From Eledone cirrhosa (taxonomy: Eukaryota), in NCBI GenBank assembly GCA_964016885.1, contig OZ024743.1, forward strand, positions 18,042,001-18,106,000: DNA of 64,000 nucleotides, in the 5' to 3' direction. Positions 1 through 64,000 of the stretch are shown here, piece after piece; position 1 is the stretch's first letter, and each line of letters starts with the position of its first letter. The notes below the pieces were generated by a model. It saw nothing but the letters and a program-made list of their open reading frames with translations, ran no database searches and was not told where the DNA came from. The position numbers were made by a program, and so were the translations under genes.

Positions 1-2455
1 AATGTACTGGGGGGAAGCACTTCTCTCTCCACCATTGACCTTCCTTTCCAGGTGAAACTTGAAGTAGTTAATGTGGGATTGGCCGAAGAGAAAAGTGTCT
101 GTCTTTAGTCCTTTCAACCTGGTCCACCATATAATCTCTTTCGCAACTGCCACCAGACAGAGGAACATTTCCTGCTCTTCCTGACCTAAGGAAGGCGGTG
201 GATCGATCTTCACTATGGACTCGGCCGATAGCCGGATTCGTTCCACACGCGACAGTAGCTGTTCCACATAATTCCAGAAGTCAGTAATGTACGGACATTC
301 GACAAGTGCGTGCAGAACGGTTTCGTCGTTCTGTGCGCATCTTGGGCAGGTCCGTCTGACAGCACTTCCGTGCCTGTAGAGTTTATCCCGAACCGGCAGT
401 GCCCCCCCGGTAGCACTGCCAAGCGAGGAATTTCTGGAAATTGTCCATCGTCCCCGGCTCAAAAGTCCTCCGGTACAGACTAGTCAGTTCGACTTTGTCG
501 AGGCCCAAAGCTTCTCCGAGTGCTTCATCGCACTTGCCCACCACTAATCATCTATAGAACTCGAGATTGGAAGTTCCACTGATCGCATTACTCGCTTGGT
601 AGAGGGCAGTGAGTGCCTGGCAACATTCCAGGTGCCAGTCACCCAATCCCGGTCTCTTCTTGACCCAGAACTGCAGCTCAGTCAAAGAAATGAGCTGCGG
701 AAAGGCTCGTCTGATAAACGGCGACCACACCTATTCACCGTTGAGGCAGAATATCTGGAGATGTCGCAGCCTCAACGCATGTCTGCGCATCGTTAGCCAC
801 GGCATGCCCAGCACTCCGCGTAGAGGGTGCTGGCAGTAGATGCACCGCCTCACCAACGGAACTTGTCCCCTCCACAAGAATTTGAAGAGGAGCCGTTCCA
901 GCATGACGAGGCGCGGACCGGGGCAAGGCCCGGCGGTCAGGCGGTAGTAGATGACGGACGCGATGTACGCATTCGCCACCTGCGCGCGACCTTTCAGTGA
1001 TAGCTTCCTCCCTGCTCATTTTTGGGTGAGACTGGCTTCTCTGCTCGTTACCTCGTCCCAATTATTTTCCACCTGTATGTCTGGTCCGAACCAAACCCCG
1101 AGCAACTTTACCGGTCCGTCCATCCAGCGCCCCACGACGCTGTTGGACGGCATGGGCTTGCCTCTCCAGGTTCCGAGCTGCAAGCCCACCGACTTTTCCG
1201 GGTTAATTTTGGCTCCTGTCAACTTTTCATATTCCTTCAATAAGGTGCCGACCACCTCGATTTCTGAGGTGGTCGACACCATCACGGTCATGTCGTCCGC
1301 ACAAGCCGACACCGCCTTTCCACGTCCCGGTTCGAGCGCGATGCCCTGCAACAGCTCCAGCTTCCGCAGTAAAGGCTCGAAAGTCAATACGTACAGAAGG
1401 GAAGAGAGAGGGAACCCTTGACGGACCGATCGGGAGAGCCCAAATGGTTCCGAGAGGTGGCCATTAACCTTGACCACCGAGCATGTGTCGCTGTGTATTG
1501 CAACGATCCAGCTTCTAAAGACAGGGCCGAAGCCAGCTGCTTTGAGGACAAACTCCAGATACCGATGGTCGACCTTATCGAATACTTTCGATTGATCTCA
1601 ATTGATCAGTGCCCCACCGAAGCCAGGTTTACACCCTACCCTCTCTATGATGTATCGCATGAGGTGGAGATTGTCGTGTATGGACCTGGCTGGGTTTGCG
1701 CAAGTTTGCGCCTCCCCAACCGAATCCTCGACGACAAGCGCCAATCTCTTTGCTAACAGCTTGGCCAAAATTTTAAGCTCTATGTTGAGCAGAGTTATGG
1801 GCCTGAAGTTGTCTAATGTATCTCGTTCTCGTCTTTCCTTATCAGCGTCACAACTCCCCTGCTCACAGAACTGGGAATACTCCCATTCTGCTGCCAGTTG
1901 CAGTAGAGTGCTTCGAGGAGTTCGGAGAACAAGTCTGGCATATTTACGTAAAAGCTCGTAGGGCAGGCCATCCAAACCGAGTGACTTGCGCCTCATGCAG
2001 CCGACAAGGGCGTCCTGAATTTCGGCTGCAGTAATCGGCCTTTCGCAGCGCTCAGCGTCGACCGTTGAGATGCGCGGCAAGCCGTCAAGGTAGGGACTGA
2101 AATCCGCTACTCTCTCAGACTCGCCACTCTCTCTGAACAACCGAGCAAAGTGCTGGCGAAAGGCCTCACACATCCGCTTGGAATCGCTTATCTCGTGTCC
2201 GTCTCGTTCCGCCAACGACCGAATTGTGGTTTTATTACCACGCTGCGCCTCCGCCACGCGGGCCAAAAGAACAGCTTTAGTTCCCTCGTTTCTCAGCGCA
2301 CGCGCCTTAGCTCTGACAATGCAACCTTCGTGTTTGGCATTGAAGAAATGGTCTAATGCCATTCTCGCCGCTAGCACGTCAGTTGCGATGCCACTACAAA
2401 TAGCCTCGTCTAACTTATCTACCAGCTCTCCCTCCTTTCTATTTTTCTCCAACGC
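1..2455 (-). mobile_element. 5'-truncated, frameshifted Tx1/L1-clade non-LTR retrotransposon (family Tx1-A), RT portion of ORF2; 3' end runs off the window
   Basis: ORF pieces 1598-2452, 1016-1477, 731-979 and 548-730 carry KSLGLDGLPYE, NFRPITLLN, VRQGFPLS, CADD (for YADD) and VKLLGVWF. Closely matches the reverse complement of ~55198-57650. The 5' break abuts (TAA)n at 2456-2481. Confidence 0.93.
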
Positions 2456-2481
2456 TAATAATAATAATAATAATAATAATA
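2456..2481. repeat. (TAA)n microsatellite at the 5' junction of the Tx1 copy
   Basis: Direct reading: taataataat... Confidence 0.95.
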
Positions 2482-3610
2482 GTATTCATTTTCTATACCT
2501 AGAATACGAAAGCTCTATTGTGATGGATTATAATCTTCATTTTTGCATATTTCTTAAAGAATAACAAATCTTACTTTGTGATGTTTGTCAGAAATATCAG
2601 TTAATTCATCCTCTATAGTCTTCTAGTTGACTGTTGGACTTCGTATAGTCAGGGAGAGGAATGATATCTCCTGTTTTTTTCTTTTCGCGAATTCACTGGG
2701 TTATTAAATTATATCGAATAGACGTTTGACAGCAGTTTAACCAACACATACTTTTAGGTATAGTTATTTTAGTAGTTATTTCTCAAGGGCTGTAGAACAT
2801 AAATAAATATGAGAGACATATGATAGTTGAAGTGTGAATATACAGAACATAGCAGACAATATGATATGCTTGAATGATTATAGTTCAGCAACGAGCTTGA
2901 AAATGTCTGAAAATATTAGACATCGAATGGTAGTAAATGTCGATTCAAGTCAAAGAAATTACGTGCGCTTGGGTCAATAGAGATATTAGTTCAATAGGCG
3001 CAGTAGTGGAATCAGAAATCGTAATTTCCGAGGAATTTGATGACAGTTTCCCGAAAGAAAAATTGAATACTATGTACATGACGAGATATAATTTATGTTT
3101 GTGTTCAATAACTCATAATTTAGCCATAATTGTAAGGTGGTCATCATCATTCTCTACGGGGCCAGTTGGCTGGAATATATTTGTATTACTATTTCTCTTT
3201 TAACAAAGGTGCCAGTATATGGAACACAAACAATCTATATGGTATTCATAATATTAATAAATATTTAGTGCTACATATATATTCTATACATTAGAATATC
3301 ATTCAACTTGTCTGGTGTTTTTAACCTAGAATGAAAGCCAGCATACTCGTGTTGGTGTGATATGATTCTGAGTAGTGTCGAGATGTATTATATAATTCAC
3401 TTTATACTCGCGCAGGAACACTGTAGGAACACTACATAACATGAAGATCTATCACATGTATGCCCACATTACGTGTCGACTGAACGATGTTGTGATTTGC
3501 AGAGGGCGCACTTTCATCATCAAGCAATATCAGGTGGTCATCATCTATTTTCGTGACGATATGGCTTATTGCGATTGTCGAAATTGTTTAGATAATACAG
3601 CTGGTCATAT

Positions 3611-3654
3611 TTTCTAGTAATATATTCATGTATACATGAATATATTACTAGAAA
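3611..3654. repeat. 44-bp perfect palindrome
   Basis: tttctagtaatatattcatgta|tacatgaatatattactagaaa. Confidence 0.95.
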
Positions 3655-5354
3655 TTATTGCGCCTATTTACATGTCTAGCGTATATATTCTTTGTCTAGC
3701 GTATATTTGTGTTTGTAGCATTCTATGTGTATAACTAGATATAGGATATTTGTTTCACTGGGACAGAGTGCCAAGGAATTACAAATCATACTTATAGTTT
3801 GATAATAATATTCAATGCATGAACCAATATATACAAAAACATAGATCAACATGTTTTGTGTTTACCATGCAAAATATAACAACATTACTGTGTTATCATT
3901 GTTTACAATTGGAGCATTAGTTTACGACGATCTACGTTACGGGAATGGAAACACACTGTGTAGAGAGATACAAACAGAATTAAATTCAATATAGCATACA
4001 CTAAACATTATACCAAGTAGAATGCACACATGCAGATAATATGTAACAAATGAATATCTGCATAATAATTCCAAAAAAGAATTAAACGTTATCAACTTGA
4101 AAACAACATCCATTACACCACATCATAGATTAAGCCAAAGAATATACTACAGAAACTGTAAAATTATGAACTACATATAAACACAAACACGTGTATGTAC
4201 TATGAATCCATTTAGTAAATCGATTGAAAATGTGTAACTTCTAAACGTCATGATTGTATTTTTCGTAATTGACATGCAAGTACTGTTTTCTTCAAAATGC
4301 ATCAAAACAGGTGAAGGCAAGAAGATATGTGATGTCGGTGGATGATTGTACATATTGCCGCGGTTAGGCACAGTATATTCGCGAGCATATATTACTACCG
4401 TGATTCGGGATATAGGTGATTTGACTGTATATATATATTGTGCAATTTGCATGATAATTTGCTATTTTCTGTCACAAGAGCCAACACTACCAGACAATAA
4501 AAATAAATATATACATATAACAAGGCAAACGATACAACCCTATTTCGCAAATTATATCAGCGTTTTTGCTACGCAGTTGGGTACTTCTGGTCCGACAGTT
4601 TGATAACAGGTTTTAAAATAGATGGTGGTTAATAGGAGTCATGACCAAAGATTAAGTATAACAATCATAATTCTAGAATGTTCATCAAGTTGAAATTAAT
4701 TACATGTATTAATAATGTTGTTATTAGCGTCCACCTTCGTTTCATTTAATTGATAATAAATATTCATAGACGATAATCCTTAGAATAATTTTTATACAAT
4801 ATTGTTGTTATTTCCATACAATGTTGTTTTATACAATGTTGCTGTCATTATAAGTGTTGCAACTACTATTAATGATGATGGTGATGATACTAATAAAACA
4901 ATAAAATAATAATTATTATTTCTTAATAATAATAATAGCAACATTACGATATTCTTATTATCATTATTACAAATTTTCTTTGCACGGTTTGATTATTTTT
5001 GTTGTTTAATTTTTATACATTTGCTTCTCCATGGCTCTTTAACAGGAATATCGAATCAAAGCAACATTTCCCCCAGAAATAATAAAACTACTTACTGCGG
5101 TAACAGTAAAACACAGAAAAGCACTTCACTGTTGTAAGAGATCAAAGAATTTAGGGAGTAACAATAAATGAAAATACTTGATGTCCCTGTCTCAGCTAAC
5201 ATACAGGAAAAAATATTGATAGCATTTTCTTTCTGTAATATATTATATACATATTGTATTATACATAGACATGCGTACACAGCCCCGCAAATACTGACAC
5301 GTACAAAATTATGTCCAGAAATACACACATTTTGCTGCACACAGGCAAATACAT

Positions 5355-5543
5355 AAACACACACACCTACACACACACTCACACGCGCACATACACCCAC
5401 ACACACACGCACACACACGCACATACACCCACACACACACACACAAACACACACACACTATATATATATATATATTTATGTATATGTATGTATATATATA
5501 TACATTCTATACACAGACATATACAGAAATATGCACAGATTTA

Positions 5544-5583
<40 letters not shown>

Positions 5584-5990
5584 TAACTCTGTGTGTGTGT
5601 TTATTATGATGTATCATATATACATTAACATATATATATGATATGGCTTACAACCCTTTCATCTAAAACTGCTCTAATTACTACTTCAGTTTTCTCTAAT
5701 ATTAAAATGACTGACATATAATTTTCTTCCTTGTAATGTCATATGTGGTCTAAATGGAATACGTACACTTCCGACAAATTGCCATTCCTCAACACACACA
5801 CACACACATATATATATACATGTGTGTGTGCGTGTGCAGTAATGCTTTTGTTTATATCAATATACATATGTTTATATGTTTCTACACACACCCATGACAA
5901 TATTTTTATCTATAAATATATATATATATAAAGAGAGAGAGAGAGAGATAAAGAGAGAGAGAGGGAGAGAAAGAGGGAGAGAGGGAGGGG
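5355..5990. repeat. Compound (CA)n/(TA)n/(GA)n microsatellite region
   Basis: Direct reading; explains the HT/YI/LS repeat ORFs. Confidence 0.9.
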
Positions 5991-6693
5991 CAGTATGTGC
6001 AGAGGTACGGTCGGTAGTAACAAATAGAAGAGAGAAATGAGATTGCTTCGTAACTAATTCCTGAATAATGAATATTCTACAAAGTGAGATTTTCAAAGAT
6101 CTAGATAATAATTAAGTGGACAATATTATTTAAATGAAGCTTCCTCAAAGTGAAATGATCGGCAATCATATGTGATAAAAAGCATACGCACGCATTGGTA
6201 GATATACTTTTTTCCAAGAATCTACATATTGTTTTCCTCACCCACGTCGGTGCAACGTATTGCAGTAAGGCCATCTTCGCAAAGAGAAACTTCTATACAT
6301 GATAGCGCGTAAGGACATTGGTTAGGAATTTGCGATTTATTTGTCGCAGTTTTTTACCTTCCTTAAAGTAGTGGGCATCAATCATAATAAACTGATTCCA
6401 GGATGTTCTCTCTTCTCGGTGTAGTACCCAGGACCTATGATTGATATTGGTCATTTGCACCATCTGTTACAGGGCGTGTGTCTTTTAATATTCGTATTTC
6501 CGCTATAGAGGATTTATATATATAACGTGATAATCTGGTGTTAGGATTTGCTACGAAAATCACCTACCCATCTAACTGAAACTGCGATCAAATATAATCA
6601 TCAAATACGAGGATTAAGCCAGGAGGCCTGAGTCTTTGATACACAAACACACTCATAAACACAACTAGAGACATCGGCACGTATATATATATA

Positions 6694-6750
<57 letters not shown>

Positions 6751-6755
<5 letters not shown>

Positions 6756-6869
6756 AACGAGTAGGACCCCGACGGATGAGCTCAAGCCGTTTCGACGGCT
6801 AATTCTGGACTCCAGAATTAGCCGTCGAAACGGCTTGAGCTCAGCCATCGGGGTCCTACTCGTTCCTAT
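6751..6869. repeat. ~119-bp near-perfect fold-back palindrome next to (TA)n
   Basis: Arms ataggaacgagtaggacccc...aattctgga / tccagaatt...ggggtcctactcgttcctat, centre at 6810, two mismatches. Confidence 0.9.
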
Positions 6870-6963
6870 TACCCACTCTACTACCCTAAGTATTGAGTAC
6901 TTTGGTGCGTTATGGTCCACCTGGTTCCTTACCACATTTCCTTCGTTATATATATATATATAG

Positions 6964-7147
6964 AAGTGGTTACACAACAGTTACTTCACCATACCGATGA
7001 CAGTTGTTTCACATTAGCGGATTCTCAGCTCGTAATGGACATGGTTGTCCTTCCTGTCCCATATAACCATGTCTAATACGAGCTGAGGATCCGCTGAGGT
7101 GAAACAATTGTTCTCGGTATGGTGAACTAACTGTTGTGTAACCACTT
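6964..7147. repeat. Imperfect inverted repeat (~80-bp arms), probably inverted Penelope-like terminal repeats
   Basis: aagtggttacacaacagtt...catggtt / aaccatg...aactgttgtgtaaccactt; each arm carries a hammerhead-like core. Confidence 0.75.
7079..7116 (+). ncRNA. Minimal type I hammerhead ribozyme-like motif (degenerate)
   Basis: cgag-CTGAGGA-tccgctgaggt-GAAAC-aatt-GTT-ctcg: core boxes, stem I cgag/ctcg and palindromic stem III; stem II is weak. Confidence 0.55.
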
Positions 7148-7214
7148 ATACCTAACTCGTTTCATGGACTGAGTGCTCTACCACTACGGATATTACCTTC
7201 CATTGTTCTAGCAG

Positions 7215-7301
<87 letters not shown>

Positions 7302-7597
7302 TGCTAGAACACTGGAAGGCAATATTCGTATATATATAAATTGAAAAAATGAAACGAAATTTCATTTCTCACTCTTAGAACGGCTGTTACTTAAATATAA
7401 GTTTGCATACGTACTTAAATATATGTATACAGACGTGCAGTAGTATGTATATATATATATACATACATGCACACACATATATATATATATGTACTTATGG
7501 ATTTACCGAACATTTATTATAATGTTTGGTTTGTTTTTAAACAAACATCCCGAATTAAGCAACCATCGTGGCCGTTTTGTTCAACACTGGCAAAGGA

Positions 7598-7640
7598 ACG
7601 ATGTACTAGTTTCAAGCTTATTAGCTATCGTCAGCACCGT
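7598..7640 (-). ncRNA. Minimal type I hammerhead ribozyme (inverted copy)
   Basis: Minus strand: acggtg-CTGACGA-tagct aata agctt-GAAAC-ta-GTA-catcgt. Confidence 0.7.
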
Positions 7641-7804
7641 GTAACTTCCTGCGAAATGATTGATCGTCTGAAAGTATATACTTTCGTTTCTTTTTTTCCA
7701 TTTATCGTTTTCGGCCGATTAACTCACTCGATATGCAGATTAGGCTGCTCAGCCGTTAATATGCATTAGGAAAGTATATATTTTCAGACGTTCAATCATC
7801 TGGC

Positions 7805-8429
7805 AAAAATACCAAAATTTTACAACAAAATATAAGTGCGTACAACGCATATAAATGTAAAATAACCACGAATATACCACCAACACATCAAACCAACCAT
7901 AATACTAAAATAAACCGGAACAGCCCACCGTCTTCTTCACATATAATCGAGTAAATTTCACACCAAATTAGACTAACACCCGTGATATAATATTCACGAA
8001 TGGTTGTAACTGTAGAAACAAAAGCAATTGCCCCTTAAAGGGAAATTGTCTTAATAATAACATAGTATATAAATATAAAATTAGCACTAAGGACTCAACT
8101 TATTCATATATAGGAGCTACGTCTAACCAATTTAAAGTAAGATTTAATACCCACAAACATAGTTTTAAAAATGCCGCATTAGCTAATACAACATCCTTGG
8201 CTGAAGCAATTAATAATTATATAAAAAAGAATATCGATTACAACCTGACCTGGAGTGTGTTCAAAAGCGCCACCCTTATCAACATAACATATATGAGTGT
8301 AGATTATGCTCCCAGGAATCTTTTGAAATAATGAAATCTAAGGATATCCTATTAAATAAGCGACAAGAATTAATTATATCTTGCAATCATAGAATTAGAA
8401 AAACTTCCAAATATTATAAACCTAATTAA
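7805..8429 (+). pseudogene. C-terminal GIY-YIG endonuclease remnant of a Penelope-like retroelement (possibly Naiad-type)
   Basis: Manual translation from 8005: CNCRNKSNCPLKGNCLNNNIVYKYKI...YSYIGATSNQFKVRFNTHKHSF...LTWSV; frameshift near 8272, then PYQHNIYECRLCSQESFEI...LLNKRQELIISCNHR, stop at 8427-8429. Confidence 0.85.
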
Positions 8430-9381
8430 TATACACCTTACACTTATATTTTACATATTATTATAATTATTGTTTTTATTTAGTTAACCTATAATTAGTA
8501 CTTTACTACAGAGAACTTCATAATTTTATTTCCCTCTTACTGAAATGAATACCTAAAATTAATACCTAAAATTAATACCTAAAGGTATACATATAAATTA
8601 ATTTAATTTTCTGTTATGAATCTAGATTCCTTTTAGTCTATATATGATTGGTATTTCTCACTACTACACTTATCCCAACATTTTTTTCCCTCATTTTTAA
8701 TAACATTCTTTAATAACATCTAATTCTTATTTATCACATCCATATGAATTAATATAAATTTATCCCTATAATTAATTTAATGTGTTGTTATAGATCTAAA
8801 TTCCTTGTGTTTTAAATAAGATTTCTCACTAATACCTTTACCCTAAAATTTTACTCTACTTCATTTTTAACATTATTATTTAATAACATCAAACGTTAGT
8901 CTACCCTTCACCGACTTGACCACTTTTCATCCAAAAATTATTCTTTTCATTGAAAGTATTCTTTCCATTCAAAACATATGTCTGCATTCCTCTACCGCTA
9001 AATTAAATTTCTACTAATACGATTCTATCAATTTGACCTCTTACTTCTTTTCTATAGGTCAATTCAAAACCTGTTCCCAAACAGACCTATTATATTAAAT
9101 CTTTGTTGGGTTTTTTTCAATCAACAAATCTCATTATTTCTGAAGACACCATATATATATGAAGGCTAAGGGTTCATCTCTCCCGGTGATTTTGGATGGC
9201 CATTGACTATTAAGAGCTCCTATGCCATTTGACAAGTTTTGCTTCTAGTCCTGCAGGAAGTACAAAATCACCCTCCTAAGCCAGAAACCTTGGTGGGGTT
9301 GCCAGTTTAGTCGCCAACGACCCGACCAGGAGACAGGTTGTACTGGGATACATGTTACCAGTAGCACCTACTGGTGACCTG

Positions 9382-9471
<90 letters not shown>

Positions 9472-9640
9472 GGAAAAATTAAACGAAAATTCATTTCTCA
9501 CTATTAGTATGGCTGCTACTTAAATATACGTATACACACGTACATACATATATGTATACAGACGTACAGTAGTATGTATATATATATACATACATGAACA
9601 CATATATATATATATGTACGTATGGATTCACCGAAGGTAT

Positions 9641-9683
9641 ACGTTGCTGACGATAGCTAATAACCTTGAAACTAGTACAGCGT
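9641..9683 (+). ncRNA. Minimal type I hammerhead ribozyme
   Basis: acgttg-CTGACGA-tagctaataacctt-GAAAC-ta-GTA-cagcgt. Confidence 0.7.
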
Positions 9684-10065
9684 TCCTTTGTCAGTGTTGA
9701 ACAAATGAGCAACGATGGTTGCTAGACACTGTACGGCTTAATTCGGGATGTTTGTTTAAAAACACACCGAGCATTATAATAAATGTTCTGTGAATCCATA
9801 CGTACATATATATATGTGTGCATGTATGTATATATATATATATACATATTACTGTACGTCTGTATACATATATGTATGTACGTGTACATACTTAAATTTA
9901 AGTAACAGCCGTACTAAGAGTGGGAAATGAAATGTCGCTTCATTATTTCCGTTTATCCTTTTCGGTGCACCCGGCCGATTAACCGACTCGAGATGCAAAT
10001 TGGGCTACTCAACCGTTAATATGCATAAGGTAAGTATATACGTTCACAATCTGGCAGGAAGGTAT

Positions 10066-10108
10066 ACGTTGCTGACGATAGCTAATAAAGTTGAAACTAG
10101 TACAACGT
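10066..10108 (+). ncRNA. Minimal type I hammerhead ribozyme
   Basis: acgttg-CTGACGA-tagctaataaagtt-GAAAC-ta-GTA-caacgt; perfect 6-bp stem I, palindromic stem III (actagt), GUA cleavage triplet. Confidence 0.75.
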
Positions 10109-10369
10109 TCCTTTGTCAGTGTTGAACAAACGAGCAACGATGGTTGCTGGAGACTACGGCTTAATACGGGATGTTTGTTTACAAACACACCGAGCATTAT
10201 AATAAATGTTCGGTGAATCCATACGTACATATATATGTGTGTGCATGTATGTATATATATATACATACTACTGTACGTCTGTATACATATATGTATGTAC
10301 GTGTACATTCTTATATTTAAGTAACAGCCGTACTAAGAGAGGCAAAAGAAATTTCGTTTCATTTTTTCC

Positions 10370-10445
<76 letters not shown>

Positions 10446-10481
10446 AGTAAGAATATTTTTGAAACAGCGAGTGGATTTGAA

Positions 10482-10723
10482 ATTATTAGAAATGTTAGCT
10501 ATCGCAGTATTTTGACTAAATAAATAAAATAAATTATTTAGCATGATAGTGGGGTTAAGTACCCTCGGAGAAATAGAAAAAGATGAGTATTGACGTACAT
10601 GGGAGTACGCATGTACGTCAATACTCATATTTTTCCATTTCTCCGAGGTTTCCTAACCCCACTATCAGGCTAAATAATTTCTTTAATTTATTTAGTCAAA
10701 ATACGGCGATAGCTAACATTTCT

Positions 10724-10729
<6 letters not shown>
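10482..10729. repeat. Long imperfect inverted repeat (~120-bp arms) between (TA)n tracts
   Basis: attattagaaatgttagctatcgc...gagtattgacgtacatg / catgtacgtcaatactc...gcgatagctaacatttctaacaat. Confidence 0.88.
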
Positions 10730-10810
<81 letters not shown>

Positions 10811-11203
10811 ATTAAAAAAATTATTATATATATATATATATATAAAATATTAAAAAAATTATTTTCTGAAGACGACATATATATCAGTTGGTATGTATAT
10901 TTAATTTTGATAGTTTGTATAATTTTGTATAATTTTGTACATAGATCTGTTAAATATACATGCCAATTCTAACACATATATATCCCAGAAACGATCGTTA
11001 AATAATGAACTTTTTTTGTTTAATATAAGGAACTGTTTCATTGTTTTATTCATTATTTTTTTAATATTTTATCTTGACTCTGTATTCCGTTTATCTTTCA
11101 CCGAAAGTGATTTTTCATTGCATCTCTTGTTTCCATGATATCCGGATTACATTGAGTTCTTCATACGGATTGGACACTACCGTAAACTCTTGGTAGATTT
11201 ATC

Positions 11204-11204
<1 letters not shown>

Positions 11205-11294
<90 letters not shown>

Positions 11295-11369
11295 ATGTGT
11301 GTGTGTGTGTGTTTATTTATATATGGGTGTATGTGTGTGTATATATGTGTATATATGTGTTTATATGTG

Positions 11370-11407
<38 letters not shown>

Positions 11408-11410
11408 TAC
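11205..11410. repeat. (TA)n/(TG)n compound microsatellite
   Basis: Direct reading. Confidence 0.92.
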
Positions 11411-11972
11411 ATATTTATTAAAATAACAGATTAAAGTTGAGGCAAATAATCGGTGGTTTCACCCTTAACGGCATCTTCTGAAGCTAAAAAAATTAATCTG
11501 TGAACACAGAAGTAAATATATCGATAAACGTTGCAGCCGGAGGAAGACAGGAAGACGATACTTTGATCCGTGGAAAGGTTCCCTGACAAAGAACGGGAAA
11601 AATCGAAGATAATACCTCATTATTTGATGCGGTGAATACAATTGCACGCAAAGAAAACCACGTTTCTCGTATAAATGAAGTCGTAGACTAATATTATATT
11701 TAGGAAACCGAATGATTCTCGGTTTCAGAGTTAAGAATAATGTAAATAAATTACAGAGGCTATTGAAATCAACAATAATTAAATATGTACATGCACGCAT
11801 CAAAATACGTACATACACATGCATACGCGAAAACACCAACTATGGGTATGCAAATAGAGGCACGTACACAAAAACACGCGCACACCTACAAAAACCCACG
11901 CAACGCCAGTGTCCGCACACATACGAACGTATACACCAAATACACATAAAACATATATAAAATATACATATA

Positions 11973-12013
<41 letters not shown>

Positions 12014-12630
12014 ATACATATAATTATATCAACGTATATGAAAATACACACGCAAATAAGTATTTAACGTGCGCACTGGGCGAGTGTGTGAATGTGCTTG
12101 TCGACAGCTGGAATATATATTTAGAGAAACTTCACAATAAGGGGAATCACCCCCAACACTTGAATCTGTTGAAGAAACCTCTCAGGCCTTTGTCACCCTT
12201 ATTCCAACCTTAAAGACCTAGCTTCTACAAATTTCCCTTTTCTTTAAACCATTGAAACCCACCCATCATGTAGACACCTGTCTTACAGGCATTGTTACTT
12301 TAAGTGATAAACTAGGATTGGTATTCCAAATATGATTTTGTTTACAGTATTCTTCCTGCCATTGTTAATACTATAGCTTTAAAGAATTAGCTTTTATATG
12401 AACTCCCTTTTCTTTTAATCCTTCAACCAATTACCTCCACCCATCCCAATCCCCACCCTCTTCTACCACCAAAAATGAAAAGATATAAATGCCACTACTT
12501 ACTTGGACAGCCAGCTCCCTGATGATTTCTCATGAATGAAACCGTTCTAGTCCTGTAGAAGCTCTTCTATATTAAAACTTATATAGATATATATACATAC
12601 ATACAAACAGACAAACACATATATATATAA

Positions 12631-12661
<31 letters not shown>

Positions 12662-13229
12662 CAGACATACAAACAGAGAAATACATATATATAAATATAT
12701 AGCCACCAAATAGTTAACCACCAAATAGTTTCCCAACTGACATCCTTAATGTTATTTGATCACGGGGATACAGATTTTCTCAACTCTAATTCTGAAATTT
12801 AACCAAATTAATAAATGATATAAATATCTTATCTCAATTTGCAAAACGCCATCATCTAATCCAACATATACGAATAGGTACACAGAAATATACACTCACA
12901 CGCAAATATTCAAATTCAAGACGTCGTATATACAATCTCTCTCTCATACTCATATACGCACATACCGATACACATACCACTATGAATATACATGCTAAAA
13001 CATTCACGCACACGGAAGAAAAAATACAGGGTAACATACATGCTCAATCGAACATTGGCACTTAGATGAAACAAACATTCATATACACTGAAAATGAAAT
13101 CTGACACAACAGATAAGCACAAAATAGTAATTACTCACGAAGTGAAACACATCGGCCCATACATGAGCGATTTCACAGTTCTAGCATCAATCCTTATTGT
13201 TAGTCTCTTGCCTTTTCAGCCGAGGTGCG

Positions 13230-13269
<40 letters not shown>

Positions 13270-14171
13270 GGGGGGGGGGCGTATAAATATATATATATAT
13301 ATTTATAATATATATATATGGAGTGTCTAGGGGGAAAGTGTGTGAAGTTATCAACTAACTGATAAATCTATCTAGTCTATTTTCTATCCATATGTCTGCA
13401 CATATGTCTTCCAAGTTTATCATATACCCTTCTATACACACACGCACCCCGCACATGTTAACACATAACACAAGATAAAAGAAACATCATCACTTTTTCA
13501 AAATAACTTACTGCTCAATTTAACATTCAAAATTCACGATTTAAAATTTGACATTCTGACAATTTTATTATTTTCATAAATTTCAAATTTCAGTACTTTT
13601 TCCAGATACTTGATATCTACTTCCCCCTTTTCGTGACACCTTTCAAGCACACCGCAACGTAATATACTGCTATATATATGTGTTTTAATAGACAAACAAT
13701 TTTTATTTTATTCAATAGAATTTTCTATTGAATCTAATGTTGCTAGACCGTTTTAAACTCTCTCCAAATAACTTCAACATATAGAAAAAACTTATTAATT
13801 ACTTTGATAGAGAATAGCCATTTTTTCAGTGGTTCAAAAAACATCCCCAAAAAATTATTTTTCGTACATTGGTCATAATATATCTATGAAAGGTATTTGA
13901 TAATCTTCCAATAAATACAATGTACAGACTTCAGAAATGTGTTATATTTTTATAAGTGAAAGAGCTTCATTGAATGCACATATCCGCCTTTATATATACA
14001 TACCTATGGCCCACCCGACTAGCGCACGGTAAGGGATACCTGCCCAACCACTCCAATGCAAAGATACCACACAACCTCCCGTGTCACATTGTCCTTCCGA
14101 GTCTCTCTCTCTCTCTGAATAACTAACACATTAATTGTATCTCTCTCTGTCTAACGGCCTATCTCTCTCTT

Positions 14172-14371
14172 NNNNNNNNNNNNNNNNNNNNNNNNNNNNN
14201 NNNNNNNNNNNNNNNNNNNNNNNNNNNNNNNNNNNNNNNNNNNNNNNNNNNNNNNNNNNNNNNNNNNNNNNNNNNNNNNNNNNNNNNNNNNNNNNNNNNN
14301 NNNNNNNNNNNNNNNNNNNNNNNNNNNNNNNNNNNNNNNNNNNNNNNNNNNNNNNNNNNNNNNNNNNNNNN
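14172..14371. other. Assembly gap (200 N)
   Basis: Run of N. Confidence 0.99.
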
Positions 14372-14583
14372 CATACATACATAAATACATACATACATAT
14401 AAAGTATAAATATGTGTGTGTGTGTGTGTTTGTGATTGTGTATGTGTGTTTGTGTATGTGTGTATGTGCATGTGTGTGTATGTGCATGTGTGTGTCTGTC
14501 TGTTTTGATGTTATACGGCAATTGGCGAAATCAGGTTTAAAAGTGTGTGTGTGTGCCCGTGCGCGTGTGCGACAGAAAATGTG

Positions 14584-14771
14584 TGTTGGATTGGCAGTAT
14601 CAGTGGACAGTCGGAAGCCATGCTTTCTAGCATAGTTATGTCCCTATACGGTCTGAGTCCAAATCCCGTCGAGGTTAAGTTTGCCTTTCATCCTTACGGA
14701 GTCGATAAAATAAAGTACCAGTAATGCACTGGGAAATTGCTGGCCTTGTGCCAAATGTGGAAACAATTATT
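14584..14771 (+). mobile_element. tRNA-type SINE, near full length
   Basis: Aligns by eye with 58057-58242: tggattggcagtatcagt, gagtccaaatcc, tttcatccttacggagtcgataaaataaagtaccag, ggccttgtgcc, short ATT tail. Confidence 0.8.
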
Positions 14772-14871
14772 CTATTTGTCTTTATTTTCGTTTTGCTACC
14801 ATTATATTATGATATTTGTATCCAAATGATTTTAGATGTATGTATTACCAGCTTGCCCGTCCCTCTGTTTT

Positions 14872-15061
<190 letters not shown>

Positions 15062-15297
15062 GATGGGTGTATGTGTGTAGTTTTCCTTATCTGTCTCTTT
15101 CACTATCTGTGTCTCTAAGAGGGTTGCCTTTTGATGTATGTATTACCTGCTTGTGCGTTGACCGAATTTGAAGGAGGTTATCCTTTTGAAATAAACATAC
15201 ATACGACGCTCCGGAAAGTAAAAGATTGTTGTCATATAGAGAATGAAGAGAGACAGAGAGTAAAGCAGTTACAGTATAGAGAGGGGGACTGATCTAT

Positions 15298-15336
<39 letters not shown>

Positions 15337-15422
15337 GGAGGGAGGAGCCTCGGAGAGAGCAAAGCTCAGAAAATATGGGGAGGTGTGTAGGATACATACA
15401 TACGACGCTCAGCTTTATAATG

Positions 15423-15454
<32 letters not shown>

Positions 15455-16552
15455 GTAATGTGTGTCTGTATATCATTATCTAGGTGTCATTTCGAAATTA
15501 GGAACGAGCGGGTCATCTACAATTAACAAGGTAATCATTGAGGTGATATTTTATGGGTTATGCATGAAAAATTACCATAACATCCCGTCGATTTCTCAGT
15601 GCTTAATTAGGTTTGATATAACAGACAAACAAAAAATATGCGCACTTGTGATTCCATATTCATTAGTTCGATGCACTGTGCTCTAAATCACATAATGGTG
15701 TAGCACTAAGTAACTATCTTTATACGAAGGTGAAATAAATATAATAGCATTAGCAATCATGTAACAGAGGAATGTGTGACGTAATATGTGTTGTGCCTAA
15801 AATGCTTGAAACTACCTATTCAAAGCCGAGACCGATATTTAAAGCAGAACAGCACTCGTGCTAAAATATTGAGGTTGGGTCTCAATTATCAATGGTGCCG
15901 CAAGACACGCGGTATTTACCTTCAGTTCTCCGGTTTCAATAATTCGTTTGAGCTATAACATACAGACAGTCGTTATGAAACATGGTTGATCGCTGAAACG
16001 GTATAACGACTCTAAATATGAAGGAAAGCATGAACGAAGCCTGTTCTTTCTTTCTCTGAAACCACTCATATGCATCACACTTTCGGAAGCAGGTGAGAGC
16101 GCCTGTTACTTTACCAAGTGTTAAGCGTCCATAGGAACGAGGAATATTTTCGCTTATTTAAATAAAACAATTAATTTGCCAAAACCATAGCATGCATTAC
16201 TGCACCGTTTCTTCTAATGTCTACAATATCAGATCCAAAGTTCTATTGAAAATGATATATACATTAAACATAACAATAAAACACATTTCCCTCTTCTGTC
16301 AGAAGGTTAATTAACCGTGCACTTATACAGTAGTTTTAAAGTAGTCCAGTTTTCTCTTTTTTTTAGCAGAGTGCTAAACCAGTTCTGAAATGTAACACCA
16401 GCTTTCCCCATTGCGTCTAATATCCGTTTAGTAGCAACACAATGCTCCTATATTTACGTTAAAGAAAGTAATAGGACATTGCGTTATTTTATCTCTGTTT
16501 TCGGCATTTGTATATTGGACTATATATAGTTATGCATATACATACATACAAG

Positions 16553-16731
<179 letters not shown>

Positions 16732-17869
16732 AAAAATGATAAATTCGAAAATGCAACTGGAGTCTTTGTTTTTAAATATATATATTTATTTGGTTCCTTT
16801 ACCGGTTTCGGAGATCTTCTGCTTTTCAAGAGTAAAATTGAGATGGAGGGTTTGTGGTTTTTCTCACATCTCAAACACGCTAAAGGTACATCCTGTTCCC
16901 TGTAGGTGAAAGAAAGGAAGCAATATAGTTAACAATAAGAAGATTTGATCTTAATGCATGCATGATTTCACAGCTCTAGTGCAACTTACTCATACTCAGC
17001 GTATTAACGTTTCATCCTCTGCCCCTCGTTTGCTATCTATAATAGAATAGCCTTGGAAATAGAGAGTGGAAGATAATTTCCTATAGTTTAAAAGTAGTGA
17101 TAAATATAAATACGTAAAGAAGAAACCTACTGCTGATATGATTGGTCAAGTATATATTCTGGAGAGCGTATATTACGCATTAAAATGGTGACATTTCAAT
17201 CTTTATCTCATTGGATAACCGTTAATGTAATAGTCCTTTTTGTAGCCTAGAAAGCAGTCACCTAAGACAAAGCCAATTCTATATCTAACCGTTATATGTG
17301 CATATACTACTGGCATATTAAGGAAATATGTGCTTGACATTTTTCCTGTTTCATAAACGTGTTCTTACAGCCTTGGTCGGGACAGATAAATGATTCTAGT
17401 TATCCGTCAACATTCGGGTTCTTTCGGTATTGCTAATGAGAGATGGATCGATCGTCAGTGATACTCTTTTGGTCATAAATATGATATGCTGCATCGGTTT
17501 GTGCAATTGATTGTTTCAATTGTTTCAAATCTATGTAATTTTCACCTATTCAATGAACAAAATATTCTCTGAAAGAGTTTGCTCTGTACATCTTGATATT
17601 CATGTTAGCACACACGATTATGTTTGAGATGGCATTCAAGAGAGAGGGATTCATTAAAGTTCTATCACTATAAAGGAAAATGAATATGGCCAACGATATT
17701 CGGAAATGTCGTCCCTTCAACAGATACGCATATGAAGGGGTATTTCAAGAACATATGTACGGAAATGAGAACACCATCCAATGCTCTCTATTCTTCCCTG
17801 TGAAAATATGATTTATTTCTGCCTGTGCTTGAAAATAAATAACTCCACCTCACTATCCATTGATATTAT

Positions 17870-19040
17870 TAATTGTGGCGTACTGAATCATATTTCTATT
17901 CATCTACTTTGTATAGGAATTTTCCAAATGTAGAACAATGTGAATTATTTAAATTAGAATAACTGTCTAATGAAACACCGGTTGAGGGAATTCAAAATGA
18001 TATCTTTCACCTATACAAAACCTGTGATAAATAATTGAGACGGCACATACATTACGAAGAGTAGGGTTTGGAAGGCGACACTTCGCATTAAACTAATTAC
18101 ACTTTCAATGTTCACCAAATCCACATATGCATAAACAAAACACAATATTCACTCGAAGACTTATGAACCATGTCCTGTATTAAAAGTGCAATTCTACAGC
18201 CGCGAGGATGGTTATCGATATATATATTGATCAATAATGATTATCGTGGGAGATAACATTTCATTGAAAGGACTATACATTATGTCTATAGTTATCGTAA
18301 ATAAATGTTTACAGATATATTCCAATAATTACCAGTCCCGTGCATCAACGCGTAGTAACCAAATTAAGAAAGGCGAGAGCAAGAGTGACGTCATTGATAA
18401 CTTCCTTCTAATAACTCTGCTAAACAGAGTTATTCACTCGTCCAAAGTTCATGCATTACTGACGTGTGGAGTTTTAGCGAACTGCTCTTATCGCGTGAAG
18501 GACGAATCCGGCTAACGTGAATATCGTGAGCATCATCTCGCGAACATGGCCAGGTTTGACAGACAGATTTCCTGACAGGAAGCAGTAAGCAAAGAGGCTG
18601 CAGCGTGGACGTGGCTGAATGGAATGAAGACAGACAATATCCACTTCGACCAATCCCTCATATCCTTTTTCAAGGTCCACATATAAATGAATGTGAGTGT
18701 GGTAAGAGAAGTACTACCACCCGTATATTTCTGAAAAGATGTGTCAACGGAACGGGAATGCCTGTTTGGATACACCTGCCTTGAGCGTTTGCCTGCCGAA
18801 TGATTAATATGGAGAGAACAGAGAGTCCATCTTGGGTGCTCTTGAAGAGTAGGATTATTTCGGTTTGGTGATGATCCTGAGTCACCCATGTGTGTTACTC
18901 CTCCTACTGAGAAATGTTTATCTTAATTATTTTATTATTTGTTATTTGTTTCATTTTTTTAATCGATATTTGTAGTTAACCCTCACTGACTGTCTTTGTC
19001 GCTAATATATTGGCTTTTGCGGCCAATAAAGTAAATATTA
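17870..19040 (+). mobile_element. Ancient, heavily decayed Tx1-like copy (ORF2 3' part plus 3' UTR); may extend left to ~17200
   Basis: Collinear patches match Tx1-A: tgcattactgacgtgtggagtt (57364 region), ggacgaatccggcta (57411), caatccctcatatcctttttcaag (57575), and a 3' end ggcttttgcggccaataaa versus ggcccttgtggctaataaa. Confidence 0.7.
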
Positions 19041-19066
19041 ATGCTGATATTATTATTGTTATTGTT

Positions 19067-20251
19067 ATTCCTTGAATCTCAGTCATTGATGTTGGTTAAC
19101 TGGAAAGTCCGTTGGATTGAATATCAAGCCACTACCTGCAGCCTCAGATATTCAGGACGTATCGGAGGGTTCTTGCTGTTCCAAGCAAGCATGCCTTTTG
19201 AAGCGTTCCAAAAACCGTGAAGGGGCCGATTTTCTTTAACCATCCCTGGAAACCTTTGGAGATAGTCCCCAGTGCGCCTATGACAATCGGGATCACTTTG
19301 ACTTCATGGCAGTTCCAAATCCTTTTCACCTCCCACTTTAGGTCCTGGTATCGGTTAATTTTCTCCCTCTCCTTCTCTTGCACTCTCGTGTCGAACGGGC
19401 AGGCCACATCCACAATCAGGCACGATCTTTTTTCTTTGTCCACAACCACCAGGTCAGGTCTATTGTGTTCCAGTTTTTTGTCCGTCTGTATCCTAAAATC
19501 CCACAGCACCTTCACCTGACTGTTCTCCATCACCGCCTCTGGCCTATGCTCATACCATTTCTCAGAATGTGGTAGATTGTTTACTTTGCACAGGTGCCAG
19601 TGGACCACCCTGCCCATCACATCGTGTCTCCAGCCCTTATAGTGTGTCTGGGCTAGGTGTTTACACTCGGACACAATGTGAGCCACAGTCTCCTCTCTCT
19701 CTCCACAGATCCTGCACAGTGGGCTAGCCTCCTCCTTGTAGATATGGTGTTTCAACCACTTCGTTTTGAGGGCCTGCTCCTGCGCAGCCATTAGCATTCC
19801 TTCTGTAGCCTTTTTGAGGTCTCCTCTTCTCAACCAGTTCCATGTCTCTGGATCTCTAAATTCAGTTTTCTCAAAGAAGGTACTATGAAGGGATTTTCCC
19901 TTAAGGCTGCTCTTCCTCCTTGATGTTATTTCCTCCTTGGACATCCCCTGGCCTACTGTCCCCTCCTTCAGTACAGTTCTGAGCATTGGCTCCTTACTAT
20001 AGGTCACGTATTTGTATAGGTTGTTTTTCTCCATCTGAACACAGTCCTCTATGCTGATCAGACCTCTTCCACCCTCAGATCTCCTTAGGTAGAGTCTATC
20101 GACATCACTCCTCTTGTGGAACATGTTGTAGATAGTCAATAGCTTCCTAGTCTTCCTATCCATTTCTTTTTGTTCAGCAACATTCCATCTCAGAATTCCC
20201 GCACTGTACCTAATAATAGACACAGCTCGGGAATTTACTGCGCTTATGGCA

Positions 20252-20252
<1 letters not shown>
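19067..20252 (-). mobile_element. R4/Dong-like RT+RLE retrotransposon family A, 5'-truncated
   Basis: ORF 19144-20223 with CRICGEREETVAHIVSEC (CCHC), RHD, RPDL...IVDVACP and K..RYQDL of a PD-(D/E)xK RLE; flanked by (ATT)n. Confidence 0.93.
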
Positions 20253-20282
<30 letters not shown>

Positions 20283-20292
20283 GTTATTGTTA

Positions 20293-20652
20293 TTCCTTGA
20301 ATCTCAGTCATTGATGTTGGTTAACTGGAAAGTCCGTTGGATTGAATATCAAGCCACTACCTGCAGCCTCAGATATTCAGGACGTATCGGAGTGTTCTTG
20401 CCGTTCCAAGCAAGCATGCCTTTTGAAGCGTTCCAAAAAGCGTGAAGGGGCCGATTTTCTTTAACCATCCCTGGAAACCTTTGGAGATAGTCCCCAGTGC
20501 GCCTATGACAATCGGGATCACTTTGACTTCATGGCAGTTCCAAATCCTTTTCACCTCCCACTTTAGGTCCTGGTATCGGTTAATTTTCTCCCTCTCCTTC
20601 TCTTGCACTCTCGTGTCGAACGGGCAGGCCACATCCACAATCAGGCACGATC

Positions 20653-20659
<7 letters not shown>
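20293..20659 (-). mobile_element. R4/Dong-like family A, short 5'-truncated copy
   Basis: ORF 20369-20638 nearly identical to the C-terminus of the preceding copy; flanked by (ATT)n. Confidence 0.92.
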
Positions 20660-20707
<48 letters not shown>

Positions 20708-20919
20708 GGCGACCTACGTAGAAAATCGTATTACCGTGAGCTCCGCAAAGTGTTGTTGTTTTCAGTTGTTTCAAATTGCCATTTATGGACATTCTTTGTT
20801 GTTAAGTATTTATGAGTTCACATATATTGCTTTCGGAAAAGGACACTCAAAAAGATTGGGGTCTTGAGCCCAAAATTTAAACATTTATAATTATCAAACA
20901 AAATTTCTTTGAAAAAATC

Positions 20920-22860
20920 ATGGACGACTCACAGCCACACCAAGCTCACAGCCTTCCTCAAAAACTAACACCTCACACCAACACCACCATTGTAAATATT
21001 ACTACTTTTGGCAACACTAAAAATATAAGCATTAGCAATAATTTAAATTTGTCTCATGCAGACATTCATTTCCCGCCATTACCAATGACTGCAGGTTTTG
21101 AAGCCGCCACCCCCACCATCACCTCCACAGCGATAACAGAAACAAAAGAAAAAAATAAATTATCTCGTGACATGGAAATGGATTTACCCAGAATGGACTC
21201 TTCCACACCGAAAAGCACTAACGCCACCAACACCACAACTGAAACTAAAGATAAAAATAACAAAAATAACAATAACAACAACAGCACCAACAACAAGGAG
21301 AATAACAAAACCACCGTGTCTTTTGCCAGAGCAGCAAAAAAGTGCGAAGCAATCGAGTTAACTCAGGCAGAATTAGATGAAGCCAAGAGAATGGTAAAGA
21401 AAGATGAGTACAGGGTCAGTCCCCCCACCCCCACCTAATAAAATGGAGCATCGGCGCCTATGCATAGTGTCTTATCGAACGATTAACATAAAATCGCGCC
21501 GCGTGGAACGGGCATTCGAGTCCCAAATCCAAAAAGCTTTGGGACATGTGTGGGCTCAAAAGCCCCACATCAGACGTGGGCAGAAATATGGAACCATGGG
21601 CGTGTTCTTTGGAACACCACAGGAGGCCAGAGAACACTCCATGGTCCCATTAAGAAGTAACGACTCCACATTCGTCCCAAGATATTGTGGCCAGAGACTC
21701 GTGAAGATCAGGGTGACCCACGTACAACCGGCCATCGAAATTCACTGGCTAACGGCTGCCGTCCTCGCCGGCATCGAGGCCAACACCAAGGAGATAATCG
21801 AAATAGCAGAAGAAAAGAGGAGAACTGGTCCGGATCTGGGCTGGAGCTCCTGAACCAAGCGGACCACAAAAGCATTGAGGAGATCACTGTGTTAATAGAC
21901 CTCACTGACGGCAGCCACCTCACCGTAATCGTCGAGGGCAGAAGGCCGAGGTGTGTCGTTTGTGGTGAAGGAACCCACCTAATGGCTTTCTGCTCTCAGG
22001 CTAAAAGGTTCAGGGCACCTCTCTTACCCACCCCAGTGACTCAACCATCAACACCACCAGCAGCAGAAATGGCAGCAACAAATGTAGCAGCAACAACAGA
22101 AGCAACTGGAGCAGCAACAACCCCAGCAACAGTAGCAAAACCAACACCACCACCATCCAACACGCCACAACTAGCACCAGTGCCTACACCATCCACCACG
22201 CCACAACCAAAACCAACGCCTGTGGAGGATTTTCCACTCACCGACCTATCGCAACTGGAAACAGATTGTGACGACGAGGAGTGGAAAACTGTATCAGGAA
22301 AAAAAGAAAAAAGAAAAATAAGCAAAAAAGTAAAAGAAACTCTTCCTTCCCCCTCCAAAAACAAAATACAGTGGGAAACAAATAAACTATCAAGCCTAAA
22401 TTAGGACAGCTATGCCACCCTCCACACCAGCATCACCAACACCATCACCATCATTAACCCTAACACCACCATCACCAACACCACAAAAGTCACCAAAAAG
22501 CGAAACAGAAACCAACCCACAACAAACGCAAACGAAACAAAAGAACCAAAACGATACACACTACACAGCATTAAAGCAACAACCAACTAATACACTAAAT
22601 CCAACATAACACCAGCATCACAGAAAAAAACTACACAACACCCAAAAGTTCACACCAACTCCACACATACAAATGCCTCGCATCACACAGAAAACGTACA
22701 TGACACTAAAACAAAAATTCCCCAAAGACATCGGAGACTTCCGACAAGTACTCTTCAGGAGGTTTTATAAGGACACCCTTCCGGAGGAGGCCACAAGCAG
22801 TGATAAGGATGGCGAAACCATCCGTCTTCTACGAGAAATAAGGTAAGTGGTCTTTCCCAT
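20920..22860 (+). pseudogene. Tx1-B ORF1 (gag-like), frameshifted
   Basis: Pieces 20920-21438, 21404-21853 and 21685-22404; CVVCGEGTHLMAFC = CX2CX4HX4C; homologous to ORF 52323 (RG.KYGT, EGRRPRC). Confidence 0.8.
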
Positions 22861-22880
22861 CTTTTCCACTCCATTTCAAC

Positions 22881-25800
22881 ATGATCTCAGACAGAATAGG
22901 CAGCATAAATGCGCGTGGCTTTAGTCTTCGTGGAAGCAGGGGCACCTGCTCAACGATCTCAGGTCACTAAACATAGATGTAGTGGCCATCAGCGAGACCA
23001 GAATCTCCGAAGCACGAGTCTTCGCACCGATCTTCGGCGGCTACGATGTGTACGCATCTCCCAGCCGTACTGGATCGTGGGGTGGAGTTGCTGTGTTTTT
23101 TCGCTGAGGTTTGTATCTCGCCATACGGGCCATCTTCCTGTACCCAGAAGGTAAGTTGGTGGTGCTGGACGTGACCAGCGGAGACGGGCAAGCTTTCGGC
23201 TAGTGGCCGCCTATGCCCCGACAGGAGCAGGGCGGCCTGATTTCTTCCGGCGTCTGGATACCTTTCTTGGACCGTCCCGCTCTCTAGAGTTAGTGGGCGA
23301 CTGGTACGGGATCTTAGATGAACACTGGGACTGTGTGGGATTAGCGGATATGGGAGGAGGGTGCAATAGCCTCACCAACCTGCTCAGGCATTTTGAACTG
23401 TCTGACTGTTACCGATTGATTTCCCGAATGTGCCAGTGTGGACTTTGACAAATCGCATAGGGTCATCCAGATCATATCTAGATAGAGTATGTTGTAGGGA
23501 AATAGATATGTCTAGCATAGGCTGTCCACAATTCAAAATAGTCAGCTACATGGACCACAAATTCGTGATCTGTGTGCTTGACTTAGATCGGCTTCATAGA
23601 CGAGGACCCGGCTACTGGAAGATAAACGCGACAGTACCAGCGCGCAAGGCCTACATAGACCGGATTGGCGAACTAGTTAAGCGGGCGTTGACGGGGGCCA
23701 TCGTCAACAACAAGTGGTGGTTTGCTCTGAAAAGAGCGATTAGAATAGAGTCCATTAGGTTTAGTAAGGCCTTAGCTAAAGAAAGAATAGAGCAGAGGGA
23801 GAACTAGTTAGACAATTAGACGAGGCGCTTAGCAAAGGCATCGCGACCGACGTACTTGCGGCGAAATAGGTCGTTGACCAATTCTTCAATGCAAAGCACG
23901 AATTCTGCGTTTTCGGAGATAGGATGCGCGCTCTTAGAGACGAGGGAACGAAAGCCGTTCAATGGGCCAGATGGCGGAGGCACGTCTTGGCAATAAACCC
24001 ACGATCCTATTTTTGGTGCATGGTACTCGATCCCGGGAAAATGTGTTCGGGGGCAGCGGCTGGTCGGATTGAGGGATGTACTTTAATGTCTACCTCGACG
24101 GACTGCCGCGGCTCCCGGCCACTGAGGCGGGGTGTTGCGAAAAGCCGATAATCGCCGCTGAAGTACGGGAGACAATGAGTGGCTGCACAAGGGATAAATC
24201 GCCTGGTTTGGATGGTCTGCTCTATGAACTTTACGTACAGATGCCAGACTTGTTCGGAGGCCTCCTGGCGGACATCTACTGCAACTGGCAACAGAACGGT
24301 AGAATTCCAAGCTCTGTGAGCCGAGGAGCGGTGGCGCTGCTGAGAGAGAATCCGAACAAGGGGGATAACATACATAATTTTGGACTCATAACTCTGCTAA
24401 ACACAGAGTTCAAGATTTTGGTCAAGGTGCTAGCAAAGAGGTTGCCGCTGGTCGTTGTTGGTCTGATAGGAGAGGAGCAGACATGCGCCATTCCCGACAG
24501 ATCCATCCACAACAACCACCACCTCATGCGATACATCATAGAGAGGGTAGCTAGGGAACCTGACCCGGGTGGCTCCTTGATCAATTTAGATCAGTCGAAA
24601 GCTTTCGATAGGGTCGACCATCGTTATCTAGCGGCAATCCGGAGGGCGGCTGGCTTTGGGCCCGTCTTCAGAGGCTGGATCGCATGCATGCACATGAGAT
24701 CTGCTCTGTGGTGAGAGTGAACGGTCACTTTCCGGAACCGTTCAACATCATGCGCTCGGTCCGTCAAGGATGTCCCCTCTCGTCCCTCTTATACGTATTG
24801 ACTCTCGAGCAATTACTCCACAAAATGGAGACGTTGTTGTTCCGCGCGAACTAGGATGCAGAAGATCCGTGTCAGCATATGCGGAAGATGTCACCGTAGT
24901 GGTGTCGAACGCCAAACACTTCGAGGCGATCGGCACTACACTAAGAGAATGCAAAGCGGTGATAGGAGCAATGATCCACCAGTAAAGGCCAATGGGCCTG
25001 CAGCTCGGCACCTGGAGAGGCAGGTCCATGCCGTCCAACAGCGTCGTCGGGTGCTGGACGGACGGTCCGGTTAAATTGCTAGGGGTCTGGTTCGGTCCGG
25101 ACGTTCAGACGGACAAAAACTGGGATGAGGTGACGAGCAGGGTGGCTTCTCTCACCCAGAAATGGGCCGAGAGGAAGCTATCCCTGAAAGGTCGAGCGGA
25201 GGTGGCTAAAGCATACATCGCGTCTGTCATCTACTACCGCCAGACCGACTTATATTGCCCTAAGCCCCTCCTGACTGCGCTGGAGCGTTTGCTCTTTTGG
25301 TTTGTGGAAGGCAGTGCTCCGATGGTGCTCTTCTGTCAACACTCGCTACGTGGAGGGCTGGGCATGCCGTGGCTGATGATGCGCAGACACGCGCTCAGGC
25401 TACGACATCTCCACCTCTTCCTCGACGGTGATCAGGTGTGGTCGCCGTTTGCTAGACGCGTCTATCCCCACCTAGTCTCCTTGACGGATCTGCAGTCCTG
25501 GGTCAACCGAAAACCAAGAGGGAGCGATTGGAGACTGGAATGTCTTCAGGTGCTCACAAACCTCGACCAATGGGGCAATGTATCGGTTGAATCTCCACCT
25601 CGGCGTTCTATAGAGGATTAGTGGAGGGGAAGAGCCACGACGTACTTAGGGAAAATCTAGGCATATACGAAAATCAATTAGCCAATCTCTTAGGAAGAAC
25701 TTTCGGGCCGGGTTCTCTGGACAACTTCCAGAAATCCCTGGACTGGCAGTGCTACTGAGGAGATTTGCCAGTTCGGGATAAACTCTACAGGCACGCACTC

Positions 25801-26171
25801 GTCCAGTGTCCGAGCATTGCTGACTTGTGGATTTATGTCGAACACCTGCTGTCGCGTGTGGGACGGATCCGGCTATCAGCTGACTCCATCGGGAGGATTG
25901 CCCCGCCCTCTTCCTTAGCCGGGAAGCGCAAGCAGTTTTTGTCTGTATGGTGGCCATGGCGAAAGAGATATTATGGTGGACACGTTTGAAAGGGCTGAAG
26001 ACGGGCACTTACCTCTTCGTGTATGCCCTGATTAACTTTTTCAAGTTTCATTTGAAAAGGAAAATCGGGGTAGTGAGGGAAGTGCTCTCTTCCCAGCATA
26101 TTGTTGAATGATGAGTGAGAGAAGCAAGAATGCCCCGAGGGAATGGGCCTACTCTGAGTATGTGTCTGTAA
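22881..26171 (+). pseudogene. Tx1-B ORF2 (APE endonuclease + reverse transcriptase), disrupted
   Basis: RIGSINARG, AAYAPTG, GDWYG, SYLDRV, YMDH, KSPGLDGL, LDQSKAFDRVDH, YAED and VKLLGVWF across frameshifted pieces. Confidence 0.88.
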
Positions 26172-26451
26172 ATTAAAGGTGGAAAACTGGGATAGGGCAC
26201 TTGCCCTGGTGCTCAGGGACTATGTGGCTTATAATGTGCTTTCTCCACGAATGTCCCTCGGAAGTCTCCCCCGTATTGGGGAATTTTTCATTGTTATTTT
26301 TTTGTTACATCCTCTGTTTTTGTTTTTTACACGCAGAAATGCCCATGTGTACCGTCCCGTATGGTCATGTACTGTCCTTAATGTCTACTCTATGTAAACC
26401 CTGGTGGTTAATAAAGAAACCATTATTATTATTATTATTATTGTTGTTATT

Positions 26452-29400
26452 ACTCTTTGAGTCTCAATCATTGATGTTAGTTAACTGGAAAGTTTGTTGA
26501 AATGAATATATAGCTGCTACCTGCAGCCTCAGATATTCAGGACGTATCGCAGGGTTCTTGCTGTTCCCAGCAAGCATGCCTTTTGAAGCGTTCCAAAAAG
26601 CGTGAAGGGGCCAATTTTCTTTAAGCATCCCTGGAAACTTTTTGAGATAGTCCCTAGTGCGCCTATGACAATCGGGATCATTTTGACTCATGGCAGTTCC
26701 AAATCCTTTTTACCTCCCACTTTAAGTCCTGGTATCGGTTAATTTTATCCCTCTCCTTCTCTTGCACTCTCGTGTCGAATGGGCAGGCCACATCCACAAT
26801 CAGGCACGATTTTTTTCTTTGTCCAAAACCACCAGGTCAGGTCTATTGTGTTCCAGTTTCTTGTCCGCCTGTATCCTAAAATCCCACAGCACCTTCACCT
26901 GATCGTTTTCTATCACCGCCTCTGGCTTATGCTCATACCACTTCTCAGAATGTGGTAAATTGTTTACTTTGCATAGGTGCCAGTCGATCACCCTGCCCAT
27001 CACATCATGTCTCCAGCCCTTATAGTGAGTCTGGGCTAGGTGTTTACACTCGGATACAATGTGAGCTACAGTCTCCTCCTTCACTCTCCACAGATCCTGC
27101 ACAGTGGGCTAGCCTCCACCTTGTAAGTATGGTGTTTCAACCACTTCGTTTTGAGGGCCTGCTCCTGCGCAGCCATTAACACTCCTTCTGTAGCCTTGTT
27201 AAGGTCTCCTCTTTTCAACCAGTTCCATGTCTCTGGATCTCTAAATTCAGTTTTCTCAAAGAAGGTACTATGAAGGGATTTTTCCTGAAGGCTGCTCTTC
27301 CTCCTTGATGTCATTTCCTCCTTGGACATCCCCTGGACTATTGTCCCCTCCTTCAGTACAGTTCTGAGCATTGGCTCCTTACTATCAGTCACGTATTTGT
27401 GTAGGTTGTTTTTCCCCATCTGAACACAGTCCTCTATGCTGATAAGACCTCTTTCACCTTCAAAACTCCTTAAGTAGAGTCTATCGACATCACTCCTCTT
27501 GTGGAACGTGTTGTAGATAGTCAATAGCTTCCGAGTCTTCCTATTCATTTTTTTTTGTTCAGCAACATTCCATCTCAGAATGCCCGCACTGTACCTAATA
27601 ATAGACACAGCTCGGGAATTTACTGCACTTATGGCATTCCTACTGTTCAGATGTGACTTTAATAAGCTCCTTACTCTCCGAATGTATTCAGTTCTTATCA
27701 ATTCCTTCATTTTTTTGTTCTTGATGTCATCACCTTCCAGAACACCCACATACTTGTATCCTTCTTCAGAGTCGATTTCCTTTATCATCTCACCTGTTAG
27801 TACCTGGATTCCGTTACTTCTGCTCAACTTACCCCTCTTCATCACTATATATTCCACACTTTCTAATACCAAATTGCATACATATATCACTGCTGAAAAT
27901 ACGGACAGAGTCAACAAGCACATCCAACTCCTTCTCACTCTTCCCGAAGAGCTTAAGATCGTCCATGAAGAGGAGGTGATTGATGGTAAGCCCTCCCTTT
28001 CCCGACTTGTATCCTGCTCTCACTTTTCGCAGTACACTGGTCAGGGGCATCAGGGCAAGGACAGACAACAGAGGGGACAGACTATCTCCCTGGAAGATAC
28101 CTCTCTTGATCTTTACGCTTTCCAAGGATTCTCCAGTTGATGTTAACTCTGTTTCCCAGGACTTCATACTTTTGCCCAACAACTGTCCGATGTTATCTGC
28201 CACTTTGAAGATCTCCAGGCTTTTGGTGATCCAAGAATGAGGCACCATGTCAAATGCCTTTTTGTAGTCTATCCATCCCATGGCAAGACCAGTGTGTCTC
28301 CTCTTGCAATTCCTCATTACCATCTTATCAATAAGTAACTGGTCCTTTGTACCACGTGACTCCTTTCGGCATCCTTTCTGTTCGTCCGGTAACAAGTTGT
28401 TTGTGTGGAGGTGATGGTAGATTTCCTCAGACATAATGCTTGTCAACAGTTTCCACAATACGAACAGACATGTGTTAGGTCTATAGTTGGTAACATCATT
28501 ACCCTTGATTCGGTCTTTCATTATCAGAACTGTGGTACCTTTTGTCAACCACTCTGGTACCTCACCTGACATCAAGCAGTCATTGAACATGGTTGTCAGT
28601 TTCGGGTTGAGGGATGTTCTATTTTTAATCCAATAGCCTTGCACTACATCTGGGACTTGTGATTTCCAGTTGGTTAGTTTTTTGGCCTGCCCCTTAAGAG
28701 TTTCAACTGTGATACTCAAATCAGTTTGTTGGTGTGCCTGTTCATTAATCTCATTCTGTACTGTCTCAATACACACTGCCTGGTCATTATGTTTAACATC
28801 CTGCTCCCATATTCCTCACCAGAATGATTTAGTTTGATCCGCCTCAGGGATCAAGTCGTTGCCTCTTTCTTTCCCTTCAAGCTGTCCAAACAGCATCTTT
28901 TGGTTTTTGTCGAACATGCGGTTCTGTCTCTACTGACTGACTCTGTTCTCGTATCGCCTGATGTTTGCACTCTTTGCTACAATGCGTTGCTTCAGTTCCT
29001 CTATGATAATATTTAGCTTTTTCCTCCTAGTTTTGTACTTTATTTCCAGTCTATTTTCAGTGTCCCATTCATTAGGGACTCAAGCTTTCCAATGTCATTT
29101 CTCATTTCCCTGATTTGACCACTCAGTCGTTTCTTCCACCAAGGATCTGCTCTTTCCTCTCGCTTTTATACCAAGTAGTTTACTCACCGTATTTCCTGTT
29201 GCTTTGAGGATATTGTTGCACTGGTGAAGGCTCCTCGCCTCAAGGCATGGGATAACTTTGTTTACCTTAGCTGTTGTTTCTTTTAACTTTTTCCTGTCTA
29301 TAAATCTTAGGTTCATAGGTCTCCCACTATCATTGTTCAATTAATCTACCACTAAGTTTAGGATATCAACCAAATCTTATCCTAGCCCGTCAGCATTCAT

Positions 29401-31380
29401 CTCCTCAGTAGCCGTATCTCTGTTTCAGGTATTACTTATCTCAGCATTCAGATCATTGTCTGCTTCGGGTGGTTCCTCCGTTCTCTCGACCTCTTCATCT
29501 TCATTTCCCACTGGCTCGTTTGTTTGGCATACTCCACTCTCCATCTCCAAACTAATTTCTCCGCTCATTCCTCCAGTTCCAGCTCGCTTATCTATCCATT
29601 AGTTCTTATTACCCGAGCCTGCCCGGCCAATTTTTGTTCATCTAATTTAAATAGACTAATCTCGTTCCAGATGTTATGCATCCGTTTCCTATAGCCTTTC
29701 TCCTTGGGGTTACTCTTCAGGTAACATTGCATAACAGTTCTATTCAATTATTTCGTCCAGTTGGTTCTGGTCCCTTTCCTTCTTCTTCAGCCTCCGACAC
29801 CAGCAGTATTTGGTTGACAGCCAGGTCCCTGCTGCTGAGCCAGGGAGCACCTATTGGGTGAGAGTCTGTCACATGACATTATAGTTTCCATTTCACCGTT
29901 ATTCGAACTGTTTAGGTTCGACATTTAAACACTCTTATCGAGGATTGGCGAATGTATGGTTACATAACCACCGGTGAATTCATCGGCTCCGGTGGTTTCG
30001 TCACTCCACGTGATTTTTGTGTGGCATTATCACGCTGTAGACGAACATAAATAAACAAACAAACAAACAGGCAAAAAAAAAACCAAAAATGAATAAGCAT
30101 AAGTTTCATTGTAATGTAGTGTTTGAATGTCTGACTTAGATTTTCCCTTCCCTTCTCTGTCTGTATGTTTGTTTTTCTCTTCGGTTTTATTTTCTTTACG
30201 TTTTTCGTTGTTGCTGTGCTGCTTTGATTTATATTTTTATTGTTTTTTATTTTCACCGGGTCATCAATTCAGTCTAGTTATATATTTTGATGCCTTCCTC
30301 TTTTAGTGGGGATTCTACAATGTAGCAGGGGGTAGCGGGAGTGAATAGCGGCAGTAGTGATAATGAGGCAGTGGTGGTAGTGGTGGTGGCGGTGCTGTGC
30401 TAGCAGCAACTAGCAGGAGGTAGTGGGAGAGAATAGCGGCGGTAGCGATAATGAGGCAGTGGTGATGGTGATGTGATCGTATTACTGTAGTGATGGTGTT
30501 GAAGTTGGAGTAGAAATAGCGGTTGAGTCGACTTGACCAGAGTTTTCATCGTGGTAGTGGTGGTGGTGTTGGTGGTGAAATTATCTTTAGTTATTTAGTC
30601 ATTTTGTCATTTTGTCAGTTTCCTCCTTTTCGACTCTAACATTCCTGATCCAAAATTAAATATTAATCTGTTTTATTAATATTGTCTAGTGATACCGCCA
30701 TCTTCCCCTTTCGTAAGTTAACAAAAGGTAATGGGGGTATAGCGGTGGTAGCAATGAAGGAGTGGTGGCGACGGTGATGGGATAGTGATAGTAATGATGG
30801 AATGGGCGGCGGCGGCGGTGACTGTAGTGATGGCGTTGTCGTTATTGAATTTTGTTGAATAGGCTGTATTTTTGTTTGATCGGTGAATCTATGGGGTTAG
30901 TCGCGTATATGTGTTGACATATTTTCTTAATATTGGATTTAACATTTTGTTAAAACTTGAGACAATAATAATAGTAATTATTATTATTATGCTGAGATTG
31001 GTGGTGGTGGTGGTGAAATTGCCGTTGTCTGGCTGTTGTGTTTAGTGTACACAGAGGGGTGATGGGGTAGATGGTGTATCTAGTTTGTGGTGTTGGTGAA
31101 ATTGCTGTTATTTGGCTGTTCTATATAATGGAGACAGAGGGGGTTTTCTTCCATTTATAACCATTTTCTTTTTTGAATATAAAATGTATAATACAAAATT
31201 GAATATTTGAGCGATATAACAATATATTATGAATCCGAATTTTTTGGGGACTTAAGCCGGATGCTTTACGTATCATTTGTAATAAGAATTGTTATTTCAC
31301 AATTGATTTAAATATGTTAAAAATCAAAACTTCCGGAACGATTTCACGACATTCAATCCACCATGTGCGTCTTCTTCCCC
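26452..31380 (-). mobile_element. R4/Dong-like family A, full length with ~1.5-kb 5' leader; ORF (26529-29891) disrupted
   Basis: Pieces with NYRP, EQKGC, WIDYKKAFD, GIFQGDSLSP, FMDDLKL, CCHC and RHD; flanked by (ATT)n. Confidence 0.92.
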
Positions 31381-31393
31381 ATTATTATTATTA

Positions 31394-31507
31394 TCTGGGT
31401 TCAAATCCCGCCCAGGTTGTCTTTGCCTTTCATCCTTACGGGGTCGATAAAATAAAGTACCAGTAATGCACTGGGTAATTGCTGGCCTTGTGCCTAAAGT
31501 AGAGACA
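31394..31507 (+). mobile_element. 5'-truncated SINE inserted in (ATT)n
   Basis: gggttcaaatcc box-B-like motif through ggccttgtgcctaaagtagagaca(ATT)n; matches 58130-58242. Confidence 0.82.
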
Positions 31508-31543
31508 ATTATTATTATTATTATTATTATCATTATTGTTATT

Positions 31544-33540
31544 ACTCTTTGAGTCTCAGTCATTGATGTTAGTTAACTGAAAAGTTTGTTGAGATGAATA
31601 TCAAGCCACTAGCTACAGCCTCAGATATTCAGGACGTATCGGAGGGTTCTTGCTGTTCCCAGCAACATGCTTTTGAAGCGTTCCAAAAAGTGTGAAGGGG
31701 CCAATTTCCTTTAACCATCCCTGGAAACTTATATTGGAAGTAAACATGTAACCATCCCTGGAAACATATTGGAAGTAAACATGTTGTTAAAACTAAAACT
31801 TGATTTTGATTATTGTTTTTTTTTTATTTTGACCGGGTCATCAATTCAGTCTATTTATATATTTCGATGTTTCCCTCTTTTAGTGAGAATTCTACAATGT
31901 AGTAGGGGGTAGCGGGAGAGAATAGCGGCGGTAGTGATATTGAGGAAGTGGCGGTGGTGGTGGTGGTGGCGGTGCTGTGCCAGCAGCGACTAGCAGGTGG
32001 TAGTGGGAGAGAGTAGCGGCGGTAACGATAATGAGGCAGTGGTGGTGGTAATGATGTGGTCGTATTACTGTAGTGATGGTGTTGAAGTTGGAGTAGAAAT
32101 TTGAGTCGACTTGATCAGAGTTTTCATCGTGGTAGTGTAGGTGGTATTGGTGGTGAAATTATCTTTAGTGAAATTATCATTAGTCGCGTATATGTGTTGA
32201 CATATTTTCATAATATTGGAATTAAACATTTTGTTAAAACTAAAACATGATTTCGATTTTTTTTTTTTTTTGATTTTGACCAGGTCATCAATTCACTCGA
32301 TTTATATATTTTGATGTTTTCCTCTTTTAGTGGGAATTCTACTTTGTAGCAGGGGGTAGCGGGAGAAAATAGCGGCGGTAGTGATATTGAGGCAGCGGCG
32401 GCGGTGGTGGTGGCGGTGCTGTGCTAGCAGCAACTAGCAGGAGGTAGTGGGATAGAGTAGCGTCGATAATGAGGCAGTGGTGGTGGTGATGATGTGATCG
32501 TATTGCTGTAGTGATGGTGTTGAAGTTGGAGTAGAAATTTGAGTCGACTTGATCAGAGTTTTCATCGTGGTAGTGTAGGTGGTATTGGTGGTGAAATTAT
32601 CTTTAGTGAAATTATCATTAGTCGCGTATATGTGTTGACATATTATCATTATATTGGAATTAAACATTTTGTTAAAATTAAACTTGATTTTGATTTTTTG
32701 TTTCTTTTGTTTTTTTTAATTTTGACCAGTTCATCAATTCAGTCAATTTATTTATTTGGATGTTTTCCTCTTTTAGCAGGGAGCAGCGAGAGAGAATAGC
32801 GGCGGTAGTGATATTGAGGCAGCGGCGTCGGAGGTGGTTGTGGCGGTGCTGTGCTAGAGAGCAAATAGCAGGAGGTAGTGGGAGAGAATAGCGGCGGTAG
32901 CGATAGTAAGGCAGCGGTGGTGGTGATGTTGTCGTATTACTGTAGTGGTGTTGTTGAAGTTGGAGTAGAAATTTGAGTCGACTTGACCAGGGTTTTCATC
33001 GTGGTAGTGGTGGTGGTATTGGTGGTGAAATTATCTTTAGTGAAATTATCGTTAGTCGCGTATAGGTGTTGACATATTTCCATAATATTGGAATTAAACA
33101 TTTTGTTAAAATTAAAACTTGAGGCAATAGTAATGGTAATTATTATTATTATGCTGAGATTGGTGGTGGTAGTGATGAAATTGCAGTTATCGGGCTGTTG
33201 TGTTTAGTGTACACAGAGGGGTGATGGGGTAGGTGGTGTATCTAGTTTCTGATGTTGGTGAAATTGCTGTTATTTGGCTGTTCTATATAGTGGAGACAGA
33301 GGGGTTTTCTCCCATTTATAACCATTTTCTTTTTTGAATATAAAATGTATAATACAAAATTGAATGTTTGAGCGATATAACAATATATTGTGGAACCGAA
33401 TTTTTTGGAACTCAAGCTGGATGTTTTATGCAACATTTCTACTAAGAATTGTTATTTCACAATTGATTTAAATATGTTAAAAAATCAAAACTTACGGAAG
33501 TGATTTCTCGACTTCTATCCAACATCTGTGTCTTCTTCTC
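31544..33540 (-). mobile_element. Bipartite non-autonomous derivative of Dong-like family A (5' leader fused to the last ~190 bp)
   Basis: 31544-31730 is the family A 3' end; 31731-33540 is leader sequence; no (ATT)n spacer at the junction; (ATT)n on both outer flanks. Confidence 0.75.
31766..33084. repeat. Three tandem ~440-bp units inside the leader
   Basis: atattggaa(g/t)taaacat recurs at ~31766, 32213, 32651 and 33085 with collinear GGT/GGC-rich blocks. Confidence 0.82.
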
Positions 33541-33572
33541 TTATTATTATTATTATTATTATTATTGTTGTT

Positions 33573-36500
33573 ATTCCTTGAATCTCAGTCATTGATGTTG
33601 GTTAACTGGAAAGTCCGTTGGAATGAATATCAAGCCACTACCTGCAGCCTCAGATATTTAGGACGTATCGGAGGGTTCTTGCTGTTCCAAGCAAGCATGC
33701 CTTTTGAAGCGTTCCAAAAAGCGTAACGGGGCCGATTTTCTTTAACCATCCCTGGAAACTGTTGGAGATAGTCCCCAGTGCGCCTATGACAATCGGGATC
33801 ACTTTGACTTCATGGCAGTTCCAAATTCTTTTCACCTCCCACTTTAGGTCCTGGTATCGGTTAATTTTCTCCCTCTCCTTCTCTTGCACTCTCGTGTCGA
33901 AAGGGCAGGCCACATCCACAATCAGACACGATCTTTTTTCTTTGTCCACAACCACCAGGTCAGGTCTATTGTGTTCCAGTTTCTTGTCCGTATGTATCCT
34001 AAAATGCCACAGCACCTTCACCTGATTGTTCTCCATCACCGCCTCTGGCCTATGCTCATACCATTTCTCAGAATGTGGTAAATTGTTTACTTTGCACAGG
34101 TGCCAGTGGATCACCCTGCCCATCACATCGTGTCTCCAGCCCTTATAGTGGGTCTGGGCTAGGTGTTTACACTCAGACACAATGTGAGCCACAGTCTCCT
34201 CTCTCTCTCTTCACAGATCCTGCACAGTGGGCTAGCCTCCTCCTTGTAAATATGGTGCTTCAACCACTTCGTTTTGAGGGCCTGCTCCTGCGCAGCCATT
34301 AGCATTCCTTCTGTAGCCTTTTTGAGGTCTCCTCTTCTCAACCAGTTCCATGTCTGTGGATCTCTAAATTCAGTTTTCTCAAAGAAGGTACTATGAAGGG
34401 ATTTTCCCTTAAGGCTGCTCTTCCTCCTTGATGTTATTTCCTCCTTGGACATCCCCTGGCCTACTGTCCCCTCCTTCAGTACAGTTCTGAGCATTGGCTC
34501 CTTACTATAGGTCATGTATTTTTATAGGTTGTTTTTCTCCATCTGAACACAGTCCTCTATGCTGATAAGACCTCTTCCACCCTCAGATCTCCTTAGGTAG
34601 AGTCTATCGACATCACTCCTCTTGTGGAACATGTTGTAGATAGTCAATAGCTTCCTAGTCTTCCTATCATTTCTTTTGGTTCAGCAACATTCCATCTCAG
34701 AATTCCCGCACTGTACCTAATAATAGACACAGCTCGGGAATTTACTGCGCTTATGGCATTTCTGCTGTTCAGATGTGAATTCAATACGCTCCTTACTATC
34801 CGAATGTATTAAGTTCTTAACAATTCCTTCATTTTTTTGTTCCTTATGCCATCAGCCTCCAGAACGCCCAAATACTTGTATCCTTCCTCAGAGTCAATTT
34901 CCTTTATCATCTCACCTGTTGGTATCTGGATCCCGTTACTTCTGCTCAACCCACCCCTCCTCATCACAATGACTCCACATTTACTAATACCAAACTGCAT
35001 ACATATATCACTGCTGAAAATACGGACAGTGTCAACAAGCACATCCAACTCCTTCTCACTTTTACCGAAGAGCTTAAGATCGTCCATGAAGAGGAGGTGA
35101 TTGATGGTAAGCTCTCCCTTTCCCAACTTGTATCCTGCTCTCACTTTTCGCAGCATAATGGTCAAAGGGCATCAGGGCAAGGACAAACAACAGAGGGGAC
35201 AGGCTATCTCCCTGGAAGATACCTCTCTTGATTTTCACGCTTCCCAAGGATACTCCAGTTGATGTCAACTCTGTCTCCCAGGACCCCATACTCCTGCCCA
35301 GCAATTGTCTGATGTTATCTGCCACCCTGAAGATCTCCAGGCTTTTGGTGATCCAAGAATGAGGCACCATATCAAATGCCTTTCTGTAGTCTATCCATCC
35401 CATAGCAAGATCAGTGTGTCTCCTCCTGCAATTCCCCATTACCATATTATCAATAAGTAACTGGTCCTTTGTACCACGCGACTTCTTTCGGCATCCTTTC
35501 TGTTCGTCCGGTAACAAGTTGTTTGTGTGGAGGTGATGGTAGATTTCCTCAGACACAATGCTCGTCAACAGTTTCCACATTACGGACAGACATGTGATAG
35601 GTCTATAGTTGGTAACATCATTACCCTTGATTCGGTCTTTCATTATCAGAACTGTGGTACCTTTTGTCAACCACTCTGGCACCTCACCCGACACCAAGCA
35701 GTCATTGAACATGGCCGTCAGCTTCGGGTGGAGGGATGTTAAATGTTTAATCCAATACCCCTGCACACCATCTGGGCCTGGTGATTTCCAGCTGGTTAGT
35801 TTTTTTTGGCCTGCCCCTTAAGAGTTTCAACTGTGATACTCAAATCAGTTTGTTGGTGTGCCTGCTCACCCATCTCCCTATGTACTGTCTCAATCCACCC
35901 TGCCTTGACATTATGTCTAACATCCTGCTCCCATATTCCTCTCCAGAATGTTTTAGTTTGCTCCGCCCCAGGGATCAAGTCGTTGCCTCTTTCTTTCCCT
36001 TCAAGCTGTCCAAACAGCATATTTTGGTTTTTGTCGAACATGCGGTTCTGTCTCTACTGACTCTGTTCTCGTATCGCCTGATGTTTGCACTCTTTGCTAC
36101 AATGCGTTGCTTCAGTTCCTCTATGATAATATTTAGCTTTTTCCTCCTAGTTTTGTACTTTATTTCCAGTCTATTTTCAGTGTCCCATTCATTAGGGACT
36201 CAAGCTTTCCAATGTCATTTCTCATTTCCCTGATTTGACCACTCAGTCGTTTCTTCCACCAAGGATCTGCTCTTTCCTCTCGCTTTTATACCAAGTAGTT
36301 TACTCACCGTATTTCCTGTTGCTTTGAGGATATTGTTGCACTGGTGAAGGCTCCTCGCCTCAAGGCATGGGATAACTTTGGTTACCTTAGCTGTTGTTTC
36401 TTTTAACTTTTTCCTGTCTATAAATCTTAGGTTCATAGGTCTCCCACTATCATTGTTCAATTAATCTACCACTAAGTTTAGGATATCAACCAAATCTTAT

Positions 36501-38500
36501 CCTAGCCCGTCAGCATTCATCTCCTCAGTAGCCGTATCTCTGTTTCAGGTATTATTTATCTCAGCATTCAGATCATTGTCTGCTTCGGGTGGTTCCTCCG
36601 TTCTCTCGACCTCTTCATCTTCATTTCCCACTGGCTCGTTTGTTTGGCATACTCCACTCTCCATCTCCAAACTAATTTCTCCGCTCATTCCTCCAGTTCC
36701 AGCTCGCTTATCTATCCATTAGTTCTTATTACCCGAGCCTGCCCGGCCAATTTTTGTTCATCTAATTTAAATAGACTAATCTCGTTCCAGATGTTATGCA
36801 TCCGTTTCCTATAGCCTTTCTCCTTGGGGTTACTCTTCAGGTAACATTGCATAACAGTTCTATTCAATTATTTCGTCCAGTTGGTTCTGGTCCCTTTCCT
36901 TCTTCTTCAGCCTCCGACACCAGCAGTATTTGGTTGACAGCCAGGTCCCTGCTGCTGAGCCAGGGAGCACCTATTGGGTGAGAGTCTGTCACATGACATT
37001 ATAGTTTCCATTTCACCGTTATTCGAACTGTTTAGGGTCGACATTTAAACACTCTTATCGAGGATTGGCGAATGTATGGTTACATAACCACCGGTGAATT
37101 CATCGGCTCCGGTGGTTTCGTCACTCCACGTGATTTTTGTGTGGCATTATCACGCTGTAGACGAACATAAATAAACAAACAAACAAACAGGCAAAAAAAA
37201 ACCCAAAAATGAATAAGCATAAGTTTCATTGTAATGTAGTGTTTGAATGTCTGACTTAGATTTTCCCTTCCCTTCTCTGTCTGTATGTTTGTTTTTCTCT
37301 TCGGTTTTATTTTCTTTACGTTTTTCGTTGTTGCTGTGCTACTTTGATTTTTATTTGTATTGTTTTTTATTTTCACCGGGTCATCAATTCAGTCTAGTTA
37401 TATATTTTGATGCCCTCCTCTTTTAGTGGGGATTCTACAATGTAGCAGGGGGTAGCGGGAGTGAATAGCGGCGGTAGTGATAATGAGGCAGTGGTGGTAG
37501 TGGTGGTGGCGGTGCTGTGCTAGCAGCAACTAGCAGGAGATAGCGGGAGAGAATAGCGGCGGTAGCGATAATGAGGCAGTGGTGATGGTGATGTGATCGT
37601 ATTACTGTAGTGATGGTGTTGAAGTTGGAGTAGAAATAGCGGTTGAGTCGACTTGACCAGAGTTTTCATCGTGGTAGTGGTGGTGGTGTTGGTGGTGAAA
37701 TTATCTTTAGTTATTTAGTCATTTTGTCATTTTGTCAGTTTCCTCCTTTTCGACTCTAACATTCCTGATCCAAAATTAAATATTAATCTGTTTTATTAAT
37801 ATTGTCTAGTGATACCGCCATCTTCCCCTTTCGTAAGTTAACAGAAGGTAATGGGGGGATAGCGGTGGTAGCAATGAAGGAGTGGTGGCGACGGTGATGG
37901 GATAGTGATAGTAATGATGGAATGGGCGGCGGCGGCGGTGACTGTAGTGATGGCGTTGTCGTTATTGAATTTTGTTGAATAGGCTGTATTTTTGTTTGAT
38001 CGGTGAATCTATGGCGTTAGTCGCGTATATGTGTTGACATATTTTCTTAATATTGGATTTAACATTTTGTTAAAACTTGAGACAATAATAATAGTAATTA
38101 TTATTATTATGCTGAGATTGGTGGTGGTGGTGGTGAAATTGCCGTTGTCTGGCTGTTGTGTTTAGTGTACACAGAGGGGTGATGGGGTAGGTGGTGTATC
38201 TAGTTTGTGGTGTTGGTGAAATTGCTGTTATTTGGTTGTTCTATATAAAGGAGACAGAGGGGGTTTTCTTCCATTTATAACCATTTTCTTTTTTGAATAT
38301 AAAATGTATAATACAAAATTGAATATTTGAGCGATATAACAATATATTATGAATCCGAATTTTTTGGGGACTTAAGCCGGATGCCTTACGTATCATTTGT
38401 AATAAGAATTGTTATTTCACAATTGATTTAAATATGTTAAAAATCAAAACTTCCGGAACGATTTCACGACATTCAATCCACCATGTGCGTCTTCTTCCCC
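33573..38500 (-). mobile_element. R4/Dong-like family A, full-length chimeric copy; ORF (33650-37011) disrupted
   Basis: 3' part matches the 40688 copy and 5' part matches the 26452 copy; RT and RLE motifs present. Confidence 0.9.
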
Positions 38501-38513
38501 ATTATTATTATTA

Positions 38514-38627
38514 TCTGAGTTCAAATCCCGCCCAGGTTGTCTTTGCCTTTCATCCTTACGGGGTCGATAAAATAAAGTACCAGTAATGCACTGGGTAATT
38601 GCTGGCCTTGTGCCTAAAGTAGAGACA
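38514..38627 (+). mobile_element. 5'-truncated SINE (duplicate of 31394-31507)
   Basis: Near-identical sequence at a 7120-bp offset. Confidence 0.82.
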
Positions 38628-38660
38628 ATTATTATTATTATTATTATCATTATTGTTATT

Positions 38661-40655
38661 ACTCTTTGAGTCTCAGTCATTGATGTTAGTTAACTGAAAA
38701 GTTTGTTGAGATGAATATCAAGCCACTACCTACAGCCTCAGATATTCAGGACATATCGGAGGGTTCTTGCTGTTCCCAGCAACATGCTTTTGAAGCGTTC
38801 CAAAAAGTGTGAAGGGGCCAATTTCCTTTAACCATCCCTGGAAACTTATATTGGAAGTAAACATGTAACCATCCCTGGAAACATATTGGAAGTAAACATG
38901 TTGTTAAAACTAAAACTTGATTTTGATTATTGTTTTTTTTTTATTTTGACCGGGTCATCAATTCAGTCTATTTATATATTTCGATGTTTCCCTCTTTTAG
39001 TGAGAATTCTACGATGTAGTAGGGGGTAGCGGGAGAGAATAGCGGCGGTAGTGATATTGAGGAAGTGGCGGTGGTGGTGGTGGTGGCGGTGCTGTGCCAG
39101 CAGCGACTAGCAGGAGGTAGTGGGAGAGAGTAGCGGCGGTAACGATAATGAGGCAGTGGTGGTAATGAAGTGGTCGTATTACTGTAGTGATGGTGTTGAA
39201 GTTGGAGTAGAAATTTGAGTCGACTTGATCAGAGTTTTCATCGTGGTAGTGGTGGTGGTATGGTGGTGAAATTATCTTTAGTGAAATTATCATTAGTCGC
39301 GTATATGTGTTGACATATTTTCATAATATTGGAATTAAACATTTTGTTAAAACTAAAACATGATTTCGATTTTTTTTTTTTTTTTGATTTTGACCAGGTC
39401 ATCAATTCACTCGATTTATATATTTTGATGTTTTCCTCTTTTAGTGGGAATTCTACTTTGTAGCAGGGGGTAGCGGGAGAAAATAGCGGCGGTAGTGATA
39501 TTGAGGCAGCGGCGGCGGTGGTGGTGGCGGTGCTGTGCTAGCAGCAACTAGCAGGAGGTAGTGGGATAGAGTAGCGTCGATAATGAGGCAGTGGTGGTGG
39601 TGATGATGTGATCGTATTGCTGTAGTGATGGTGTTGAAGTTGGAGTAGAAATTTGAGTCGACTTGATCAGAGTTTTCATCGTGGTAGTGTAGGTGGTATT
39701 GGTGGTGAAATTATCTTTAGTGAAATTATCATTAGTCGCGTATATGTGTTGACGTATTATCATTATATTGGAATTAAACATTTTGTTAAAACTAAAACTT
39801 GATTTTGATTTTTTGTTTTCTTTGTTTTTTTTAATTTTGACCAGTTCATCAATTCAGTCAATTTATTTATTTGGATGTTTTCCTCTTTTAGCAGGGAGCA
39901 GCGAGAGAGAATAGCGGCGGTAGTGATATTGAGGCAGCGGCGTCGGAGGTGGTTGTGGCGGTGCTGTGCTAGCAGCAAATAGCAGGAGGTAGTGGGAGAG
40001 AATAGCGGCGGTAGCGATAGTAAGGCAGCGGTGGTGGTGATGTTGTCGTATTACTGTAGTGGTGTTGTTGAAGTTGGAGTAGAAATTTGAGTCGACATGA
40101 CCAGGGTTTTCATCGTGGTAGTGGTGGTGGTATTGGTGGTGAAATTATCTTTAGTGAAATTATCGTTAGTCGCGTATAGGTGTTGACTTATTTCCATAAT
40201 ATTGGAATTAAACATTTTGTTAAAATTAAAAATTGAGGCAATAGTAATGGTAATTATTATTATTATGCTGAGATTGGTGGTGGTAGTGATGAAATTGCAG
40301 TTATCGGGCTGTTGTGTTTAGTGTACACAGAGGGGTGATGAGGTAGGTGGTGTATCTAGTTTCTGATGTTGGTGAAATTGCTGTTATTTGGCTGTTCTAT
40401 ATAGTGGAGACAGAGGGGTTTTCTCCCATTTATAACCATTTTCTTTTTTGAATATAAAATGTATAATACAAAATTGAATATTTGAGCGATATAACAATAT
40501 ATTGTGGATCCGAATTTTTTAGGAACTCAAGCTGGATGTTTTATGCAACATTTGTACTAAGAATTGTTATTTCACAATTGATTTAAATATGTTAAAAAAT
40601 CAAAACTTACGGAAGTGATTTCTCGACTTCTATCCACCATCTGTGTCTTCTTCTC
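38661..40655 (-). mobile_element. Bipartite non-autonomous Dong-A derivative (duplicate of 31544-33540)
   Basis: Same junction and same three ~440-bp units. Confidence 0.75.
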
Positions 40656-40687
40656 TTATTATTATTATTATTATTATTATTGTTGTT

Positions 40688-43600
40688 ATTCCTTGAATCT
40701 CAGTCATTGATGTTAGTTAACTGGAAAGTCCGTTGGAATGAATATCAAGCCACTACCTGCAGCCTCAGATATTCAGGACGTATCGGAGGGTTCTTGCTGT
40801 TCCAAGCAAGCATGCCTTTTGAAGCGTTCCAAAAAGCGTAACGGGGCCGATTTTCTTTAACCATCCCTGGAAACTGTTGGAGAGAGTCCCCAGTGCGCCT
40901 ATGACAATCGGGATCACTTTGACTTCATGGCAGTTCAAAATTCTTTTCACCTCCCACTTTAGGTCCTGGTATCGGTTAATTTTCTCCCTCTCCTTCTCTT
41001 GCACTCTCGTGTCGAAAGGGCAGGCCACATCCACAATCAGACACGATCTTTTTTCTTTGTCCACAACCACCAGGTCAGGTCTATTGTGTTCCAGTTTCTT
41101 GTCCGTATGTATCCTAAAATGCCACAGCACCTTCACCTGATTGTTCTCCATCACCGCCTCTGGCCTATGCTCATACCATTTCTCAGAATGTGGTAAATTG
41201 TTTACTTTGCACAGGTGCCAGTGGATCACCCTGCCCATCACATCGTGTCTCCAGCCCTTATAATGGGTCTGGGCTAGGTGTTTACACTCAGACACAATGT
41301 GAGCCACAGTCTCCTCTCTCTCTCTTCACAGATCCTGCACAGTGGGCTAGCCTCCTCCTTGTAAATATGGTGCTTCAACCACTTCGTTTTGAGGGCCTGC
41401 TCCTGCGCAGCCATTAGCATTCCTTCTGTAGCCTTTTTGAGGTCTCCTCTTCTCAACCAGTTCCATGTCTGTGGATCTCTAAATTCAGTTTTCTCAAAGA
41501 AGGTACTATGAAGGGATTTTCCCTTAAGGCTGCTCTTCCTCCTTGATGTTATTTCCTCCTTGGACATCCCCTGGCCTACTGTCCCCTCCTTCAGTACAGT
41601 TCTGAGCATTGGCTCCTTACTATAGGTCATGTATTTTTATAGGTTGTTTTTCTCCATCTGAACACAGTCCTCTATGCTGATAAGACCTCTTCCACCCTCA
41701 GATCTCCTTAGGTAGAGTCTATCGACATCACTCCTCTTGTGGAACATGTTGTAGATAGTCAATAGCTTCCTAGTCTTCCTATCCATTTCTTTTTGTTCAG
41801 CAACATTCCATCTCAGAATTCCCGCACTGTACCTAATAATAGACACAGCTCGGGAATTTATTGCGCTTATGGCATTTCTGCTGTTCAGATGTGAATTCAA
41901 TACGCTCCTTACTATCCGAATGTATTAAGTTCTTAACAATTCCTTCATTTTTTTGTTCCTTATGCCATCAGCCTCCAGAACGCCCAAATACTTGTATCCT
42001 TCCTCAGAGTCAATTTCCTTTATCATCTCACCTGTTGGTATCTGGATCCCGTTACTTCTGCTCAACCCACCCCTCCTCATCACAATGACTCCACATTTAC
42101 TAATACCAAACTGCATACATATATCACTGCTGAAAATACGGACAGTGTCAACAAGCACATCCAACTCCTTCTCACTTTTACCGAAGAGCTTAAGATCGTC
42201 CATGAAGAGGAGGTGATTGATGGTAAGCTCTCCCTTTCCCAACTTGTATCCTGCTCTCACTTTTCGCAGCATAATGGTCAAAGGGCATCAGGGCAAGGAC
42301 AAACAACAGAGGGGACAGGCTATCTCCCTGGAAGATACCTCTCTTGATCTTCACGCTTCCCAAGGATACTCCAGTTGATGTCAACTCTGTCTCCCAGGAC
42401 CCCATACTCCTGCCCAGCAATTGTCTGATGTTATCTGCCACCCTGAAGATCTCCAGGCTTTTGGTGATCCAAGAATGAGGCACCATATCAAATGCCTTTC
42501 TGTAGTCTATCCATCCCATAGCAAGATCAGTGTGTCTCCTCCTGCAATTCCCCATTACCATATTATCAATAAGTAACTGGTCCTTTGTACCACGCGACTT
42601 CTTTCGGCATCCTTTCTGTTCGTCCGGTAACAAGTTGTTTGTGTGGAGGTGATGGTAGATTTCCTCAGACACAATGCTCGTCAACAGTTTCCACATTACG
42701 GACAGACATGTGATAGGTCTATAGTTGGTAACATCATTACCCTTGATTCGGTCTTTCATTATCAGAACTGTGGTACCTTTTGTCAACCACTCTGGCACCT
42801 CACCCGACACCAAGCAGTCATTGAACATGGCCGTCAGCTTCGGGTGGAGGGATGTTAAATGTTTAATCCAATACCCCTGCACACCATCGGGGCCTGGTGA
42901 TTTCCAGCTGGTTAGTTTTTTGGCCTGCCCCTTAAGAGTTTCAACTGTGATACTCAAATCAGTTTGTTGGTGTGCCTGCTCACCCATCTCCCTATGTACT
43001 GTCTCAATCCACCCTGCCTTGTCATTATGTCTAACATCCTGCTCCCATATTCCTCTCCAGAATGTTTTAGTTTGCTCCGCCCCAGGGATCAAGTCGTTGC
43101 CTCTTTCTTTCCCCTCAAGCTGTCCAAACAGCATCTTCAGGTTGTTGTCGAACATGCGGTTCTGTTTATACTGACTGACTCTGTTCTCGTATCGCCTGAT
43201 TTTTGCACTCTTTGCTACAATGCGTTGCTTCAGTTCCTCTATGATAATATTTAGCTTTTTCCTCCTAGTTTTGTACTTTATTTCCAGTCTATTTTCAGTG
43301 TCCCATTCATTAGGGACTCAAGCTTTCCAATGTCATTTCTCATTTCCCTGATTTGACCACTCAGTCGTTTCTTCCACCAAGGATCTGCTCTTTCCTCTCG
43401 CTTTTATACCAAGTAGTTTACTCACCGTATTTGCTGTTGCTTTGAGGATATTGTTGCACTGGTGAAGGCTCCTCGCCTCAAGGCATGGGACAACTTTGTT
43501 TACCTTAGCTGTTGTTTCTTTTAACTTTTTCCTGTCTATAAATCTTAGGTTCATAGGTCTCCCACTATCATTGTTCAATTCATCTACCACTAAATTTAGG

Positions 43601-45192
43601 ATGTCAACCGAATCTTGTCCTAGCCCGTCAGCATTCATCTCCTCAGTGGCCGTATCTCTGTGCCAGGTATTATTTATCTCAGTATTCAGATCATTGTCTG
43701 CTTCGGGTGGTTCCTCCGTTCTCAGGACCTCTTCACCTTCATTTCCCACTGGCTCGCTTGTCTGGCATACTACACCCGCCATCTCCAAGCCATTCTCTCT
43801 GCTCAGTTCCTCCAGTTCCAGCTCGCTTATCCACCCATTAGTTCTTATTACCCGAGTCTGCCCGGCCAATTTTTGTTCATCTAATTTAAATAGACCAATC
43901 TCGTTCCAGATGTTATGCATCCGTCTCCTGTAGCCCCTCTCCTTGGGGTTACTTTTCAGGTAACATTGCATAACAGTTCTATTCAATTCTTTCGTCCAGT
44001 TGGTTCTGGCCCCTTTCCTTCTTCTTCTTCCTCCAACATCAGCAGTATTTGGTTGACAGTCAGATTCCTGCTGCTGAGCCAGGGGGCACCTGTCGGGTGA
44101 GAGTCTGTCACATGACGTTCTAGTCTCCATTTCACCGTTATTCGAACTGTTTATGTTCGATATTTAAACACTCTTATCGAGGATTGGCGAATGTATGGTT
44201 ACATAGCCATCTTTGGATTCGCCGTTCCACTTGGCCCTTGTGTGGCATTATCACAACGTTGTATACGAACACACATAAACAAACAAACACACAGGCAGAA
44301 AGGGCCCCACAAATGAATAAGCATAAGTTTCATTGTAATGTAGTCTTCGAATGTCTGACTTAGCTTTTGTTTTTTTAAGTTTTAGTTTTTCCCCCCTCTT
44401 CTCTGTCCGTCCGCCTGCTTCTCTCTTCATTCTTATTTTCCTTACGTTTTTTGTTTTTTTTTGTTTTTGTTTTTCTCTGTTTGTTTTTCTCGTTTTTTGC
44501 TGTTGTTGCTGTGCTGCTTTGGTTTTGTTGTTTGTTTTTTCTTTTTTCTTTTGAGTCTATCTATATATTTTGATGCCTTCCTCTTTTTTAGTAGTAGGGA
44601 TTCTATAATGTGGTGGCAGCAGCCAGCTGGGTGAGGTGGATGACTGGCGGCGGTAGCGATACTGAGACAGTGGTGGTGGTGATGTCGATACCGAGGCAGC
44701 GGTGGTGGTGATGTGGTCGTATTACCGTAGTGATGGTGTTGTAGCGGTGGTAGCAGTGAAGGAGTGAAGGAGTGGTGGCGTCGGTGATGTGATAGTGGTG
44801 GTAATGATGGCAGTAGTGACCGGTGGTGGTGAAATTGCCGTTATCTGGCTGTTGTGTTTAGTGTACACAGGTGATGAGGTGGGTGGTGTATCTAGTTTCT
44901 GGTGTTGGTGAGTTTGGCTGGTCTATATAGTGTAGACAGAGGAGAGGAGGGGGGGGGGTCTTCTTCCATTTATAGCCATTTTCTTTTTTGGATATACAGT
45001 GTACAATACAATATTGAATATTTGAATATTTGAGCCTTATAACAATATATTTTGGGTCCGAATTTTTTGGGGCTCAAGCCGGATGCTTCACGTAGCATTT
45101 GTACTAAGAGTTGTTATTTCACAAATGATTTAAATATGTTAAAAATTCAAAACTTACGGGAGCGATTTCATGACCTCCGCCACCTCGTGCGT

Positions 45193-45220
<28 letters not shown>
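40688..45220 (-). mobile_element. R4/Dong-like family A, full length; ORF (40765-44130) with several frameshifts; leader ends in (GAA)n
   Basis: Pieces 43333-44130 (N-terminal WTKELN...CY), 42190-43155, 41925-42281, 41637-41900, 41274-41630 and 40765-41307. Confidence 0.93.
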
Positions 45221-45291
<71 letters not shown>

Positions 45292-45300
45292 GTTATTGTT
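45221..45300. repeat. (ATT)n spacer, longest in the nest
   Basis: Direct reading. Confidence 0.97.
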
Positions 45301-45792
45301 ATTCCTTGAATCTCAGTCATTGATGTTGGTTAACTGGAAAGTCCGTTGGATTGAATATCAAGCCACTACCTGCAGCCTCAGATATTCAGGACGTATCGGA
45401 GGGTTCTTGCTGTTCCAAGCAAGCATGCCTTTTGAAGCGTTCCAAAAAGCGTGAAAGGGCCGATTTTCTTTAACCATCCCTGGAAACCTTTGGAGATAGT
45501 CCCCAGTGCGCCTATGACAATCGGGATCACTTTGACTTCATGGCAGTTCCAAATCCTTTTCACCTCCCACTTTAGGTCCTGGTATCGGTCAATTTTCTCC
45601 CTCTCCTTCTCTTGCACTCTCGTGTCGAATGGGCAGGCCACATCCACAATCAGGCACGATCTTTTTTCTTTGTCCACAACCACCAGGTCAGGTCTATTGT
45701 GTTCCAGTTTTTTGTCCGTCTGTATCCTAAAATCCCACAGCACCTTCACCTGACTGTTCTCCATCACCGCCTCTGGCCTATGCTCATACCAT
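45301..45792 (-). mobile_element. R4/Dong-like family A, 5'-truncated (RLE domain only)
   Basis: ORF 45378-45767 (RPDL...DVACP...RYQDL). Confidence 0.92.
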
Positions 45793-45794
45793 TA

Positions 45795-45842
<48 letters not shown>

Positions 45843-45844
<2 letters not shown>

Positions 45845-47121
45845 TCTTTGAGTCTCAGTCATTGATGTTAGTTAACTGGAAAGTTTGTTGAGATGAATAT
45901 CAAGCCACTACCTGCAGCCTCAGATATTTAGGACGTATGGGAGGGTTCTTGCTGTTCCCAGCAAGCATGCTTTCGAAGCGTTCCAAAAAGCGTGAAGGGG
46001 CCAATTTTCTTTAACCATCCCTGGAAACTTTTTGAGATAGTCCCTAGTGCGCCTATGACAATCGGGATCACTTTGACTTCATGGCAGTTCCAAATCCTTT
46101 TTACCTCCCACTTTAAGCCCTGGTATCGGTTAATTTTCTCCCTGTCCTTCTCTTGCACTCTTGTGTTGAATGGGCAGGCCACATCCACAATCAGGCACGA
46201 TCTTTTTTCTTTGTCCAAAACCACCAGGTCAGGTCAATTGTGTTCCAGTTTCTTGTCCGTCTCTATCCTAAAATCACACAGCACCTTCACCTGATCGTTT
46301 TCTATCACCGCCTCTGGCTTAAGCTCATACCACTTCTCAGAATGTTGTAAATTGTTTACTTTGCATAGGTGCCAGTCGATCACCCTGCCCATCACATCAT
46401 GTCTCCAGCCCTTATAGTGAGTCTGGGCTAGGTGTTTACATTCGGATACAATGTGAGCTACAGTCTTCTCCTTCTCTCTCCACAGATCCTTCACAGTGGG
46501 CTAGCCTCCTCCTTGCAAATGTGGTGTTTCAAGCACTTCGTTTTTTAGGGCCTGCTCCTGCGCAGCCATTAACATTCCTTCTGTAGCCTTTTTAAGGTCT
46601 CCTCTTTTCAACCAGTTCCATGTCTGTGGATCTCTAAATTCAGTTTTCTCAAAGAAGGTACTATGAAGGGATTTTTCCTGAAGGCTGCTCTTTCTCCTTG
46701 ATGTTATTTCCTCCTTGGACATCCCCTGGCCTATTGTCCCCTCCTTCAGTACAGCTCTGAGCATTGGATCCTTACTATCAGTCACGTATTTGTGTAGGTT
46801 GTTTTTCTCCATCTGAACACAGTCCTCTATGCTGATAAGACCTCTTCCACCCTCAGATCTCCTTAAGTAGAGTCTATCGACATCACTCCTCTTGTGAAAC
46901 ATGCTGTAGATAGTCAATAGCTTCCTAGTCTTCCTATCCATTTCTTTTTGTTCAGCAACATTCCATCTCAGAATTCCCGCACTGTACCTAAATAGACACA
47001 ACTCGGGAATTTACTGCACTTATGGCATTCCTACTGTTCAGATGTGACTTTATTACGCTCCTTACTCTCCGAAGGTATTCAGTTCTTATCAATTCCTTCA
47101 TTTTTTGTTCTTGATGTCATT
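45843..47121 (-). mobile_element. R4/Dong-like family A, 5'-truncated and frameshifted
   Basis: Pieces 46501-47001, 46234-46494 and 45928-46224. Confidence 0.9.
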
Positions 47122-47157
<36 letters not shown>

Positions 47158-47297
47158 TGCATTTATCTTGCTTTATGTTCATACGAGTTATCACCAAGTC
47201 ACAACCAGTGACCTCAAGAGACAACAAGGTCCGCCATGTTCAAGAAAGAACATACATATTCACACATGCATCCTTAGTGTTTAGACTTGTGATGTAT

Positions 47298-50200
47298 TTA
47301 TATTGACAGGATCTTCCTTAGTATATGGGCAGTTGCCATTAGTACTATCTTTTGTATTTCTCCTATACGCGGGTTTCCTGGGATTTGCGATAAGTAGTCG
47401 TTAGACCCCTTAGGTATCATTCCCAGAGCGCCTACAACCACTGGTATTGTTTTAGTTCTCAATTTCCACATTTTTCCCATTTCTATCTCCAGGTCCTTAT
47501 ACTTGCTCAATTTTTCAAATGTTTTTATAGATACATTCTTGTCTATTGGAACAGACATATCAATTAGCAGGCATACCCTCCTTTGAAAGTCCTTCAATAT
47601 TATATCAGGTCTATTTGCATCTATTTTTCGGTCTGTTTGGATGCTAAAGTTCCACAAGATTGAGATGTGATCTTTTTCAAGTATGGGAGGTGGTTGATGC
47701 TGCCACCAATTCTTTTGATGGGGCAGGTCAAAATGCTTACTCATTATCCAATGTATGTATTGTGCAGCTCTGTCATACCTGTTTAGGTATTCGGTTGGAG
47801 CTATAGGACTGCACATTGAAATTATATGGTCAATGGTCTCTGGTTGTTTTTTGCATACACGGCATAATGGGCTGCACCCATTTTTTATTATGTTGGCTTG
47901 GTAATTTTTTGTTGGCAGACACTGATCTTGTGCCGATATAATCAGTCCTTCAGTCTCCGATTTCAGTCCAGATGATGCCAACCACTGATGGGTTAAAGTT
48001 TTGTCAACATCAGGATTGTTAGTTCGCTCTGGGTATTTTCCATACAGAGGCTTTTCTTGCCATTTCTTAGCCAGTTTCTGTAGCAGTTCTTTCTTTGCAG
48101 TTACTTTTACCTGCTTTGCTTTTTCTGTGTTTTCCATTTCAGCAGCAAATGGGACTTCTGAAATTTGTAGTCCATTACTGTATCTTTGTGCATCTTTTGT
48201 AATGGAATATGATCTTTTGGTGCTTTCGTGTTTCAAAACGAGTTTGATTATCCAATCATGTGATTCCCTTAGATGTGTGGATAATCCAATTGTTGCAGTT
48301 TTCAACGCAATGTCTAATTGGATTAACCCACGTCCTCCTTCTTTCCTAGGGAGATATATTCTATCCATGTCTGCCTTAGGGTGATGCATTCTGTGCATGG
48401 TTAAGCATTTTCGGATTTTTGTATCGAGCCTACGGATCTCTGTGCTTGACCAGTTGATGACATTGTAACTGTAGGTTACTACTGGTATGGCAAGCGTGTT
48501 TATGGCATCGGTCCTATTCCTTGCATTCAATTCCGTTCTTAAGATTGCTCTTACTCTGCGGTAACATTCCCTCCTTATCCTTTCCCTCATTGTCGAGTGC
48601 TTGATTCCGTCTCCTTCACAAACACCTAGATATTTGTAAGTTTTTTCTTGATCAAGCTCTCTTATCACGTTCCCCCGATCAAGATTAATGTCTGAACTCT
48701 TCAGCAGCTTTCCTCTGGTGAACGTTGCTTTGGCGCATTTATCCAGTCCAAACTCCATTTTAATGTCATCACTGAACGGCTTCACAGTGGATAATAGCCC
48801 TTGCAATTGTTCATCATTTTTTGCAAATAGTTTCAGGTCATCCATGTAGAACAGGTGATTAATGGTTTTGTCATAGACTCTATATCCATGTTTTGTTTCA
48901 TTGAGCATTCTACTTAATGGTATAAGTGCGATGCAGAATAAAAGCGGTGATAAAGAGTCACCATGAAAAATTCCACAATTAATGTTAACTTCTCCAGCTT
49001 CCAGTGATTTTGTTTCACTATTCAAAAGGAGTGTCGTTCTCCATGTCCTCATACTGAATGACAAAAACCTCCTGACAACGGGGGATATTTTGAAAATCTC
49101 TAAACATTTTTCAATCCAACTGTGTGGCAAACTATCGAATGCTTTTTTATAATCTATCCAAGCAATCGATAGATTGTTGTGTCTATTATGACAATCTTCC
49201 AGTATCATTTTTTTAACCAGAAGCTGATCCTTACAGCCATATGAGCCTCGTTTACACCCTTTCTGCTCAATGGGAAATAGGTCATTTGTTATCAGGTGGT
49301 CATATGTGTATTCAGTTAGGACTGATGTTAAAATTTTATACATTGTGGTCAAGCAGATTATCGGTCTGTAATTTTTGGGATTGTTTGTCTCATCATTCTT
49401 CGGTAGCAGGAATGTAATGCCTTTAACTAGCCATGATGGTATCTTTTCTGGCTCCTTAACTATTTCATTGTAAAGTTGGGCTAACAGCTCATGAGACTCT
49501 GTGAAGGCATTTATCCAAAAGCTTTGTATTTTGTCTTTTCCTGGGGATTTCCATTTGCTGGTTTTTCTTAGAGCCAAGCGCAACTGTTCAACTGTTATAT
49601 TTTCCAATATTTGTTCCTCAAGGTGAGCTGTATCTTTCATTTGTCTGTCTATCCATGGGGCATGTATGTTATGAACTTTTTCTTCGGCCCAGATCTTTTC
49701 CCAGAATTCTTGCACTTCCTCCTTGGGTGGTATTGATTTAGCAGTTATTGTTGACTTACCAATTTTTCTGTAGAAGTTTCTTTGGTTGTTTTTGAACATA
49801 TTATTGTCCTTATAGAATCTAGATCGTTTTTCAAAGCGCCTTATACGAGCAGCTTTAGCCGACACTTTTTGCTTGATTGTTTCTATCAGCATGTCTATGT
49901 CACATGTTGATCTTATACTGTACTTTTTTTTCAATTTTCTAAGTTTAGTTTGTTTAACATGTTCATCTACTTTATAGTTTGTTAAAATTTCTATATCAGA
50001 TCGGAGAAGGATTATTTGGCGATTGATGTTATCTTGCCAAGTAGATTTCTTGTGGGTATTCCTTTGTTTTTTCATCTTCACTCCACATAAGTGAGTGGTG
50101 ACTTTAGCCGATGCATAATAGAGATGATTTAAGTCAGTAATGTTTAGTTTGTTTGTGATGTTAATGTTTTTGAGAATTATGTTAGTCTTGTGTATTATCT

Positions 50201-50948
50201 TTTGGTTCTGTTTGGAGTTCTGGATCTTAGGGAGGGTGTCTCGTTGCCCCATGTCAGATTCTTTCATTTTCATCCATTCGATCATAATTTCATCCTTCAA
50301 GTTGGCAAGTTCATTCTCATTCATTTCTTTATCATTTACGATCTCATTATTTTCATTTGGAGTTTCATCCTGAGCATGCACTCCCTCCACTTTTTCGCTC
50401 CTTTCTTCAATTTGTTCTGTTGCCAGTGATTCCGCCCCAACCCTGGGATTCGAAGTGTTACAGTTTACCTCGTTTTCACTGACACATGCTTCATTTTCCC
50501 TTCGCTGACTTTGTGCTACTAGCTTGATCTGATCAATTTCTATATCAGTTAGTAACTTTTTTCTTACAATATTTCTTCGTATATTGGCTAGTTTGTTACT
50601 GTCAATATAGCCTCTGTTTTCGGGATGTTTCTTTTTCCAGTTGATATATGTTTGTTCTGTATTCGATGTATTTGATGGGTAGTACATGGCAGTGTAGAAA
50701 GCCTCAAGGACTTCTTTATTATCTTCCCTTGACCATTTTTCTCTCTTTTTCTTTGGATTTCTTGGTGGTGAGCATGGAGGGCCAACAGTAGGAGTATTCC
50801 GGTTATGGGAAGTCTCCAGCTCCGAAGTGATGGGAAGGTTTGAACCATTAGCTGATTTTTCGACCCCAGTCTGGTTCCTCTCTGAGGGACGCGGCCCTTT
50901 TTTACCCGGGTGACGGCCGATCCGGTATGAGATTTTATCATTTGACAT
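47298..50948 (-). CDS. 1216-aa reverse transcriptase + CCHC zinc knuckle + restriction-like endonuclease polyprotein (R4/Dong-like)
   Basis: Uninterrupted ORF: KSPGKD, NYRPI, EQKGC, WIDYKKAFD, GIFHGDSLSP, YMDD, YKYLG, CRVC...HIISMC, RPDI...LIDMSVP, KLSKYKDL. Confidence 0.93.
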   Translation of the reverse strand: MSNDKISYRIGRHPGKKGPRPSERNQTGVEKSANGSNLPITSELETSHNRNTPTVGPPCSPPRNPKKKREKWSREDNKEVLEAFYTAMYYPSNTSNTEQTYINWKKKHPENRGYIDSNKLANIRRNIVRKKLLTDIEIDQIKLVAQSQRRENEACVSENEVNCNTSNPRVGAESLATEQIEERSEKVEGVHAQDETPNENNEIVNDKEMNENELANLKDEIMIEWMKMKESDMGQRDTLPKIQNSKQNQKIIHKTNIILKNINITNKLNITDLNHLYYASAKVTTHLCGVKMKKQRNTHKKSTWQDNINRQIILLRSDIEILTNYKVDEHVKQTKLRKLKKKYSIRSTCDIDMLIETIKQKVSAKAARIRRFEKRSRFYKDNNMFKNNQRNFYRKIGKSTITAKSIPPKEEVQEFWEKIWAEEKVHNIHAPWIDRQMKDTAHLEEQILENITVEQLRLALRKTSKWKSPGKDKIQSFWINAFTESHELLAQLYNEIVKEPEKIPSWLVKGITFLLPKNDETNNPKNYRPIICLTTMYKILTSVLTEYTYDHLITNDLFPIEQKGCKRGSYGCKDQLLVKKMILEDCHNRHNNLSIAWIDYKKAFDSLPHSWIEKCLEIFKISPVVRRFLSFSMRTWRTTLLLNSETKSLEAGEVNINCGIFHGDSLSPLLFCIALIPLSRMLNETKHGYRVYDKTINHLFYMDDLKLFAKNDEQLQGLLSTVKPFSDDIKMEFGLDKCAKATFTRGKLLKSSDINLDRGNVIRELDQEKTYKYLGVCEGDGIKHSTMRERIRRECYRRVRAILRTELNARNRTDAINTLAIPVVTYSYNVINWSSTEIRRLDTKIRKCLTMHRMHHPKADMDRIYLPRKEGGRGLIQLDIALKTATIGLSTHLRESHDWIIKLVLKHESTKRSYSITKDAQRYSNGLQISEVPFAAEMENTEKAKQVKVTAKKELLQKLAKKWQEKPLYGKYPERTNNPDVDKTLTHQWLASSGLKSETEGLIISAQDQCLPTKNYQANIIKNGCSPLCRVCKKQPETIDHIISMCSPIAPTEYLNRYDRAAQYIHWIMSKHFDLPHQKNWWQHQPPPILEKDHISILWNFSIQTDRKIDANRPDIILKDFQRRVCLLIDMSVPIDKNVSIKTFEKLSKYKDLEIEMGKMWKLRTKTIPVVVGALGMIPKGSNDYLSQIPGNPRIGEIQKIVLMATAHILRKILSI

Positions 50949-51188
50949 TTACTTTATTTTGTCGCGTTTTATCCTTATCCGCCAAGGGGTAATCATTTCG
51001 TGTTACCACTTCTAGAACGAGTGTCAACCAAGACTAGAGGGGTCGTTCTCCCCTAGAGACATGGCTATTCCCCGCCGGCCGCCATCCCGGTATTTCTTGG
51101 TCACGGGGTTTTCTTTTTGTTGTTTTTTTTAAATTGTTATTATCATGAGTGGTTCATTAATGTGAGCATTGCGTGGCTTAAGAATGAA

Positions 51189-51245
51189 ATTATTAATAAT
51201 TGTCTCCACTCCAGGCACAAGGCCAGCAATCACCCAGTGCATTAC
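51189..51245 (-). mobile_element. SINE 3'-tail fragment
   Basis: Minus strand gtaatgcactgggtgattgctggccttgtgcctggagtggagacaattatt matches the SINE tail. Confidence 0.75.
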
Positions 51246-52322
51246 AATAATATAATATACTTTTTGTTGTAGTTGGCTGTTATTGTTGTTGGCTATGTCG
51301 GTTGTGGTGCCGGGGCTTTTTATATTGTTGGTGAGGAAGGGGTGAGCCAGCAGTCCCATAATTGTTGATGTAGACGTTTGGCCGGTGGGTGGCACGGTCA
51401 CCAAGTCAATCTATTTATATCTTTTGCTAGCCTCTCTCTTGTCTAGTGCTACCGCCACCTTCCCTTTTCTCTCTCAAGTTAACAGGGGAATAGTGTCAGT
51501 AGCATTGAATGAGTGGTGGCGGCGTTGATGGTGTGGTGGGGTGGTGGAAGCGGTGGTGTTGTGGTTACTGATATAGTATCTATGAGTTTGTGTTCGTATG
51601 TTTAATATATATTTTTATTATATTTTGTGTTGACATATTCCCGTAAAATTTGAATTAAACATTTTTTTAAATTTGAGACAATAATAATAGTAATTATTAT
51701 TATGATGCTGGTGAAATTGCCGTTATCTGGCTGTTATAGTTAGTGTGATGGGATAGGTAGTGTATCAAGTTTCTGGTGTTGGTGAAATTGAAATTGCTGC
51801 TGTTCTATATAGTGTAGACAGAGGGTGTTTTGTTCCATTTATAACCATTTTCTTTTTTTGAATACAAAATATATAATACAGAATTGAATATTTGAGCGAT
51901 ACAACAATATAATATGGATCCGAAACTTTATGGGACCTCATTCGGTGCCTTTATGCAACATTTGTGCTAAGAATTGTTCTTTCACAATTGATTTAAATAT
52001 GTTAAAAATCAAAAAACTTACGGGAGCAATTTCGTGACGTTCTACCCCCTCGTGCGTCTTCTTCCCTTATTATTATTATTATTATTATTATTATGGCCGC
52101 ACATGTGTGAAGACAGACAAGTCTGCGGGGAAAAGGTTCGTAGCTTTAAGCTGTTTTAAAGTGTCTTTTTTTTTGTATTTTCTTGTCATTATTGAAACTT
52201 AAGGTACACATCTTGATTTAAAGAGCGGGATACCTCTCAATATTCGGGCTTTAAGCCCGAATATTCAGATTTATTTTTTAAAATCTTCGAAAAAAAAATC
52301 GCTTCCCCACCAAAAGAAAATT

Positions 52323-54301
52323 ATGGAAATGTTCGACCTTGAAACGGTAAACAACGTTCAGGTCAAAAGTTTAAAGGCAGCCACTGCAGATTTCACCACG
52401 ACTACGACGGCTACAGTCATGCCTGTCATCCACTCTACTGAATGTGAAGGCAAAACTAAAAAGCTACCATCACAACCCTCTGCCATAGCAGCAGTATCAT
52501 CTGAAAACGACATCACCACCACCGCCACCACCACCACCACCACAACAACAACTCAGAGCAATAACGACAAAAACACCGACAGCTTCAATGTAAACAAGGA
52601 TGGCGGTGGCAACAGCAAGAATGACAACAACAACAATAAGAGCATCAGAAACACCACATTTGCTGCAGCAGCAGCAGCAGCAAAAACAAAGCGCTTATTG
52701 AATATCGATATTGATATTAGCGATAAAGACGAACAGTTGGCCAAAGCGTGGAGGCTAATTAAACGGGAGAAGTCCTGGGCAAACCTGACCATCCCGGACG
52801 AAGCAATAGCGGCCATGCAAAGGAGGACGGTGCTCTTTCGATGTATTTCGGTGCAGACACGAAAAGTGGAACTTGCGAGCCAAGCAGAGGTAGAGGCTGC
52901 TTTGGAGTACATCGGAAGTAACATAGAGTACAAAGCAAGAGGCAAACAGTTCGGTACCATCTCGGTACTGTTCAAATCCGAGGACCTCGCTATTAAGCAC
53001 TCGGTGATCCCCTGCAGAACGGAACGCATTATCATGCATCCGTCCTATATGGGTAAAAGGACAGTGAAGGTACGCATTCCCAGCATCCCACCAGGAATGA
53101 ACATATGGTGGCTGCTGGGATGCGTAATCGAGGAGGAGACAGACACCACCCTCCTGGACATCAAAAGGACAGAGAGAGAAGACTGGTCCGGAATGGATTT
53201 GGAGATTCTTCTCCAAATGAAACCGGAGGATATAAATAACATCCCAGATTTTGCCCGCCTGCAGGACGGGACAACAATCCAACTAATGATTGACGGAAGA
53301 AGGCCACGTTGCTTCGTTTGCGGGGAAGCCACGCATCTTCAAGCCTTCTGCCCTCAGCGCAAAAATGCAGGGTGTCGCAAACCTCCTTTGTTGCCAACGC
53401 CAGTGTCAGCACGGAAAGCTGCACCACCACCACCACCAAAAACAACATCAACAAAAACACGGACACCAACATCAAAAGCAGCCGGATCACCACCAACACC
53501 AAAACCAATCCAAGGAGAAAACGAGGAAAGCTCTCCCACTCCCCCTACCCCCAACTATATACATAGACGAAAAAAAAATAAACGCACACACAGACACAGA
53601 GACACTCACAGACACAGACCCTTTGTCTTCCAGCAACGAAGATGGAGGAAAACCCAAAAGTGCAAAAAAACAGAGAAAACTCACAAAAAAAAAAAAAGCC
53701 CCAACAAAACACAAAAACACACACAACAAAAAATACAGACACCACTAACGCAGACACTTCCCCAATAACATCAGCACCATCAGCAACATCGACACCACCT
53801 CCACAATCCCCGAAACGCAAACAACCTAAACAAACACAAGTACAAATAAACACACAAATACCTGAAATTGCAGACACCACACCTACAACAAACATAGACA
53901 TACCCGAAACAACACCACCAAAACCATCGCCACCACCTTCACCAAAACGAAAACAAATAAAACCACACCAACAACATGTTAAAAACTTCGTGCTTGTCAG
54001 AAGGGCCAACGATAAACTGATGGCCCTCTTAGCGCGAAGCGAGGACATTCAAACAGAGGGGGAGATTTTTGAAATGAGCACATTTTGCGTGCCAGAAGAT
54101 TTGCTTCTGGTCCGAATGTCACTCAATTCCTTCAAAGAAATTCGAGAGAGCTTTCCTCAAGACGTGGGAAACCCGAATGTGAAACCCACATCAAGACTTT
54201 TAAAGGGGTTCCCAAAAGAAACCCCACCAACCATGGAGGTCGAACCACCCGACCTTCACAAGACCCGGGAGGTAAGTAAACCTTCCCCCTCTCTCTCTTA
54301 G
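52323..54301 (+). pseudogene. Tx1-A ORF1 (gag-like zinc knuckle), frameshifted in homopolymer-rich region ~53550-53700
   Basis: CFVCGEATHLQAFC (CX2CX4HX4C); continues in ORF 53642-54301, which ends 9 nt before ORF2. Confidence 0.82.
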
Positions 54302-54310
54302 CTTACCAAT

Positions 54311-57300
54311 ATGGCCATATTAAGAGTAGGAAGTTTAAATGTTCGCGGCCTCGGGTCACCCTGGAAGCAGGGTCGCCTGCTCAACGACCTCCGGTCGCTG
54401 GAAATGGATGTGATTGCCGTAAGCGAGACCAGAATTTCCGACACGCGTGCACTAGCACCCATTTTCGACGACTATCAGATCTTCGCATCTGTTAGCAGGC
54501 CGGGAATGGGGGGTGGGTGGCAGTGCTGTTTAGGAAAAGACTGGATCTCGAGGTAAGGTCGATCTTCCGGGACCCGGACGGTAATTTGGTGGTCTTGGAT
54601 GTGAGCAGTAGCGAAGGTGGTGCCTTTAGACTGCTGGCTGTCTACGCCCCTACAGGGGCCGGACGACCTGACTTCTTTAGGCGCCTGGAGACCTTTCTGG
54701 GTACGTCTCGCCCTTTACTGTTAACGGGGGACCAGAATGGCATCTTAGACGCACGCTGGGATTGTGTGGGAGTAGCCGATAGGAGCGGGGGGTGCAAAAG
54801 CCTCAAGCACCTACTCAGCCAGTTCCAACTGTCTGACAGGTATCGACTAGACTTCCCCAATGTGCCAGTATGGATATGGACCAACCGAATGGGGTCATCG
54901 TATATAGACAGAATCTTCATTAGGAAAATAGATAGAAATAGTGTGGGCTGTCCGCTTTTTAAAACGGTCGCCTATTCAGATCACAAATTTGTGATCTGTA
55001 CGGTCGACCTAAATAAAACGCGTAGGTTAGGACCCGGTTACTGGAAGCTGAACATGTCATTTCCGGCACGTAAGGCTTACAGGGACCGAGTCAATAAGTT
55101 AGTTAAGCAAAAGTTGACAGGGGGGATATCAACAACAGATGGTGGGGGGCTCTCAAAAGAGAGATTAGAGTAACTTCGATAGAGTTCAGCAAAGAACTAG
55201 CGTTAGAGAAAAATAGAAAGGAGGGGGAGCTGGTAGATAAGTTAGACGAGGCTATTTGTAGTGGCATCGCAACTGACGTGCTAGCGGCGAGAATGACATT
55301 AGATCATTTCTTCAATGCCAAACATGAAGGTTGCATTGTCAGAGCTAAGGCGCGTGCGCTGAGAAACGAGGGAACTAAAGCTGTTCGATGGGCCCGGGTG
55401 GCGGAGGCGCAGCGTGGTAATAAAACCACAATTCGGTCTATGGCGGACCGAGACGGACACGAGATAAGCGATTCCAAGCGGATGTTTGAGGCCTTTCGCC
55501 AGCACTTTGCTCGGTTGTTCGGGGAGAGTGGCGGGTCAGAGAGAGTAGCGGATTTCAGTCCCTACCTTGACGGCCTGCCGCGCATCTCGACGGTCGACGC
55601 TGAGCGCTGCGAAAGGCCGATTACTTCAGCCGAAATTCAGGACGCCCTTGTCGGCTGCATGAGGCGCAAGTCACCCGGTTTGGATGGCCTGCCCTACGAG
55701 CTTTACGTAAATATGCCAGACTTGTTCTCCGAACTCCTCGAAGCACTCTACTGTAACTGGCAGCAGAATGGGAGTATTCCCAATTCTGTGAGCAGGGGAG
55801 TGGTGACGCTGATAAGGAAAGACGAGAACAAGAGGGATACATTAGACAACTTCAGGCCCATAACTCTGCTCAACACAGAGTTTAAGATTTTGGCCAAGGT
55901 GTTAGCAAAGAGATTGGCGCTTGTCGTCGAGGATTTGGTTGGGGAGGCGCAAACTTGCGCAATCCCAGCCAGGTCCATACACGACAATCTCCACCTCATG
56001 CGATACATCATAGAGAGGGTACGGTGTAAACCTGGCTTCGGTGGGGCACTGATCAATTTAGATCAATCGAAAGCATTCGATAGGGTCGACCATCGGTATC
56101 TGGAGTTTGTCCTCAAAGCAGCTGGCTTCGGCCCTGTCTTTAGAAGCTGGATCGTTGCAATGCACAGCGCACACGCTCGGAGGTCAAGGTTAATGGCCAT
56201 CTCTCGGAACCATTTCGGCTCTCCCGATCGGTCCGTCAAGGGTGCCCTCTCTCTTCCCTTCTGTACGTATTGACTCTCGAGCCTTTACTGCGGAAGCTGG
56301 AGCTGTTGCAGGGCATCCCGCTCGAATCGGGACGTGGAAAGGCGGTGTCGGCTTATGCGGACGACATCACCGTGATGGTGTCGAACACTTCAGAAATCGA
56401 GGTGGTCGGCACCTTATTGAAGGAATATGAAAGGTTGACAGGAGCCAAAATTAACCCGGAAAAGTCGGTGGGCTTGCAGCTCGGAACCTGGAGAGGCAAG
56501 CCCATGCCGTCCAAGAGCGTCGTGGGGCACTGGACGGACGGACCAGTAAAGTTGCTCGGGGTTTGGTTCGGACCAGACCTCCAGGTGGAAAAGAATTGGG
56601 ACGAGGTAACGAGCAGAGTAGCCAGTCTCACCCAAAAATGGGCTGGAATGAAGCTATCACTGAAAGGTCGCGCGGACGTGGCGAATGCGTACATCGCGTC
56701 CGTTATCTATTACCGCCTAACCGTCGTGCCTTGCCCCCGTCCGCGCCTCGTCAAGTTGGAACGGCTCCTCTTCAAATTCTTGTGGAGGGGACAAGTTCCG
56801 TTGGTGAGGCGGTCCATCTGCTGCCAGCACCCTCTACGCGGAGGGCTGGGCATGCCGTGGCTAATGATGCGCAGACATGCGTTGAGGCTGCGACAACTCC
56901 AGATATTCTGCCTCAATGGTGAACAGGTGTGGTCGCCGTTTATCAGACGGGCCTTTCCGCAGCTCATTTCTTTGACTGAGCTGCAGTCCTGGGTCAAGAA
57001 GAGACCGAGACTGGGTGACTGGCACCTGGAATGTTGCCAGGCACTCACTGCCCTCTACCAAGCGGGCAATGCGATCAGTGGAACTTCCACTCTCGAGTTC
57101 TATAGAGGATTAGTGGTGGGCAAGTGCGATGACGCACTCGGAGAAGCGTTGGGCCTCGACGAAGTCGAACTGACCAGTCTGTACCGGAGGACTTTTGAGC
57201 CGGGGATGATGGACAATTTCCAGAAATCCCTCGCTTGGCAGTGCTACCGGGGGGCACTGCCGGTTCGGGATAAACTCTACAGGCACGGAAGTGCTGTCAG

Positions 57301-57724
57301 ACGGACCTGCCCAAGATGCGCACAGAACGACGAAACCGTTCTGCACGCACTTGTGCAATGTCCGTGCATTACTGACTTGTGGAGTTATGTCGAACAGCTA
57401 CTGTCGCGTGTGGAACGAATCCGGTTATCGGCCGAGTCCATAGTGAAGATCGAGCCGCCACCTTCCTTAAGTCAGGAAGAGCAGGACATTTTCCTCTGTC
57501 TAGTGGCAGTTGCGAAAGAGATTATATGGTGGACCAGGTTGAAAGGACTAAAGACAGACACTTTTCTCTTCGGCCAATCCCTCATCAACTTCTTCAAGTT
57601 TCACCTGGAAAGGAGGGTGAGGGTGGAGAGAAAAGTGCTGCCCCCCAGTACATTTGCTAAAAGGTGGGTGAATGTGGCGAGAATGGCTCGTGTGAATGGG
57701 CCTACTCTGACCATGCGCCTATAG
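54311..57724 (+). pseudogene. Tx1-A ORF2 (APE + RT + C-terminal CCHC), three apparent frameshifts
   Basis: RVGSLNVRGL, VSET, AVYAP, GDQN, YIDRIF, YSDH; KSPGLDG, FRPITLLN, DQSKAFDRVDH, YADD; CPRCAQNDETVLHALVQC; breaks near 54510, 55125 and 56165. Confidence 0.92.
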
Positions 57725-57999
57725 GCTGGCTAACTTGAGGAGAGGGGTGCTCTCCTGTGTGCCCTAGAAGCGCAGGGTGGTTCAGGATTGGTGGGGTACC
57801 CGAATCACCCCAGGGTCGTCCAACCCCTATCGGGGAATTTATTTTGTTATATGTTGCATAGTTTATTTTATATTTTTATATTTTCATTGTTAAATTAGTC
57901 TTGCCATTGTGCACTTTTACTCGACCTTATTGTAAACCCCCACTGGCCCTGTCTTTGTATTGTCCCCTACATGTCGGCCCTTGTGGCTAATAAATGAAA

Positions 58000-58056
<57 letters not shown>

Positions 58057-58057
<1 letters not shown>

Positions 58058-58242
58058 GGGCGGTGGATTGGCAGTATCAGTAGAGAGTCGGACACCATGC
58101 TTTCCAGCATAGTTACGTCCCTTTACGGTCTGAGTTCAAATCAGGCCGAGGTTAACTTTGCCTTTCATCCTTACGGGGTCGATAAAATAAAGTACCAGTA
58201 ATGTACTGGTTAATTGCTGGCCTTGTGCCAAAAGTAGAAACA
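58057..58242 (+). mobile_element. Full-length tRNA-type SINE inserted in the Tx1 (ATT)n tail
   Basis: Box-A-like tggcagtatcagt, box-B-like gagttcaaatc (~58132), central tttcatccttacggggtcgataaaataaagtaccag, (ATT)n tail; five copies or fragments in the window. Confidence 0.85.
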
Positions 58243-58266
58243 ATTATTATTATTATTATTATTATT

Positions 58267-60368
58267 GTTCTTTGAGTTTCACTTATTCATGTTATTTAAC
58301 TGGAAAGTTTGTTGAAATGAATATCAAGCCATTACCTGCAGCCCTAAATATTCAGGACGTATCGGAGGGTTTTTGCTGTTCCCAGCAAGCATGCCTTTTG
58401 AAGAGTTCCAAAAAGCGGGGCGGGACCAATTTTCTTTAACCATCGCTGGAAACTCTTTGAGATAGTACCTAGTGCGCCTATGACAATCGGGACCACTTTG
58501 ACTTCATAGCAGTTCCATATCCTTTTTACCTCCCAATTTAAGTCCTAGTATCGGTTAATTTTCTCCCTCTCCTTCTCTCGCACTCTCGTGTCGAATGGAC
58601 AGGCTACATCCACAATCAGGTACGATCTTTTTCCCTTGTCCAAAACCACCAGGTCATGTCTATTGTCTTCCAGTTGCTTGTCCATCTGTATCCTAAAATC
58701 CCACAGCACCTTCACCTGATCGTTTTCCCTCACCGACTCTGGCTTATGCTCATACCACTTCTCAGAATGTGGTAAATTGTTTACTTTGCACAGGTGCCAG
58801 TGGATCCTCCTGCCCATCACATCATGTCTCCAGCATTTATAGTAAGTCTGAGCAGAGATCTTTAAACTCGGATACAATGTGAGCCACAGACTGCTCTCTC
58901 TCTCCACAGATCCTACACAATGGGCTATCCTCCTCCTTGTAAATATGGTGTTTCAGCCACTTCGTTCCTCTTGTGGAACATGTTGTAGATAGTGAATAGC
59001 TTCCTAGTCTTCCTATCCATTTCTTTGTGTTCAGCAACATTCCATCTCAGAATTCCCGCACTGTACCTAATAATAGACACAGCTCGGGAATTTACTGCAC
59101 TTATTTTATTCCTACTGTTCAGATGTGACATTAATACGCTCCTTACTCGTTGTATTCAGATCTTATCAATTCCTTCATTTTTTTGTGCCTGATTTCATCA
59201 GCCTCCAGAACATCTAAATATTTGTATCCCACTTCAGCGTCAATTTCCTTTATCATCTCACCTGTTGGTACCTAGATTCCGTTCCTTCTACTCAATTTAC
59301 CACTCTTCATCACAAGGACTCCACACTTACTAATACCAAATTGCATACATATATTATTGCTGAAAATACGGACAGTGTCAACAAACACATCCAACTGCTT
59401 CTCACTCTTCACGAAGAGCTTAAGATCTTCCATGAAGAGTAGGTGATTGATGGTAAGCTCTCCCTTTCCCATTTTGTATCCTGCTCTCACTTTTCGTACT
59501 ATAAGGGTCAGGGGCATCAGGGCAAGGACAAACAACAGAGGGGACAAACTATCTCCATGGAAAATACCTCTCTTGATCCTCACGCCTCCCAAGGATTCTC
59601 CGCCCCATGTTAACACTGTTTTCCAGGACTTCAAACTTTTGCTCAACAATTTTCTGATGTTATCTGCCAGCCTGAAGATCGCTAGGCTTTTGGTTATCCG
59701 ATAATGAGGTACCATGTCGAATGCATTTTTGTAGTCTATCCTCCCATGTCAAGAAAAGTGTGTCTCCTCATGCAATTCCTCAGTACCATCTGATCAATAA
59801 TTAACTGGACCGTGTACCACGGGACTTGTTTCGGCATCCTCTCTGTTCGTCCGGTAACAAGTTGTTTGTGTCTAGGTGATGGTAGATTTCCTCAGACATA
59901 ATACTTGTCAACAGTTTCCACATTACGGACAGACATGTGATAGGTCTATAGTTGGTAACATCATTACCCTTGATTCGGTCTTTAATTATCAGAACTGTGG
60001 TACCTTCTGTCAACCATTCTGGTACCTCACTTGACATGAAGCAGTCATTGAACATGGTTGTCAGTTTCGGGTGGAGGGATGTTATATTGTTAATCCAATA
60101 CCCATGCACACCATCTGGGCCTGGTGATTTCCAGTTGGTTAATTTTTGGCCTGCCCCTTAAGAGTTTCAACTGTGATACTCAAATAAGTTTGTTGGTGTG
60201 CCTGTTCACTAATCTCCTTCTGTACTGTTTCAATCCACACTGCCTAGTCATTATGTTTAACATCCTGCTCCCATATTCCTCTCCAGAATGATTTAGTTTG
60301 TTCCCCCTCAGGGATCAAGTCGTTACCTCTTTCTTTCCCTTCAAGCTGTCCAAACAGCATCTTCTGGT
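58267..60368 (-). mobile_element. R4/Dong-like family A, older diverged 5'-truncated copy with an internal deletion near 58966
   Basis: Pieces 59801-60109, 59272-59715, 58925-59131 and 58545-58907; FHKR is joined directly to the TKWLKHH region. Confidence 0.88.
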
Positions 60369-60390
60369 TATTATTATTATTATTGTTATT

Positions 60391-62668
60391 ACTCTTTGAG
60401 TCTCAGTCATTGATGTTAGATAACTGGAAGGTTTGTTGAGATGAATATCAAGCCACTACCTGCAGCCTCAGATATTCAGGACGTATGGGAGGGTTCTTGC
60501 TGTTCCCAGCAAGCATGCTTTTGAAGCGTTCCAAAAAAGCGTGAAGGGGCCAATTTTCTTTAACCATCCCTGGAAACTTTTTGAGATAGTCCCTAGTGCG
60601 CCTATAACAATCGGGATCACTTTGAGTTCATGGCAGTTCCAAATCCTTTTTACCTCCCACTTTAAGTCCTGGTATCGGTTAATTTTCTCCCTCTCCTTCT
60701 CTTGCACTCTCGTGTCGAATGGGCAGGCCACATCCACAATCAGGCACGATCTTTTTTCTTTGTCCAAAACCACCAGGTCAGGTCAATTGTGTTCCAGTTT
60801 CTTGTCCGTCTCTATCCTAAAATCACACAGCACCTTCACCTAATCGTTTTCTATCACCGCCTCTGGCTTATGCTCATACCACTTCTCAGAATGTGGTAAA
60901 TTGTTTACTTTGCATAGGTGCCAGTGGATCACCCTGCCCATCACATCATGTCTCCAGCCCTTATAGTGAGTCAGGGCTAGGTGTTTACACTCGGATACAA
61001 TGTGAGCCACAGTCTCCTCTCTCTCTCCACAGATCATGCACAGTGGGCTAGCCTCCTCCTTGTAAATGTGGTGTTTCAACCACTTCGTTTTGATGGCTTG
61101 CTCCTGCGCAGCCATTAACATTCCTTCTGTAGCCTTTTTAAGGTCTCCTCTTTTCAACCAGTTCCATGTCTGTGGATCTCTAAATTCAGTTTTCTCAAAG
61201 AAGGTACTATGAAGGGATTTTTCCTGAAGGTTGCTCTTTCTCCTTGATGTTATTTCCTCCTTGGACATCCCCTGGCCTATTGTCCCCTCCTTCAGTACAG
61301 CTCTGAGCATTGGATCCTTACTATCAGTCACGTATTTGTGTAGGTTGTTTTTCTCCATCTGAACACAGTCCTCTATGCTGGTAATACCTCTTCCACCCTC
61401 AGATCTCCTTAAGTAGAGTCTATCGACATCACTCCTCTTGTGGAACATGTTGTAGATAGTCAATAGCTTCCTAGTCTTCCTATCCATTTCTTTTTGTTCA
61501 GCAACATTCCATCTCAGAATTCCCGCACTGTACCTAATAATAGACACAGCTCGGGAATTTACTGCACTTATGGCATTCCTACTGTTCAGATGTGACTTTA
61601 ATACGCTCCTTACTCTCCGAAGGTATTCAGTTCTTATCAATTCCTTCATTTTTTTTGTTCTTGATGTCATCAGCCTCCAGAACGCCCAAATACTTGTATC
61701 CTTCTTCAGAGTCAATTTCCTTTATCATCTCACCTGTTGGTATCTGGATTCCGTTACTTCTGCTCAACTTACCCGTCCTCATCACAATGACTCCACACTT
61801 ACTAATACCAAATTGCATACATATATCATTGCTGAAAATAGGGACAGTGTCAACAAGCACATCCAACTCCTTCTCACTCTTCCCGAAGAGCTTAAGATCG
61901 TCCATGAAGATAGGTGATTGATGGTAAGCCCTCCCTTTCCCAACCTGTATCCTGCTCTCACTTTACGCAGTACACTGATCAGGGGCATCAGGGCAAGGAC
62001 AAACAACAGACGGGACAGACTATCTCCCTGGAAGATACCTCTCTTGATCTTCACGCTTCCCAAGGATTCTCCAGTTGATGTTAACTCTGTTTACCAGGAC
62101 TTCATACTCCTGTCCAGCAACTGTCTGATGTTATCTGCCACCTTGAAGATCTCCAGGCTTTTGGTGATCCAAGAATGAGGCACCATGTCAAATGCCTTTT
62201 TGTAGTATATCCATCCCATGTCTAGACCAGTGTGTCTCCTCTTGCAATTCCTCATTACCATCTTATCAATAAGTAACTGGTCCTTTGTACCACATGACTT
62301 CTTTCGGCATCCTTTCTGTTCGTCCGGCAACAAGTTGTTTGTGTGGAGGTGATGGTAGATTTCCTCAGACATAATGCTTGTCAACAGTTTCCACATTACG
62401 GACAGACATGTGATAGGTCTATAGTTGGTAACATCAATACCCTTGATTCGGTCTTTCAGTATCAGAACTGTGGTACCCTTTGTCAACCACTCTGGTACCT
62501 CACCTGACATCAAGCAGTCATTGAACATGGTTGTCAGTTTCGGGTGGAAGGATGTTATGTTTTTAATCCAATACCCCTGCACACCATCTGGGCCTGGTGA
62601 TTTCCAGTTGGTTAGTTTTTTGGCCTGCCCCTTAAGACTTTCAACTGTGATACTCAAATCAGTTTGTT
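60391..62668 (-). mobile_element. R4/Dong-like family A, 5'-truncated and frameshifted
   Basis: Pieces 62091-62714, 61782-62063, 61627-61905, 60840-61715 and 60468-60773. Confidence 0.92.
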
Positions 62669-62688
62669 TATTATTATTAATATTACAG

Positions 62689-64000
62689 TTGCATTTATCT
62701 TGCTTTATGTTCATCCTGGGATTTGCGATAACTAATCATTAGACCCATTAGGTATCATTCCTAGAGCGCCTCCAACCACTGGTATTGTTTTAGTTCTCAA
62801 TTTCCATATTTTCCAATTTCTATCTCCAGGTCCTTATACTTGCTCAATTTTTCAAATGTTTTTATAGATACATTCTTGTCTATTGGAACAGACATATCAA
62901 TTAGCAGACATACCCTCTTTTTATAGTCCTTCAATATTATATCAGGTCTATTTGCATCTTTTTTGGGGTCTGTTTGGATGCTAAAGTTCCACAAGATTGA
63001 GATGTGATCTTTTTCAAGTATGGGAGGTGGTTGATGCTCCCACCAATTCTTTTGATGGGGCAGGTCAACATGTTTACACATTATCCAATGTATGTATTGT
63101 GCAGCTCTGTCATGCCTGTTTAGGTATTCGGCTGGAGCTATAGGACTGCACATTGAAATTATATGGTCAAACGTCTCTGGTTGTTTTTTGCATACACGGC
63201 ATAATGGGCTGCATCCACTTATTATTATGTTGGCTTGGTAATTTTTTGTTGGCAGACACTGATCTTGTGCTGATAGTCCAGAGGATGCCAACCACTGATG
63301 GGTTAAAGTTTTGTCAACATCAGGATTGTTAGCTCGATCTGGGTATTTTCCATACAGAGGCTTTTCTTGCCATTTCTTAGCCAGTTTCTGTAGCAGTTCT
63401 TTATTTGCAGTTACTTTTACCTGCTTTGATTTTTCTGTGTTTTCCATTTCAGCAGGAAATGGGACTTCTGAAATGTGTAGTTCATTACTATATCTTTGTG
63501 CATCTTTTGTAATGGAATATGATCTTTTGATGTTTAGGTGTTTCAAAACGAGTTTGATCATCCAATCATGTGATTCCCTTAGATATGTAGATAATCCAAT
63601 TGTTGCAGTTTCCAACGCAATGTCTAACTGGATTAACCCACGTCCTCCTTCTTTCCTAGGGAGATATATTCTATCTATATCTGCCTTAGGGTGATGCATT
63701 CTGTGCATGGTTAAGAATTTTCGAATTTTTGTATCGAGCCTACGGATCTCTGTGCTTGACCAGTTGATGACATTGTAACTGTAGGTTACTACTGGTATGG
63801 CAAGCGTGTTTATGGCATCGATCCTATTCCTTGCGTTCAATTCCGTTCTTAAGATTGCTCTTACTCTGCGGTAACATTCCTTCCTTATCCTTTCCCTCAT
63901 TATGGAGTGCTTGATTCCGTCTCCTTCACAAACACCTAGATATTTGTAGGATTTTTTTTGATCAAGTTCTGTTATCACGTTCCCCCGATCAAAATTAATG
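62689..64000 (-). mobile_element. R4/Dong-like family B, second copy, continues past the window; ~195-bp deletion at the ORF end/3' UTR
   Basis: ORF 62797-63978 closely matches the C-terminal third of 47298-50948; 62714/62715 joins positions equivalent to 47182 and 47377. Confidence 0.92.

Follow-up and report, generated by a model that had tools for sequence, protein, structure and literature searches.

Within the 64,000-nucleotide window analyzed here, Dong/R4-like elements, Tx1-like LINEs, and SINEs occupy one (ATT)n microsatellite in fixed and opposite orientations. We lean toward likely priming on different strands as the cause of this arrangement, and toward a likely Tx1-type source for a 5' leader carried by the Dong elements.

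An array of retroelements with opposite strand polarities

Retroelements account for ~98.6% of positions 19048 to 64000 by self-BLAST, reference mapping, and a junction table, with (ATT)n tracts between them, and the 639 of 44,953 bases outside elements are mostly tracts. This bears out a preliminary description of the DNA as ~45 kb of retroelements with (ATT)n spacers. The same three approaches placed all 13 RLE (Dong/R4-like) segments on the minus strand with sense flanks of (AAT/TAA)n. Full-length members are Dong-A copies 3 (26452-31380) and 7 (40691-45220, frame broken) and Dong-B copy 10 (47159-52066). Others are the 5'-truncated Dong-A copies 1 (19072-20251), 2 (20297-20657, placed by mapping and the junction table), 8 and 9 (45306-47123, with (ATT)16 between them), and 11 and 12 (58267-62667, copy 11 with an internal deletion), and Dong-B copy 13 (62689-64000), which is 93% identical to copy 10 and continues past the window. 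In the junction table, sense (TAA)n adjoins 13 of 13 RLE 3' ends and 12 of 12 visible 5' ends.

Part of the array is a 7.1-kb tandem duplication at ~28.9-36.0 kb, 99% identical. Copy 5 (33576-38500, minus strand) is a recombinant whose 3' half matches copy 7 and whose 5' half matches copy 3, with the switch near 35970-36000 (378 informative sites). Positions 38515 to 40655 duplicate the SINE at 31395 (plus) and copy 4 (minus, here called copy 6), matching 31381-33566 at 99.0% with 21 substitutions and 7 indels. This duplication means that copies 5 and 6 and SINE 38515 do not count as insertions in their own right, which reduces the total to 11 RLE and two spacer-SINE events. The assignment of every RLE copy to the minus strand therefore persists as 11 of 11 independent events (two-sided binomial p=0.001), and the independent 5' junctions visible in the window are sense-AAT in 10 of 10.

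On the plus strand are full-length Tx1-B (20708-26421, frames broken, ~71-75% identical to Tx1-A at the nucleotide level in ORF2), full-length Tx1-A (52095-58001), and an older Tx1-like remnant with an internal deletion (~18340-19047, found by tblastn, 68% nucleotide identity to Tx1-A). All three had been described as plus-strand copies flanked by ATT; the strand was correct throughout, but the old remnant has a tract at its 3' end only and none at its left end. Similarly, the spacer SINEs at 31395-31507 (5'-truncated), 38515, and 58057-58242 (full length, (ATT)n at both ends) are on the plus strand as claimed, but the second is a duplicate and a SINE 3' piece at 51201-51245 is on the minus strand. 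An internal control proposed earlier also held up: a 5'-truncated Tx1-A-like LINE at 1-2455, 95% identical to 55198-57654 and with its 3' end beyond the window, lies on the minus strand next to (TAA)8.7 at 2456-2481, which is a sense-ATT 5' flank. Sense-ATT is thus found at three of the four Tx1 5' junctions visible in the window, one being this truncated copy in its flipped tract.

The tracts themselves are polarized. Among those of at least three units, ATT-type outnumber AAT-type 24 to 3 in 19040-64000, vs 3 to 4 outside the array (2482-19039). Three head-to-head tracts, at 20658-20707 ((ATT)16, between copy 2 and Tx1-B), 31381-31394, and 52067-52094 ((ATT)9, between Dong-B and Tx1-A), lie between two 5' ends and so are the tail of neither neighbor. 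Public reads, compared with tracts masked, revealed another locus where Dong-B cut at 47932 is followed by TTATTATTATTATTAT and the Tx1-A 3' end, with a polarity matching that of the array (103 reads, 1 start). In these comparisons mixed loose ends (agreement 0.35) and runs with a share of <0.2 were left out, and contig depths were summed and not taken as copy numbers.

Identity of the elements

The 1216-codon open frame of Dong-B copy 10 (47298-50948) encodes RVT_1 (E 9e-27), CCHC at 1029, PD..D at 1114, and KLSKY at 1146, in the motif order RT, CCHC, R-Y-D, PD..D, KxxKY, and five of five PDB matches to the protein were R2-type proteins. One ORF in which RT precedes CCHC and a PD-(D/E)xK endonuclease is the Dong/R4 layout. 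Dong-A copy 1 has an open frame with CCHC, PD..D, and, after the zinc knuckle, RHD. The His of RHD occurs in 115 of the 116 relatives having the pattern (120 examined); Dong-B copy 10 has Tyr in its place, and at base 47777 nearly all public depth differs from this copy. Dong-A and Dong-B are ~60% alike in RT DNA, with protein identity of 32-48% in the longer tblastn segments. None of the 120 Dong relatives listed carried a clade name; we take the motif style (GIFHGDSLSPLLF, YMDDLKL, VPVVVGALG) to be R4/Dong-like, a judgment based on motifs. Rfam scans found no HDV-like ribozyme on the sense strand of Dong 5' ends, nor did our own descriptor, run without a positive control (0 matches, 6 regions), and the fold z was 0.08. 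The matches that Rfam did give were low-complexity chance matches. Viral-sequence scans with Dong-B and with Tx1-A found no relatives, and a metagenome scan for flanked relatives returned two distant loci at 29-32% identity.

Tx1-A has the Tx1-clade layout, with a zinc knuckle (CFVCGEATHLQAFC) in ORF1 and APE-RT-zinc finger in ORF2. The latter, in frameshifted pieces, matched Exo_endo_phos at E 9e-5, below the curated cut-off, as well as RVT_1 and zf-RVT, and the best structure matches of the endonuclease were LINE-1-type endonucleases. At its 3' end, AATAAA stands 10 nt ahead of the tract without poly(A). The nearest database proteins are 36-50% identical and lack family names.

The SINE carries a B-box-like GTTCAAATC, recognized by eye, and an (ATT)n tail; ARAGORN called 0 genes and Rfam gave no tRNA match. 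When its tail was compared with the LINE tails, a 12-nt match to Tx1-A (p 0.02-0.07) ranked below background windows and so does not single out a partner. Three of the four independent SINEs have an ATT-like 5' flank. The exception is a plus-strand copy outside the array (14587-14765, 90% identical to SINE 58057), which has no 5' tract and a short ATTATT tail. The fourth piece, at 51201-51245 within the Dong-B 5' region, sits in a locally flipped micro-tract with sense flanks TATTATATTATT and ATTATT followed by AATAAT. In public reads, loose ends at 51245 run on as SINE in three of the four runs shown, and loose ends at 51194 in other runs reveal (ATT)n SINE tails.

A 5' leader common to two Dong families

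Absent from the preliminary description is a leader common to Dong-A and Dong-B. It occupies ~30230-31380 in copy 3, ~44560-45220 in copy 7, and 51246-52066 (minus strand) in Dong-B copy 10, and all six leaders have a Dong-type AAT 5' flank. Across its first ~0.4 kb the two families are 84-86% identical, vs ~60% in RT DNA. Copy 4 (31544-33540, minus strand), a short element made of the leader, three 438-bp leader repeats, and ~200 bp of the Dong-A 3' end, is a candidate non-autonomous element.

Sequence comparison is in keeping, if weakly, with a likely origin of the leader from a Tx1-type element. Leader-Tx1 identity is 42-47% in AT-rich DNA; for the Tx1-A 5' UTR it is 44-47%, in the top 0.4% of composition-matched windows. 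Four independent leaders scored z 6.0, 4.0, 3.6, and 2.0 over shuffles, while reverse-strand and Dong-UTR controls gave z <=0.9, and composition-matched windows reached the leader-Tx1-A score in 0/896, 0/678, 3/1740, and 6/1570 cases. The similarity is end-anchored and extends to both Tx1 5' UTRs. The first A-rich ATG lies at 213-219 nt in leaders and at 207 and 223 nt in Tx1, and the A/C-rich, G-poor DNA downstream of it resembles Tx1 ORF1 starts, not Dong.

A less favored but plausible alternative is that the leader did not come from Tx1 and is instead a Dong-lineage module of different origin, exchanged between the two Dong families through template switching, or a separate non-autonomous element that integrates immediately upstream. 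Several weak homology statistics are in keeping with it: in searches started from the leaders, a single AT-rich background window scored above Tx1-A and 132 of 9979 windows equaled Tx1-B, nhmmer E-values were 3.7-42, and protein-level matches were low-complexity (p 0.004-0.88, 8 tests). The conserved Tx1 ORF1 domain was not found in the leaders, the 14 distant proteins retrieved with Tx1-A ORF1 included none near enough to test the leader, and the leader motif had 0 matches among the genome and viral contigs searched. Copy 4 indicates that the leader can move with a Dong tail alone, and in Dong-B a vestigial tract and the SINE piece part the leader from the UTR. Against this alternative, besides the anchoring, ATG distance, and composition, no tract separates leader from Dong-A UTR in two subfamilies, and the Dong-B junction is multi-copy in one public read run (X1), where a 1505-nt contig at depth 31, differing at 25 positions, runs from the ORF start across the SINE piece into the leader, and Tx1-A pieces have depths of 6-9.

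Orientation and growth of the array

In target-primed reverse transcription (TPRT), a sense (AAT)n flank means priming by a cut (ATT)n strand, and a sense (ATT)n flank priming by a cut (AAT)n strand. The proposal that one microsatellite is used in opposite orientations agrees with every young junction, with the head-to-head tracts, and with the outside locus in reads; priming on opposite strands, its second part, would follow from TPRT, with endonuclease strand choice and RNA-tail/primer pairing not separable here. RLE and APE would each make their own-strand nick, and RNA ends would pair with the freed primer (Dong ...AAUAACAAU; Tx1 AAUAAA-N10-AUU). With every insertion a tract is divided and a further tail appears, producing more targets, and the 3' ATT tail of the old Tx1 at the left edge may have seeded the array. 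The idea that the array extends itself by insertion has to be qualified, since ~7 kb arose by duplication; unequal exchange among Dong copies, or a haplotype mis-join, could have added such blocks.

Shared targeting likely brought the elements side by side, and Dong probably then took up a Tx1-type promoter. At a point where tract polarity flips (ATTATT then AATAAT, kept at the Dong-B leader junction), a Dong would have inserted same-sense a short way downstream of the 5' end of a Tx1-type element; transcription reading through from the Tx1-type internal promoter could yield a chimeric RNA copied by the Dong protein, and the captured promoter would replace the host-transcript and ribozyme route of silkworm Dong. 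We tentatively extend this to a broader view, in which niche sharing let the two deepest LINE groups swap parts, the Tx1 promoter gained by Dong spread to two distant Dong families and a non-autonomous mini-element, and the first (ATT)n-specific Tx1 families feed self-extending, strand-polarized arrays.

Orientation could instead be set by RNA-tail/primer pairing, with loose AT-rich nicking that is productive only if the (AAU)n or (AUU)n end pairs. The Dong and Tx1 groups alike terminate in repeats resembling the target and lack poly(A), two of eight Tx1/SINE 5' ends lie outside tracts, and in a group of 58 public reads TATTATTATTATTA alone separates the repeated Dong-B positions 48210/48185, in a joint of unspecified type. 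RNA-target annealing also helps initiation by SART1 (PMC7265360). We nevertheless consider this less likely, as TRAS1/SART1 endonuclease swaps transfer specificity (PMC7265360) and the endonuclease is named the main determinant of Tx1-clade targets (PMC4494074).

Quite improbable is a scenario in which target specificity belongs to Dong alone, Tx1 and the SINE simply carry (ATT)n tails and drop into AT-rich sites, and polarity reflects local chance and seeding. Informative Tx1 5' junctions number only three, neither the old Tx1 nor SINE 14587 has its 5' end at a tract, and in other read runs too the SINE is tailed by (ATT)n. However, Tx1-A and Tx1-B, despite being only ~71-75% alike, each begin exactly at a tract, the 5' end of the truncated Tx1 copy, which lies 16 kb away from the array, adjoins a flipped tract, and the locus in public reads, which adds one outside junction to the three of four in the window, repeats the Dong-B/Tx1-A polarity. 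An array arising mostly by tandem duplication or mis-assembly is very improbable and, for the remaining 38 kb, largely refuted: the 7.1-kb block at 99% could equally be two haplotypes joined via a Dong copy, but Dong-A 3' ends outside it are 85-99% alike with truncation points all different, and five element families are interleaved.

Significance and comparison with known systems

In Octopus vulgaris, Dong-R4 (1129 insertions) and L1-Tx1 (421) belong with the largest LINE groups of recent activity, and TE hotspots are reported there without a targeting mechanism (PMC13282606). In an octopod host, a shared self-renewing target would, if true, explain some such hotspots. RLE and APE elements on one substrate also offer a clean test of nicking vs RNA-primer pairing in orientation, and a captured promoter, if true, would explain how an RLE element that targets a microsatellite can be transcribed where no host gene surrounds it.

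Dong, of the R4 clade, targets the TAA microsatellite in B. mori, A. gambiae, and the snail B. glabrata (PMC3812793), with a sense-TAA 5' flank seen in a primer (PMC3774820). The array RLE elements share the TAA target and the single ORF with RT, CCHC, RHD, and PD..D. Silkworm Dong has a 5' self-cleaving HDV-like ribozyme, whereas two distant families here have a 0.7-1.1 kb leader in which the ribozyme was not found. The HERO clade also contains RLE elements, some microsatellite-specific, from which their R4/Dong-like motif style would set the array elements apart.

TRAS and SART are both APE elements of the R1 clade and telomeric. These two LINE families share one tandem repeat, (TTAGG)n, in opposite directions (PMC7265360); here, in contrast, the partners in one interstitial trinucleotide repeat are an RLE element and an APE element. 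Like Kibi (TC), Koshi (TTC), and the crocodilian Tx1 families (TTCC/TTTC), the Tx1 elements are two-ORF APE LINEs with microsatellite flanks, but (ATT)n is not among the targets named in the cited part of PMC4494074, and the literature searched held no (ATT)n-flanked Tx1-like family. Opposite-strand sharing by TRAS/SART (PMC7265360) and convergence of an RLE element, Utopia, and an APE Tx1 element, Keno, on one target, U2 snRNA genes (PMC4640811), have both been described before, and the concept is therefore not new. Utopia and Keno have identical 3' flanks and hence the same orientation (PMC4640811), and their target is a gene that insertion does not multiply, unlike the (ATT)n array.

Array layout and strand polarity

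Retroelements tile positions 19048-64000, where self-comparison, reference mapping and a junction table leave only 639 of 44,953 bases outside elements, in keeping with the preliminary description of some 45 kb built from retroelements and spacers. Its strand assignments also held: all 13 segments of the RLE (Dong/R4-like) LINEs, 11 related to Dong-A and 2 to Dong-B, lie on the minus strand, and the plus strand carries the full-length APE LINEs Tx1-A (52095-58001) and Tx1-B (20708-26421), an old Tx1 remnant (~18340-19047) and three spacer SINEs. Microsatellite tracts in the array are 24 ATT-type and 3 AAT-type, compared with 3 and 4 in 2482-19039; AC/AT microsatellites are abundant in the window. 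The left edge of the array is the 3' ATT tail of the old Tx1, which could have been its seed. Farther left are a 200-N assembly gap (14172-14371) and, at 7240-7786 and 9432-10443, short AT/AC-rich repeats of one family that occur in either orientation.

Segments and insertions are not the same count. Numbering RLE copies from the left, copy 5 is 97-100% identical to copy 3 down to ~36,000 and 99-100% identical to copy 7 below that point. As the stretch between these matches is 99.0% identical to its twin, one 7.1-kb duplication produced copies 5 and 6 and the SINE at 38515; it may be a true duplication or a haplotype mis-join. The 13 RLE copies described earlier thus stand as segments but reduce to 11 separate events, all minus (p=0.001).

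Targeting was judged from 5' flanks, tails being uninformative on this point. Read on the sense strand of the element, the flank is AAT at all 10 visible and independent Dong 5' junctions and ATT at three of four Tx1 5' junctions. The latter include the truncated Tx1 at 1-2455, proposed earlier as an internal control, which has its sense-ATT junction within a flipped tract. ATT-like 5' flanks also precede three of four SINEs; the SINE at 14587 and the old Tx1 depart from the proposed ATT rule. Three tracts lie head to head between two 5' ends and are therefore the tail of neither neighbor.

Element identity and coding state

Clade names are provisional assignments from architecture and motifs regarded as diagnostic. 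The open frame of Dong-B spans 1216 codons and contains RT, CCHC, PD..D and KxxKY motifs, and all five of its structure matches are R2-type proteins. Its RHD motif reads RYD in this copy, where 115 of 116 relatives having the pattern carry His, and nearly all public read depth disagrees with the window copy at base 47777, which raises the possibility that the window copy is inactive. Reading frames of the Dong-A copies are interrupted, the longest open stretches being 247-375 codons, and both full-length Tx1 elements encode ORF1 and ORF2 (APE-RT-zf) in frameshifted pieces. A piece of a predicted Octopus bimaculoides protein is 52% identical to Tx1-A ORF2, covering 16% of the query, and points weakly to an octopod as the probable host. 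An OTU-like domain at the N terminus is present in three long Dong-B relatives, P0054, P0085 and P0113 (E = 7e-4, 0.04 and 5e-12), suggesting that the Dong-B lineage acquires 5' modules elsewhere too.

A leader shared by two Dong families

Every RLE copy with a complete 5' end (six, of which four are independent) opens with one common leader module, found at 51246-52066 (minus) in Dong-B copy 10. Dong-A and Dong-B leaders show 84-86% identity over the opening ~0.4 kb, compared with ~60% for the RT DNA of the two families, which argues that the leader passed between the families long after their split. Every leader has a Dong-type AAT 5' flank. In Dong-A the leader continues into the UTR with no tract between; the Dong-B leader gives way to a 45-nt SINE end and then ATTATT/AATAAT, a preserved site of tract-polarity reversal. 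Run X1 yielded a 1505-nt contig that crosses this junction; its depth of 31 is intermediate between 3' Dong-B contigs (53-68) and Tx1-A pieces (6-9), as expected if the junction belongs to a multi-copy family.

Copy 4 (31544-33540, minus), duplicated as copy 6, joins a leader to ~200 bp of Dong-A 3' end and has the layout of a non-autonomous element, although later deletion would give the same appearance. This short element contains three ~438-bp tandem repeats of leader interior (31766-33122; 38883-40236) and a 35-bp duplication where the Dong-A tail joins (31712-31784). Most leaders contain a polarity-flipping micro-tract, AATAATAATAGTAATTATTATTATT (30965-30990, 33127-33152, 51681-51703); that of copy 7 lacks it, and at its extreme 5' end a (GAA)10 expansion adjoins (ATT)23 (45192-45222).

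Origin of the leader

We moderately favor a Tx1-type origin for the leader. Compared with the Tx1-A 5' UTR, the first 230 nt of the leaders gave z scores of 6.0, 4.0, 3.6 and 2.0, where Tx1-A against Tx1-B gave 7.9 and 16 controls at most 0.9. Among overlapping composition-matched windows, 0/896, 0/678, 3/1740 and 6/1570 reached the leader score against Tx1-A, and 2, 3, 14 and 12 did so against Tx1-B. The first A-rich ATG falls at nt 213-219 in leaders and at 207 and 223 in Tx1, and the DNA after the leader ATG is A/C-rich and G-poor, like Tx1 ORF1 starts. Counting against this origin, leader and Tx1 are just 42-47% identical. When background was scanned with leaders, one AT-rich window scored above Tx1-A and 132 of 9979 equaled the Tx1-B score; E-values of a leader/Tx1 profile search were not significant, and protein-level matches were low-complexity.

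The Tx1-A 5' UTR also contains an inverted repeat around GGGCTTTAAGCCC (52238-52266), and a motif resembling that of the repeat, GGCTTRAGYCC, occurs in Tx1-B and leaders. Tx1-A and SINE 3' ends have CCTTGTG(C/G)CTAA in common (57978-57992; 31486-31497), not significant against background and possibly a small stem-loop.

Reads from other loci

Four of 18 listed public runs were aligned to 47130-58025, with tracts skipped. A group of 103 reads that derives from a different locus, all with one start and 30 letters on the short side, runs from Dong-B truncated at 47932 through TTATTATTATTATTAT into a Tx1-A 3' end, with polarity as in the window. In a RAD run, the leader AATT site at 51986 is the end point of 7,675 molecules, whose first mates lie to its right; reads also pile up at 50375 and 56851, both of them GCATGC sites, and three of the six window leaders have a Dong-A 3' GCATGC just rightward with no intervening AATT. 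These positions suggest that leader-tract-Dong tandems may be common in the RAD organism. At Dong-B 48185-48210, 58 reads carry nothing but an ATT tract between Dong-B positions that occur twice; this may reflect a tail inserted by itself outside any tract, with 26 bp duplicated.

Proposed mechanism and comparison with known systems

Given TPRT, Dong and Tx1, with their opposite sense flanks, would be primed from opposite strands. The RLE would nick the ATT strand and the APE the AAT strand, element RNA ends would pair with the primer, and each new copy would be left with tract at either end. The leader-bearing Dong families could have arisen by read-through from a Tx1-type promoter.

The literature searched, with Repbase, Dfam and most subscription papers outside its scope, yielded no (ATT)n Tx1, Dong/Tx1 array or Dong leader capture. 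An HDV-like ribozyme self-cleaves the 5' end of silkworm Dong (PMC3774820), whereas an unvalidated descriptor found none in the window elements. In the portions of the sources available, Dong is inserted in TAA, with a snail among its hosts (PMC3812793), and Tx1-clade targets are TC, TTC, TTCC/TTTC, U2 and transposons, to which figure labels or supplements may add (PMC4494074). They also describe Utopia/Keno convergence and HERO (PMC4640811), opposite directions for TRAS and SART (PMC7265360), Chlamydomonas SINEs with (ATT)n tails (PMC3747384), and Dong-R4 and L1-Tx1 activity and hotspots in octopus (PMC13282606; PMC8967140); "target" and "nested" occur 0 times in the available text of PMC13282606. 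The strand polarity of the array is real and a variant of already known behavior, by itself less surprising than first rated; the shared leader is what adds novelty.
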